Source: Fimicolochytrium jonesii (taxonomy: Eukaryota). Taken from it: DNA of 64,000 nucleotides. The notes beneath the pieces were generated by a model. That model saw only the letters and a list, made by a program, of their open reading frames with translations, did no database searches and had not been told where the DNA came from. Shown piece by piece: positions 1-64,000 of the stretch; position 1 is the stretch's first letter, and each line of letters starts with the position of its first letter. The translations under genes were made by a program, and so were the position numbers. The stretch lies in contig NW_026515702.1 of the NCBI RefSeq assembly GCF_025526975.1, positions 248,001 through 312,000 on the forward strand, in the 5' to 3' direction.

Positions 1-1150
1 GCGCGCCCCGGCCGAATCCTGCACCCCCAACATAACCCGTGCAACACGTTCAAAGGCCTGCAACGACGCCACGGACGGGGTGCTGTGCCCGTAGGTGCGT
101 TCGGGGAGGGTGAGGTAGGTGTGGGTTGGGTGGGCGTGGGAAGTCAGCTGGTGGGGAGAGATGCGTTAGTTGATGGGAGGGGCAAGCGGACGGGGAGGGG
201 GAGAGGCCGCACGTACGTAGGCGAGGAACCCGGCGACGGGGCCGGTGAGGATAGTTGGCGGGGAGAGGAGCGGGGTTTGAGTGGGCTGTTTGGGAGAATG
301 GGGTTGGGTTTGAGTATCCCAAGAACACAACGCACTTTGTGAGAACACCATCCTTACATCCGGGCAAGCGGTCGCGGTGCTCAGCCGTCGCAGAACAGGC
401 GGCACGGCGTCCCGAAGATCGGCCTCGAACCCGCTCGCATGCAACGTGCCCAGTAATATCGTCCTAGAATGCATGGGTCCCCGTTAAACATCCCTGAATG
501 CGCACTCCGGATGGGACGACGCTGTGAATCTGAAACTTACTGCTCCGCCAGAACACCCTGGACAAGAACCCGCGCATACACACTGGCAACCGGATCCTGA
601 ATCTCCGTCTCGTGGACCGTCGCGACCACCACCACCCCCTCTGCGTCCGTCAATCTATACAACGTCACCACCTAAACGACCCGAAACTGTCAAGACCCCA
701 CCACGCCCGCATACGAACACGAAAACCCGAACGAACCTCGACATCCCCCCGCCGAATGGCGCCGATTTTCTTCGCGGTGGCGGCGCCGGTGGCGAGAGCA
801 AAGAAAGCGTCGAGGAACATCCGCCCGGCCGCGAGGCCCACGACCAGCGTCTGCGCCGTGACATCCCCCCCGCCGTCTTCCCACTACCAAAAAACACACG
901 AGATCAGACCACTCATGGCATCACGCCCCGGTGACAAGAGATGAATCCAGAAACGTACAGCGAGACTGATCTCGGGCGCCGCACCCGCGTCCTCGGGATG
1001 CTCGAGCTCGTCCAGCTCCTCGGCTTCGTAGTCGCGGGCGGTGTCCGGTTGGAAGGGGTAGAAATCCTGTGGGGAGGGGATGGGTGCGGGTTAGCGATGG
1101 AGACCGAGAATGAAAGTAAGGAGGATGGGACGGGGGGAAGGACTTGCCAT
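1..1150 (-). CDS. Proteasome assembly chaperone 1 (PAC1/PSMG1/Pba1)-like protein; multi-exon, 3' end runs off the window
   Basis: Manual splicing gives M|DFYPFQPDTARDYEAEELDELEH...ISLA|WEDGGGDVTAQTLVVGLAAGRMFL...|VVTLYRL...|RTILLGTLHASGF...PPVLRRLST...|ILTGPVAGFLAY. The acidic N-terminus and the ILTG-x-x-A-x-x-L-x-Y motif resemble the PAC1 family. Exon 1 is the ATG alone (1148-1150) and exon 2 is 959-1066. Confidence 0.5.
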
Positions 1151-1658
1151 TGGGTTTGGGTTTGGGTGGGAGTGATGGAAGGTGGTGGTGATGGGTGGGG
1201 TGTTATGCGAGGGGGGGTTTGGGGGGCCTTGGAAGCCACGCGTCGCTTCGTTCCCTTCCCTTCGTTCTCGCGCGCTCCTTTGCCCCCTACATATAGGTGC
1301 GAGTAGGCACAAATAGATGGGCATGGATACACACCCTATGAGTTCTTGGGCGAAAAGCCCATGTCACGAACGTTCAACATATTGGAATAGATACTCTATT
1401 GATGTATGCGACCTCGGTGCGTTGTGACGTGCTCAGAGTACATACAACGGGGACGATGCGAGGGAGAGGGGATAGGTGTGAGGAATGCGACCGTGAGGGT
1501 TGGGCGGCCGATACCTGCAACCAACCAGCGCAATAGACGGCCAGACCACAATAAACGCAGATAAGAGGGGAAAGTTCATCCCCCTCTCCCTCAACTCCCA
1601 TCCACAAAAGGTTCCATCGCCTTATCTCCTGAATCTCCCCAACAAACCCCTCTGCACC

Positions 1659-3229
1659 CTAGTTACTGTCACTCCTCGCCAAACTCTCCGTACTACCCGC
1701 CAAACTCTCCCGACTCGCCGTCGCGCGCTTCTTCACCAACCGCGCGCTCTGCCTCTTGCTCTTCCCTTCCTGCTTCAAATGATGGTCAGGGATCCAGTCC
1801 ATGTCCGGCTCGCCTGGCTTGACGTTGGACTCGCGGCGGATGATGGGGGCAGGCGTGGTTGTTGAGCCGCGCTTTTTGCCCGAAGTGGCCGGGGCGCCGA
1901 GGAAGGAGTTGTAGAAGGAGTAGCCGATGCCGCCGATGAGGGCCAGGAGGAGGGCGTAGATTGAGAGACTGGGGGAGGGGGGGGGGGATAACAAATGCGC
2001 TTGTTAGATTGAGCGGTTCAACAGAGAGACACTCCCTCGCTCTGACTTCCTCCCTACCTCTGGAGGTCAAAAAGAGAATCGTTGTCGGCGATGGTGACGA
2101 GTCCTTGGTACGCAAGGACGCGGTGCGCGACGCCCTCGTTGTCGATGGTGTTGGCAAAGACAACAAGGCCGTACTCGCCAGCTTCTGTCTCGACGATGAA
2201 GTTGTACGTCACTGGGATCGTCTGCTGCACGCGGACCGGCGTCTTGTATTTGCGCGTCGTCAACTATTGTATAAAAAGGGAGAGTGGGGTCAGTTGATGA
2301 GTGGATTGATTGAAGAAACAATGGTTGATGGCGATGGATGATGGTTGACGGTTGATGGTTGATGGTGAATATTTGATGGTTGCTGGATAAACCAATACCC
2401 TGCTCGCTCCGCACGCGCTTCGCCGTGGATCGCTCGTTGCAGACATCCACAATCGCTCGCTGCCGCTCGCCAAGTCACGCTTTCGCTTCTCACCCCAATC
2501 CCCTCCACTAGATGCACACCTCTCTTCGTCGTCGCAAAACTTACATTACGGAAAGGAATGGAAAGATTCCTAGGGTGGGCCAAGAACCCACCGAGGCCCA
2601 CAAGAGTATGGTTCCATTCACCACCATTAGTGATGTTAAGAGCGATCGGGGTCGACTCGCCCGTGATAATGGCTGGGGAGAAAAGGAAGAGAGTTTAACA
2701 AATGCTCTACGAAAATACTACCACGTCCCTGAAATCGCACTCACTTTTGAAAGGGTTGTTGGGGAACGCATGCGTGAACGCTAAACCGGTCCTGGGGTCG
2801 ACTTGCGGTTCGACATCCTTTTGGGCGGTAGCAGCGCCGAGAACTGGATGACAAGTTGAAGGGACATTAGTAAAGTGTGTGAGATGCGGAATAGGGCCGT
2901 GATCTTTCTGGAATCACAGCCGGTTGGGTGCGATTTGGAGGATCTCGGCACTCAAGGTGTCCAATCATCCCTCTGCGGAGCCAGACCACTGATTCCCGGA
3001 TGCACCAGTCCGTCACGTCCCACCACCTTCACGCAAGTCCCGTCCACCCTTCGCCAGCAGTGATCCATCGTTCTCTTTCGCTCGTCGCCAGGTCGTAGCG
3101 GCCCGATTCGGCATCCCACTCCGCACGCGTGTTGATACACCTCGCTCGTTGACACTTACGGAAAGGCGAGAGAGCGACGAAAGCCAGAGCAAGGTAGCTC
3201 AGCAGGGAGCGAGGAGTAGCGAGTCTCAT
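1659..3229 (-). CDS. Translocon-associated protein alpha (TRAP-alpha/SSR1/Irc22-like), about 5 exons
   Basis: Signal peptide MRLATPRSLLSYLALAFVALSPF; lumenal exons FPNNPF / NITNGGEWNHTLVGLGGFL / RN-LTTRKY...VTYNF; FDLQS followed by a TM helix (LSIYALLLALIGGIGYSFY); cytosolic DMDWIPDHHL motif typical of fungal TRAP-alpha; GT-AG introns. Confidence 0.8.
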
Positions 3230-4305
3230 GGTTGTTTTTCCAGTGCCGAGGTCCTTTGGGTGAGGGAGTCTATTCCGTGAAGCAAGGACGGAAGGAAGGA
3301 AAGGGAGGCGAGAAAGAGGGCGCTGCCGCAGATGCGTTACTTAACGCGTTAATGTCAGTTACTTATCAGGAGCGGACACGGCGCGCTCTCATTGGCTGGA
3401 TTCGACTCCCGCTGCCTGTCACTTGCTGTCAATGAGGTCCTAGGTTTAACGACACTTCAAACGCCTTGGCTCGAGTTCTCTGAGAAAAGATCGCCTATAT
3501 GTATGTGCTCCCAGCTAGCCTTGCGTTAGAAGCTGTCAAACGAAACGCTCCTTCGTTCTCGACAACAAGTACATTGGCATACTCCGGTTGGGCTTTTTCC
3601 ATCATGGAATTACGAGATAAAAATGCAAATGTCTGATACCTCTCTCTGCCCCTCATAACCCGACTTTCGACCCCTTCTCGAACATCTCAGGAATGAACAT
3701 CTTGATTGCCCTCGTTAGTCACGGCCTCTTGCGCCGGTATTACTCACCAACCGCAGCATTACGTGCCGCTCCAGCTGTATCATTTCTCAGACCGAAACCG
3801 CCGCGGTCACTCGCCCCCGTATAGGATGGATGGCCCCCACAAGGCCGCATCCCAAGGTAACGTACGATTTTCTACATTCTTTTCTACATCTTTTCTAAAC
3901 CAACCCCCATCATGAAGCCGACCCAGACGAGCCCATCAACATTCCCAACCCAGAGACTGCTCCAGTCAGCGGTGACCCCAGTGCCCCGCCAAATGGACAG
4001 AATTTAGATACCAGTGGCCAAACCGGGGAATATAGGGCCTGCTAGATAGATCACACGGCGTAAACACAAAGTTTCAATTACGCATATATCAGTTCCTCAA
4101 CATCGAAAACCGGTAAAGTGCCAAAGTTCCCCATGCGCTACAATACCCTTTCTGCAAGTCCACTTCAATCTACCATGCTATCTGGGGTATACTACCGACT
4201 CCAGCGCCTATATATTTAGCACCATGTCCTTGCTCACATTGACTGGTTAGGAACGCAGGATGCCGACATGAAGAGAGAAAAAGCAACGAAAACCACACCA
4301 GGACC

Positions 4306-5326
4306 TCACGAATCGCTCGATTTCAGCGCCTCCATTTGCGGCCCACTCCTCGTATGCGCCCGCTTCATACACTCCACCGACCACAACAGGAACAAATTCT
4401 GACTCGGCGGCCCCAATATACTCAGCAACGAGTACGTGTATCCGCCCTCCCCGAGCGCCCCGACCAGGTAGCAAAACCCAAAAAACGCGTCCCCGCCCAA
4501 ATTCGCAATGGCGGCGTACCGAACAAGTCTCACGAACTGGGCCACGTCAGCGGTTTGTTCAGTCCCGGTGGAAAGCACGTCGAATGCCCTCAACATGGCG
4601 ACATTATGTGCGCAGATGGTCAGCATCGCAACACCGAGCCCGACGTCCACGAGGGCGACGACGAGATAGCCTGCGGCGTACGGGAGACCGAAGTGGAAGG
4701 GGACGCTGTCAATGCCGTGGGATGTGCCGATGAGGAAGATCGTAAGGGCGAGGATACCCAGTGTGGAAACGAGGGCGAGAAGACCCGCGATGAAGTAGGT
4801 GTCCCAGTGGCGCGGCCGATTGCTTGCGATGAGGATGAATTCGATGCGGAAGCCTTGGACGAAGGCAACAGAGAGGGCGCCGATGTACCAGAATGCTGGG
4901 ATGGCAGAAGGGCGATGTTAGTCGGCATATCAAAGGGGGAGAAATGGGAGTGCGCGTATAACTGTACTTCTTCTGCTTACGTTTCGGGAGATGCGCCCAA
5001 TCCGGATGCCCACCCCACTGATACCAATCGCTCACCGAATACAGCTCCAGAACATAGCCGAGCATGAAAGAGACGGGCCCGACAAGCATGAAGATGTTAT
5101 ACGTGGTCCAGCCGCGCCGTCTTCCGTTCCTCCATGCCAACGCAATGCACGCCGCTGTTATCAGCATGGCCAAAACAGCAACCATAACATTGGGGATGAT
5201 GAGATTAATCCCCGTGCAAGCCATTGTGGCCGTCTCCCATGTGCCATAATGCCCGCTGTAGGTAATGAGGAGGGTGCCGTTCGGAAGTTGAGTCCAATGG
5301 CAGTAGGGGTCATCTACGCGGCCCAT
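4306..5326 (-). CDS. Multi-pass (about 7TM) membrane protein, GPCR-like, 2 exons
   Basis: The ORF from 5326 is spliced (C|gtaagc...cccag|CA TTC TGG) to an exon continuing into ORF 4306..4650. The product has about seven hydrophobic segments; no family motif was recognised. Confidence 0.55.
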
Positions 5327-6447
5327 TTCTGGGGAAGCTATGTGGTGGTCTTTCTTTTGGCGGAAGGAAAGGTTGGATTCTACTAGTTATGCTGTACACT
5401 GGGTCGGTGGCCGCGGGTTCGGGACGGGATTAGCGCGAGCCTATTGAACTTAAAGAGTGTGCCGCAAACGAGGATCGTTCCCATTTCTTCCCAGTTGTTC
5501 AATAGAAAAGACTAGATCATCAACCTGTGTGCTCAACTGTTGTTGATCGAAAACACAAACTGATCAAGTGACTCGGCGCGAAAATGACAGTAACCGACAG
5601 CGCGCTAAATCCAGTAACAAGCCTCCCTTGCAGACACCCGGCTCAGCCTGCATCTACATACAATACGTCTCACGAATGGGAACAGGCAGTCGACAATCTT
5701 CGACCTCCTTCACCACGAGATTATAACGGCAGGGGAATATGCGTATATACCTCGAAACTATACAGCGTGGAAACTATGTCTCTCTATTCGTCATGCGTCT
5801 CCTGCTCCTCATACTCCGCATCGTCGCCGGCTCCCATCACATCAGTCACTGACCCGGACGCAACAGGGAGCAGGACGGCCTGCAAAGCCCATGCAGCGCA
5901 CAGCATCGAGTTCAAGTCCGATCCAAACCTCTCGAAAGAGCCCGCAAAGTCGCCGCTGCATCCCCACATCTCCACAAACTGTGCTGCCCGCGCACTCAAG
6001 TCCAGGAATGCACCGAGTTTGTACATGCCCGCGAACGTGCCGTTGTTGTAATTGGACATCTGAAGCACGGAGAAACAGTGGCCGGGAGTTGGTGCGAGGT
6101 ATGATAAAATCCCGATCTGTATGCGGGATCCCGAGCGCCCGAACATATCGGGGAACAGATGTTTAAGGAGTGGGGGCAGGACGACAAGGCACAGACAAAC
6201 CTGTGGGATGAAATATCGAAATAAGAGTCTGAATAAACGGTTGAAAAAGAGGGACGGACACGGAACATGGTTCCCAGTAGGAAATATCAAGCGTACCGCG
6301 AACCTTCCATGGTGCCGCTCCATCGACGCGGTCGGATATCCTTTCCCGTCGATCAAGGCGAGCAGTTGTGATACTGAAGGAAAAGCTTCCACGTCTGCTG
6401 GTGCGCGGTCGGAAGGTAGCGTAAAGCGAAAGGGCAATCAAGCTGTA

Positions 6448-7152
6448 ATACCAGGTGGAACATCAACCCGTTTTCGCCTTTGGTTCCGGTGATTTCACAC
6501 GTCGTGGGTGGCGGAAACCACATGGCACCGTGCCAATCAAGAGCCTTGCCAGACAACTGGCCATCGCCGGCGCAACTGTCTTCATCATGCCTGAAATGGG
6601 CACTACGACACAATGCCATAATTCAATGGCAGGCTACGAGACCCTCGCCGGACAATTTCCAGAAGCCAATATCCATGCCACTAGGGCCCCTCGGCAACCC
6701 TATGCCACGTGCAAACATCGCCCCAAGTACTGGTATCGTCGACACCGGGAGGCTCCTGCCAGGCATGGACTAAGACGATGGTGCAATCGAGAGGCAGATG
6801 AAGCGGAACCGATATTGTTTTCAAGGTGCCCCGAGTCCCGCGACGAGATGGGCGAAAACTGGAGACTTCGAGAGTGCCCAACATGCCAGATACCTCGTGA
6901 TATTCCGCCCATCTTTGACAGAGACATTCAAGCTGCCGCCAACTTTCGGTTCCTGATTCATCTATATTCACGCCACAACGGTCATCGACCTCGATGGAAT
7001 CGTCCAGGCTGGTTAGCTGATGCACAGTTGTGGTGATGTTTTCTAGTCTCCTTAGATAGTTAGCATCACGTATGTAGCTATTCCTTCCCACCCGCGATGG
7101 CACACGGACCTGCGTGCATCGCAAGATATGCGACAATACTTCTTGTATGTTG
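6448..7152 (+). mobile_element. Fanzor family A element, 5'-truncated copy 1, flanked by a TA direct repeat (6446-6447 and 7153-7154)
   Basis: Contains the Fanzor C-terminal ORF plus a 3' non-coding tail shared with copy 2 (28168-28722); similarity between the copies stops at GTTG|TAA. The left junction reads GCTGTA|ATACC. Confidence 0.75.
6455..7036 (+). CDS. Fanzor1 (TnpB-like) nuclease C-terminal fragment: RuvC-II, Zn finger, RuvC-III
   Basis: FAFGSGDF...HGTVPIKSLARQLA...VFIMPEMGTTTQCH (rearranged RuvC-II Glu followed by TT-x-x-C), WRLRECPTC, IFDRDIQAAANF (RuvC-III D-R-D-x-x-A-A-x-N) and a C-terminal RP-x-W, all characteristic of Fanzor1/TnpB. Confidence 0.85.
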   Translation: MEHQPVFAFGSGDFTRRGWRKPHGTVPIKSLARQLAIAGATVFIMPEMGTTTQCHNSMAGYETLAGQFPEANIHATRAPRQPYATCKHRPKYWYRRHREAPARHGLRRWCNREADEAEPILFSRCPESRDEMGENWRLRECPTCQIPRDIPPIFDRDIQAAANFRFLIHLYSRHNGHRPRWNRPGWLADAQLW

Positions 7153-7175
7153 TAAGCGGCCATGACAAAAGCTGG
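7037..7175 (+). ncRNA. Candidate Fanzor omegaRNA scaffold (to about 7154) plus flank-derived guide
   Basis: Non-coding segment conserved in copy 2 up to the element end. Three predicted stems: atagttagcat/atgtagctat, gcgatggcac/gtgcatcgc and acaatac/gtatgttgt. Its position downstream of the ORF at the transposon right end matches known Fanzor/TnpB omegaRNAs. Confidence 0.6.
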
Positions 7176-7734
7176 AATTCCCAACCCGCAGGATTAGTGA
7201 GATTCGTTAAAGCAGGTACTCACGACAAAAGCCGACCCAGCTCATAAGCATTTCTCAAGAGTGATACCCTTAACGTGGGAAGATCCACGGACAGAGAGGA
7301 CATGAAAGCTTACGAGAGTCCTCTTCTTGTACTGGAAGAACAAGCAAGGCGGGTGAGTGTTCCGGTTTGCAAGGCGATTGCAAGATTGGCCGAGACGGTT
7401 TCGGGGAAACGGGGAAACCGGACGCGCTAGGGACTAACTGCATTACGCGGGACGGGAATCAAATGGAGCTAACGCAGCCACTAAGTATGTGCTGACTTGA
7501 CATCGCTCTCTTCCGCATCTCTCACGAAGCAGGGGGAGCGTCAAAGCGCGGAGATTGGTTGTTGGTTGTCGTTCGTTTGACGCCATGCACGCGCTGTCGA
7601 TTTTCCATGTGTTGCAAGAGGAAATTGTCGATTTGCCTTCACGCCAAGCTCTGAAGTCCAAACCCCTGACATTGTTCTTACGTCCCTCAAAATTCAAATT
7701 ACATGCGCGAATAGGATAGAAAAACCAAGTATGA

Positions 7735-10355
7735 TCAAAACTCGCAGTCTAGTTCTGCGGTGCGTAGTGCCGCCGTTGAACCTCTAGCTACAATCGAAGG
7801 TTGCCCAGTCGTTGCAAATGGGCTGGGTTGAGTTTGGTTTCGGGAAGACGCATTCGTTTCCATGACAGTTTCCATCATCCCTGCCGACATTGCGGAGTAA
7901 GAGGAGGCCGCAATCCAGGCAATGCAAACATCGTAGTAAAGGAAACTCCAGAACCCAACCCGGGACCCGAGGCCAAACCCACCGCTAAGCGCGAGTTGAA
8001 GGCCCATAAGAAACCACCTTGTTGGAGCAAACCCCTAACTGTTAGAAGGATATACCACGACAATTTCGGAAAGGATATCCGTACCCAAACACAACGGCGA
8101 TCATCAAGTTCCGCACAGTCTCCGTCAGACCGGATCGCCTCGGTTTTGGTTGAGACGCCTTATTCGCCTCCCTCACGGCGGTCACGATGAATGATTTGGA
8201 AGTGGACTTGGACCCGACTTGCAAATTTCTCCCTTCGCTGAGCGTGGATGTCAGACGATACCCGGAGAAGAGGAATCCGAGCGCATGCGTGAACAGTGAT
8301 ATCGATTGAGATACAACCAATATGCTCCAGAGCTAGCGCAAACAGCGTCGTAAGAATAGATGGACGGACCACGAAGCTTGAGCGCAACGGCTTGAGCGCA
8401 TTACCTTATAGAACAGCGTAAGCAATTCCAGACTGTTCAAAGCGGCTGCTCGCACAATCGCGACAACACATGCGGAGGTGATGACGGGGAACCATATCAT
8501 TGTAATGAAGATGCAATACCTAAGGACCAAAAGTTCTCCGTCATCCAGCTCAAAGGGAGCGCTGTACCGCAAAGCGAGCCTTCTCTCACCGGTAAATTTG
8601 AACCACATTCTTCTCGCGTGGTGTCGAGTCCCCCCGGCTTGATGAGATCTGCCAAGAATGTCAATAAAAGATGCAAGGGAGAAACCCGGCATGCTCGCCT
8701 TCATTTGCTTACGCTAGAAAGCCGCTTACCGTCAACCACTTCAGTAGCATGAGGGATAAGGATTCATAACCGAACATGAATCCGTAACTAAAGAAACGAT
8801 CGCGACTAATGAGCACGACCACGTCGCTGCAAGGACCACGCATCGTCCTGCAACGACCACCGCCGACAGTACTATTTTCCGTACCACATCAAGGAAATAT
8901 GGACGGGCGTCCCATGCGTCGGGTGCTGATAAGAATTCGATCTGAAAGCCAGGGACAAGGCATGAAGAGCTGCCGTCACTGTGGGCAATGAACGATAAGA
9001 CGGGGAAACGAGTAAATGCGCTCTCATACATCAAAACGATATTCCCTTTGAGGTCACCTACAGAGCGTCATTAGGAAAATGCCGATGAGAACTCCCCACT
9101 GTGCGCGGCGGCCCAAAAAAGTGTCAGTATGTGGGTGATAGATGCGGAGAACTGCAGGTTATACCTTCAAATTGAACCGGAATCCCTCATGCCTAGCCGT
9201 CAAGAGAATAATGCTGGAACCTTCGTCCGTCAGAGCTGTGCGGCGCGGTTTTTACGGGCTACAGAGAACGTGGCTCACACAGCTTCCACTAGCAGATAGA
9301 TCAAACTGACAGCTTGCCGGGCAATCATAAAGATATCGAATCCTTTTGATCTCATGGTTTTGCTGTGCTTCTCCTGCGCGTCCTCTAGTGGGATAGTGAT
9401 GAGCTTTCACGGGACTCTGCGGCCGCGTGCCACCCAAGACATGGAAACTCACCGGAGGTGACGTTGATATAAGCGATCATGCTGTGTTCGAAGAAATACA
9501 TCGCATCTTCGATCGAAATGCCCGTCTGGGGAACGAGAGATTGAATCTCCTACCGCAACCAATAGGTCCCCGGTCAAATGTGCTCTCCACAGCTGTCAAC
9601 CATTCGAGCCTCCGCACTACTCCGGGGAACATACTTCCATGTTGTACCCATATAAGGGCGAGGGCGATCCGAAAAGCGGATCTTGACAACACCACGGATC
9701 CACCGGGCCTAGCTGAACCCATAACGCTAGTTTCGGCCTAGTTGCTGTCGTTGAGCAAGGAAGCAAACCGGGTCTGCTAAGCATCTGAATCACATCCATC
9801 CCGTCGGCGCACTCTTCGTGCCACCCATTCGCCTGTGATGAAAATGCATCATTAAAACCTGCTCCTCGCGGGATTCCATCGCTTCTGATGGCATAAACGT
9901 ACGTATGCCAAATACTGGTAGCGAGGACATCCAGCCCCGTAAGCGTCAGCAACGCTGATCAAAGCCAAGTTCGGATTGAGGAGCGTTGTTGGATTCAAAG
10001 CTTCGTACGCCGCGCTGAAATTTGCCAAGCGGCAAACGCCCATCGCGTTAGGGTCATGGAACGTTGCCCTATAGAACCGAAAAAACCATGTGTTGAGACG
10101 ATGCACGCAGCTCATAAAACGATCATCGAAGCAGCGCGCTCGACCAAACCCGACTCGGACGTTTGTTGGGACTCACCGGTTGGGACTGCCCGCTAACGAT
10201 GTGTATTCGGTCCGAAGGAGAGGAAAATCTACATTTCTCAGCGGGCGGACTCCAGTCGGAGGTAGGAAACTTTGATTGAGGAGTGCGTAAACGGTTGCGG
10301 AAACTCTACTTGCAAAGAGGATAACTGGGAGGAGTAGGAGAATATAGACCCTCAT
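7735..10355 (-). CDS. Signal peptide + extracellular domain + multi-TM protein; multi-exon, structure uncertain, possibly degraded
   Basis: Signal peptide MRVYILLLLPVILFASRVSA; a series of same-strand ORF pieces with gtgagt/gtacgt donors; hydrophobic segments at 8741-9034, 8333-8704, 8042-8320 and 7735-8007. Confidence 0.35.
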
Positions 10356-11040
10356 GGCTGTTTTGCTTTCTGTTATCCTGGAACGCAAATTGATGCGTGA
10401 AGGGTCTTGCGCAACGCAGAGCTCCCTGCGCGAACGGTCGTTATTGACCAGTGAGCGACCTACAGCACGCCCAGGAAACGGTAATGCTTCTGTGTGACAA
10501 GTTGCTCTATTGTTCGGACTTGATTAAGCATAACCGTCGCGGATTTTTGCACAGGCATGGGGAGATTTTTGAGACATACCACAGAAAGCAATAGGTTTCC
10601 AGCGCCATGAGTCCGGCGGTATTGTCAGATTGCGGAGTTCGGTCTGCTTAGCTTCCTAGGAAGCGTATTTTCGTGCGCTGTACACTCGGGCGGCTTCGGG
10701 AATCTCAGATTCGACGGAAGCTGTAGTTTGAGGCAATAGCTTTCATATGACTCGTTAGCCCCGTCTGGAACGGCAAATATGGGAGCCCTGTCGCTCTATA
10801 AGAAGCTTCCGCCGGTACTGCCCTGTCGGGTTGCAATGGACTGAGGCTTATTTGCCGCTGTCAGGCGCGCTGTCGATTTTTTGACCACACGCTCACGCTG
10901 CAGCCGAGGGTCTCTTCTGACACAAATGAGAATTTCGGAGCAGTGATCTCCTCAAAAGCAGCTACATACGGACATTCTGAGACACAAATCTGGTAAGAGT
11001 GCTGAAAGCTTGCAATCTAGTGGGCGATGGTATGCGATGG

Positions 11041-11100
11041 TAAGGACAACCTTCTCCTCATCCATTGAACTCATGAACTACGTTCCTCGTCCAGAGCAGA
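11041..11100 (-). repeat. Dispersed remnant homologous to the 3' end of the DIRS-like YR ORF (43801-43860)
   Basis: actacgttcctcgtccagagcaga (11077-11100) is identical to 43837-43860, and similarity continues over about 60 nt. Confidence 0.7.
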
Positions 11101-11298
11101 TTCCAACGGCAGCTGCACACGCTCCTTGCACGCAGCACACAGACGGAAGCATCTCTTTCGCAATTCCGGAAGACCCATCTCCAGTTGTGAACCAAAGTTT
11201 GGCTTCTACATCCAACGTCACATCCAGATCCAAAGGTTCCAATACGTACACCTTACTACGTACGTAGTAGGGTTGGCATTACGGTGGGTTCAGCGGGC

Positions 11299-11370
11299 AA
11301 ATAAACAGCCTTCCGCATCGAGTAATACGCCTTCTGTGCGCGAATAACAAGCCTTCCGCGCGAAATAACT
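11299..11370. repeat. Degenerate ~20-bp tandem repeat (aataacagccttccgcgcga), shared with 21370-21518
   Basis: gccttccgcgcgaaataac occurs at both loci, embedded in 3-6 degenerate copies. Confidence 0.55.
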
Positions 11371-11799
11371 GGGTACCTTCAAACCCAGCCCGACCGCCTT
11401 CAAACCCAGCGTGGACGAGCGGTCTTCCATCTCGCGACGATGCGCAATATGGGCTGCTAAGGCGACCTCTGGCCTTGGCCTGAAGCATCACCGGCTTTCC
11501 ATCGACTCCGAACGACATGCATGCAGCAATTTTCTACCGCACTTCGCAACCTCAGCTGTTCCCCTGATGGTGTCTGCCGCTCCTCCTATTAACCTGCACA
11601 GCAGCGCTGACTCTCCATCACCGTCACCAGTAGTACGCACACAGACTTCTGCACGGGCAAGCGAGGTGGGCGTAAATACATACGTCGCATCCGCATCCAC
11701 ACTACCATATCCGGGCCAGGTCCATCAGGTGCAGAGAATTGAGCTTTGAAGAGTATTGGAAAAGATCGACGTTTTATTGAAACATTATATAGTACATGA

Positions 11800-11976
11800 G
11801 ATCGCAACAAGAAGTGGGAGTAGAATGGGATGTCAAACGGTACGTACAAGAAAGTGGATCGCAACAAGACGTGGGAGTAGAATGGGATGTCAAACGGTAC
11901 GTACAAGAAAGTGGATCGCAACAAGAAGTGGGAGTAGAATGGGATGTCAGACGGTACGTACAAGAAAGTGGATCGC
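11800..11976. repeat. 57-bp tandem repeat, 3 copies
   Basis: Unit gatcgcaacaagaagtgggagtagaatgggatgtcaaacggtacgtacaagaaagtg starts at 11800, 11857 and 11914. Confidence 0.95.
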
Positions 11977-12272
11977 TCTTAGTCGAGAACAACTGGCACC
12001 ACGTGAAGGTGTCGATCCAAGCCAGTCATTCAAGATGGTCAAGCTCCCGTAGGAGGCCACCCGGACTTTCAACCGCTATGGAGCCACGAACGAGAGGATC
12101 GCACAAGCACTGAGAAGCCCCCAGACTCAGTGAAGTGTGTAGGGCAAGCCCCTCTCTCGCCGCGACACCGCCGTCATGACCAACTCACTCGGCCTGGGGC
12201 ACCAAGTGTTTGCTACTTCGATTTCGCTCCACCGGACGAAGTCCATTGCCAACAAGGGTCCCAACCGACGAC

Positions 12273-14695
12273 TCAGATGCGCTCGAGTCGTTTGCCGATG
12301 CGTCTCCAGGCGGGGAATGTCGGTGCCCGTGGTCTTCTTGGTGCTCGTTTCCTTGGGGGTGCCGGTCCATGTTTCTCTCCTGTGGTGTCGTCCTTGTCAG
12401 TGTTGATCGTTGCCGTGTCGTCCGTGTCCTTGGTGTTGATTGTTGCCGTGTCGTCCTTGTCCTTGGTGTTGATCGTTGCCGAGTCGTCCGTGTCCTTGGT
12501 GTTGTTGATCGTTGCCGCGTCGTCCGTGTCCACCGTCACCATTCCTCCAAGTCCGTCCAAGTCGGGAATCCAATCCGGCAATCCCTCGTCGTTCAATCCG
12601 TCGTTGTCGAAGCTGTCGTCCAAGTCTGGAATCCAATCCGGCAATCCCTCGTCGTCCAATCCGTCGTTGTCGAAGTCGTCCAAATCCGCTTCCAACTCCC
12701 TCATCCTCCTCGTCATGCTTACCAACTCTTCGTCATCCTCTGAAACTCCAAGCGTCCTCTTCTTGTCGATCCTCGAGTACAGCACCATCGCCTCCTCCTC
12801 CTTTGGCAACTCCAGCGTTGGACGTTGCATCAGCCACCACTCCATGTCGATGTTCTCCACAAGTCCCCGTGTCCACAGCTTCAAAACTTGGTCCGTGCGA
12901 TTCGTCTCCCTTGGAATGTTCCGTTGTTGCTGGTCCTCAAGTTCGAAGTCCTCCAGTCCTGCCGTCAGCTTTACCGTCGTCACAAATCCAAAGCAAGCCG
13001 ACCCCTCCACCTCCTCCCTCGAATACCCCGTCGCAATCCGCATCAACTTGTCGTCCGCTCCCATGTACCCGCTTACCAAAGGGCATGAGACGAAGAACAC
13101 CGTAGCAGCTAGGAGGGACGGCCGGAATCGAAGCGAATCTTCCATGATGACGCAGGTAGCTAGAAGGCGGTTGGCGGTGTCCACGTTGGCGAGTCGTCGA
13201 AAGGTTGGCGTGATCCCAGTCCATGTAGCGAAGTTGATGATGTCGGCGTCCCGGATGTCGGATTTGACTTGGTTGGCGATGTGGAAAGCGTGGTTGAGAA
13301 ATTCCTGAGGGCTTGTTTGGTATCCGTTGCAGTCCATGAGTATTTGCTGGTCCACGATGTGTCGTTTGACTTCCTTGAGTAGCACTTGGAGCTCGGTGTT
13401 GGACAGCGCAATCCCGGTACGAAAGGTCTCGACCCGCTTGATGAATTGTTGGAGGGAGGGATCCACTTCTGATTCCATGCTGAAGGCGACGGCGAACAGT
13501 GCGATGGCGATAGTCTTCTCCGAGTAGATCGTGTGTTGCCCAGGAGTCGGTGTCATTGCCCTGAAATACAAATCGAGGTAAGTGACGGCAAGGTGATAGA
13601 CCAATTCAGGAGACAAATAGCACAGGGAAAACCCGGCGCTAAGGTCGTTGATTAGTGCTATCATCTTCGATCGGTTATCCTGCGTGAGTGCTCCATTTGT
13701 CCGGGAAGTCCATGTACGGTTGGCGTTTCGAATTTGGCGGTCCTCTCGTTCTACAATGGTCGTAAAGTGTCGCTTGAGATCTTCCAGTGTCCAGAGAAGG
13801 GCCTTGCTTCCAGTGTCGTCTTCAGGTTTCCGGGGTTGGGCGTTAAGGATGGCGTCCAGATCGAGAGTTTCTTCAAGGTCGTCCATGGTCGGGATCTAAT
13901 ATAGTAGAGGACGAGAAGGTATAGGATGAGTAAGCCAGTGTCCTACTATAGGTAGTAAGCGAGTATAGTGTGCATAGCGAGTGCCAGTAAGCGAGCACAA
14001 GGTCAACGACGACCGCCTATGGCAGTTATCCAGGGATGTGGCCTAGGCGATTGCGACGAATCTTGATATCGAGGGGAACGCGAGACGACCGCCTAAGGCA
14101 GTCGGGGGCACTTGGTGTTGATGACGCGTATTGACGAACGCCGACGCGTCTTGAGATCGATGTATGAGGACGACCGCCTATGGCAGTGTCGAGGAACCTT
14201 GATGTCGATGAAGCGCGGATCGAGACAACCGCCTAGGGCAGTGCAGGACACTTGGTGTTGATGACGCGCAAGAGACGAGCGCCGACGAATCTTGATATCG
14301 AAGGGAACGCGAGACGACCGCCTATGGCAGTGTCGAGGAACCTTGATGTCGATGAAGCGCGAACCGAATGAAGCACGAGACGACCGCCTAAGGCAGTGTC
14401 GGGAATCCTGGTATCGATGAAGCTGCGAGATCAGATCCGATGATCTTACCTTGGGAGCAAGTGTCGCGGGCTGGCGTTCAAGCTGGTCTTGGAGGATAGC
14501 GTCGTCGAGGAGATCGGCCCAGGGTTCTAAAAGGGAAGAAGTTTGGGGGGTAGTAGCATACGACATCATTTCGAGAGAGTTATTTTTTTGTGATTTATTA
14601 GTTTTACGAATGTTTTTTGGGTTTTGTACGCTTTCGTCTTTCTCTTCGCTTCTGAGGGCTTGGAGCAGAGCTTGTTGATCTCTTTCGCTTGTCAT
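12273..14695 (-). CDS. Divergent cyclin-fold protein with an acidic repetitive C-terminus; exon 1 14450-14695, exon 2 12273-13895
   Basis: NRSKMIALINDLSAGFSL...ELVYHLAVTYLDLYF aligns with the cyclin box MRAIL..W...ETLYLAVNYLDRF. TSPQEFL, LRFRPSLLAATVFF and TGYSREEV match Cyclin_C. The phase-0 intron AAG|gtaag...ttag|ATC joins the upstream exon in frame. Confidence 0.7.
12370..12680 (-). repeat. Coding tandem repeats (DTDDTATINTK-type ~33 bp x4-5; FDNDGLxDEGLPDWIPDLD x2)
   Basis: Visible in both the DNA and the translation of ORF 12273..13886. Confidence 0.9.
14025..14425. repeat. Degenerate tandem repeat array inside the cyclin-gene intron
   Basis: The motif gacgaccgccta(t/a/g)ggcag recurs about 6 times, with reiterated intervening blocks (ttgatgtcgatgaagcgcg, cgacgaatcttgatatcga). 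Confidence 0.85.
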
Positions 14696-15039
14696 GGCTA
14701 GGAGTCGATGCGTTGTTCGGGCCAGTTAGCTTTCGCTTGAGTTCTCGTTCGCTTGTTACGGCTTGGAGGGGGAGCCAATGCAACAGTGTACAATTGGCAA
14801 GGAAAAACCGAGCGGGGGCATGCGGGACGCCGGCTCCTTAAATATTCGCGGCCGGGGGGGTGCGCAAACGGCCGGAAAAGTGGGCAGAGCCGGGCCATTC
14901 CATAGGTTTCCGAACTCCGAACGGCAACAAATGATTAAGGTGGGCATTAAAAAATCCCAGCGCAATGCCGCCGTTAATCAAGCGGACATTGAGCGAAGCT
15001 GCCAGTTCCCGAGCAGAGACGCCGCGGTGATCAAGCGGA

Positions 15040-15360
15040 GTTTCAGAAGCTTTCTGGATGGCCCGTCTAGGGACTGCGTGCAAGGCTGCTGGATTGCGCA
15101 ATCGCGCCCATCTTGACCTCAACCATACAAACGTCAGAGAACGTGGTAGAATGATTGATGGCCGGCTCTTCGAGCGCGTGCAAAAACAAAGCGATGGAAG
15201 CTTTCTGGATGGCCCGTCCAGGGCTGCGTAAGCTGCGAAGTCGCGGCTGTCGCGCGGACTTTGCCTTGGGAACGCGCTTCGTAAGCACCCTCGCAATCGC
15301 GTCCATCTTGACCTCAACCATGCAAACGTCAGAGGACGGGGCAGAATGATTGATGGCCGC
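15040..15360. repeat. Duplicated blocks upstream of the cyclin-like gene
   Basis: gaagctttctggatggcccgtc at ~15047 and ~15197; gcaatcgcg-ccatcttgacctcaaccat-caaacgtcagag...agaatgattgatggcc at ~15098 and ~15294. Confidence 0.85.
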
Positions 15361-18300
15361 ATGCAAAAGAAGGCGATGCCAAGACCGAATGGTGAATCAG
15401 AGGGAATGAATGGCCTTCGTTTCGAGGGATGTCGCACGTCAATCCGAACTCCGCTTACGTTGGCTCAGGACGTGCCAAATCGATTCTGAGGATTCCCGCG
15501 CGTCGGTTTTATTGCTTCACGTGAACTATTAAACAGCTAAGCGACACCATTTTCGACAGCGTATCTCTTCTGGGCAGCCCGACGCCCATGCTATTATATC
15601 ATGAGAGACGTGTGGACGAGTAGTAACCAGTGCCATCCCGCATGAGGCGAGGCGGCGCGGCAGGCTTTCCTTTCGCGCTCACCGGGCAGGGATGGGTTAG
15701 GGTGAGTTTATTGGGGTTAGGTTGGGGTTAGGTATTCCCGATTAAAGCGACGCATTTCCCTACATCTCAGACAAATATTGTGCACTGTATGAAATGGAAG
15801 GAGCGAAAGTTTATGCGAAACTGCATGAAGGCCTTGGTTTCGGAGAAGCGCGTGGCGACAGGATGCCCATTGCGAAGATGGGGATGTCCCGCAACGGGAA
15901 GCTCTTCATGCGCAATCACCACCGATGTGTGTGAAGACACAAATAAATGGGCTAAAGGATGATGTCAAGAAGTTGTGATTGATCGAAAGCTTTTGCGATG
16001 GCCCCTTCCAAGACTCGCCGTGTCGTAGGCGGGCAGCGGCATTGAGTGGGGCATCTGTCGCGTTCGACTGCTGCTTTTCTCCCTCCAAGCCCTACGAGCA
16101 ACGAGCTTCTCAGTCTGGACTTCATTACAAGCGCATGGGGAGATGAAGGATGCGGCAGCTTTAATGCGCGTAGAACGTAGAGCATTCCTTTGGATCTATA
16201 CCTAGCACTCCTTTATAGGTCTCCCGTAGACCTTCCTGCGCATAGATATCAAACAAACGATCAGTCGCTATGGATGGGCCAGCTTACTTCCTTCCTCGAT
16301 AATGGGCTGGAGATACGATGTATTGAGAAGTGAAGAAGACTAGTTACTTGATTACGTTCAAGAATCCCTGCCCACACTGCTTCCCCCCACCCCCCCCCCC
16401 CCCCCCTCACCCCACCCCCCCCCCCCCCTTTCCCCCCATTCCCCCCATAGACCGACCACTGCGTAAATCTAATCAATGCCCGTAGCGACGTCGAGGGCAT
16501 CTCGACCGTGAGCTCATCGGCCGTAGCTCATCGGCCGAAGAGCTCGTCGACCCCCCCGCCCCCCCGCCCGGTTCTTTCCGCCGCGACACCTTGAGTTTGG
16601 CGTACGCATGGGTGACGACCCCGCACACCCGGCCCGTTGTTTCACACATGTTCTGCTTGGGGGTCGTCTTCGTCGTTGGGGGGGGGGGGGGGGGGGACTG
16701 ATAACATTGTCAGTCAGGCTCTGCATGAACAGGATGTCCTGATAGACATCCTTATTCATCAATAATCGCCACACCTTGAGTTTGGCGTTTGCATGTGTCA
16801 GACATCCGTCCCGCTGTCTGACACGCCTTGGTCATGTTCTGCCCCGCTGGATAGTTGTGGTACATATCGGTGACGGCTTCGCGTCGAAACATCCGTGGCG
16901 AGGCGTCGTGCCGAGGAAGCAGGCGGAAGCAGTACCATCAAACGCCGCGAGGTGAGGTGAGGTGAGGTGAGGCGAGGTGAGGGAGGCCGCGAGCACCATC
17001 AAACGCCGCGAGCACCAACTCGATCATGACGCTGGGATGCTGCCGGGTATAGATGGCAGAGCATCTTCGATGCGGAAGCTGTTGGCTAGATGCTGGTCGA
17101 ATCTGCTGCTTGGCGACTCGGCAAGTGGTTCCGTGATGAGGCATGCCGCAAAGTTGTCGAAGAGCAGGCAAGGTTGTATTGTCCGGTCGGAGCCGTACAC
17201 GGTCGTGGACGCATCTGTCCTAGCGAGCGGGTCCGAGAAGTCCATCCTCGTCAGGTTGATACTCTCCCAACACATATTTTCAAACCCGGAGATGGGATGC
17301 GAAGAGTGTGCTAGACCGAGCTGAAGCCCAGTTCAATATCTATGCATGTGTAGCTTCTCCATATCGTTCGACGTTGAGGGGGAAACCCTTCACATAAACC
17401 GTGCGTGGCTGTGCAATCCGATACTGGTACGTCCTATGTAGTACTACGTACTACTGCAATCAGTGTGGTTTCCCCCACTTACGGGTGCCCTCGCGCGTGC
17501 TCACGCTTCCCCCAACCTCACCCTTGAATTGGACCCTCACATCCAAACCCAGGAACAACGACGAGCAACTGCATCCCTTCCAACAGACTACGTACGTGAA
17601 CGACGTATGACCTGCGGTGGTCCTCTAGTGCCCTATGCTTGGAACGCAGAACAGACAACCGAAGCTCCTGTGCTGTTGTGGAGGAGGACCGCTCCTGCGC
17701 AACTCAAACTGATACGGAAACTGCTGGAGCGAGCTCCCGGACACAGCTTGGACGCTCATTGTCCTTCCCGCAACCCGCTTCCGCGATGTCTTTTGACGGA
17801 AGCTCCCGCAGCAGACCTCCACGCCGCCCTGGGAATTCGGTCCGACATATGAGATCCCGTCCGTATTTGATACCGCTCCTCTTGTAAGTGTCTGCGGAAT
17901 TTAGTCCCACTTTTTTCTCACGCATAAGCAAGCATTCATTTCTAACTCTCGTGCATTCCCACCGGCCATCGGGTTCAATAGCGCCCCACGTACGGGCCCA
18001 TCGACTTCTTCGACTTCATGGTCCCGCCGTCACTCGGTCCCTGCCCGTACAGCCCTCTCAAAAGCTCCATCGTATCATTCTCTGGCGAAGGAGGGAACCC
18101 CAGCCCTAACCTTGGAGGATGAGGATGCAATGGACTTACTTCGCCGTTACGTGATTTCGCCTCCTACCTCGCCTCTCGTTGAAAGGTAGATATGACACAA
18201 CCCCCCTGCCCATACCACTTCTCAAGGTCGCTGTTGTAAAACAATACTTTCTAGAACTCGAGCTGGCGTCGGCTACGGTTGAGTAGCTGCCTCCTTCGCC

Positions 18301-18888
18301 AACTTCGGTGTCCCGATTTCAACGTCCTCCCGAGGAAGTCTCAAACGAGGAAGGGATGGCGCCAACGACATGCTTCTTGTCGCCATTGCCCATCCTTACC
18401 GTGATTGTTCCTCGCTGCTACGACCCCGTCAGTGCACGCCAAACCTTTCTCGGTATAGCAAAGGAATGCTCATTAGTTGGGGTGGGCGATGGACAGAGCA
18501 GTCTGAGGTCTTTGACTCACTTGACCCTAGGGTACGGTCACTACTGCCCGCTTTGAGCTCCAGGAACATCATGGAAGCGCAGTTCTAAGGCCTGGGCAGG
18601 AAGTTTAATGCGAAGAGTGACAGCGCGCCGTCGATCCTTCCGCAGTTCCACACAGGTCCGGCCCCTGTCATTGTGCTGAAAGCACTCGCAGCACATAAAC
18701 AGCACATCGCAGGGCCCTGCAGGAGGTCGCCTCTTCACTTCCACAGGGAGGCAGCAAGGATGGCCAGGTACAGTTGCATTCGTACAATAGTCAGCAGACA
18801 TCCCCCGCATCATCTCCTCGGCCCAACAAACAGGTGTACTACACACATTTCATAAAGGATATCATACCTGATTCCGAATTTCGACCGC

Positions 18889-21289
18889 ATGTCGCTGCAC
18901 GCACAAGAGGCTGGTCTGCCCCATGTTGCAACCGCCGGCGAAAGGGTATGTTTGTCGCTCGGTCGTCCATATATTCACATACGCTGCATCAACATCTTAC
19001 ACATTCTCACCAAATGTACTCTCGTTCAATACTAGGCCGCATCAATCATCCTCCTCCCAATCACAGTCTTTGGGTTACTGGCGAATAGCTTTGTCGCCTA
19101 TCTGTTCTGGAGATATGAGACGCTACGCAGGCATCCCTCCAATTTGCTCATTCTGGGGCTTTGTGTTGGGGTAAGAGGAATAGGGTATGGTGATATCGTT
19201 GGAGGGGGGTGTGTGGGAGGTTAAATGGGGATTAGCTAGTCTCGAGCAACTTGGCGAGCAGTTCCACCAGCGGCGGCAAGAACCAATTGCGGCAAGCGAA
19301 GCGAAGCGCAGAGGTCCATGAGACCGTCCGAGCAACGCGAGGATATGCAAATTCCGAGAAACAAGAGCCCAGCATTGTCCATGAAGGCGAGAGCTCCGTG
19401 GTCGAGCAGGAGCAGCTCCAACGAGTGTCAGCGATCCTAGTTGCTGCGAGCGACGGGAGGCGCACGGATGCTCCTACCCTTCCTTCCCTCTATCTTTTCC
19501 GGCCGCCGAACGTTTGTCGCGAGCAGCGAAGGGGGATGGTGTCTGCGTTCACTCAGCCCAACATCTTTCCGCCGAACGGCACCTCGCGAGCGTCAGCCGC
19601 CCGTCTGCCGCGAGATGACTTCGGCAAGCAGAGTCCATCTGCCGCCAGCGAAGCAAGGCGCCGGAATGCTCAAGCCGATGGCATTGAGCGACAGACGTAG
19701 GGATGCGCTTGCCGATATCTATCGCATCCTTGGCGCGAGTGGAGCGACCAAGATGTCGTCTGCATCCATCATCCATCACACCTTTCATTCTACATCCATC
19801 TCACATCACCCTTCGCATCCCACAGGACGGCATCCTCATGTGCCTACCTCGAGTAATAGAAGCGCCCATCGCACTGGTCTACGACGGGTATCCCGCGTGG
19901 TATCACCCGTTCTGCCAACTATTCGGAGCGATGCCGCTGACGTCCGCTTACATCAGCGTGTTCACGTTGGGTGTTGTGAGCATGGAGCGGTATTTGGCGA
20001 TTGTTAGGGGGGTTGTGTGGACTAGGAGGGAAGCTTGTCTTGTTGCTGCTGGTAGGTGTGCGAGGAGATGAGGTGGGGCATCATATTCGTGTACGGGAAT
20101 TCCGCTCACTCGTTGGTTCACACAGGAATCTGGGCAGCAGCAGCGGTAATCGGAGTTCTACTCCCAGTTGTGACCGCGTTCGGTAAAGGTACCCCGCACT
20201 CGCCGTACCTGCTGCAGGCATCCGGGCTGTACTGTCTGATCAACTGGGGGGATAGCTCCATTGCTGTACGCATGTCTCTTTTGTCAGCGATGTGGGACGA
20301 GATGCGATGTTGATCCTTGATGGGTAGGGCCGAATTCAAGTCGTCATCGCGATGGTTGGCCTTCTTTTGGTCATCGGAACACTGGTCGGAGGGTACTTTA
20401 TGATCTGGCTGCATGTTCGGACGGTATGCAGTCTCCCGGATTCCTCCATTTCCTTAATTTTCAGGCCAGTAATGTATGCCCCGCTCGCCCTTACTATAGA
20501 TCGCAAGCACGGTAAGCGCCACCCCGCGCAACATTACTCTCACACCTTCGACCGCAACAACTTCCAGCGTCGCCGAGACGCCGCAGGCGCGCGGGATGGG
20601 TGCGACCATGACGAAGATGGAGAGGGATTTGATGTGGAAGGCGGTGAGCTTATCTTCTTCAGTTCCCTTCCCATCGGAATGATGCATGTGTGCTTTCTAA
20701 CATTTGCTTGTAACTTGCTTTGTAGATCGTAATGTCCGCGATTTTCCTAACAAACTGGCTTCCATACTCCATCATGATCGCATACGAAGGGTTCACACTC
20801 ACGCACGATATCAATAAGACGTTCGAGACGGTGTCTTATTTCGGAGTCGAGATCAATGGTACGCCTGCCTAACCCTAACCTTTCGAAACACAACTCGCCT
20901 GGAGGGACCACACATCACACTCCGTCACTCACCTCCAGATTTGTTTTATGTCTGTAGCGGCAACGAACCCCCTCCTCTTCATCCTCCTCGACACCCGCGT
21001 CCTCCTCTGCGCGCGACAGGCGTTAGGGCTCGCCCGTCCCGACGAAGATCTGAGCTCACAGCCGAGCAGTGCAGTAGGGAGTCACCGGAAGGAGAGCATT
21101 ATAGCTGAGCCTAGTGGGGTGCGACAGGGGAAGTGTCTGCAAGAAGCCGGGCCGAGTGGATTGAGGGGAGGGAGGACAAGAGAGGGCGGTACGCTGGGAA
21201 GGGGGGTGGAGGTGGGGGTCAGGGGATTGAGGGTTAGAAGTATGTCGGCGGAGGAGATGGATGAGGATGATGGATTGGGGGAGGCGTAA
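18889..21289 (+). CDS. Opsin-like class A (rhodopsin family) GPCR, 8 exons
   Basis: Exons 18889-18945, 19036-19170, 19826-20051, 20126-20265, 20328-20423, 20500-20643, 20726-20858 and 20958-21289 splice in frame. Motifs: GLLAN (TM1), LRRHPSNLLILGLCVGD (TM2), CQ...SMERY (TM3), GIW (TM4), SGLYC (ECL2), NWLPY (TM6), NPLLF (TM7). Confidence 0.88.
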
Positions 21290-21369
21290 ATATTCCCTTT
21301 TTGCCCACGAAAGCTCAGTCATTTTGGAACGACGGCGATCCCAGTCTTAGACCCGTCACACAGCTCTGT

Positions 21370-21518
21370 GCCGCGCAAAATAGCTTACAGTAAGGGTTAC
21401 ATGGCGAGTAACAACCCTCCGCACCAAATAACGGCCTTCCGCGCGAAATAACACCCTTCCACGCGAAATAACTTTCACTTAGGGTTACATGCGCGAGTAA
21501 AAGCCAATAACAGCCTTC
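21370..21518. repeat. Degenerate ~20-bp tandem repeat, possibly a transposon subterminal repeat
   Basis: Copies of (c)cttccgcgcgaaataac and two copies of agggttacatg...gagtaa; related to 11299-11370. Confidence 0.55.
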
Positions 21519-23769
21519 ATGTCCAACCTTCCTGACTCCCCTCCGCTAGCTGCACTTCGTCCCATTTCCCGTCGAACGAAAGAGCTCTACCAACCTACTG
21601 ACGACGATTCTGAAGATTTCATGTCCAACAATGTGTATCTCAACCCCGTTCCTGCGCAGAGCTCGTCCGCCGGCGCACGCGGGCAAATCCCCGTCGCGGT
21701 GTCAGCAAGTTCGGTGGATTGGGTGGCCTGTTCGGCTCGCTCACTGGAGCCAATCTTCAGGCTCAGTCCTTGAGAATTTCTGCCGGAGCGACTCCAAACC
21801 CTGGTGGCAGACGTCTGCCCTTTGCCACTGGCACTGATACCCGCAGCGCGATGGACGACTTTAAACCTGAAGGCCGCTTCGTTCCCACTGCACTCCGCTT
21901 TGGTCGTCGGACGCGCTCGCTCTCCCCGCTCCAGTCCCGCCGCGAGGACCGTCAGCCTGCGCCTGCTCGCCATGAAAGTCATTGCGGTGAGACGCCCAAC
22001 GATCGCCGAACTGCTCGTGTGCTCGAAACTGCTGCCGCAGCTGAGCGCAACTTTGGACCCTCAATGCCGGTCAGCACTGCCACCTTACCGCTCGAGTAAA
22101 TGTCATGGTGCTTATAAGAGCATACTCCCAAGGAGAACAGCTTCAACGCCCCATTGAATCTTGCTTGCATGCCACATCTATCATCGTGCAACGTAAGACG
22201 CGCTGTCATACGTTTGGCATATCAGAACTCCCAACTCCCATGAACATCACAAACATCGCCATGTGAACACGTGGAATAAAGGATCTAGTTGCCAGAGTGC
22301 GGCGGAATGAATGGATGGCAGCGCCCTTACGGAAAGGAATGACATGTCCCCCAGATGATTATGCCGCGTGCGCTGCGAGTTGGGTACACTAGAACCTACG
22401 CGAACCTGATGTGATTTAGTCAACTGGATTGGAGCGGAGATCGTCGAAGCATCGCATAGCAAAGTCTTTGACCGAGGCCTTCGCGGAGTTGTATAGCATA
22501 TATCGTGACTGGGGACCTCACCGCTTTGCATTGATATTGCTGTCTGAATATTGTCAACTCACTGTGCGGCCTCAGATTATCAGCATGTCAATCAATTTGT
22601 AATTCTTTCTTTAGATCTTTGAAAAAGAGAAGAGATGGTGCACAACAAGTGCCGTGGCCATCACGAGCCACCGGGTAGAGCCCTTCCTGTGCCGCCAGTC
22701 GAGCGGCAGAGGTCTGCGGACTTTCCCTGCCCACTATCCGAGAAGAAAAGAAAGATAACCTTCGGGCTCCTCCCGGAAACGAGAGAAAATATGTCGTGGA
22801 GCCATGTCGCAATATGATCACGTCCATAATCTATTTTCCAGTCATAGTCGAGCTACCCTTAAGCATAAGGGTGAAGCAAATATAAGAAGTACTGTACGGG
22901 GCCTGGCAGACTTGTTTGTGTTTGGCGTGTTTGGCACCTGCCATTCTCATACATCCTATACTGTCATTGATATCCGATACAAAAAATACGAGCCAGCCCT
23001 GCACGTCTCTTACTGGAGTGGCCGCCATTGATATCATTGCCAAACAGCAAACATGCAAGCAACAGCCAGCACCGAGAGGGCAGTACGGGCTTCGCCCCTC
23101 TACCGCCCAAGTTATGAAAGCCTCGCCGCAACCAAAGCCGCAAGGACCATACTGGGCGCAAATCTCCAATCAGTGGGGATCTGAAAGCTTGCGAACCTAC
23201 AACGCGCTGTCGAATACTGTTACATATCGGCGGACGGGAGGAATAACTACCCTGGCACTGGCGAGTCAAGCCCGGACAAAGTTTTCCAAACGATTATTAC
23301 TCAACTGTAGAAGCATCCGGGGTGAACTGCTAGTATGGAGACCCAATCTCATTGGGAAAACTGTGCGCTTCAACGAGTTCCCTGTAGACCAAAGGGGAAC
23401 GCTTGCAGAAGTTAATACACTCGGCACTTCTTGAGACATGCGTTTACACTCCTTAACACTCGGAAAGGATGTCTACGCATGCAAATTACAGGGGTCGATT
23501 TTTGCCCTCCGGCCATCTCACCGCTGCCCTTAAAAGAAGCTTGGGATAGTCGCCCTAGCCCGCATCTGACCTTGGCATCAAAGGTACGGAAGTTGCTACA
23601 CAGATTGTGAATATTTTGACATGCATTTGACATTTGCTACATACGAAATAAACGTGCTTCCCATCTTTAAATGACAGTACAAATACAGACGTATGAGCTT
23701 TTCTATCTACTCTCTACAGGTCTAGGATCTCTTCTCAACGGTCGCTGCAGGGCTGTGGAGATCACAGAC

Positions 23770-24270
23770 TCAGAAGGCGAGCTCGTTGTGGTCCAAAACT
23801 CCGTCGTGGTTGCGGTCGAGGAAGTCGAACATCATCGGCAACGACTTGCGCATCTCGCCCGACTCGTCCCCCTGTGAGGACAAACACCTGGCTGTCAGGC
23901 ACATTGTCCTTTCCTCCTATACGCTCATGCACATACATAGGTTACCTTTTCCGACAGAACCTTGGTACGCTCGGCTATGAACGTTTCCTTGTTCAGCGGC
24001 TTTCCGGCCATCAAGCCCGCCTGGTTTTTGCGTTGCGCCTGTTGGGTGGCAGAGTTGAACAACATTGCAGCTAAAGTCCGAAGCCTCGCACGCCAAACAG
24101 CGGCCAACATACCTCCTTGTATTCGTCCTAAATATTAAATATCGATGAAACGAACGCCCAGTCAAAACAAGGCTCTACCAGTCCAAAAAGAAGACGAAAA
24201 TGGCCAACTTACGTCCAAGGGAACAGGGTTCTCACCGTCCGTCTTAGGCAACCTCCAGCAGTTGTAGCAC
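23770..24270 (-). CDS. Small EF-hand protein (5' end uncertain) with a 15-nt microexon
   Basis: Splicing gives ...TDGENPVPLD|DEYKE|AQRKNQAGLMAGKPLNKETFIAERTKVLSEK|GDESGEMRKSLPMMFDFLDRNHDGVLDHNELAF*. DRNHDGVLDHNE is a canonical EF-hand loop. Confidence 0.6.
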
Positions 24271-24704
24271 GCTGAGTAAAAAGTTGGTGTCCCCCCCCCA
24301 ACTTCCACTTCTGACCAGACCATCTGGCCAAACCCTCCGCCGGTACACTCCTCGTGTGAAATGTACCGAATATCCGGTACCGAGCTTCTGGCCACCCCTG
24401 GCCAGACAATGATTGAGAAAGTGCCCGACACCAAACGTCCTGGCTGACTCGCATGTGGATGAAACACTCCACGGCGGCAAATGAACCAGATTCTTCTGAC
24501 CAGGCCATCTGGCCCAGGCGAACTTAGAGCCTACCGCGGGCGGACCCCCCCGCAGCCTTCACCCTCGGCCTTGTGCTAGGTTCAGCGCCGTTTCAATAGT
24601 AGTTCCTTTGCCCGCGGCCCTGGGCATCTTTCGGTATGTCCATCCATCTGCCTTCTGGAACCGGGAGAGGTGTCATGGATGTAGATTGAGCGGCGAATGC
24701 GGCG

Positions 24705-24774
24705 CGAGGAGGAGGTGCTTAGTGCGGTGGGTAGTGAGGTGGGATACTAAGCAACCTCCTCCTCGTCTAGAGCA
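24705..24774. repeat. Inverted repeat whose right arm matches the DIRS-like YR terminus
   Basis: cgaggaggaggtgcttagt (24705-24723) pairs with actaagcaacctcctcctcg (24746-24765). The latter is identical to 43800-43819. Confidence 0.7.
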
Positions 24775-24870
24775 CATAGTACGGTACCATCCGGTATGAG
24801 CCGCGGCTTCGGCGCTATCTATGCCTGGATCTTCGTAGCCATGGCAAATACCTCATCGATGGTCGATACG

Positions 24871-24940
24871 AAGTTGGATATTCAATACCTACCGACGAAG
24901 GAGATGATCGCCGATATTCAGACGAAGGCGCTCTCAAGCC
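24871..24940 (+). mobile_element. Ty1/Copia RNase H C-terminal remnant
   Basis: KLDIQYLPTKEMIADIQTKAL matches the Copia RNase H terminal motif (Y-x-P-T-x-x-M-x-A-D-x-x-T-K-x-L). Confidence 0.7.
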
Positions 24941-26170
24941 CGCTTGTATCCACCTACGGTCTCATCCCCCTGAAAACGAAAATCCGTTTGTTTGCCGTGC
25001 ACCCCACATCCTTTACACGTGTGTAAAAAACGTGGAGAGGAGAGCTGTCGATGGATTCAGGCTCTATCTACGTATGAACGCCAGGACGAAAAAGCGCCCA
25101 TCTGAAGAAGATGACGACAAAGAAGACGGCTTGGATCTGACCGTATATAGAAAGGTCGTCTATACAGCGTTGTCTATATGTGAAAAGGTCACTTTCCCTG
25201 TCCCGGCTAGCCCGGCGGCCATGAAGCTTTCGAAAAGCGTCAACCCGCAAGATATTGGGCAACGGTCTCTCTGGGTTGTGGGGCACCGGTCTTTTCTACT
25301 CTATGGCCATACAGTGTATAACCTAACCTTAACCCGCACAACTATAGGAGCTCGCGTCTCTCGCACAACACATCCCGGCATCTTCCATCTCCGCACCTTC
25401 CACGCAAAAGTGGTATGTATTCCCCTTCCGTTGGCAAGACTCGCAAAACGAAACCGGGCATTTCTCGCACTTCGCATCCACCATATCCCCTAACCCATCG
25501 CCGCATATGCACACCGGAAACTGCAGATCTGCGGCCTCCATGTCCTTCATCATCTGAGCATATCGTTGCTTCCTGTATGAATAATGAGTAATGATACAAT
25601 AGACGCATTATTTTACCCGGGCTCTTACCTGTGTGAGGTCGTGAAAGCGGACGGACTACAATCAAGGTCGAGGGGAGGAATCCAGCGGACAAGACCGGGG
25701 GTGGCACTGGCAGGTATTATTGTCCGGCTGATCTCCACCGATTCGTGTGTTGCATATTTCATGTACAGGAGGCTGCCCAATCCTCCGATCCAGGGCCGCT
25801 TGCGGGATCCAGCAGAGCTGAGTATCTCGCTCCTCAATGCATCACCGATTTTTGTCGCGTTTCCAACAAAGTCATGCTGTACGGCAATGTGCAAGACGGC
25901 GCGTAGCTGCAGTAGAGTCATGGTCTGGCAGAATAGGGTTGTTGTGCTCCTTCCACGAAAGAGAACACGGCTCGCGGCTTTGGCGGATAGTCGCCGAGTT
26001 GTCCTTCCCTGCAAATCCATTGCGATCCCGCTCGCGACAAGTGCTTTTCCGAAACGATAAGATCCGGGTGCCCGTGTTGAACATACTCTGGGCGCTGATG
26101 GGCAAATGGCGCACCGCACCGTATTGCTGTCATTGCTTCATCGACGCAGAGGAAGGAACCTCTTTGATGA

Positions 26171-27534
26171 GGCCTTGTCTTCTCTACTTCGCTTCCGCCC
26201 CAGTCGTCGAGATCATAACAGCGCACCGCTAATAGATGCGCTCAGTCATACAGCCCAGTCAAAAAACGACAGAAAAACATCAAGACGCTGGCGCTACCAC
26301 CACCACCTTTCCAACTCCTGGTCTCGCATCTGACCGTCGCCAATGGCGGAGGACGGTCCATTCCGGTACTGGATCACCCGGCCAGTCAGACGGCTGAAGA
26401 ACTTCATCAGGCCACTGGATGGCGAAAACGAGGCGAACGTAGTTCCTGCCGTCGAGGCTGTTTTCCGCGCAAGGTCAACATTCATCACTGATACCGTCTT
26501 CAGTGCCTGGCATCTCCTCGCTATCTACCTCAGAAGCGAGGCCGACAATTGGTTATCCACCCCCAATGATGATCCCCTTGTTCCTCCGACAGGAGACGCT
26601 GCCGGGAATCACAGGATGCGGAAAGGACTGCATCAGATGATGCAGGACACCTTGAGAATCATTGCCACGGATGGTGACCGGGGCAGTGTTGATCCGGTAC
26701 TCCTGGAAACCTATACTACCAAACTCCAGCCAACCATGATGACCGGCTACCATTCCGACGAACAAGATGACCTCCCCAACAAACCTCCAAACAACGCGCA
26801 GTACCTCTTTACTCGGAAGATTCTTCGCACCGCAGCCAACACTCCCGCCGGGGAAGGGTGGACGGATTATCGGTCGCACTTCAAGCTTATTGCCAGGACA
26901 CTGCAAGCGAACTTCAAGGAACACATAGCCAAGAATCTCAGCGACATCATGGCACAGATTCTCTCAGCTCAAGTCTAATCTGTTGACGGAATCCATGGGG
27001 CGGATGCAGAGGAAGTTGGTACGTTGAGCCTTGCATGCCACGCATTCCACGTTTCCGGTTAGGTTCTGGCCACATCAACTCACAAATGTTTCTCCTCCAT
27101 GCAACAGTGAAACGGCTGCTGCGGTGGCTTGACCCAAGACTAGTCACCAGTCATGGTCGTTGGAACCTCTTTGAACAACAACAACAGGCCAGTGGACTGG
27201 GGGACGAGTTCCTGTTCGGCGGGCTGGATATCACCGACCAACAGCAGGACCACCTTACCACGATCGCATTGCAACATCGTCGAATTCTCGTCAATGCAAT
27301 GGGACCCTTCACTATCCCGGGGTGGTGGCAGGATGAAGACTCGGTCTGTTCGTATAAGGATCCAATCACAACATACCAATGAGCCAGAGTCCTTCAGCGA
27401 CTCCCTGGAACCGGTGTCGCGGGCCAGCAGAGCGATGAGAGGCGAATCATCCTGCGCATGACATACTACATGCAGTATCTTTCCAGAGAGGCCCGGAGGC
27501 TTGAATCGGAACTGGTCCGAAGAGAGGGGTGATG
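26171..27534 (+). pseudogene. Fanzor family A N-terminal (REC-lobe-like) fragment with one intron and nonsense codons
   Basis: 26171-26220 matches 28124-28171, which is fused to the Fanzor C-terminus in copy 2. The ORF starts at ATG 26343 (MAEDGPFRYWITRPVRRLKNFIRP...), has an intron at about 27018-27108 (G|gtacgt...cag|TG), and carries in-frame stops at 26976, 27380 and 27530. Confidence 0.65.
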
Positions 27535-29189
27535 TTATGGACGACGCGCCCATACCATAAGCTTACCTACTGACAGCCGCCAATGTCAACCGCCAAATGT
27601 CAAACGCCAATGTCAATGTCAATGTCAGTGTCAATGTCAGTGTCAATGTCAATGTCAATGCCACTCTCCCTCTCTCCTCTCATTTTGCCAATCCTCCAGC
27701 AATATCGCCACTCCTCCTCTCTCCTCTCATTTCACCGATCCCCCCTCGGCTTCTCCACACCCCCCACTACTTCCCCATAGCCAGCAGCTGTAGCAATGCT
27801 CTCTACGCTCGCCACGCACGCTCTAGGAGCATAGCTGGCGCCCGCCCAGTCTTCTCCACACCCCCCACTACTTCCCCATAGCCAGCAGCTGTAGCAATGC
27901 TCTCTACGCTCGCCACGCACGCTCTAGGAGCATAGCTGGCGCCCCCCCAGTCCCCTCTTGTTGTTGTTGTTCTCTGATCTGCTGGGTTGCCTATCTATAA
28001 ATAGCCGGCCTCTCTTCGTCCATTCCCTTCCTCCCCAGCAGATCAACACCAGTTCTTCTCATCTCCTGTTCTAGTCCTTGTTTCTTGTTTCGCCAATACA
28101 ATCTCTTGTCGCCTATCACTCTCGCCTTGTCTTCTCTACTTCGCTTCTGCCTCAGTCGTCGAGATCATAACACAATGCCATAATTCAATGGCAGGCTACA
28201 AGACCCTTGCCAGACAATTTCCAGAAGCCAATATCCACGACACTAGGGCCCCTCGGCAACCCTATGCCATGTGCAAACATCCCCCCAAGTACTGGTATCA
28301 TCGACACCGGGAGGCTCCTGCCAGGCATGGACCAAGACAATGGTGCGATCAAGAGGCAAATGAAGCGGAACCGATATTGTTTTCAAGGTGCCCTGAGTCC
28401 CGCAACGAGATGGGCGAAAACTGGAGACTTCGAGAGTGCCCGACATGCCAGATACCTCCTGATATTCCGCCCATCTTTGACAGAGACATTCAAGCTGCCG
28501 CCAACTTTCGGTTCCTGATTCATCAATATTCACGCCACAATGGTCATCGACCTTGATGGAATTGTCCGGGCTGGTTAGCTGATGCACAGTTGTGGTGAAG
28601 TTTTCTAGTCTCCAAGTCTCCTTAGATAGTTAGCATCACATATTTAGCTATTCCTTCCCACCCGCGATGGCACACGGGCCTGCGTGCATCGCAAGATATG
28701 CGACAATACTTCTTGTATGTTGTAAAAAGTTGGACGACATGCTCGTCAGCCAAAAGCTCATTTGTAAAAACCTAGAAATCTGGTCTTGGGACCTACCTCC
28801 GCCCTCGTCGTCCAGACTGTTGGGGAATGTATCCTTCACACAAAGGAAGCAAGAAAGCCAAGAGTACTTATCGTAATTGCCCTGTGCGTCTTGTCTCCTT
28901 GCAGCGTAGCAAAAGGCGCCACAGGCAACCATGTCGATTACACAGCTGGCGCTAAAACACGAAGACGGGGTAATTTGAGAAAGTACAAAACGAGATATCG
29001 CAATCAAATTACTCACAGTGTCCAACCATTACACCAGTCGACCTCACGCTGTGCCAGGCCAACTGAGCCGACGCAAGCGATGGACTTTTCGCCAACGGGA
29101 GCCGCAAGGTCGTGCGGAGCTGCAAGGGCGGTCGAAGCGAAGGCACTCAAAAGCGCCACGGCTGAGACAGTAGAAGACGCGAACTTCAT
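27535..29189 (-). CDS. Small secreted Cys-rich protein, 3 exons; intron 2 carries Fanzor copy 2
   Basis: Exon 1 29017-29189 (signal peptide MKFASSTVSAVALLSAFASTALA); exon 2 28797-28951 (ASCVIDMVACGAFC...SCFLC); inferred exon 3 27535-27566 (GKLMVWARRP*). Exon 3 is inference. Confidence 0.55.
27591..27660. repeat. (TGTCAA/TGTCAG)n hexamer microsatellite near the element left end
   Basis: Direct reading of the sequence. Confidence 0.9.
27750..27951. repeat. 101-bp tandem duplication
   Basis: cttctccacacccccc...catagctggcgccc starts at 27750 and again at 27851. Confidence 0.95.
27975..28045 (+). promoter_or_regulatory. Putative Fanzor promoter: TATA box within a 12-bp inverted repeat
   Basis: TATAAATA at 27996-28003 lies between tgatctgctggg (27975-27986) and cccagcagatca (28034-28045), followed by a pyrimidine-rich leader. 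Confidence 0.5.
28599..28745 (+). ncRNA. Candidate omegaRNA scaffold plus guide, copy 2
   Basis: Near-identical to 7037-7155 (one 7-nt local duplication) and divergent immediately after TGTAA. Confidence 0.55.
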
Positions 29190-30735
29190 TGTGAAAGCAG
29201 GCTTGGAAGGGAATGTTACTATGTTGCTGGAAGGAACTGCTTTGGACATCGTCTCATTGAATAGTGCTGCGAACTACGGACTGTGTTTGGGCACTTGGCT
29301 CGTCGCAAACCTTGTTGGCCTGATTATTGATAGCACATCGTTGTTTTGCCGCTCTCTTGAACCAGGTGCTTCTCATGAGCGATATAGTGTGCGCCCGCTG
29401 CTGGTGCAGGTTTAACATAATTGATGAACTGCCCTCTGTCTTTTTTTGGCCCTGCGAAGCATACATCAGCAGCGTACAGTACATCCGCGCACTGTACATG
29501 ATGTGGCGAACGCCCGGTGTCTTCTCTCCGCAGATTCCCACAGGTCACCAGCCATTAGCCCCATCTGCTGCATGTGCGACATTGCCGCGATTTTGGCTGG
29601 GCGAAATTTGCGCTGAGATATGGATGGATTGTAGGATGCTAGAATGACTACCACCTGAACAGCGATGAAATTGATTGCCCATCCAAGTCATAGCGCCCAT
29701 ACCCACGTTGCCTTGCATTGCTCATGCAATAAACGCCGCGGGTCTGCTGGAAAGCTACAAATACGCTCGATCTACTCTTCAATGTAAGCATGTGGCCGTC
29801 GACAAGAGCAATTGCCGCCCTTCATAATGACCATCCGTCCCAGAGGTACCTCTGAGAAGCATATCCACCTAATGGATCCCGGCGCATGTTCGGATATGTC
29901 CATCGTCAAAACTTTTAAATAGCGGTGGATGGGCCCAAACCATCGTGGGGTAGCCAGATGGACATGTTCACATGCGTGGCAATGACCGGCATGCCTGCCT
30001 TATCCATTTCATAGCGGAGTGCAACCTACCGTGCAGCGGTGGTACGCACACCCTGGCACTATCCAGTATGTTTATACACATAGCACCCAATTTTTGATTC
30101 CCTACGCGCGACGCGTCAGCGAGTGTCTTTGCAGCGACAGCGAGTGTCGAAGGTTTTGTTCAATAGTTTTTGTAGATTCTGCTCGCGCACCCATGATTCT
30201 CGCATGGAAGACGCGAATTAATAAATATCTGCCAGCGCAAGTTCCAAAATATTTAATTCGGATCAGGCGTCGGGCCTGCGCGTCAGTCAACATCGGTGGA
30301 ACACAGACAGGCTGGGTACCGGTACATTGCAAGGTCGGCAAGTTGTACAGACGTACAAGTTGTACTAGGCCAAAAAAGTATGAAACTTAAACAGGCGCGG
30401 ATGAGATGGTTGAAGGAAAGTCAGCCCGGGATTTCCTTCTCAACCGGCCCTTTGCGGTCCACTCGCTAGAGATCAGGTGCTCAACGCAGATGCTGTATGC
30501 ATACGCACACGTTTGGGCGCTAACTGCGTCGTAAGACTGTTTTTTTATCATAGGTTGCTTTCACATTCATGGATTGTGCCGCATTGCATTTGCCATCAGA
30601 GATGGCCGCCGCTTCCTGTCCATGGGTAGGCGCTGGGACGAGCAGATAGATGCCTTGCGCCTATAAAAGAGGAGGCCCCACCACTCTCTCGTCCTCTCCA
30701 CATCAATCATCTGTTCAACAATCATCAGCCTCATC

Positions 30736-31500
30736 ATGCACGCCATCCTCTCTGTTGTTGGAGTGGCCCTCGCGGCCTTCCCTCTCGTCGTCGCGGCTCC
30801 ATCAGCTCCTGCTGCAAAACGTGAAGTTGAATGGGAGCGACGTTCTTTCCGTCTCGGACCTCAGCACACGAATTGTTGCATCGATGCCGGACCGACTTGG
30901 TACCCACCGGTGAGCTCCTTGATATCCCCCTTGTCGCGCTTTTCCACATACGACAGTTTATTATGTTCTCCATCCACCAAACTAATCTATACCAACGCGC
31001 CGAAAAAACACATAGCTTTTCTGCGACTGTAACGGGACCGACAACCAGTTTTTCGGCACTCCCGGCGCTGGCAACGAGGGTATGGTCATCCGCCTATTCA
31101 ACAGGTCCGGCATGATGCTTTCATCAGGTCTCTGAAACGTCACTTCATTTTCTGGTCCAGGTCTCATCTCCAGCCTGAGGAGCGACCAATGCTTGGAAGC
31201 CGATAGCCGCAGTGCAGGCAAGATGCTCAGATTCCAAGAGTAAGTATCGTTCACTTGAGTTCGAATCTTTAGGAATCCCTTCTCGTTCCGATTCTGAAAA
31301 GCTTTCCCTCTCCCTCTTCCGTTGAACTACGTTATAGTTGCGACTCTACTACGTCGTCCTGGAAGTTCGGGGGCGGAGGTAACACCAAAATTCGCCTCAT
31401 GGGTGCCACCGGGGGTACCGAGCTTTGCGTCTCATCGGGTGGAACAGACAAGCCCTTAATCCTTGCCGACTGCGGTGGGGCCTCCGTGTGGAATATGTAG
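30736..31500 (+). CDS. Secreted ricin-B-like (beta-trefoil) lectin, 4 exons
   Basis: TATA at ~30662; signal peptide; CIDA...|LFCDCNGTDNQFF...|ISSLRSDQCLEA...FQD|CDSTTSSWKF...LCVSS...LILADCGGASVWNM*, i.e. three C..C..(Q)x(W/F) subdomains. Confidence 0.65.
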
Positions 31501-33206
31501 AATGTAGTTTTGTACTCGGGGCAAGCGTCCAACCGCTCAAATCTAGAATCCGCTCAGAAGGATAGACTCGCCGGCACACAATATGCCGTAGCAGGAAGGA
31601 AAAAGAAGCTTCGCATCAGATTGTAGACTGTGATTATACATAGAAAATAGAAGGATGCGTACAGCAATAACAGTGACATTTGGCCGCAGTAGAAATCGGC
31701 ACTCCGTCGAACAGAAAGTTTTTGATGGACAGATAACGGGTGTGCAAGTACGCAGATTAATAAACACGGCAGCTACTGACGTCCTGCATCGTCGCCTGGG
31801 CTGTTCGCCGTCATCCTGAATCAGTGGGGAGTCGCACCTGTCTTGCGGAAGTGTCGTGATCGAGCAACACAAGATCGTCTTGTTTGTTAATACCCGGATT
31901 CAACATTGAATGTGAATTGAGCACCTTCCGCGCTTTGAACTGTCAGCGTCCTGGCAGTTGCATTGTGGTTGAGGCAAGCGTTCATGACCCAGCGATATGA
32001 TTTCACCCCGTAAAATACCAAACACTCTGCGGCTCCAGTTTGCGTGTTCTATAGTTTGTTTTTTGGAGTTGGGATCGGTGTTGAGTGTCCTTCGCTGTCG
32101 AGGCACCGACGCATGGCTGTTATGTTCAGGAAACTGGAAGCCCATCAGACCCTCGCCGGACGCCAATGCGCCAATGCGCTATCTTGTACTCAAAGTCCCC
32201 ACGAATTGCATGGTCCGAAAAACATTCATAACCGTCACTTGCTCAACCTTTCCAGGGAAGACTATCAGTTCCCAGGCCTTGACCAGCGCTTGCCGTTCCT
32301 TGCGCAATTGTCCGAGGGGCGGGACTTGTGTGCACATTGTGCATCATCTGCACCCAATGTATGCCAGGCCTTCCTTCTGCATCGCGCTGGCATATGGGGC
32401 ACAATGGCTGTTCGGCTGCACTCGTTGCAGGCCGGTGTCACGCCAGAAACAACTGCATACCGAGGAAGCTCCTAAGAAACCTCGTCGCGAGCCCGGAACC
32501 CCGGGATGCGCAAACAAACGCGTGTCCCAGCGGCCGGTACGCCCAAATCAGCAATTGCCACAAGCCTAACGTCTGCCTATCAATCAAAATATCAGGGTCG
32601 TTTTTAGCCCCGTCCATGTCAACTTTGCATTCTCCCAGTCTCCCATTTCAAGTGAAATTCTATGTCACACTCTGATTAACACAAAGCACGCACACCACAA
32701 CCAACCCTCAGCCCTCAGGCTCGCCTCATCTACTTCTCGCTTCCTGTCCGCGCTTCACCCAGCAGGAATAGCTTTCTTCACAGGGAAGCAACCGCCCACC
32801 AGAGCGTGCTTCCCCACAAGCACATCAGCAGCTCGCCACCTTCCGCACACCTTCGGCAAATCAGTTCACACGTTGTGAGGTGGAAGGCGTGCTTGTAGCC
32901 GGCAGAGGTTCATCAGCTACTGTGCTCATCTCACAGGGGTTCAATGTTGCGGCCAGGCTTTACAATATGAAAGATGTACGCATTCCGCCCAGTACGCGCC
33001 GGATAACAGGGCAATCGTAATGGGTTTGAATTCAAGGCCGGCTTTTCTATTAGCTGTAAAGAGACATTTCTACAATCTTCCCACTTCGCTTTCTATGTTG
33101 TGTCAAGAGCTCTACGTAATGCCCCCTCCCCTCCCCCCCCCCCCCCCCCCAATCTTGGCCATGTGAGACGGAGTCGATGCATGCGAGCTTCACTTTTGCC
33201 TTCCAT

Positions 33207-33950
33207 TTAACCCTGCCACTCCATCGCACCGGCGCATTCCACAAGGTTTACTGAGTGGGTGGTCTCCGAGGGGGTCCAGGCGCACATGCCTGTATCGCGG
33301 CCTTTCTTGTACAGCCTCACTTTCGCCCCGTCCATCTTCCATTTAGATACCTCATCATTGCATCTGGCCGACATTTAAATCAAAAAACAAAGGAGAAGAA
33401 AGAAAGGGGGCCATATTTGAGTATTTTGGGTTGGATTTTCCATCGGGTAAAAAATACACACAGCAGGAACTTACGGAGACAGATTGATCCTCGTCATGTG
33501 AGTCGCCTGAGAGGCATCCCAGCAGAGTCCCTGCTGCACGCTCCGCAATTGCGCTAATGATCGAAAAATTACGGTTGGAACCCAATCAGCGCTTAACGCG
33601 AAAAGAACCGTGTCTACCGCCACACTCACCGGCGCCAGTCCAATCCTGGTTGATGAAGTCGTAGAACTGATTGTTGGTCCCGTTGCAATCGGCCCACATC
33701 TATGACAAAGATACGTAGACAAGAGAAACGGTTAGGCAAGAAGTAATGCTACGTCTCAGGAGGGGGTGATCTCCCAGAAATCTGCGCTTTATGTTGTGCA
33801 AGAAGATGGCCCCGGCTTTACCTGGAGAGTGTATCGCGGACCCGCATCAATGCAGCTCTCAGTGTTAGGGATTCGGAAAGCCCTCTTGGCTTCGGCTCCT
33901 TGGAAAGCCAAAAGCGCCGCGATGCCGGCGGAAACAACGGAAAGCTTCAT
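33207..33950 (-). CDS. Second secreted ricin-B-like lectin, 4 exons, paralog of 30736-31500
   Basis: MKLSVVSAGIAALLAFQGAEAKRAFRIPNTESCIDAGPRYTLQ|MWADCNGTNNQFYDF...|QLRSVQQGLCWDA...LSP|CNDEVSKWKM...MCAW...VNLVECAGAMEWQG*. Intron positions and phases match the paralog. Confidence 0.65.
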
Positions 33951-34139
33951 TTTGTTGTATGGCACACGTGTAGGAAGGCGCAGGGAAAGGAGGCAAGGTG
34001 GCTATGATGGTTGGCAGTGGGGAAATGGGGAGGGAACCCGGACGGTGCCCGCCCCTTTATATTGGCGATGAAGCCAGCAGCATCGCATTGGGACAGCGGC
34101 ATCCTCTGCATCTCACGGACAAATGATTTGCTAGGTACA

Positions 34140-34240
34140 CTTACAGCCCTTAATCGGCAGCAAAAGGCGCCGCAGGCAGCCATGTCGATTAGGCAGCCAT
34201 GAGACATCTTCCTGCATGTAGCCCGATGTGCCCACTCTGT
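34140..34240 (-). pseudogene. Remnant paralogous to exon 2 of the small Cys-rich secreted gene
   Basis: CLIDMAACGAFC versus CVIDMVACGAFC; the DNA gcaaaaggcgcc-caggca-ccatgtcgatta is shared with ~28909-28940. Confidence 0.45.
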
Positions 34241-35882
34241 GTGTCTTCCGCCAGCTGTTTTCGGAGGTTGAAAATTTATCTGAGCGTTGAGCAATAGGGC
34301 GGCGAAGGCAAGCGACGCCCAACAAAGGCACCCACCTAATTTTCGCAGCCCAATATACGGTGAACATGTGTCCATTGGAGACCAACGACATAGGTGCTTT
34401 ATGCTAAATTGGGCGGATCAAGTATCCCAAACGGGGCATGCGCACATGAATTTGGAGTGGGCGGCTGAATGGGGCCTGATGAGGGGATGGGCCCACGTGG
34501 TCGTCGTGGGTATGGCATAGCATGGGTCGATTTTGAGGAGTGGTGGCAAATGTGGGTACAGTGCGGCGGGGATAGTTGCGTTCGGGCGGCATGACTTGCA
34601 TGTGAGCGAGAGGCTACAAAACCAAGAAAAAAGAAGAGAAAGCATGGGATACGGAATGGATAACATTGAAATTTTGAAGGGTTGGCATCTTTCACGACTG
34701 TTGGACGTCTTCCTCCTGTTCGTATGGAGCGGAGGAACGTGCGTACGAAGGTTGGCGCTGGAGGGACATAAGTGGATTATGATAATGAATGTGGGAGGGA
34801 TATTTGGTAGAGGAATGGGATAACATACGATATCGCATGTCGGCCACATCAAAAGGCATCTGAAAAAGAGTGACGATTGCCCACTTCCTTTGAAGCCCGA
34901 AATGAGGCCCCATCCTTGAGATCGGTTGACGTCTTTTCCGACATTGCGGGTGTACAGCACATTCCATATAAGATAGGGCTTCAAACCTCATTCGACGAGA
35001 TATGAACAGTGCTCGTGCGGTCGCCACGAATACATCGATACGTAAGTGTATACAGTACATGCCCGCCAGCTCAAGACACCCAACGCGTTAACGCGCACCA
35101 TATGAGGGGAGCGCCTCGAATAGAGAACAAAAAAGTTGTACCTATGAATGCCTGGCTGCTGCGCCCTTTTTAAGTCTCGAATTGAATAAGCTCAATCACT
35201 TTATTAAGGTGGTTTACGACTTTAAGTGCGGCGGATCCCCAAAACCTTGATTCCTTAAAACTTTGACCCACTTAATGTTCGCTCCGTAATTTGACAAATT
35301 GCCTCCCCGCTGCGCGCCGTCAATTGGCGGAGTTTAGGTGTGTCCCACACCGATGCCCAATATTATCAACGTACGATATTACAGACACTCTGGATGGATC
35401 CCTTTTTGCGCGTTCTCAGGCATAGTGATATCGTTGCTGGACGCTCGCCGGAACGAAAATCCAACTCTCATTTCGCACACAATTCTTTCAGAGGTGGGTG
35501 GCCTCCGACGAAGGCAGAAGATTTTCGCGGCATGGAGTAGCGTGTGCGTACATACATACATGATGTCCATTACCCTCAATAATGTAGATCTAGAGTGATG
35601 GAGTGCAATAAGGCAGCATGACGGTGGTACTCACCGTTAACGGCTCAAATCTATAGATCTAGATGTCCTTAGGACCTACGAGGGTGGATGGATTGATGAG
35701 AGGGCCCAGCATGTACGGCGGTAACCACTGTAGGTACCCCTTACAGATGGTGTACAGCGACTCTCCAGTCCGCCCTCCTTGTCTGTGTAGGCTTATATCC
35801 GCTGAGAAACTCATCGTTAAGCTTTCCTCCTTTCATCAAACAAGCAGTCAAACTTGTCCCCTTCCCCTTCTTTCCTTGAACG

Positions 35883-37820
35883 ATGCTTTCCCAGCTTTCT
35901 TTCCTGGTGGGCTATTGGTGCTTGGGGCTCGTCTCGGTGGTTGTCCATGCAAGTCCGTTGGCTTCAGTCACCACGGCTTGGGGGACCCGTGCACTCTACG
36001 ATAAGGGCATAACCGACAGATTCGACGAGGGGTCGGACACCGTCTCGGTCCTGGTACAGATACGGGACGTGCTGAACCCTTCCGCGTTCGCAAAGTCCTC
36101 CGGGCAAGTCGTCGACAGTACTGCCTTTTACGAAGGACTCGGGCGACATTCAAAGGACTCTTCGCTTGGTGTTCAGGCCCTTCTTCGCGATCTCTCTGCA
36201 GAGTTCACTTACAGTCATCATTTCCGCTTGTCCAACACATACGTTATCGATGGTGAGTTGGGTGGATTTCCTTTTTTGAACGAGTGTCCAGCCGCAATTT
36301 CAGAGCTTTCTTCTCAAATCCGCGTCTCTCTTCGTCTCTCTCTCTCTGCAGCTTCCAGGCGTTTGGTCGAGGCCCTTGTGCAACTACCCGAGGTTTATTC
36401 TATCAGGCGCAACGCGGCATTTCGTGTCAATGACAAGGAGCGATCTACCGGCGCTGTTTCGAGTTTTTCGAACAAAGATGGTGGATCAGGCGTCTCTTGG
36501 AATGCCAACGCGATCGGAGCGGCCGAATCATGGGCGAAGGGTCTCAACGGAACGGGTCTCTTGTTCGCGTCTGCCGACAGCGGTGTCACTTGGGAGCATC
36601 CCGCCCTCAAGAGCAACTACCTCGGTAAGCAGATAAATGGCACCATCACACACGATTACGGTTCGTTCAGCGATCTTTCTTTTCAACGATCTTTTCGTCC
36701 ATCTCGGCCACAGACTTGCTCTAAACCTCGATTTGTTTTCTTCCAAAGCCTGGTTCGATGGAGTGCGACGGGCGCTTCCAGGTGTTAATTCGACTTGCGG
36801 CGTGCAATCTCTGCAACCTTGCGATGACGTCGGCCATGGCACACATACGACGTCTATAGCTGTAGGCAGCAACGGCATCGGGATCGCCCCAGGCGCATCC
36901 TGGATGGCCTGCCGCAACATGTACAACGGTGTCGGACGACCGGAATACTACTTGGCGTGTTTGGAGTTCTTCCTTGCTCCGACAGACGTAAACGGAAAGA
37001 ACCCCGATCCCGCACGTCGCCCGCATGTTATCAACAACTCTTACGGTTGTACGAGCGCCGAGTTCTGCGATCAGGTACAATGGCAACAACAAACTGTATC
37101 TCTGTCCTAAATTCTATAATTTGTGTTCGATTTTCTTTGACGCGTTTTCTCATTCTGCGCCAGTTCACGTTCAAGGCGGCGGTGGGCGCCCTCACAGCTG
37201 CAGGAGTCTTGATGGTCGCAAGCGCAGGCAACTCAGGTGGGAATAACATGACGACACACAAATCATTGCTGCAGAACCGAGGAAGGAAAAAGAGGCGCTT
37301 TACTGTGTCTTTCTAACATTTTTCCCGTTTCATCTCATCGTACTTTCCCACCTTTCCCCCATGAGCAGCATTGTCGTCTGCTGACACTTGCAAGTCGGTG
37401 GTCAACCCACCCGCGATTGACGCCCGCGTCATTTCCGTCGGATCGTTACGCCAGTCAGGCCTCATCTACGAAACCAGCTCTCGCGGCTCCGTGCCCGGCC
37501 GAGGCCCGACCCACCGAGGCGTAGACATCTCGGCGCCGGGGGTGATGATCCGAGGCGCGATCCCACCGGCGGCGTATGCGCAGCGCACCGGAACGAGCAT
37601 GGCGGCGTCGCACATCGCTGCTTCTGCGTTGATTGTCCTGCAGGCGTGTCCGCACCTCTTGCGTCGCACCGTCGATGTCGGAGCGACGCTGCAACAGACC
37701 GCTTTTCCGCTGACGACCACGGACGGATGCAACGGCGACAAAAATGATACCATTCCCAATAGCACCTACGGGTATGGGAAAGTGAACGTCACCGCGGCTG
37801 TTTTGCGTTGCCAAGACTGA
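35883..37820 (+). CDS. Secreted subtilisin-like serine peptidase (family S8, bacillopeptidase F-like), about 5 exons
   Basis: Signal peptide and prodomain; catalytic motifs ADSGV (Asp), HGTHTT (His) and GTSMAASH (Ser); also GIAPGASWMACRN, PHVINNSYGC, SAGNSG and C-terminal PNSTYGYGKVN. Confidence 0.92.
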
Positions 37821-38062
37821 CACCTTACACCCATCGTGAGTATCTCGGGTACCCTCCAAAGCATACTCATTGAATAGAAAGTAGATTACTCTGAGGTAGT
37901 ATTTCAGGCAGATATATGTGCGTATATAAACTATGTCTACGTGTGGACAGTATGCAATGTAAATGTATATGTGTACGCACGTACGCCGTAGAGAAGTGCA
38001 ATTTTTTTGCGTATGCTGAGGTACATAACGATGCTTTGCCCTATTACAGAGTGATGCCGCCA

Positions 38063-39738
38063 TCACCAGTGGCGGCATCCTCCAAAGAACTTGCGGCAAG
38101 CTTTGATGAAGGTTCCTTTGACGGTGATATGCTTCCACGACCCCAGAAACATGTGCTGGAGGCGTGCATCGGGATCGGTAGCGGGCTTGGATCCCATATA
38201 GTCGTATCCCTCATCTCGACCAGGACTATACATATACACGAACGTGCAAACAGTGAATACCCCGTTCCATAAAGACTGAAGGGGGAACAAACCCACCTGA
38301 AACCCGTAATGGGCAGCACAAGTACGTCTTCGATGACTTTACTTTTCCCGCCATCGAATCTCCCCGTCAACTTGAACCACAGGTGGTCAGGGCCGTAGCG
38401 GTCGTCCATCCATTCCTTGACGGTGACGGTCCACCTGCCGGGACCGGTGAATCCCACGGCGTCCTGTTCGATCTTCATCTCCTTGTCCGACATGCGAGAT
38501 GCCACTTTCAGGATGTTTCGGAGATGACGACTGAGCATGTGGTGTCCAGGCGCCGCGCCCAACGACCAGTACACGATCTGGATGGGATGCTGGAAGGCGA
38601 AGTAACGCCAATAGTCGTCTGAGGCGGGATCGGCATCGCATTCCAGCCCAATCAAAAGATGGATAGAGCGGCGGGACGATACGTCAGTGCTAGTGACTGA
38701 GGAGAACAGCGGCGGCTTTGATGACGTAGAAAGTGGGTCCGCGACCAACGTGAGGTCTTCCGCTGTGATCCACGTCGCTGGCGGCTTTCTAGGCTGCGTG
38801 TCCGCGTCGACGTACTGTAGGGTTGGGACGGATGTGAAAAGATGAACGGGTTTTTAAGTGCCCCTTCAACCCCAGTGAATCAGTGGAAGGGAGTTCTACC
38901 TTCCCTTTCCCACTCTTTCGCAGACCACAACGCCGCGAGAAAGCGAGAACGGATATGAAGAGAACTCACCACGCCACCAAATTCCCTGAGGACCACCGCG
39001 CGAAAGATATCGGAGCGCATGGTGTCCATGGGAACTCGCAGAAACTGGTCGTACCCTTCTGGCCACGCGGTCTGAACCAAAGATCGCATGCTTTCCTTAT
39101 CCCACACGACGAGTGCGTGCCCGGAGTCGACGGCGGAGCGGGTCCATGCCGCGATGCAGTCGAATACTTTCGGGGTCCAGCTTTCTGGATCCGGCTGCGT
39201 CCAGAGCAAGTGCACGATCAGAGGGATGGAGCTGTGCGGAATCGTGTGGTTCCCATCAGCGGCAAGCGTCGATGCCCTTTTAGCTATCAAATATATAGGC
39301 CACGGACTCGATGATGGCGGCGGTAGCGCGCTGCTGTCGGCGGAGTTGAACCACGCCTCGGGAATATACCAGCCTGAAAAGTTTCGACGGCATAAGGACA
39401 CTGCGCATGCGGGGCTTCTCCGAAACGGGAGCGGAGCAGAAACAAGAAAGGTGCGTCTGACTCTATGGCTTACCTCCGGCCTGTGACGGAGCATACCGCA
39501 ATGTTTCTCGAACGAAGGCGGCAGTGTTCGCCCGCGAGTGGACGATAGGTGACTGGGACCTTTCCGCTCGTCGCAAGTCGACGTTGCTGCACTTGCCGTT
39601 ACGGCAGAGACCAAGTGAGAGTAGCGATATGGACAGGGCGACCGTGACGACTAAAAAGAACACCGTTCGCCGTGTCAAAGCCGAAAATCGCACGCGTCGT
39701 GACCTGCCGCCGCCGCAGGAGGAACCCCGGACGGACAT
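38063..39738 (-). CDS. Glycosyltransferase family 32 (Och1-like alpha-1,6-mannosyltransferase), multi-exon
   Basis: N-terminal type II TM anchor; IPLIVHLLW, RSDIFRAVVLREFGGV|YVDADT (DXD), LLIGLE, APGHHML, FTGPGRWT, DVLVLPITGF, LQHMFLGSWK. Confidence 0.88.
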
Positions 39739-40901
39739 GGGTGTCAAGTACCTCTGCCAAGGCGGAATGGCCCCAGTAAATATACTTATTCACCCCTTTC
39801 GAGAGCTATATATATCGGGCCCCAGGTTGTGTACAGGACATGCAAGACAGTTTGGGCCCTGCAAAACCCCATAGCTGTATATAGTCGGTTTATACCGGTA
39901 TGGGGGAGTGGAGGTGTGGAGAGCCTTGACGACTAGATGTAGAGCTACACCCTCTGATGTGGTGGGGCTTGGCCCAAAAGAACGACTTCAGACAACAGCC
40001 AAGAAAACGACCGGTTTTTCTCATGCGGTTTGCGGTTGTCGCCGTATACTCACGCCCGCGGTATCTGGCTACAGACATCAAGCGTGGCGTTTGCGTGGTC
40101 GTTGTTCCGATAACTTGTTCGATTAGGCTTTCTAGGTTTATGTGGCCCTTAGGGTAACCCACCTCTGGGACAGTGGGGCCTGCAGTATCCGCCAAGAAAT
40201 CAACTGTCATGCGCTGGTGGTCGGCGTCGCGGTTGTCACACTAATAAAGGCAGAATAAAGGCTTTCTACAGTAAAATTGCAATACATACAGTACTACCTG
40301 GATCCCACACCGCGTACCGAGGTGTGCAAATAATGTGGGCAATACTGGAGGTCAATACAGTAACAGATGTACTGTATGGATGCCAGATGGATCTGCTCTT
40401 CGCCGGCTACTTCCACTGTATTTAACGACTCCTCCCTCGCACCCACCCTGTGCGCCGTTGCACTCTCAAGAGACTCAACAGAACCAATTCGCTGTTCTGT
40501 CATCATGTTTTCGGTAGAGTATATGCTCGTTTTCTTGACCTATACGGCTCGGACGCGGACCAAAAACCCCTTTTAACGCCAAGTATCGTATCCAGGCTCA
40601 GGACATCCTTGCGCTCATCGGACTTTATTCAGTGGTAAGTTGGAGTTGGTCGTGAACGGAAGCGCTAGCCACACTGGATATCCACATGCCATCCAAACCC
40701 ATATCGCCGGTGGGCTTGCTGGTACTACAAGCCTTGTGGTCGGGAAGAGGTCCAAGGAGAGCTCGGGTCCTTACAAGCGTCTCAAGGGCACTCTTGATGT
40801 TCGGACGAAGCGATTCAAATAAATTCATTCCTGTTTTCCTTTCATATAGGCCACAAACTTCGAGTCGGTCACGCAACCGTATACCAAGTAAGGACGGGAC
40901 A

Positions 40902-41556
40902 ATGGTTGCAAACCTGCTTGTGGCTCTGCTTGGACAGCGACGTACGCGGATGTCTCAGCAATCTACTGACACGGCTTGATTTGCATCGAGAACAGCCTTC
41001 TCTGGGCAGCCTACCTTGGAATCGAGTTCACCTCGGCAATCACACTCTTCATCGTTTACCGGAAGATTGCTCTTAAGAATGGTTTGTTCCGACTGACGAA
41101 GTTTGCGGGCACACTCGTCATTTATTGCTTTATGGTTGACACTGATTCCACCACATTAAAGATCAAGCACCTGTGATGCTGAATGAGGGCGATACCACTT
41201 CGCAGCCAAAGTAAGTCTTTAGTGCTTTCTGATCCGAAGTGCATTCTCGATCCGAATACCACTCTGGTAGAGAGGTCATCCCGCTGACATTTTGCTGTTT
41301 CCCGGATTGGATTCTCTTTCACAGTGATGGAATCATAGTTCGTACAACCGACTACGACTCGAAGAACATCATGCAGCATCTCCGTTCTCTAGTCATTCGC
41401 GCGGCAACATTTGGCTTTTTCTACCTGAAGTTTGGGCATCTCAGCGTGCTGCTTTTGCAAGCCATCCTCGGCTTAAAAACCATCTACCACTCGCAGGTTG
41501 TTCAGGTCCACCTGTTGGGCAAACAGTCGGTCGGGAACCTAGCTAGACCTTGGTGA
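40902..41556 (+). pseudogene. Pho88/SND3-like gene, apparently frameshifted
   Basis: MVANLLVALL..., IVYRKIALKN..DSTTLKI, TDYDSKNIMQHLRSL...LLLQAILGLKTIYHSQVVQVHLLGKQSVGNLARPW match the Pho88 pattern (DYD...LLIQS...VKIHLFGKPA.GDLKRPF). A 1-nt frameshift near 41165 is needed to keep the frame open. Confidence 0.6.
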
Positions 41557-41748
41557 GCCGCTTTGCCTTTGGCAATCCGTGCCTACCGGAAAGGACCAAA
41601 GCCATGCAAAACGGAAGGAAAGCCGACCATCCTCCAGACTCTTCTTGGGCGTATCTTAGGTTCAAAGTTGTTTAGGAACTTTACTGATGTACTGTACTGT
41701 ACTGTATGACACGGCGTACGCATGTACCTACAGTACTATGTATCATTA

Positions 41749-41841
41749 CAAGTTGCCATCATCGGCGACGCCTCAGGCAGAGGTACAATGATGTGGATGG
41801 CAGATAACCACCACGGAAAATGGGATGGGGTGAAATCTAGA
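41749..41841 (-). ncRNA. Candidate omegaRNA scaffold of Fanzor family B
   Basis: Lies immediately after the stop codon. Stem tgccatc/gatggca (41754-41760 with 41796-41802) encloses cctc/gagg. Ends CTTG|TAA like family A. Single copy, so the boundary is inferred. Confidence 0.45.
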
Positions 41842-43761
41842 CTACCGGTTACGGGAGAATGCGTCTGGTCTGCGGCCATTGCCAAACACCACCGAGCGCA
41901 CAATCGAGAGGAAATTCTTGGTGCTTAGGACGTCCCGATTGTGCACTTTCATCCGTAGTGGTTGTCTCCCAGGAATCTCAAATGGCGTCCAGTCTTGGTT
42001 GATACATTCGGGGTTGGGGCAACCCACCAATCCATGGACGAATTCCATTCTTCCCTGTCTAGCTTGCCATGGCCGAGATGACAGCCGGCGTCGGACGTTT
42101 TTCTTCACACGGCCGTGGCAGTCGGGGCACACGGACGACGTTCGATACTCATCTAGCAAGTAGCATGGAATGCTGTTTCTTGCAAAGAGTGTGCGGAATC
42201 TGATTTCCATGATGAGTTGGCATATTGTAATACATATTACCAGTGATAGTCACCCACCCTTTGGTCTTTGATGACTCCTGAAAGCGCATGGTCTTTCCAG
42301 CGTCGCTCCAATCACCCAAGATGACCGCAAAATGCTTTCCATACAGGCGTCGCATGTTCTGATGAGCTTGCTCTCAGACTTTTCCCGCAGTGAGAACGCC
42401 TTGAATCTGCGAGCTACGCGAATCTCATCCTAGTAAAACTCGTCCAGGGCGAGATCTGGGATATGTATGTCAGCCCATGTATTACCAAAGTTGAAAATCA
42501 AAGTCGAAATAGAACATCATACCCGCATGTTCGTAATCCACGATGAACGCTGAGAACGCTTCGATGTTCATGCTCTTGTGTGACGGAATATGTGATTCCA
42601 TCTCAGCGATGCCGGCATTGATCTTTCGCTCTGTCATGTCTCTTCGAAAGTACCGAGACCTTGTCTCGACGGCCCGTTGATTGGATGTGTATCTGATATG
42701 GGGTGGTGCATTGTGAGGACGCTGCAACGGAATGTCGAACAAAGGGGATGGTGGGGATGGTGACGGGGGGGGATGGTGGGGACGGGGACGGGGACAGGGT
42801 TGGGGAGGGCGTTGATGGGGATAGCGGGGATGGCGCGGATGGCAGAGGTACTGCAGATCGAATTCAGTCGCCGTCGCCATGCATTGCTCCGCATTCTGAT
42901 CTCATTGAACGTTCCGCCAACTTCCGCGATCGCTTGAGTCCAGCTTGGAGTAGGAGCCGGGCTCGCGATTCGCTCTTCACGACTACGACGGCAAAGCAAC
43001 AACACATCCAATGCCGGTCGACCTCCGCAAGCGGCGGTCGTGCTCAGCACCGGAAGCGTTGACATCAGCGATGGCGGAAGTTGATAGCATAAAGTTGATG
43101 GCGTAACCAATAGCGGCAACAGCGGGGACAGCGGGGACAGCGGGGACAGCGGGGACAGCGGGGACAGCGGGGACAGCGGGGACAGCGGGGACAGCGGGGA
43201 CAGCGGGGAGGGACAGTGGGGACAGCAGGGCAGTGGTAATCAACTGAAACGTACCTAAATGGCCGCTCCTTCTTGATGTCTCGACAGAACAAGAGGTCAC
43301 GCTTGCCCGGATCAATGCTGACGATGTTTGGAGCCTCCCGTAGTTCGGCGATGTGGTGCTCAAGATACAGCTGCTTGACTTCTTCCCGCATTTGGGCCTT
43401 GCTGCGCTTCCAGGCCCAATGCCCATACTTGAACCCTGGCTTCTTGAAGTGGATGGTAGCGGAATACCCGTTTGTGCTGATTGGTCCATCAAATTTAAGA
43501 CCAAGCTTCTTTCGATGCTGAAGACTTTGTCCTGCAGTCCGTCATTCAGCGAGGTGATTGAAATAGGTGCAAAAGGATACAGACTTAACTTACATTCACA
43601 TTGAGAAACTGCCCCCACAGCTCCCGCTTGCGTTCATCGGTGAATTTCCCCATGCGACGTTGGCTCAAACCCAGGAAATGAATGGCTAGGATCAGCGTGT
43701 TGATCCGAACAGATGACTGGATTTGAGATTTGTGCAGCGGGATAGCAGAAAACAGCCGCAG
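41842..43761 (-). pseudogene. Fanzor1 family B nuclease gene (C-terminal ~60%) with four spliceosomal introns; 5'-truncated and disrupted
   Basis: LRLFSAIPL...VRINTLIL...LWGQFLNVN|DKVF..KFDGPISTNGYS...IVSIDPGKRDLLFC (RuvC-I)...FR|YTSNQRAVETR...|...VILGDWS...KTKG|FRTLF...LLDEYRTSSVCPDC (RuvC-II + Zn)...VHGLVGC.NPEC...HNRDVLSTKNF (RuvC-III)...RPDAFSR*. Introns at 43532-43593, 42693-43254, 42456-42522 and 42200-42257; TAG at 42430-42432; two frameshifts. Confidence 0.9.
43119..43209. repeat. (ACAGCGGGG)n 9-bp minisatellite, about 10 copies, in Fanzor B intron 2
   Basis: Direct reading of the sequence. Confidence 0.95.
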
Positions 43762-43800
43762 GGTTATTTATTCACTCGAGGAGAAAAATAGAGAAGCTTA

Positions 43801-44929
43801 CTAAGCAACCTCCTCCTCGTCCATACACTCTAGAGGACTACGTTCCTCGTCCAGAGCAGAATGGACTCCGTTCGGAGGTTGCTTATTTGTCGATAAAGCC
43901 GTATTTGCCGCCATATCGCGTAGGAATTCGTCGTAGGTGCGCTCATTATCGGAGGAGGACGCCTCGGCGTAAATATCGTCGATGCCGATGGTGTAATGCG
44001 TTTGGAAAACCCTGGAATTGGGTACCCAACGCCCCTTCTTGATCGTTTCCTCGCTGAGTCCACTGCGAGTTTGCGCGGTCGTGACGGCGTGGGTGATGGA
44101 TTTCGGGGTAAATTCGTCGTCGATGCCGGCGGCTCTGAGGACGGCGTTGACGAGGTGGCTGATGCTTCCGGCTGCCATTGGCGAGTTGTGCTGTCGGTTG
44201 ATGAAAACCTCCTGGATGCCATCGCGGCGAGTACCCTGGATGGCGATGAGGGCGTCGTAGAGCTCAGCTACGTCGAGATTTGGCGTGTGTTTGATGCGGG
44301 GGTCGTTGATAACGCGGTAGTTGCCCTGTTCGAATAGTGTTGTCGTGTGCGTGATTTGGGCGCCATTCCTTGGGTCGGCAGGAGCGCAATTTGAGGGAAT
44401 GTTCCGTGACGGTGGTGCGCGCATGGATGAGGGTCGCAAGGTGATTGGGGCGACACTTCATGGTGAGCATAATGACGACGGCGAGTTGCGAAGAAAGCCA
44501 TTCGAGCGTGGCTAGTCGTGGTCGGCGGGCGATGTGTCTCCATAGCGTTGCTGGATCCCAAATGGTTTTGTACGCCTTTTCCGTGGGCTTGATCGAGCGT
44601 GCAAGGCCTTTGAAGAATCGTTGTATATCGGGCGCGGTGCTAATGAGCGCGTCGTCGCCGGTAATGTGTTGCAGTGTATTCGCGATCGCCGTGCGGTAAC
44701 CTTGCAGTGTTCGGATGGCGAGCCGCTTCTCGGAATGAACGTCGGTGATGAAGTTTAGAACCATTGAATGGCCGGCGCGAACGGGATCAATGTCCCGTTG
44801 TGGGCACCAGCGTACGTAGGTCCGCCAGACCGAGTTGTGATTGACGTTGTTTGAGAGAGACCGGAGGGTGATGTTGATAGCCGCCTGCGATAGGCCTCGT
44901 TGTGCGCTGTAATACCGGATAACCGCCAT
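43801..44929 (-). pseudogene. Tyrosine recombinase (YR) of the DIRS-like element, frameshifted near 44340
   Basis: SAM-like N-terminus (VWRTYVRWC...DP...VLNF...TLQGYRTAI), FFKG...P...WDP, catalytic R (MKCR), GRW...FQTHY (catalytic Tyr). The reading frame extends upstream over the RNase H ORF, as in DIRS elements. Confidence 0.85.
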
Positions 44930-45909
44930 GCGATTGTGAGGGTCCACGGTGGTTCGCGAAGGGGGAGGCCGCTCTGAGCTTGAAACACTTTCGGCTTGGA
45001 CGGAATGGGGATCAGGTCGGCAATCGAGAGTCGCAAGAGGAGCGGGAATGCTGCGTGCAACGGCCAGAACGGTGTTATCAGGGTCAGGTCGTGGAATTCC
45101 TCGTCGATGATCTTGCGCGTGATGCCCGATATCAGCAGCCATGGGGGGTTGGCATAGCATACGTGATGAGACCAGGATATCTACAAAGCATCGACGGCGA
45201 ATGCTTGGGGATCCCCCGAGTCCAGCGTGCAGTAGTGTGGAATGCGGGGATTGCGGTTTGTGCCCGTCGCAAACAGCTCCATTGTGTGATTCACCTTCCA
45301 CCGGCCCTGAATCTGCCGGAGAATGCGCGGGTTGAGCTGGTAGTCGTTTCGATCGTTCTGCTGGCGGGAGTCCAGGTCCGCTATCACGTTCTCCTTCCCG
45401 GCAATGTGGAGGGCCTGCCATGTCTTGTTCTGATGCCGGTAGCGTAGGAGAAGGTGCTCGATCACCTGCGAGAGGTGATCTGCGCGTCCGCCACCTTTGT
45501 TGAAGTAGAACATTGTCGGCGTGTTGTCGGTCATGTGGATGACGTGCGCGTTGGAGAAGCCGAATCCATGACGCTTGCAGAGGAGGTCGACGGTGCGGAC
45601 TTGAGCTATGGCCTCGAGAACGTTGTTGGAGACGAGACGGTCGAGCTTCTGACGCCGAATTGCCTGTTGAAGAACGGCGAATGGGAACTCGGGGAAGTAC
45701 CGTTGAACCAGCTCCGGCGTCCACCGTTCCTGGACGCGAATCAGCTGGCCCGTCTGGGGATGTTGACAATTCCCGCCCCACCCGTGGTTGGGGGATGCGT
45801 CGGCGAATATGCGGTAGTCTGCGTCCTTGGTGAGTAGACTCTTCCCGTTCCATGCGGTGAGGTTGTTTGCAAATTTGCGAAGGAGGGTGCGGGTCGGTGT
45901 CGGAATCAC
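44755..45909 (-). pseudogene. DIRS-type RNase H plus DNA N6-adenine methyltransferase-like domain
   Basis: IFADAS..GWGG, NNVLEAIA, TDNT....YFNKGGG, HIAGKENVIADLDSR (RNase H); then ELFAT..N, DAL*ISW...YANPPW, LITPFWP, AWRLSG (DIRS MT domain). In-frame TAG at 45181-45183. Confidence 0.85.
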
Positions 45910-48636
45910 GCAGAATGCGCGGTGTGGTGGTGGCCGGCAGAAGCGAGGGTCTGTCGAATACAGGTTTACGGTTGGGTGTCCGGAAAAATAAGCTGCCGGT
46001 CTCTCAATAGCACAAGAAGAGATCTCAAGCGAGAGCGTCGTCTTGCCACCTTAATATCCAGGTGCTTTGAAAGGAGTCCTTCTTGTAATACGGGGGTCGG
46101 GTCTTACGGGTACGGGTACGAGATACGAAATCGGGAATATCTGCGTGGTTGACTACAAAACAAAACAACGGGGTTATCCAACCTCACCCTCAGCTCTTCT
46201 TACAAGATTCCTGAGCTATCAAGTCCTCGGCGACGTCAGCAAAGTAAAAGTCGCGACACTCGGGGTCATCTTGTCTAAGCTCTCTGGGTCTATGACCGCG
46301 CCTTGAAAGTCTATCAGAAACGGGAAGAAGTCGTCGGGAGTAGAGAAGTAGAAAGCTCTGTTGTTGATCGGGATCTGTGTTCTGCGTGCACGGATCTGGG
46401 TTTTGCGTATCGTACAAAGGTCTGGGGAAAACAGACGGGTTTTTATATGGATTTTTCTAGGCTACGAGATTTTGTCGAAGTCCAAACTCTCTACTAGTCG
46501 TCTCTAGAGGATTTAGCTACGTCGGGGTCTTTTTCTCTTTTCCTGCGGCGGTCTACGTAGTTTTTCCTTTTTCCATTCGCAATTTTGGCGCTGATACAGC
46601 CTTATCGCTTTCTTTTCTCGGGGTTTTCTGCAACTTTCGGCGTGAGTTTCTTTTGTCCACTCCTACGAACGCGGGGAAATCTACTACATCTCCGTCCGCT
46701 CCGCTTACTCGGCGCGGCGAGCGCGTCGAGCGCGTTAAAGTCGGTACGCAAGTCGTCCGCGACAGTGCCGTACATACGGCATCAAACTGCGGGCCCAAGA
46801 AGTAACACGTTTTGTCTCGTCGGTGATGACAGAGGAGTTCCACGTTTTGTCTCGACGGTGATGACGCCAAAGCGTCCCGAACCTGCGATGCAGGATTCCG
46901 GCTCAGGACATGGCACTCATTTTCTCTTCAGATAGATATGACGCAAATCGCAAAGGCGGCGCCGAACCCCAACCATGCACTTTGAACCCATCCGATGTCC
47001 GCGGCCCCGCAGTCAGTTGGATATCATTGAAGAGCAGCGGGTGCACGGTGATCTGCTAGTGTACAGTACTGCTTTGGATCCTCGGGCCCGCGCTCAAGGG
47101 AGCGATCGTTTTAGGCTGTGAAAACAATCATCTTCGGCAAATGTTCATCTTCCAATGGTTTGCACGGTAGCAACACGGGCATGACACACCCACAGGAACC
47201 GCGCATCTGAAGATAAGCTTTCGCGAACTTTTCGAAGTGTTCTCTGGACTATTATTCATGCAACACCTTGCCGGACTAGCACGTGCATGGCGACTCGGCG
47301 GAGACCAGACTGGTGGATCATTCACTCATTTAACATCATGACCCCTGAATCCACGCAGAGATATGAATCCTGTCTTCCGACAGTTGGAATTGCGAAGCTT
47401 TGCTTTATCATTGATCAAGTTTGGACACTAGTATGTATGATGATTCTAGCGTGTCGCAGTACGTAACACCGGCGTCGGAGTCTCCGGGCATATTGTACGG
47501 TTTTGCAGGGGTAGCGCAGTCAGTGCACCAGCGCGTGTTGGATGGACACGGACTTGCTCGCAGGGACGATTTGCTGATACCAGGGTTCCTGACTGCGCGT
47601 GTTAAACCCTCGCAACTTCAAGTTCGCAACTCATCAGTGACCCGTAACTTTACGTGTCAGAACTGCGCTACGTTGATGATTAGCGAAAGTGGATCTGCTA
47701 TAACGTCATTCGGGGGTGCACCTAGCTCTATGGTACTCGAGAAAAATTATTCTTAGACCTCCCGGCGAGTAATTAGAGAGACACCATAAGGTATGTACGA
47801 GTGACGATAAATATGGACGGTGCTGTGAAGGAGTCTTTGCTCAAGAAACTCACGGGTAGTAGGTGCACAGAAACGGGGCTTTGGAAAATGTTGGAACGAG
47901 AGTGGACCGGTTTATTTATGACGACTATGATATTTTGGTCAACAGTGGATTCCGAGTATGGCTGTGATCGGTGATCACCCCTGGAAGCAGATCTGCATGT
48001 CGTTTTCCCGGGAAAGACATTCCAAGATTCAATGAACTCCGACCAACTTTGACACGGAAACTGATGTCTTCACGCACGAGGGAATTTCACAACCGGCCGA
48101 CGTTGAACTTTAAGGGCAATTACAGAATCCGAACCATGCAATTGTGATTGTAAACACGTGGAGAGACGGAGACGGATAGAGGAGCGCACCCCGTCCCCCA
48201 GGGCCGCAGATGTGTCTACCGCATATCCTTCCGTGTTACGGCGGGATGTGCTGTTCCCGCCCAAACTGTGTTCATCGATGTCTTCTATGGTATACTTCTG
48301 GATGCGTTCTCGGTGATTTCGAGTAAATGTGGAAAGATCTATCTCAATTTGGAACGTGAAATCCCGAAATGTAAATGCGATGCAGAATGCGGAGGTATAA
48401 ATATCACCCTGGAGATAGACAACCGGCGTGGAGAAAAAGTAAGGACTGGCTTCCCTGGTGCCTCGGATCGCTGACCTTGGGACAAAGTCGTGAAAACTGA
48501 ATTCGAGCGACGGCCATATCGATATTCGGGAAATTCTGAACTTCTCCGCTTGGTCCCTTCTGTCGGCGGCGTCACCTTCACATCAAGCGACCTTGATATT
48601 GCAAGTTGTCTCAAGGTATCGGACTTTCCTGTGACC

Positions 48637-50286
48637 ATGAATTTCAAATCTGTTCTGCTGCCAACACTGCAGGCCAATGCGGTGATTGCCTTGACTACTC
48701 TGTCTGGGGTTGCCCTTGGTCGATTGGGATTTCTGACACCTCCCATTCAGAAGGTAGGTCCGAATCAGTGTGGAGTATCTTGACTACGGTTGTTTGTGGA
48801 CATGTCTAACATGTTCTTACTTAAGAGCCTGGCCAAGATCAGCTACTGGCTTCTGACACCCGCGCTCATTTTCAGCAAGATCGCAAGTACGGTCGACGTC
48901 GATCAATTCGTCAGCTTATGGCCGATCCCAGCCCTCTTCCTTTTCAGCTCGGTTGTTTCGTACTTCCTTGCCATCATTGGTGTGCGTTTCCTCCGCGGAG
49001 ACATACAGAGCAACCGATTCATGATCGCTGCAATTGTCTTCACCAACACGGTGACCATGCCCGTGCCGGTCATTATCGCGTTGACGCCGATGACACCAAT
49101 TCTATTTCGGCACGCCGGGTCCGCAGGAGAGGCTGTTGCGAATGGTATCTCTATGGCCTTATTCTTCACGGTTTTCTCTCACATCTTTCGCTGGAGCATC
49201 GGATACAAGCTCTTGGACGCCCCCGCTATGAATGAGCTTACCAAGGAACAGGCCGGCAAAGGTTCCCTCACCGCTGATGGTCACGAATTAGATTCTTCCG
49301 CCGTCACCATCGAAATGCCTCCGTCCATCGTGAACGTCCGCAGTTCAAACGTCGCACGCACCACACAGCACGCCCCCGCTGTACCCGTCAAAGCCGAATG
49401 CAGACCGCCGGGGATCTACGCGGCGGTATCATCCCTTTCGTTGCAGGCCGTCGCTGCTCGTCGATTAGCATCGTTGCACTCATCGGGCGGGCTTCCCCGA
49501 GTCTACGATATGAAGGGAAATACGGTTCGTCGGGCTAGCATTGGAACGTATTTTCCTGAATACGTGGGAAAGGACCAACATGTGGAATTGAAACCTATGG
49601 CGCATGAACATCGACGAATTTTGCAAGGAGAGGAATGCGCTCCAAACCGGTGGAGCGATCGCTCAAGCAACGTAACGGCTGCAACGCCGGGCTCGGAATG
49701 CATTGCCTGTGACGATAGTGCCGCCGGAAAAGAACATACTTACTTCGACCGAGTTCGGAGTGTCATAACGAGTATCATCAATCCACCTTTCGCGTCAGCT
49801 CTAGTATCGCTCTGCATTGGGCTTATCCCGACCCTTTCTTCCGTCTTCTTCACGGGTCCTGTACGCTTTGTCGGAATCTCTCTCACGTCAATAGGGGATG
49901 CCTCCATCCCGTTCCAATTGATTCAGCTTGGTGGTCGGCTTCAGCGAGGTCCAACCCGCGACCACACGACAACCATGCCCGCCTGTGCAATAGCATATGT
50001 GGCCTTCTGCCGCCAAGTGATGGGTCCTTGCATAGGTCTCGCATTCTTGGCTCTGCTTAAGACCGCTGGGTACACCCCGAAGGATCCAATGCTAGCGTTT
50101 GTGCTGCTTCTTGAAGCCAGCACCCCGCCAGCTCTCAACCTAGGCGTGATTGCAGAGCTTCACGGCAAAGGTGAACGAGACATGGCCAATCTCCTTTTCT
50201 GGACATACATCGTGGCCATACCGGGCGCCGCGTTTTCGGTCGTCAGTTTCCTGCTTTTGCTTCCAAACTTTGTATCTCCGCGCTGA
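48637..50286 (+). CDS. Auxin efflux carrier/PILS-like membrane transporter (Mem_trans family), 2 exons (48637-48753, 48826-50286)
   Basis: LLTPALIFSKIA, FTNTVTMP, RWSIGY, NPPF.SAL, GDASIPFQLIQLGGRL, DPML.FVLLL...TPPALNL; about 10 TM segments with a central loop. Confidence 0.9.
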
Positions 50287-50470
50287 TAACGTATCATATA
50301 GGGACGCTACATGCTTTTGTCTTATTGTATAAAACCGCGGGAGTTCGCTTTCGCCCCCATTTTGCTTCCACCACTTTGTATCTCCGCGCTGATGTATCAT
50401 ATAGGGACGCTACATGTTTGTCAATACATTTATCATTGTATAAAACCATGGGAGTTCGCTTTCGTCCCCC
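50256..50470. repeat. ~105-bp imperfect tandem duplication covering the stop codon and 3'UTR
   Basis: actttgtatctccgcgctgat...gtatcatatagggacgctacatg...attgtataaaacc..gggagttcgctttcg occurs twice. Confidence 0.9.
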
Positions 50471-51450
50471 CCCCCCCCCCCCAATTTGACATTTTGGCAT
50501 TATATAGATGCACTGGATAAATCTTGGCACGAAAATATGTATGAATGACGATGTTAAGAATAAAGTCGTAGTACGATACGTAGGTACAGTATGAAGTGTC
50601 CTGCCCGAAAGTCGGTCAATGTACTTGCCGTTACCAGCAGTAGCCTTGATGGCGCCTTGATGGCTGCGTCACGTCGAATCCCGTGTTAGGCTTAGGGTTT
50701 TGTTCCCGGGGTGGAATTGGCTCCGGATTGCACACGTAAGCTGTTTATTGCGCAAGGTTCCATACTTTGAATGTTCGTCTGTCCCGTGAGACCGGATCCC
50801 ATGGGTTCGTCGTATTATGATCGTCGTTCCTACCACGTTTCTATATTACTCTCTACATGACGGGGACGCAACCCTGGAACGTTCTCTCGGCCCTCGGGGA
50901 ACATTCGGTTTCGGACGCGTTTTGAGACAACGTTCCCGTCCTGAAACAATTTGGTTGGCGCTGTATCGGATGTATCCTGTTATCGAATGTTCCCGCTTTA
51001 TATACGAGGCCGACACCCACGTTTCCCCCCCACTATAATACGTGGTCCACCGGGCAAGCGAATGGTTTCGAACAGCATCCTGCTACATGTGCGCCGTTTC
51101 ACAAGGAACTGGACCTGGATCTCAATCAATGATGCTCGCTCCGAGTGGATTCCGGATCATGAGCTGGACGGCATCCAACGGTGTACATATTCCAAGATCC
51201 ATCACGGAGGCTTGACAATTGATCTTGAGCTCATCAAGGATGCATCAAAGTACTGTGTATTAGTCGGTCAATGTGCGGTGGCTTCGGCTGCTTTGCCGTC
51301 CGCATCGCCCGGCGGTAAAATGGTCAGCATTGCGCCCGTCAGAATACATATGCATAACGAGGCTGTCCCGCCGGCCCCCGTCTTGGCCTATGTTCGCAAA
51401 ACCGTTTTGCTTGCAGCTCCACAATCCCCACCGCATCAACTGAATCAAAC

Positions 51451-52920
51451 ATGAGAAGTGCTTCCCTGTACGCTGTGCTGACCACCAGCGTCATGTTGGT
51501 CGTCGCTGCTTCGACGGCAGACCAATCCGACACCGCCGTCCGCCAGATTGCCGCTGTGACCCATTCCTCTGTGACCAACGCAGCCCCCGGAACACCTTCC
51601 GGGACTACCCCAGTGCAAGAAACCGGAAAGAGCGCATCAGCCCAGGTCACGGCCGCGTCGTTGCCCGAGCCGCCAACACCGCAATTCGGAGTGCCGCAGG
51701 AGATTCTCGGCGGGATGAAACGGACCGATTTCGATTTCGCTGACGGACTTGCCATCGACTTGTTTTCTCCAACGCCGCGGACATTGACCGTAACGCAAAA
51801 CCGATCGCCTTCCGCACCGGCCAACCTCGTTACGGGGGCTCCAGGAGGACCCTGGTTGGCGGCGCTTCCTTACTCGTACGTTTTGAAGCTCAACGAATCC
51901 AACGTGAATGACCTGGTTGCGAAGGTGGAGCTCCCGTATGATCCCGCGGTGTTGGCGGGCATGGGATTGACCGAGGACAATACCTACGTCGGAACGTACA
52001 GCCCGACGACCGGCGGATGGGTCATTGACCAAACGCAGCGCAACGTACACCGCACGGAAAACAAGACTCGCATCATTAACATGAATTCGTACGACGGAGA
52101 ATATCTGGTAAGGGGTTTCAGATGCGATCCGAGCACACAAATGCCACCGGCTCAGTTTTCCTAAATTTCTTCATATCGAAACGTACTAGCTATTAGCGCG
52201 CAATACAACCGACACCGCCGACATTTTCCTGCAATACGGACAAGGCGCCTCGCGCGAGCTCGAGATCATCCGCGGCGGGGCCTTGCAGGAAGGTGTGTGG
52301 GTTGATGGATTCACCCTATCGGCCCGCGTCGACGGCAACCTCGCGGTGAAAGTGAACGCCGACTTTGGAACTTTTGACCAAGCTGCTCTCCCCGCCGGAT
52401 TCCAAGCCGTCACAACCTACACTTACGTGACAAACTCCAGCGACCCTACGGGCAAAACGAGCCTGGACGTGAAGCTACCCTGTAAGTGTCTCCCCGGAAC
52501 CTGAAAGAAATCTTCACCCACAGGTACCGGAATGACATCTCCCCTTCTTGTCCCACAGTCAAACCCGACTTCCTTGCAACAAGGAAGATCGACCCGGTCG
52601 ATCTCCGCGTGGCGCGTATGGACACAGGTTCCAAGACGTTTGTGGTAGACGAAGCCAGCCAGAAGCTGGACGTGGAGCGCAAATTCGCCGTGTTGGAGAG
52701 GCAGAACAGTCTCGATGGGCAATGGCTGCTCGTCTTCAAAGCGCATGGCGATGTTAACGTCACCCCCACCGGAACGCCTAGGGATGCAGGTATTGAGGTA
52801 GTCAAAGCGACGGGCTCTGGAGGGGAAGCCGTTATCAGCGTGTCGTCTCCCCCCTTAAGCGGACGTTCGGCGGCTACAACCATTGGGGCGATAGGAGCGG
52901 TGGTGGCATGGTTCATGTAG
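51451..52920 (+). CDS. Secreted, probably GPI-anchored uncharacterized fungal protein, 3 exons
   Basis: Signal peptide; S/T-rich linker; in-frame splicing EYL|LLARNTT...LP|(F)KPDFL; hydrophobic C-terminal tail SAATTIGAIGAVVAWFM*. Confidence 0.7.
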
Positions 52921-53792
52921 TACACGGTCATTGTAATGGTCTTCTTTCATGGCATGGTTCATGAAATACATGGCAAATGTATAGTGGTCGTCTTTCCTGT
53001 CAATCAATACATTAGAGATGATGAGGAGTGCAAGGAGGATGACACACAGACACGGCAACTAATAGTGCGACCGGGGCCGGCTGGGCCGGGACCGCATGCG
53101 ATCGCGCTAGATGGAACCGGGATGGGGCCCCTGCCGCACTCACTAAGCCTGTTGTCCGACGCACTGCCAACGGTTTGGAGCGTTAAGGGGAAGTCGAGCT
53201 TATCGGCCATGGCGTTGGAATGCGATGGCGAACGCAATGGTGTGGGGCGGGGTGCTGTGCGTCAAAGGAGAAGAAGCCGGGTGGGCCTTGACCAAGTTCG
53301 GACGGTGGGCAACGTGGCTTCAATGCTCCGGATGCCTCCAGTCGAGTTTGTTGCAATCACTCATTCAGAGAACGTTCTTGTATTTGCATGGGTCCACGAC
53401 GGCGTGCTGCTTGGGCGTACTGTAAGCTGCTTACGGGAGTCGCGCGTTACTGCCCAAAAGTTCGAATCGAAGCGTCTCCTGGGCATTGGAAACATTATGC
53501 TACTCGACCCCATATACTGTGGAGACAAACACAAAAGGGTTCGCCGCTTCGTCATCCGATGTTCCTGGGTAGGCGGCTGACAATAGAATTCCGCGGGATG
53601 CACGGTCCATACATTTCTTTTCCATCGTTACACTGCCATAACAACGTATTTAAACCGCAGCAATGCGGCCTTTTCCTTCGCCATCCGTTCTTGTACATGA
53701 GCGTGCATTCGCATGTACCAATCGTAGTTGCACAACTTCCCCCAACAGTTGCGCATCCCCCGATCTTTGGCGGGATTCGATAACGCCGAAAG

Positions 53793-56700
53793 ATGTGCCT
53801 GAACTCGCTGCGAACCGTTCCAGATCGACAACCTATTGACGCCGAAAGCAACCCCATGCTCACGACCATCGCCTTCCCTTCCTCTCTTTCGACGAGGAGC
53901 ACAGAGGCTGACATCCCACCGTTCGTCGAGATACCGACTGCTCCTCAAAGTTTTGAAAGGCGACCGAATATCGCAAGGATTGGCTCCGGAGACGTCAGAT
54001 CTATGCCACCAGCCGAATGTCACTTGAGTCGGTTAACCGAGCCTTTCCACTCGCAAATCGAAAATGGATTTATGGTCCGTAGGCAGAGCGGAGGACCAAC
54101 GCGGCCGTACAGCTTGACAATGCTTGGAAATGTGAGACATCCCGGACGACCTTGGATGCGTTATCCTTCCGATGCTCCGGTAGTTGTCGGCGGAGTCAAG
54201 TGCAAAACCTGTTCCGGCCGAGTTGCAAGAGCACCGGGCTTTCGGAAGCTATTGCCCGAGGATGCCAAAGAGAATAGTCATTTGTGGATGTGGTCAGCGC
54301 GGATTCTGACTTGTTGCTGCTTGCCATTTTGTTTGAGAGCCATGGGCAACAGGGATCGGATTGTTCAGCAGGCCTGGCGCGAGAAGATTGCCCTCTGCCT
54401 CATTATTCTCATCTTATCTGTGGTGGTCGCTTTCTTTACCGTCAGTTTGCGGAGAGTGCTCTGCCCTAGTACCACTTTCGCAAATCTTTTGCCAATATTC
54501 GATGCCCAAAGTCACAACGACAATCACGGAGATTTAAACGGCATTCTGATCAGCGGCTATAGGTATAGCTTTGATGAGGTGCAGCGAGAGCTTGCTCAGC
54601 ACAGTATCCACATGGGGGACGAATGGAGGGGCAAGGATATCACAAAGCTTTTTGCAAATGACCGGCAGAAGTGCGATGCATACGTTGTCGTCCCCTATAC
54701 TGACGGTTGTGATTTTCCGGAGCTGGTCTCCATATCGCGTCCCCGGGGGAAATGTGGAACAAGGAGCTGGTTGAGAAGAATGAGTAGTCGAAGGGCCAGG
54801 CGATACATGGAATGGACAGACCTCGCTATTATTTCTCAACAATCACCAACACTGAGTTTCACGGTATTCAACGGAGGTGAGCACACTCATATTTCCGCAC
54901 TGTACACGCATATTTTTGGTTTCTGGACTGTGAACTGAAACTCCTTTCTCTTTACAGCTGTCGTGAATGTCACCGAGTTCTTAAGCTCAGCACATCCTCA
55001 CACGGAGGCCTATAGCTTCATCTTCAACGGCGTTGGGAAGGATGGGACACACCTTTACCTTCGCAACAGTAACGCGCATCGTGCGATCAAGTGTCTTCTC
55101 AAGCCTTACCATGTCGGATACATTGATGTGGAACCCATCGGTTGCATCGCTGGTCAAGTTCTTGAAACGTTGACGCTGGTGATCATTGGCGGGGTTATGA
55201 GCACCAAATTCTTCATGGCTCTTTGGTTCCATTGGTTCGGTTTGCCCAAACTGGAGCCGACCCAATTCGGACTTCCAAAGGGCAGCGGGAGTTGCGCTGT
55301 CGCTGTGAACGATGACAGCCCCATCGTTAGGTCTTGCATGTTTGACGAGAGCCATACCATGCATGCCATTATCTTGGTGACATGTTATTCGGAAGGCTAC
55401 GATGGACTACGGACAACATTGGACTCGTTAGCTAGTACGGACTATCCAGACAGTAAGAAACTGCTGTTTGTGGTCGCAGATGGAATGGTAACTGGCCTGG
55501 GCGAGGAGAAATCTACGCCGGCAATCATCTTGGGAATGATGCAGTTCGACCCCGGCATGACCGAACCGGAGCCAAAAAGTTACGTCGCCGTCGGGCATGG
55601 CGGAACAGAGCACAATATGGCCAAAGTTGTAAGTCTTCCGAATGATTGTTCTAAATGGCAAATGAGTATTCATCTTACCTTTCTTCCTCTCTTTCATGTA
55701 GTATGCGGGTTACTACATTGTTGGAAACCATAAAGTTCCCATGATTACGGTCGTCAAATGCGGTCTCCCGTCGGAAGCAACCTCGGTTAAGCCTGGGAAC
55801 CGTGGAAAACGTGACTCCCAGATGATAGTTCTGAACCTACTGAGTCGCATTTTGTTTGACGACCGGATGACGGCACTTGATTTTGAAGTCCTTACGGCTA
55901 TGGACAATATTGCAAGCGCCGCGGACAAGTACGAAGTTATACTCATGGTGGACGCTGACACCAAAGTTGCTCCCGAATCCCTAAAGTACATGGTGAACGT
56001 GATGAGAACCGATCAGGCGGTAATGGGTCTCTGCGGGGAGACTCGTATCGCGAACAAAACGGCTAGTTTCACGTCGGCTATACAAGTTTTCGAATACTAC
56101 ATCTCTCACCATCTCGGGAAGGCCTTCGAGTCGGCGTTCGGCGGCGTCACTTGCCTTCCTGGATGCTTCTGCATGTACCGGCTAAAAGGGCTTGGGAGAG
56201 ATAACGGAAGTATTGTGCCCATTCTTCTCAGTCCGGACGTTCTGGAAGAATACTCTGAGAGTGTTGTTGAGACGCTCCACAAAAAGAACCTGCTCCTCCT
56301 TGGGGAGGATCGGTTCTTAACCACTCTGATGTTGAAAAACTTCCCCAGGCGGAAGACGATCTTTGTGCCGCGGGCCGTTTGCTACACGATAGTGCCGGAT
56401 CGGTTCAAAGTTCTGCTCAGTCAGAGGAGAAGGTGGATCAATAGCACATTGCACAATTTGCTCGAGCTGGTTTTGGTGAGGGATCTCTGTGGAACGTTTT
56501 GCTTCAGTATGCAGTTCGTCATATTGGTAAGTGAAAGTTTTTTTCACTCACGGGAGCGGCGGGATTTGCAACCGCTGATACCATTTCTACATTCACTATC
56601 GTGTAGCTCGAATTGATCGGAGCCGTAGCCTTGCCCACTTCTATGTTTTTGTCGATCTATCTGATCTTATCTGTTTCCATCAACAACAACGCCGAACTGA

Positions 56701-57195
56701 TGCCTTTCCTCATACTGGCGGCCATGCTGGGTCTCCCTGGCCTCCTCATTATCGTCACCACTCGGAAAAGGGCTTACGTTCTATGGATGCTTCTGTATTT
56801 GTTTTCTCTACCCATCTGGAACTTTGTGTTTCCAATCTACGCCTACTGGCATTGTGAGTATCATCGCGCCCTTCTGAATTGGCTGGTATCATCGGCCATT
56901 TTTGCTATGTTACGATGCAAGACTGATTGTCTTCCTAATTTTCCTAATAGTCGACGACTTTTCATGGGGTAAGACGCGAAGAGTTGAGGAGAAGGTTCGG
57001 GAAAGAGCAGAAGGGGAAATGGAGAGTCAGACAAAGGCGCTCCCTGTGATCATGAAAAAGTATGTCTTGGTGCTATATTTTACAGGCTTCTATATTAAGC
57101 TCACATTCTCCACGTCATAAAGATGGATCGAATGGGTAGTGAGCAGCGAATGCGAGACCATCCGGGAATCTCCAGAACTAGGCGCTGTCTGGTAA
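53793..57195 (+). CDS. Chitin synthase (division 2, class IV-like), multi-exon; both ends approximate
   Basis: AWREKIALC, a cytochrome b5-like segment, [75 protein letters not shown]. Confidence 0.95.
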
Positions 57196-58827
57196 GTTCC
57201 GCGGGAGATTGTCCCGTTCCGGCATACGGAAGTTCGCCGTTCGTCAGCATTATGTCGCGAATTGGAATCAAGGTACTGACCTAGTTCAAATTCACCTGCG
57301 CGCGCGCAGGCGGTCTACGGAAGTCACTGCTGAAACCAGCGCTCCCAGTCAGGGTGCGATTCCAAACCTTTCCATTGCAACATCGGACAAGGGAGTTTTG
57401 CACCCCAACGATGGCCACAGTAGCAGGAGTTGGGGTTGGAGGATGTCGGATGGTGGGACCTTGACTTGTTATGGTTGTCGTCGGCCGTCAATCCATCCGC
57501 ATTCACCGAGCCCCATGACCCGCTTGACAAATCAATTGCCGATGCCAACCATACTCTCGGGCCGACGAAACGATCCTTGGCTTCCGCCATCACTTATGGT
57601 GGGCGGTATCGACATAGAAGCTTAGCGCGCCGGAACTATCATATCCTACCCCCAACGGGAGCTAAATCGCCGAACGAAGCGAGCGGGGAATTTGTAGCTC
57701 TGGAAATCAGTCAATCTTTGGCATTGGGAACGATCATTCCAACGCACCTTATACTTCGGGCGCTTCGTTTATCGTTTACGGCCGATCTTGATCAAGTCCG
57801 GCAGACCATTACGTGCGTAACTGAATAGGCAAAACCGTTTGCGGATCTCCTATTTTGGCTTTGTACATGCGTCCATGTTGTTATTGAGTTTCTATATACG
57901 TATAACCTGTGTCCATGTATATGTACATTTTTAAATATTGTGCTTGGACTTCTACATTCCCGATTTTCTAAGCTAAGCCGCCAGAGGATTTAAGCGACAA
58001 GTGGGTGGATTATGGCCAAAACATATGCACCGCTTGGATAGTGTGCGTTTACGGAAGGATGCACTCAAAGGTTGCAATTCTGGACTATGGGAGATGTACC
58101 GTACACCGTCTGTCCCGTACAATCACCTTCGTTACGCTCTAGCCAAACCCCGCCGCAATAGCACTGCGAAGAGCCCCAAGATGCCCGTACCAAAGGCATG
58201 AATATGCTTGTGGTGGCGTTGCGCTTATTCAGCAGAGAGCAAACCGGAATGGCAAATGGAACAACGTGCAAGGTGAAATTGACAGCAGCCGCGACAATGT
58301 TCCACATCAGGAATTGATGATGACAAGCCCAACTCCGCCCTGCGCCTCCCTGAGTGGCGCCACAACGGCGGTACGATGATACGATCGCACGCGTCGGGGG
58401 GGAGCCGAATCCACGGTAACCCAAACTCGGGGGATCGCTGCCTCCGGGCTATCGCGAACGCATCTTCAAACGGAAGGTTCTCCGCACGGAAATTTCTGCG
58501 AAATGATTTTTCTATGGTAACCCAGAGACGCTTTATTATGCATCTGTTACCCGTAGACCGCAAACGCGCGCGGTTTCATGAGGACCTCATCATTGTTCCA
58601 ACTGTGCTTGAGAGGCCGAAAAAAGAACTCATTTGTCAAGCCACTGTGGGATCACTGTAAATATGAGCTGATGAATCGTACATGCTGTGCAGCAAAGAGA
58701 CTTCCATGCTCCCTTGCTGCCGACCTTCTCTGGCGCTGTATATGATAAGTAGAACATTGAGATCAGGAATCGGACCCCGTCCCTTCTACGTCCATCATCT
58801 GGAGCTCGCCGTTTGGTCACAGTCAAT

Positions 58828-60662
58828 ATGCCCGCAAGCATTTTTGTCAACGTTCTTGTGCCAACGCTACAGGCCAACGCCGAGATCTTCATCACAACGC
58901 TCAGCGGGGCCCTGCTAGGAAGAATTGGAGTCTTGACATCCGACCTGCAAAAGGTAGATGCCGTCCGCTGGTCAGACTAAGGCTTTGAAAGCGGCCGTCG
59001 TGCAGAATTCCGGAGTTATGACTTATGCGAATTTTTTCTTTTCCCGAAGGGCCTGGCAAAAGTCAGCTTTTGGCTTCTCACCCCAGCTCTCATATTTTCT
59101 AAGATTGCCTCGACTGTAGACTCTCAGCGGTTTATCTCGTAAGTTCGTCTTCCCGCACTCGGACTACATGTTCATTCCTTCGTTCGGGTTAACTCATTGG
59201 GCATCCCCACATCAGACTATGGCCCATTCCCGCCCTCTTTGTCTTCAGCTCCCTCATTTCCTACGCACTGTCGTTGATCGGATGCCGATTTCTGCGCGTC
59301 AGTCTTCAGAACCAACGTTTCATCACGGCGGCAATCGTATTTACCAACACGTACGTAAGAACGGATCCGCATGGCGCAATTTGGCATGCCTTCGACACTC
59401 ACTCGTTGTCACTTTCACCATTTCAGCGTTACAATCCCGGTGCCGATCATCACCGCCTTGACACCATTTACGCCGCTCCTTGTTCTCGCAGGCCAGACTC
59501 CGGCGGACGCCATCTCGAGCGGCGTCAGCATGGCCTTATTTTTCACACTCTTTTCCCACGTGTTTCGCTGGAGCATTGGCTATCGTTTACTGGATGCTCC
59601 CGCAGAGAAGGCCATGCAAAAGTTGAAGGACGATCCGGAGATGAATTCCACTCTCGAAGGTCAAGAACTCAAACCTCGAGGTGTCGATCGGAACGAAATC
59701 GAACTTTACAAGAAAGGGTTTGACGTTGTTCCGGAAGCTGACATACAGGCGACGAGCCAGCTCGCGCGTGCGAGCTTGACGGGGAGGTATCCCGAGAACC
59801 TCCCATTCCTCACCAACCACTCCGATGAGTCGCCTGCGTCTGTGCCCGGCGGCAACTCGCTGGGTCGCCCACTGCCCATTCATCCGCCGGTGGCACGGCG
59901 CATTTCGGACGCATGGACGGGGAGTCGTCGAGGGTCAGCTGATGACATCGAAAGCGTTGCGTTGATAAACAGGGAAGAGATGAAAAAAGCCGACGAACAA
60001 AGCAGCGCTCCGCCGGAGTCAACGGAACCGGCGGCCGCACCAGGACCGGGGTCCATATTCAAAAAGATTGTATTGAAATTCTGCGATTTCATGAACCCAC
60101 CCTTCCTCTCGGCTCTTGTCGCATTGTTTATTGGATTCCACCCATCGGTAAGTATGCCACCTTCAAGTGTTTCCGTCACGGCTACTAATGTTTTCTACGC
60201 AATTCGTTTTCGCAGTTGCAAACTTTTTTCTTCAAGAAGGCAGGCTCTTCGATTGGTGCTAGCCTAACGTCCGTCGGTGAGACGTCCATCCCTTTCCAAC
60301 TGATCCAGCTCGGCGGACGCCTGCAACGCGGCCCAACTAGAGATTCCACGACGACTATGCCGAACAGGGCGATCGCGTTTGTTGTATTCTGCCGCTTGGT
60401 TCTCGGCCCACTGATCGGACTCGCATTCGTTGGCCTGCTCACGATCGCCAAGATTGCGCCAAAAGACCCAATGCTCATTTTCGTCCTCCTCATGGAGTCT
60501 AGTACTCCACCCGCTTTGAACCTTGCCGTCATCGCCGAGCTCCACGGCATGGGAGAAAAAGATATTGCAAACCTCCTGTTCTGGAACTACGCTATCGCAA
60601 TACCCGGCGCGGTGCTCACGGTGCTGCTTTATCTGGTCCTCATCCCATCGTTTGTACGATGA
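58828..60662 (+). CDS. Second auxin efflux carrier/PILS-like transporter, 5 exons
   Basis: Paralog of 48637-50286 with the same motifs (LLTPALIFSKIA, RWSIGY, NPPF, IPFQLIQLGGRLQRGPTRD, TPPALNL); four GT-AG introns. Confidence 0.9.
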
Positions 60663-61251
60663 GATGACGGACGGGCCACATCAGTTTATTTTGACATTTT
60701 CGTTATAGTATGAAGTTTTCCATTGCCGAGCTTCGTTGTCATTTTTACAATTGATTTCAATGACGAAGGCGCTAATGTAGATATCGCTTAGGCCCTCTTC
60801 GGTCTTGTTATGTTTCGATCTTGTTCACTGAGTATGAATTGTACCGCAAGGTAGTCAGCTAAGAGACTATACAATTCCTCTGTGAACAAGGTTCTTACAA
60901 CCCTAAATTCTATCGTATGGTTTGTGCTATGGTGTCTGCGCTCTTAAAGAAAGAGGTGCTTTCGTCTGAAGGATTATAGATCAAGACAGCATAGTTAGCG
61001 CAACCTGATGCGCACAGAAACGCCCGCAGGTTCACGCAGATTCACGCGACAATCGGTATGGGCCACGCCCAGTGAGTGGGGTGTGCACGCGAAACCAGGT
61101 GACCGACCCTGAATTTATATATTGGAAGAAAAGCACGTCTCGATACCTAGTCTTCTTTTTCTTCCTCTTTCAACTCCTCTTCTCATTACTCTCGTAGCGT
61201 ACGTTGATTGAATCTCGTTATTGATTGCTCGCTTCCTGCAACGTCCGCTCG

Positions 61252-62523
61252 ATGGAATCCGATCCCGAAGTTACCGCAGTCGTCACTGTCGCCGCTCCTA
61301 CCTTCGTTTCGCACTTAACCGGCACCAGTCTTGACGTCGGAGATAAAGCGCTGAAGAAAGTCAGGGTCGTTAAGAAGGCCCCTGCTGGTCGAGCGGGTGT
61401 CCTGACCCGGGCGGCCGCGTCGTCGAGTACTGACCCCTCCGCACTTGATATCGACGAAGAAGAGGAGTCTTTGGGCTCGTCCTACAAGGTCGTTATCGCG
61501 TCCGAACCCGCCAAAAAGGCTCACCAAGTAAAGATCATTCTCACGAGGGGCAAGTCTACAACAAAAAGCTCTGCGCCAGCTGCAACGGTTGCCTCTGTTC
61601 CGGCCAAGGTCACTTCTCAAGCCGAGAATCACGCGCAAGACGTTGTTAAGAGTCCTCCCTTGCGGACCGTTCCCACGGCTGCGTCTGTGCTCACCTCGCG
61701 CCCAGCTTCGGCCGGGGCTCACCAGAATCTTCCATCCCACGTTCAGACCCACCATCCTTTATTGCACGGCGTTGCCCAAGACCAAATTTGACCTCCGTAT
61801 TGGCTTCCGTATGGGTTTTCGCACGGGTACCATTTCGGTCCGCCGGCTCCTTATCTCAGTTCCCAAGGTCCATCCGCTTCCGGCGCTTCGCAATTCGGTC
61901 AAAGTTTGTTCGTCCCGCAACCTGGTCAAGATCCTTTGTTGTTTGGAAGCCACGATCCACGCTTCGTACAACATCCTGGTCCGCAGCCGCTAACGCCCAG
62001 AACTAGTCCTTACCTTTCCCAAGATTCCTAGGTCCCTCCTGCACCTTTCCATTACAAACCGCCGGGTAGTTCCCCACAACAACACGCTCAGCCTCAAGGC
62101 CATTTTCAACCTCCGGCTCCGCATCCGGCCGCTTTCCAGTATCTCGGGGAGTACACGCAAGGTCAACCCGCGGTCTCCCTGGCTGCTCCTGCCGCTGGAC
62201 CATATGGTTACGGTGTGGCTCCGGGCGTTCTTCAACAACTCCAAGCTGCCGCGGTCATTTTCGGGGTTCAACCTATCTCGCTCCACTCCCCGTCGTCGCT
62301 TACATCTCACGATCCCATCATTGCTGATACCTTGCGAAGCCGTGCTGAATACTCCCAGAACCTCAAGACTACCCGAGAGATACTTATCGCTAACGGAGCC
62401 TCGTTTGACTCGGGCACGTTGGAAGCAGTCATACGGCTTCAATACGTTGATCTCGCCAAATTGCATCCATATCGACACGTCCAACCATCCGAAACAACGA
62501 TTACCCTCGCTCCTTCCGAGACC
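61252..62523 (+). pseudogene. Gag-like ORF of a probable YR retroelement (DIRS/Ngaro), truncated by telomeric repeats
   Basis: A single intronless frame from ATG 61252 with two stops (TGA 61789, TAG 62029). It is low-complexity P/A/S-rich, then LEAVIRLQYVDLAKL, resembling the I-x-x-x-x-YVD-(L/F)-x-x-L motif of DIRS/Ngaro gag. TATA at ~61116. Confidence 0.45.
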
Positions 62524-62648
62524 TTAGGGTTAGGGTTAGGGTTAGGATTAGGGTTAGGGTTAGGGTTAGGGGTTAGGGTTAGGGGTTAGGGTTAGGGTTA
62601 GGGTTAGGTTAGGGTTAGGGGTTAGGGTTAGGGTTAGGGTTAGGGTTA
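62524..62648 (+). repeat. Interstitial telomeric tract (TTAGGG)n, about 20 units with variants
   Basis: Direct reading; variants TTAGGA, TTAGGGG and TTAGG. Confidence 0.98.
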
Positions 62649-63683
62649 CAAGACCCCCTGGGTTGGGTTTTATTATTGGGTTGCCTGGAACCCTAGGGAC
62701 TTAGAAATTTTCGAGTTTTTTGGCTTTTGGGTGTGTTCTACAGTTCGAATTTTTGACTCTGAGGGGTGTAGTGGCCGGGGGTGTTGCGCACCTAGGCAAG
62801 TCGGGGAGGACTAGGTGTGCAAGGGCAAGTGATGGGTCATATGGGCGGTGGTGCGGGTACGGGGGGGGCAGGGGTGCCAATAGGGGGGGGGGGGTTGATA
62901 TAAAGGGGACATATATGTTATATATACGTTATAGGACTTGTGCAAATTGGGATTTTTTTAGTGCCGATCCGGAGTTGGCGTCCTAATTGAAAAGTTGGCC
63001 CCATATCATATTCTCTAATTGAAGTACTCTCGGATTGGCAATCCGTGCGGAAACGGCTTCAGAAACTTAGAAAAACGAAATTTTCACGCGACGGGGGGTA
63101 AAAAGTTGGAAAATGTGGTGATATCTCAACATCTGGCTGACTATCCAGTGTTGGGCACTTAATGAAAGTTGATTGTAGCCTATGGTTTGCATAGCTGATG
63201 TGGTAGCAAATCTTGTGTAACCTCGCTTTTGGCTGAAGAACAGGGCCCCTTTTCAATTCTCAAATCGTGACCCCCAAGACCTCCTAACGAAAGACGCGAG
63301 TACGTATGTGCAGGCAAAGGGGTTTGGCCGTGTTCTCCAGTAAACATTTTGTGATTCCGCTGTGCATCGTAGACTGTTTGTAGGACCCTTGCGGTATGTT
63401 ATTTACCAAAACTGTTGAACATTTTCCGGTTAAAGCAGTGTTCTACAGTTTGTCCATGCAGGTTAGAGGCACGTGACCTGGGCCTGCTTGCAGGGTACGC
63501 AGAGTGAGAGGGTTGGGGTTAGAGATTTCCCAGATCACTTATTAAATTCAGCCAAACTGTCTCTGTCATGGAACATTTAAAATGGTGGAAAGTAGTATTG
63601 CATTTATTGATTTAGAGTACATTGGAAAAGCGCACATTCAGAAAAGGGTTTTGGTGTAAAGTTATCAACGACATTCAACAGTA

Positions 63684-64000
63684 CTAAAGGACTTCCGCAA
63701 GCATGTCACGGACTTGGTTCTGTCCAAAAGTCGTACGGCACTCAGGGTACCTGGCGCAGCGGAGACGGAAACGATGCTGACCGCCAATGCTATGAAAAGC
63801 TGAGCCTCCACAGTTGGGACATTGAAGCTGATCACGATGCTGATGGAAGAGTTCACGGATATTGCCAATGGGAGCAGCATCAGGCACTTCCCCATCCCCA
63901 TGACCCCACCAAGCACGAGCAGGATCAATGACGGGTGCAATGCCTTTGAACCATCCGGGATTGAAACCAAAAGAGTTGAGAACGTCTCGGAAGCGCTGAC
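63684..64000 (-). CDS. C-terminus of a protein with a C4 zinc ribbon (topoisomerase-type); 5' part outside the window
   Basis: Open frame from the window edge: ...QLQCPNCGGSAFHSIGGQHRFRLRCARYPECRTTFGQNQVRDMLAEVL*; CxxC...CxxYPxC pattern. Confidence 0.55.
   Translation of the reverse strand, partial: QRFRDVLNSFGFNPGWFKGIAPVIDPARAWWGHGDGEVPDAAPIGNIRELFHQHRDQLQCPNCGGSAFHSIGGQHRFRLRCARYPECRTTFGQNQVRDMLAEVL

What the first reader, a model, noticed from the sequence alone, without database searches (positions are those of the whole stretch)
6448..28725. A Fanzor family reconstructable from three pieces, with a directly delimited candidate omegaRNA and two different guides
Seen: 6455-7036 encodes RuvC-II/Zn/RuvC-III motifs (PEMGTTTQC, CPTC, DRDIQAAAN). 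28168-28725 is a second copy. 26171-27534 shares the 5'UTR with copy 2 and encodes a plausible N-terminal lobe. The two 3' tails stay nearly identical for ~120 nt past the stop, fold into three stems and diverge exactly after GTTGTAA, giving flank-derived spacers (gcggccatgacaaaagctgg versus aaagttggacgacatgctcg). Established: TnpB/Fanzor omegaRNAs are transcribed from the transposon right end with the flank as guide. Inference: this is a divergent Fanzor1 family with a long insert between the zinc-binding cysteines, and an intact copy may exist elsewhere in the genome.
Basis: partly seen in the sequence, partly recalled or inferred. Interest (0 to 1): 0.88.

Follow-up and report, generated by a model that had tools for sequence, protein, structure and literature searches.

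The report
Broken relics of divergent chytrid Fanzor
These are dead, partial copies of a jumping gene that likely encoded an unusually divergent RNA-guided DNA-cutting enzyme (Fanzor) in a fungus, probably a chytrid; their shared ends likely mark its guide RNA and target motif, but the pieces do not add up to a whole enzyme.

Summary
The two 3' copies, their shared 119-nt tail and their divergence after GTTGTAA are real. The peptide's closest relatives are unannotated chytrid proteins. Its motifs align in order with Fanzor1 (z about 4-7), but no PDB, Pfam or fold match confirms this, so Fanzor1 is likely, not proven.

Three points are corrected. (1) The 'shared 5'UTR' is the end of a 640-bp LTR-like repeat (TGTTATG...CATAACA, purine tract upstream) that cuts copy 2. 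(2) The family cannot be rebuilt from three pieces: about 460 residues, including the RuvC-I Asp, are absent, and the N-terminal ORF is only suggestively the REC lobe. (3) Only two of three stems are robust, and the tail is not more conserved than the decaying ORF.

New: copy 1 is 5'-truncated and bracketed by a TGTAA direct repeat, which predicts a TAM ending in TGTAA. The family has longer RuvC and zinc regions than reference Fanzor1s. The scan noted an LTR-split Fanzor1 relic in another genome; no sequence look-alike was found.

The parts
6444..6448 (+). TGTAA, left copy of a 5-bp direct repeat bracketing copy 1; likely the target core and the 3' part of the TAM
   Evidence: Longest match to the element end within 6400-6470; 0.7% of 20-nt and 1.6% of 40-nt stretches of the window hold TGTAA; it sits 7-19 nt before protein homology starts at 6455-6467
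6449..7036 (+). Copy 1: 5'-truncated Fanzor1-like C-terminal coding remnant (195 codons); RuvC-II Glu codon at 6593, RuvC-III Asp codon at 6923
   Evidence: 13 homologues at E<=0.001; Glu invariant in 15 of 15 rows; collinear with Fanzor1 blocks
7037..7155 (+). Copy 1 right-end tail, likely omegaRNA scaffold; stems 7094-7122 and 7129-7154 robust, stem 7055-7082 context-dependent; ends in TGTAA (7151-7155)
7156..7175 (+). Flank of copy 1; predicted guide 1, matching the empty site
   Evidence: Divergence point between copies; the only exact 14-nt match in the window is itself
7172..7223 (-). Predicted 52-nt GT-AG intron of an unidentified host gene; copy 1 appears to sit in the following exon
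   Evidence: GTGAGT...CTAAT...CAG; the joined empty site gives an open hydrophobic frame; inference
26172..26220 (+).
   Evidence: 96% identical to 28124-28172, ends CATAACA
26221..27532 (+). Decayed ORF of about 420 codons (stops at 26331, 26976, 27380); likely the Fanzor REC/N-lobe, unproven
   Evidence: Best codon score of six frames for both parts; block test z 0.8-5.2; no significant pairwise, HMM or local-profile hit
27019..27062 (+). Predicted 44-nt GT-AG intron that restores the frame of the N-terminal ORF (a 1-bp frameshift would fit too)
   Evidence: sequence; frames; inference
27519..27529 (+). Purine tract (PPT-like), 3 nt before the LTR-like repeat
27533..28172 (+). 640-bp LTR-like repeat with TGTTATG...CATAACA termini, TATA box at 27996, internal 101-bp and 6-bp tandem repeats; flanking 5-mers differ, so not a simple solo LTR
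28173..28598 (+). Copy 2 coding remnant, starting after the RuvC-II Glu, with a nonsense codon at 28554
28599..28725 (+). Copy 2 right-end tail, likely omegaRNA scaffold, ending in TGTAA
28726..28745 (+). Flank of copy 2; predicted guide 2
   Evidence: the only exact 14-nt match in the window is itself

Best explanation
The window holds two decayed 3' pieces of one DNA-transposon family that likely encoded a divergent Fanzor1 RNA-guided nuclease, plus an LTR-flanked ORF that is probably its N-terminal lobe; no working nuclease is encoded here. Shown: two copies with a common right end, near-neutral CpG-type decay, a TGTAA repeat on both sides of copy 1, an LTR-like repeat joined to copy 2, and a missing middle of about 460 residues. 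Inferred mechanism: the parent element had no terminal inverted repeat and inserted at TGTAA through a transposase supplied in trans, most likely Crypton-like or rolling-circle. Its right end was transcribed into an omegaRNA whose scaffold includes the TGTAA, with the next ~15-20 flanking bases as guide. The nuclease would cut empty alleles (TGTAA followed by the guide match) so that repair restores the element. Copy 1 is a 5'-truncated insertion into a host exon. Locus 2 most likely took LTR-retrotransposon insertions, followed by deletions that removed the left end and the middle. Either tail could still serve as a guide if an intact copy exists elsewhere (untested).
For: Homologues: 13 at E<=0.001, 7 of them named chytrid hypothetical proteins, best 47% identity. 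Homologues P0008 and P0016 carry TDG, D-x-G, E and RD in Fanzor order. Reference set of viral proteins tied to SpuFz1, PpFz1 and GtFz1 structures (E 2.6e-33 for L008; profile E 1e-49 or better). Against it, the family aligns in register at RuvC-II (hhalign E 0.002). The copy-1 block chain beats 200 of 200 and 500 of 500 shuffles and 53 of 53 decoys. Weak PF07282 hits in 3 of 13 homologues. Decay: 16 of 22 coding differences are CpG transitions; dN/dS about 0.048/0.063. TGTAA repeat and empty-site frame. The terminal stem pairs through the TA of TGTAA; PMC13565253 section 6.2 states that the 3' TSD is in the scaffold and the 5' TSD in the TAM. Ty3 insertions in or beside 11 of 42 SpuFz1 loci are reported in PMC10432273.
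Against: No direct PDB hit for the copy-1 peptide, P0002, P0008, P0016 or the family profiles. No Pfam hit for window pieces, and only one irrelevant NCBIfam hit among 17 rows. hhalign probability is only 14%. The Fanzor1 HMM gives E 0.009 for copy 1 and nothing for P0016. The reference set was picked with a motif covering the Glu-Cys block, so that block is partly circular. The N-ORF is no better than shuffles in local alignment (150-155 of 300) and has no BLASTP match to P0016. The tail fold is not unusually stable and is no more conserved than the ORF. The TGTAA repeat is one observation, and a weak match to P0011 extends across it to 6428.
Confidence: 0.7

Rival explanations
1. The C-terminal pieces are Fanzor relics, but 26221-27532 is the internal region of an unrelated non-autonomous LTR element that inserted once into copy 2.
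For: The layout LTR end - ORF - purine tract - LTR is that of a retroelement, and the ORF stops at the purine tract. It needs fewer events. The N-ORF has no significant pairwise, HMM or local-profile match to Fanzors.
Against: No TGG primer-binding site after the 5' LTR end, and only a 6-nt self-priming match. No gag or pol Pfam hit. Block test positive in 5 of 5 settings (z 2.0, 5.2, 2.8, 0.8, 2.0), at or above P0016's own N-terminus (z 0.3-1.8) in 4 of 5. Order and orientation fit N-lobe then C-terminus.
Confidence: 0.25
2. An LTR retroelement captured the Fanzor N-lobe between its LTRs and moved it as cargo.
For: The ORF lies exactly between an LTR end and a purine tract plus LTR and scores suggestively as REC.
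Against: Single instance; no primer-binding site; predicted intron retained; the C-terminal piece lies outside the LTRs next door, which in-place disruption explains. [quoted passage not shown]
Confidence: 0.08
3. The repeat is another mobile or zinc-binding gene family and the Fanzor-like motifs are coincidental, so the tail is only a transposon end.
For: No curated family, PDB or fold match; the canonical CxxC after the Glu is missing.
Against: TDG, DxG, GxG, E-x6-C and RD occur in order in P0008 and P0016; the shuffle and decoy tests; a short conserved tail with a terminal hairpin next to a sharp end.
Confidence: 0.1
4. The TGTAA before copy 1 is chance; the element has a TA or TAA duplication (Mariner-like, as SpuFz1) and copy 1 lost its 5' part by ordinary deletion.
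For: Only one left junction is available; chance level 0.7-1.6% before allowing for post hoc choice; weak P0011 similarity continues to 6428.
Against: No inverted copy of the right end in the window; the joined flanks give a splice-compatible open frame with a hydrophobic 19-mer in the top 0.8% per frame.
Confidence: 0.25

Closest known systems
Fanzor1 of Spizellomyces punctatus (SpuFz1, Spu-1 and ghost elements; PMC10432273; PDB 8GKH)
   Same: Likely chytrid host; partial copies; short conserved tail after the stop codon followed by a variable flank; LTR retrotransposon insertions in the loci; same order of RuvC motifs.
   Different: No phmmer or profile match to SpuFz1; no inverted repeat found in the window; tail 119 nt against a 75-nt scaffold; PExGT/SExGT instead of DE[FY]xTS at RuvC-II; no CxxC after the Glu; longer inserts.
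Giant-virus Fanzor1 proteins from IMG/VR loci L002-L066 (tied to 8GKH, 9CF0, 9CER)
   Same: Collinear GxG/W, E-x6-C and RD-x5-N blocks.
   Different: First Zn Cys to RuvC-III Asp is 103 aa in copy 1 and 106-166 in 4 homologues, against 35-94 in 12 references. RuvC-I Asp to Glu is 271-282 aa in 3 homologues, against 158-192 in the 7 of 12 references where the motif was read correctly.
TIR-less Fanzor1 elements: Chlamydomonas CRe-1/2/3 (Helitron2) and Mucor MCi-2/MCi-5 (PMC3627910)
   Same: 5'-truncated copies with a common 3' end, flanked by direct repeats, without TIRs; MCi-2A carries partial Crypton sequence.
   Different: Their duplications are 6-19 bp or longer; here a 5-bp core equal to the element end; no transposase is linked in this window.
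Crypton DNA transposons (PMC3212892)
   Same: No TIRs; 4-6 bp direct repeats at both termini, one read as target and one as terminus.
   Different: No Crypton recombinase found here; the window's tyrosine recombinase at 43.8-45.9 kb looks DIRS-like and is unlinked.

Membership tests
Fanzor/TnpB superfamily | RuvC-II Glu six residues before the first zinc Cys | tested here: met
   E49-x6-C56 in copy 1; Glu invariant in 15 of 15 rows; in register with Fanzor1. Absent from copy 2.
Fanzor/TnpB superfamily | RuvC-III RD-x5-N motif | tested here: met
   D159 in both copies; RD also in P0003, P0008, P0013, P0015, P0016
Fanzor/TnpB superfamily | RuvC-I Asp (DPG-like) | tested here: inconclusive
   Region absent from the window; present in homologues P0008, P0016, P0018 (DFG) and P0010 (DPG)
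Fanzor/TnpB superfamily | Canonical C4 zinc finger (CxxC after the Glu, second Cys pair before RD) | tested here: not met
   First Cys in 11 of 15 homologue rows, but none of these nor copy 1 has Cys at +3; conserved Cys/His lie in the insert instead. PF07282 is below cut-off in 3 of 13 homologues. The region is remodelled rather than absent.
Fanzor/TnpB superfamily | RuvC/WED/REC fold | tested here: inconclusive
   Models had mean pLDDT 33 and 41; fold searches gave no meaningful match
Fanzor1 clade | Large eukaryotic protein with WED TDG motif, long insert between RuvC-I and RuvC-II, extended REC | tested here: inconclusive
   P0016 (972 aa) has TDG402, D488, E759, D931; block z 4.7 and 2.6. 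No tree was built and no Fanzor2/TnpB reference was compared.
Fanzor1 clade | REC N-lobe encoded by 26221-27532 | tested here: inconclusive
   z 0.8-5.2 over five block settings; not significant
OMEGA systems | Conserved structured right end with a variable flank as guide | tested here: inconclusive
   Sharp boundary and two robust stems, but z only -0.5 to -2.0; two copies allow no covariation test
OMEGA systems | Expressed omegaRNA bound by the protein; TAM-dependent cleavage | not testable with these tools
   Needs RNA data and an assay
LTR retrotransposon LTR (27533-28172) | TG...CA inverted termini, upstream polypurine tract, second copy of the end | tested here: met
LTR retrotransposon LTR (27533-28172) | Primer-binding site, gag/pol, matching target-site duplication | tested here: not met
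   None found; fits a deleted remnant
Crypton transposon | Linked tyrosine recombinase and 4-6 bp terminal direct repeats | tested here: inconclusive
   5-bp repeat at copy 1; no linked recombinase; left end not in the window

The most novel reading that the evidence does not exclude
This is an undescribed Fanzor1 subclade of early-diverging fungi, missed by standard profiles. It has about 1,000 residues and a rebuilt zinc module using insert-borne Cys/His ligands. It rides a TIR-less, Crypton-like element that inserts at TGTAA, so that TAM, target core and scaffold end are one pentamer and 5'-truncated copies seed new guides against host exons.
Probability: 0.3. Interest if true: 0.62.

Novelty: new variant of a known kind. 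Interest (0 to 1): 0.42.

Why it matters
The locus itself is dead. Its value is as a pointer to a Fanzor lineage that Pfam, NCBIfam and PDB sequence searches miss. It gives a delimited candidate scaffold (119 nt), a predicted TAM ending in TGTAA, and a near-complete natural homologue that keeps all three catalytic residues (P0016, Geranomyces variabilis). If confirmed, this widens the structural range of eukaryotic RNA-guided nucleases and offers a case for studying how TIR-less Fanzor elements move. Partial Fanzors, ghost guides and LTR insertions into Fanzor loci are already known, which caps the interest.

Tried and rejected
No whole genome is held, so other copies could not be counted. No sequencing run was listed for 26100-28800; this is no evidence on expression. 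The ESM Atlas gave no result.

Word-indexed protein searches with the copy-1 peptide and the N-ORF found nothing among longer proteins. Locus scans: metagenomes 0 of 85 candidate stretches and 1 of 64 (L001); viral 0 of 8 and no pattern match; prokaryotic genomes 0 of 47. The 23-nt tail pattern is absent from viral contigs. Plasmid and phage tblastn were empty. No Rfam or tRNA hit in the window.

Both structure models were low confidence, and Foldseek and VIA-align listed no Fanzor; this is uninformative. P0009 (repetitive, matches only residues 134-176) was left out of all alignments. One search counted 3 tail differences; the correct count is 4. The unfiltered tblastx list was noise. Five D-E spacings came from a false DLN/DLG match and were dropped (7 of 12 kept).

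A TGTAAAAA match at 25022 was considered as the left end of locus 2 and rejected: it was chosen post hoc and lies among scraps that look copia-like (recalled motif, no Pfam hit). A LINE-made truncation is disfavoured because there is no poly(A) tail at either end. Exact look-up of 7 window ORFs found none, so the host is inferred only from Fanzor homologues and a chitin synthase gene.
Full report
Observation. The sequence claims mostly hold. 6449-7036 is a 195-codon open frame, and 6608-7155 recurs at 28170-28725 (93.9%). The tails differ by 4 substitutions and an 8-nt duplication and part right after GTTGTAA. No third copy of the end is in the window (2 matches, 0.01 expected). The copies are decaying: 16 of 22 coding differences are CpG transitions (12 in copy 2, 4 in copy 1), dN/dS is about 0.048/0.063, and copy 2 has a nonsense codon. 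The tail is no more conserved than the ORF (p=0.63). It folds with z -1.2 and -0.5, or -2.0 for the last 80 nt. Stems 7094-7122 and 7129-7154 persist when flanking sequence is added; stem 1 does not.

What the protein is. An exhaustive phmmer search gave 13 proteins at E<=0.001. A profile search added three Geranomyces proteins, including P0016, 972 aa. One intron-rich, AT-rich metagenomic locus also belongs (L001). With a chitin synthase gene in the window, the host is probably a chytrid; this is inferred. Neither the window pieces nor the family members and profiles searched hit the PDB by sequence. Pfam gave only sub-threshold PF07282 hits in 3 of 13 homologues. Two AlphaFold models were poor, and the fold searches run on the better one were uninformative.

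Test against real Fanzor1s. I fetched 65 viral loci with a recalled motif and tied that set to the SpuFz1, PpFz1 and GtFz1 structures. hhalign puts the family in register at RuvC-II (E 0.002, probability 14%). A collinear-block score for copy 1 was 35.8 against 9.1 +/- 3.8, with 0 of 200 shuffles reaching it. With log-odds blocks it was z 4.4, with 0 of 500 shuffles and 0 of 53 real-protein decoys reaching it. P0016 scored z 4.7 (0 of 25) and z 2.6 (2 of 200). The HMM alone was weak (E 0.009 for copy 1, nothing for P0016), and the Glu-Cys block is partly circular. P0008 and P0016 carry TDG, DFG, PERGT and RD in order. I put Fanzor-superfamily identity near 0.9; Fanzor1 rather than Fanzor2 rests on size and motifs, without a tree.

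How it differs. The second Cys of the usual CxxC is missing in copy 1 and in all 11 homologue rows that have the first. A Cys at position 88 is kept in 13 of 15 rows, often followed by His, and a Cys at 112 in 9 of the 10 rows that reach it. A rebuilt or second zinc site is an inference. The RuvC-I to RuvC-II spacing is also longer (271-282 vs 158-192).

Locus 2 and the 'three pieces'. The shared 49 bp end in CATAACA, and its reverse complement begins at 27533. This defines a 640-bp unit with a TATA box and tandem repeats, 3 nt after an 11-nt purine tract. It reads as an LTR, not a Fanzor 5'UTR. It lacks a matching target duplication, a primer-binding site and gag/pol, so it is a remnant. The ORF between the LTR ends is protein-coding by codon score (best of six frames for both parts) but broken. 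As a REC lobe it scored z 2.0, 5.2, 2.8, 0.8 and 2.0, with 4, 0, 0, 14 and 3 of 53 decoys above it; P0016's own N-terminus scored only 0.3-1.8. Pairwise, HMM and local tests were not significant. I give REC about 0.7. Even so, the window matches P0016 only at 716-961, so roughly 460 residues, including the RuvC-I Asp, are missing and the protein cannot be read from these pieces. PMC10432273 section 7 reports Ty3 insertions at 11 of 42 SpuFz1 loci, so this damage has precedent.

Copy 1 and the likely mechanism. Copy 1 begins inside the ORF, directly after TGTAA at 6444-6448, the same pentamer that ends both copies; 0.7-1.6% of 20-40 nt stretches hold it. Joining the flanks at one TGTAA gives, on the minus strand, an open frame with a hydrophobic 19-mer (top 0.8% per frame, six frames tried) just after a canonical 52-nt intron. 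This suggests insertion into a host exon; the gene is unidentified. The terminal stem pairs through the TA of TGTAA. PMC13565253 section 6.2 states that the 5' duplication is part of the TAM, the 3' duplication part of the scaffold, and that CryptonS elements share a pentamer at both ends; bioRxiv 2023.08.09.552727 reports the same scaffold inclusion for insect-virus Fanzor1. I therefore predict a TAM ending in TGTAA and guides starting at 7156 and 28726, aimed at empty alleles. Truncated, TIR-less Fanzor1 copies with direct repeats are known from Chlamydomonas and Mucor (PMC3627910). The transposase is unknown, and a weak similarity to P0011 running across the left TGTAA keeps a chance reading open.

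Novelty. This lineage was not found in print by four searches. The genus names Geranomyces, Fimicolochytrium, Phlyctochytrium, Chytridium and Powellomyces do not occur in the searched supplements of PMC10432273 (9 files; one scanned PDF not searched) or PMC10530073 (2 files). Repbase, subscription papers and bioRxiv supplements were not visible and may list it.

What I saw of each paper: passages plus one section of PMC10432273, PMC10530073, PMC3627910 and PMC13565253; passages only of PMC11423790, PMC10288648, PMC3212892 and the bioRxiv preprint. Labels for DIRS-like, copia-like, Crypton-like and PPT/LTR features are recalled, apart from the Pfam integrase hits.

Verdict. A real but dead set of fragments of a likely divergent Fanzor1 family. 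Interest 0.42.

Noticed in passing
window 62524-62648: About 20 copies of TTAGGG, an interstitial telomere-like array.
   Followed up: no
window 43800-45900 minus; 11047-11100; 24745-24767: Element with weak phage-integrase Pfam hits that looks DIRS-like (label recalled); two short scraps elsewhere match its 3' end.
   Followed up: partly
window 7164-7172 and 7224-7232: A 9-bp direct repeat GACAAAAGC brackets the predicted 52-nt intron and overlaps guide 1; it may be an insertion-born intron or chance.
   Followed up: no
P0002 residues about 105-185 (Fimicolochytrium): The part before the Fanzor-like C-terminus resembles a Crypton recombinase N-terminal domain (recalled; no Pfam or PDB hit).
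   Followed up: partly
window 24800-25330: Scraps resembling Ty1/copia RNase H and RT motifs upstream of locus 2 (recalled; no Pfam hit for 25032-25490).
   Followed up: partly
L001 (1575 bp): AT-rich metagenomic family member with at least two introns inside the RuvC-II/zinc region, so from a different, intron-rich host.
   Followed up: partly
window 48790-50286 and 59120-60660; 53793-56616: Two paralogous Mem_trans (PF03547) genes and a chitin synthase gene.
   Followed up: no
window 11800-11976, 12385-12675, 14054-14423, 15046-15359: Several internal tandem repeats of 33-144 bp in and around the 537-codon ORF with a weak cyclin hit.
   Followed up: no
L028, L045 and related IMG/VR loci: Giant-virus Fanzor1-like ORFs of 812-838 aa, longer than the usual 610-660.
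   Followed up: no

Follow-up and report, generated by a model that had tools for sequence, protein, structure and literature searches.

A decayed Fanzor1 copy with four predicted introns, related to SpuFz1, in Fimicolochytrium jonesii

Background

Does a Fanzor1-like coding sequence split by four putative introns still belong to a working RNA-guided nuclease gene, and where did its introns come from? We consider this question for a locus in a 64,000-nucleotide stretch of Fimicolochytrium jonesii DNA (contig NW_026515702.1), hereafter the window, whose coordinates are used throughout. The DNA is fungal, and the window includes chitin-synthase-like open reading frames and a TTAGGG array. It is highly probable that the locus preserves one copy of a multi-copy Fanzor1 element of the SpuFz1 clade, decayed and truncated at its 5' end, a reading that takes in every step of the mechanism proposed in the Conclusions.

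Results and Discussion

Gene structure and relation to SpuFz1

When the exons between positions 43760 and 41842 of the minus strand are joined by coordinate (Table 1), they give a Fanzor-like frame that is broken by one TAG and two 1-nucleotide frameshifts. The four introns of 62, 562, 67 and 58 nucleotides that had been proposed can be read directly on the minus strand, both in their lengths and in their GT and AG ends, and they are predicted to be introns from homology. With the introns removed, the predicted product would align with SpuFz1 uninterrupted across each of the four sites, which is a stronger argument than the junctions in gene models described below. The RuvC-I motif SIDPGKRDLL (aspartate codon 43313-43311), the RuvC-II motif LDEYRTSSVCPDC (glutamate codon 42150-42148) and the RuvC-III motif HNRDVLS (aspartate codon 41934-41932) align with SpuFz1 residues D383, E541 and D606, respectively. 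This alignment bears out both the assignment to Fanzor1 and the claim that all three RuvC acidic residues persist in this copy, which also has the zinc-finger cysteine motifs CPDC and CPNPEC.

Table 1. Features of the Fanzor1 locus and its flanks, in window coordinates
Feature	Position	Strand	Basis or remark
5'-truncated first surviving exon	43594..43760	-	start is the codon of P0079 residue 368, about SpuFz1 residue 258
Intron 1, 62 nt, phase 0	43532..43593	-	GT..AG; sequence reading and paralogue junctions
Exon with part of WED and the RuvC-I aspartate (43313-43311)	43255..43531	-	1-nt deletion near 43519
Intron 2, 562 nt, phase 2, with internal 9-nt tandem repeat	42693..43254	-	GT..AG; paralogue junctions
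Exon, RuvC helical insert	42523..42692	-	sequence reading
Intron 3, 67 nt, phase 1	42456..42522	-	GT..AG; paralogue junctions
Exon with premature TAG (42432-42430) and 1-nt deletion near 42360	42258..42455	-	sequence reading
Intron 4, 58 nt, phase 2	42200..42257	-	GT..AG; paralogue junctions
Last exon: RuvC-II glutamate, zinc finger, RuvC-III aspartate, stop	41842..42199	-	sequence reading and SpuFz1 alignment
Predicted omegaRNA scaffold, 75 nt	41747..41821	-	inferred; by-eye match to SpuFz1 omegaRNA
Predicted 15-nt guide from flanking DNA	41732..41746	-	inferred from SpuFz1
DIRS-type tyrosine-recombinase retroelement remnant: RNase H, methyltransferase-like, recombinase	43761..46050	-	far boundary not fixed

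Of 57 candidate proteins searched with the last exon, 13 matched. All carry the name Fimicolochytrium jonesii, and nine are 90-96% identical across the whole query. Two more look-ups brought the family to 62 F. jonesii-named models on many contigs, a count of gene models rather than loci, since some loci are split across models. Judged from these models, the locus belongs to a multi-copy, dispersed element family. Two of the models, P0043 and P0107, represent the window locus itself, and the other 60 served as the test set for the junctions. The exact junction patterns expected for introns 1 to 4 are present in 19, 29, 39 and 44 of these 60 models, whereas in 41, 31, 19 and 16 of them the site is uncovered or the pattern is unmatched. 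No model has an insertion at junctions 1, 2 or 4, and intron 3 is read through in P0003 and P0083. The paralogue models are joined at the four sites originally claimed, although these junctions are gene-model predictions that may share the bias of a single predictor. Two mis-predicted models (P0016 and P0100) translate parts of intron 2 and a third (P0014) reads into the start of intron 4, so the paralogues carry these introns too. One paralogue, P0079 (KAI8821362.1), is a full-length model of 761 amino acids with all four junctions and the three catalytic residues.

The family is closely related to SpuFz1/Spu-1 from Spizellomyces punctatus (PDB 8GKH, 9CEU-9CEZ; Bao & Jurka 2013, PMC3627910; Saito 2023, PMC10432273; Xu 2024, PMC11423790). 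P0079 is 46% identical to SpuFz1 over 606 aligned residues and keeps D383, E541 and D606 as well as the zinc-binding cysteines C548, C551, C586 and C591, while P0008 matches the SpuFz1 structure 8gkh with an E-value of 3.5e-139. The fold is settled by this sequence identity to the solved structure, and the WED-REC-RuvC-NUC architecture is found at the level of the family, through the P0079 alignment and the P0008 match. P0008, P0012, P0079 and SpuFz1 itself all went unrecognised in a profile search of a local Pfam copy.

The F. jonesii family resembles SpuFz1 in its D-E-D triad, its zinc finger, its many copies per genome, the TA that follows the right end, and the predicted length and register of the scaffold; likewise, no transposase was seen in the family models. 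However, SpuFz1 is a single open reading frame in a 2.1-kb element, according to PMC3627910 and PMC10432273, whereas the F. jonesii gene has at least four introns and a proline-rich N-terminal extension of ~130 amino acids. Among the residues with which SpuFz1 contacts the TAM, Q129, Q130, R291 and Y345 are kept in P0079, but R96 is replaced by G and N133 by A. N385 of SpuFz1 is also a G in P0079. The window copy further differs from SpuFz1 in being truncated and mutated.

Previous annotation

The expectation that annotation would miss this locus proved wrong. It is covered by two deposited 'uncharacterized' models, one of which, P0107 (KAI8816658.1), is identical to the spliced exons 4 and 5 and is listed as a Fanzor HMM hit by Yoon et al. 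2023 (PMC10711439, Table S2). The other, P0043, matches the window at 100% identity in its recombinase part, and its Fanzor part carries the substitutions particular to this copy and ends at the TAG. The supplementary file of PMC10711439 contains the species name 33 times, including the paralogue KAI8816250.1, and has neither P0079 (KAI8821362.1) nor P0008. That study provides a hit list only, and the word 'intron' is absent from its main text. The species name does not occur in the readable supplements of PMC10530073 and PMC10432273, and among the matches listed in a full-text search for the genus name none concerns Fanzors by title or abstract. We found no description of the gene structure of the F. 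jonesii family in the literature on Fanzor introns, for which our coverage was mostly open-access. The kind of gene is thus known and the copy partly catalogued, and the gene structure, scaffold register and intron map given here are small additions.

Truncation and decay of the window copy

The original prediction held the copy to be inactivated by one stop codon and two frameshifts. These lesions are real: a single TAG (42432-42430) and two 1-nucleotide frameshifts are read directly in the sequence, and the copy is inactive. However, half of the gene is missing as well. The window copy spans residues 368-760 of the 761-residue P0079, and no match to the N-terminal ~370 amino acids was found anywhere in the 64-kb window. 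The exons do join into a Fanzor1-like protein as claimed, but that protein is incomplete and comprises only the C-terminal ~390 amino acids. Because the N-terminal half is absent from the 64 kb, most of the REC lobe is missing from this copy, including four of the six positions at which SpuFz1 is listed as contacting the TAM. With this loss, the TAG and the two frameshifts, the copy has no intact full-length reading frame.

The three pieces delimited by the frameshifts are 83%, 88% and 92% identical to P0079. Both deletions, near 43519 and 42360, lie in a TCAG context where the paralogues have F-K and I-K, respectively, and, as judged from the paralogue proteins, each reflects the loss of one A that changed TCAAG to TCAG. 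Systematic sequencing error may be the source of both. The deletion near 43519 creates an alternative splice acceptor at 43518, which the deposited model uses, staying in frame.

In the DNA of this one copy, examined for the terminal inverted repeats of about 30 bp and the TA target duplication of a Spu-1-like element, a TA follows the right end; the window yielded neither a left end nor a ghost copy of the SpuFz1-clade family. The N-terminal ~370 residues were probably lost by an insertion or deletion that involved the adjacent DIRS-type element.

Right end and predicted omegaRNA

The element appears to end at its right side with CTTG (41752-41749), followed by the TA on which the predicted scaffold ends. 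The boundaries of the omegaRNA (41821-41747) are predicted from a comparison with the SpuFz1 scaffold, whose sequence was taken from PMC11423790 Table S3 and whose numbering follows PMC10432273; the pairing register of SpuFz1 is our own reading of the sequence by eye. The tails were also compared by eye, as MAFFT misaligned the window tail in an alignment of four tails. In an ungapped comparison beginning at 41821, 14 of the first 19 nucleotides are identical to the SpuFz1 scaffold, and scaffold position 75 coincides with the second base of the TA that follows CTTG. The first stem-loop of 7-8 base pairs is retained with changed pairs. Of the six basal pairs of stem 2, four are kept (35-75, 36-74, 37-73 and 38-72), of which 37-73 and 38-72 are altered on both sides, and two (39-71 and 40-70) are broken. 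A rough post-hoc estimate of the chance of this match is 7e-5. This match in register makes the previously proposed CTTG-TA right end likely. In contrast, the description of the tail as hairpin-rich does not hold, since its folding energy is ordinary relative to shuffled sequences (z -1.05 for 41841-41749 and z -1.33 for 41821-41747). Nucleotides 76-80 of the flank pair perfectly with nucleotides 30-34, which would fit a true right end about 6 nucleotides further out, and the end could lie there. Two related loci, L002 and L003, have TTCC, a hairpin and a later TTG-TA, and their ends are equally unfixed.

Since the predicted scaffold landmarks are intact in the window copy and P0079 offers a full-length paralogue in which all three catalytic residues are present, the locus might be dead as a protein gene and yet supply a 'ghost'-like omegaRNA to the nuclease of intact paralogues. 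In S. punctatus, ghost omegaRNAs that lack a gene of their own do function (PMC10432273). We nevertheless regard such a donor role as unlikely: the element's own promoter region is gone from this copy, the first five bases of the guide are predicted to pair back on the linker, and the guide has no second match in the 64-kb window with up to 3 mismatches allowed.

Intron history in the SpuFz1 clade

Intron capture by Fanzors in general has been published, the reported densities reaching about 9.6 introns per kb (PMC10530073; Jiang et al. 2023), and multi-exon CRe elements have been described (PMC3627910). The premise that intron gain is a known adaptation of Fanzors agrees with PMC10530073. In the Chlamydomonas elements CRe-1/2/3 and CrFNuc, Fanzor1 coding sequence is split by spliceosomal introns, as it would be here (PMC10530073, PMC3627910). 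However, those elements are algal and Helitron2-associated, whereas the F. jonesii introns sit in a close relative of an intronless solved enzyme, and their gain can therefore be placed on a short branch.

To map introns we used relatives of SpuFz1 from a metagenome scan. With P0008 alone the scan returned no relative among 91 pattern matches, and an alignment-based scan gave 36 loci. Seven distinct loci were mapped in SpuFz1 coordinates (L001, L002, L003, L005, L006, L007 and L012). The map leaves out L004, which gives no boundary because it duplicates L003 over its entire length, two short fragments (L013 and L036), and 26 distant loci of 21-34% identity. Two viral loci from the search for relatives were entered in the ORF table only. 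The mapped relatives L001, L002, L003, L005, L007 and L012 are soil-metagenome loci with introns of their own elsewhere.

None of the seven mapped loci has an intron at any of the window's four sites (SpuFz1 about 310, 401, 458 and 524). The nearest cases are an intron of L012 that lies 6 nucleotides from site 4, and a break in L007 near site 3 that is a frameshift with no intron-sized gap. An intron at SpuFz1 ~164 is present in five of the seven loci, on three branches, and is absent from L006 and SpuFz1. Another at 585 is present in three of the seven, and L005 has one at about 534. As none of the four introns occurs in the seven relatives, several of which have others, and SpuFz1 has none, introns appear to have turned over within the clade. 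In a tree of 30 rows (a quick search with SH-aLRT support only and a midpoint root), the F. jonesii family groups with the Gaertneriomyces protein KAJ3177236.1 (99), and then with P0032 (96). This outgroup protein crosses all four sites without insertion. The simplest reading would be that the four introns were gained on the Fimicolochytrium branch or on a branch shared with Gaertneriomyces. The distribution of the intron at ~164, with moderate support, suggests its loss in the group formed by L006 and SpuFz1.

From that pattern, intron loss does seem to happen in the clade, and the four introns could then be ancestral and have been lost from SpuFz1 and others rather than gained. We think this very unlikely, because the four positions are empty in all seven related loci and in SpuFz1, the nearest outgroup P0032 spans them uninterrupted, and many parallel losses would be needed. 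Gain on or near the Fimicolochytrium branch is the reading that we retain.

The adjacent DIRS-type remnant

A DIRS-type remnant lies directly upstream and abuts the Fanzor truncation point at 43761. Its methyltransferase-like frame is presumed from its motifs. The match of its recombinase to Pfam (E 4e-4) is below the curated cut-off, and its RNase H region matches a protein with reverse transcriptase and recombinase (E 3e-6). The domain order corresponds to the order of DIRS elements, which is RT-RNase H-methyltransferase-tyrosine recombinase (PMC3783388). Neither an intact reverse transcriptase nor the terminal repeats of a DIRS-type element were found in the window. Further DIRS-type fragments are present at 11047-11100 and 24745-24767, and in two copies a short inverted repeat comes after the stop codon of the recombinase. 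These remnants occur in a chytrid of the Spizellomycetales; a 2013 survey found no DIRS elements in the two chytrid genomes that it examined (PMC3783388).

P0043 fuses the recombinase with Fanzor exons, and the gap between them is only about 40 nucleotides, which could suggest a single mobile unit composed of the DIRS-type element and the Fanzor half, or a gene in which recombinase and Fanzor are fused. This notion is hardly credible and we reject it: P0043 is the window locus itself and the only such fusion seen, it alone among the 62 family models matches the recombinase of the window, the Fanzor part of the locus carries the stop and two frameshifts, and the recombinase pieces in three other F. 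jonesii proteins come without any Fanzor sequence (proteins of 295-942 amino acids searched). Because these other recombinase fragments are free of Fanzor, the fusion in P0043 most probably reflects an error of annotation across a junction that arose only once.

A second Fanzor-like family and other genes of the window

A second Fanzor-like family is represented on the plus strand by copies at 6449-7155 (frame 6449-7036) and 28170-28725, which are 94% identical, and possibly by an N-terminal part at 26334-26978. Both copies are identical through TTG-TAA and then diverge, which fixes the right end of this family; the SpuFz1-clade copy ends in a similar way. No match was obtained between the second family and the SpuFz1-clade profile (hhalign probability 0.35%). 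Its language-model neighbours are Cas12f1/TNB-domain clusters (0.95), and RuvC-like motifs can be made out by eye in a full-length but distant relative. Neither a solved relative nor a close named one was found by sequence. The claim of two distinct Fanzor lineages in one window is consistent with this strong divergence, both being TnpB-derived. Several Fanzor families per chytrid genome are already known, with three in S. punctatus (PMC3627910 Table 1).

The second-family copies adjoin a repeat (26172-26220 and 28124-28172). The paralogue model P0052 breaks into sequence like this repeat (match at 26176-26220), which suggests that a second-family element may have inserted into a member of the SpuFz1-clade family elsewhere in the genome.

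Elsewhere in the window, a chitin-synthase-like gene (53784-57000) is flanked by paralogous multi-pass transporter-like genes (48784-50286 and 59359-60662), which we take to be auxin-efflux-carrier-like. A 540-amino-acid frame on the minus strand (12273-13895) with a repetitive tail matches the cyclin C-terminal profile weakly (E 3e-4, short of the curated cut-off). The telomere-type TTAGGG array (62512-62657) is internal, with about 1.3 kb of other sequence beyond it.

Conclusions

We propose that splicing of the gene, where a copy is intact, would yield the message for a RuvC nuclease of ~760 amino acids. The nuclease would bind an omegaRNA of ~90 nucleotides from the right end of the element, made up of the 75-nucleotide scaffold that ends on TA and a guide of ~15 nucleotides from the flank, and is predicted to cleave DNA beside a motif likely to end in TA, in the manner of SpuFz1. 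Probably the element is non-autonomous, targets TA and is moved in trans, and the four introns are likely to have been acquired in the lineage that gave rise to the F. jonesii family. The window copy, with its N-terminal ~370 residues missing in addition to the stop and frameshifts, would be unable to make the nuclease.

A broader set of proposals is tentative and, taken jointly, rather doubtful. Introns may turn over rapidly in the SpuFz1 clade, with at least four gained on the Fimicolochytrium branch, others on sister branches, and SpuFz1 secondarily intronless. Intact P0079 with the 75-nucleotide scaffold might work as an active Fanzor1 whose target motif differs from CATA. Finally, one TA-targeting transposase might mobilise both the P0079 family and the second family, with its TTG-TA end, in trans.

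The window copy is a dead member of an uncharacterised family of a known kind. It is itself a relic, the family is of modest use, and nothing here alters the established picture of Fanzors. The P0079 family is related to the best-studied Fanzor1 and combines a full-length model and a predicted scaffold with substitutions at TAM-contacting residues, which makes it a candidate for a genome-editing screen. It would also offer a short-branch case in which a gene that came from bacteria gained and lost introns, for which the published claim is only general.
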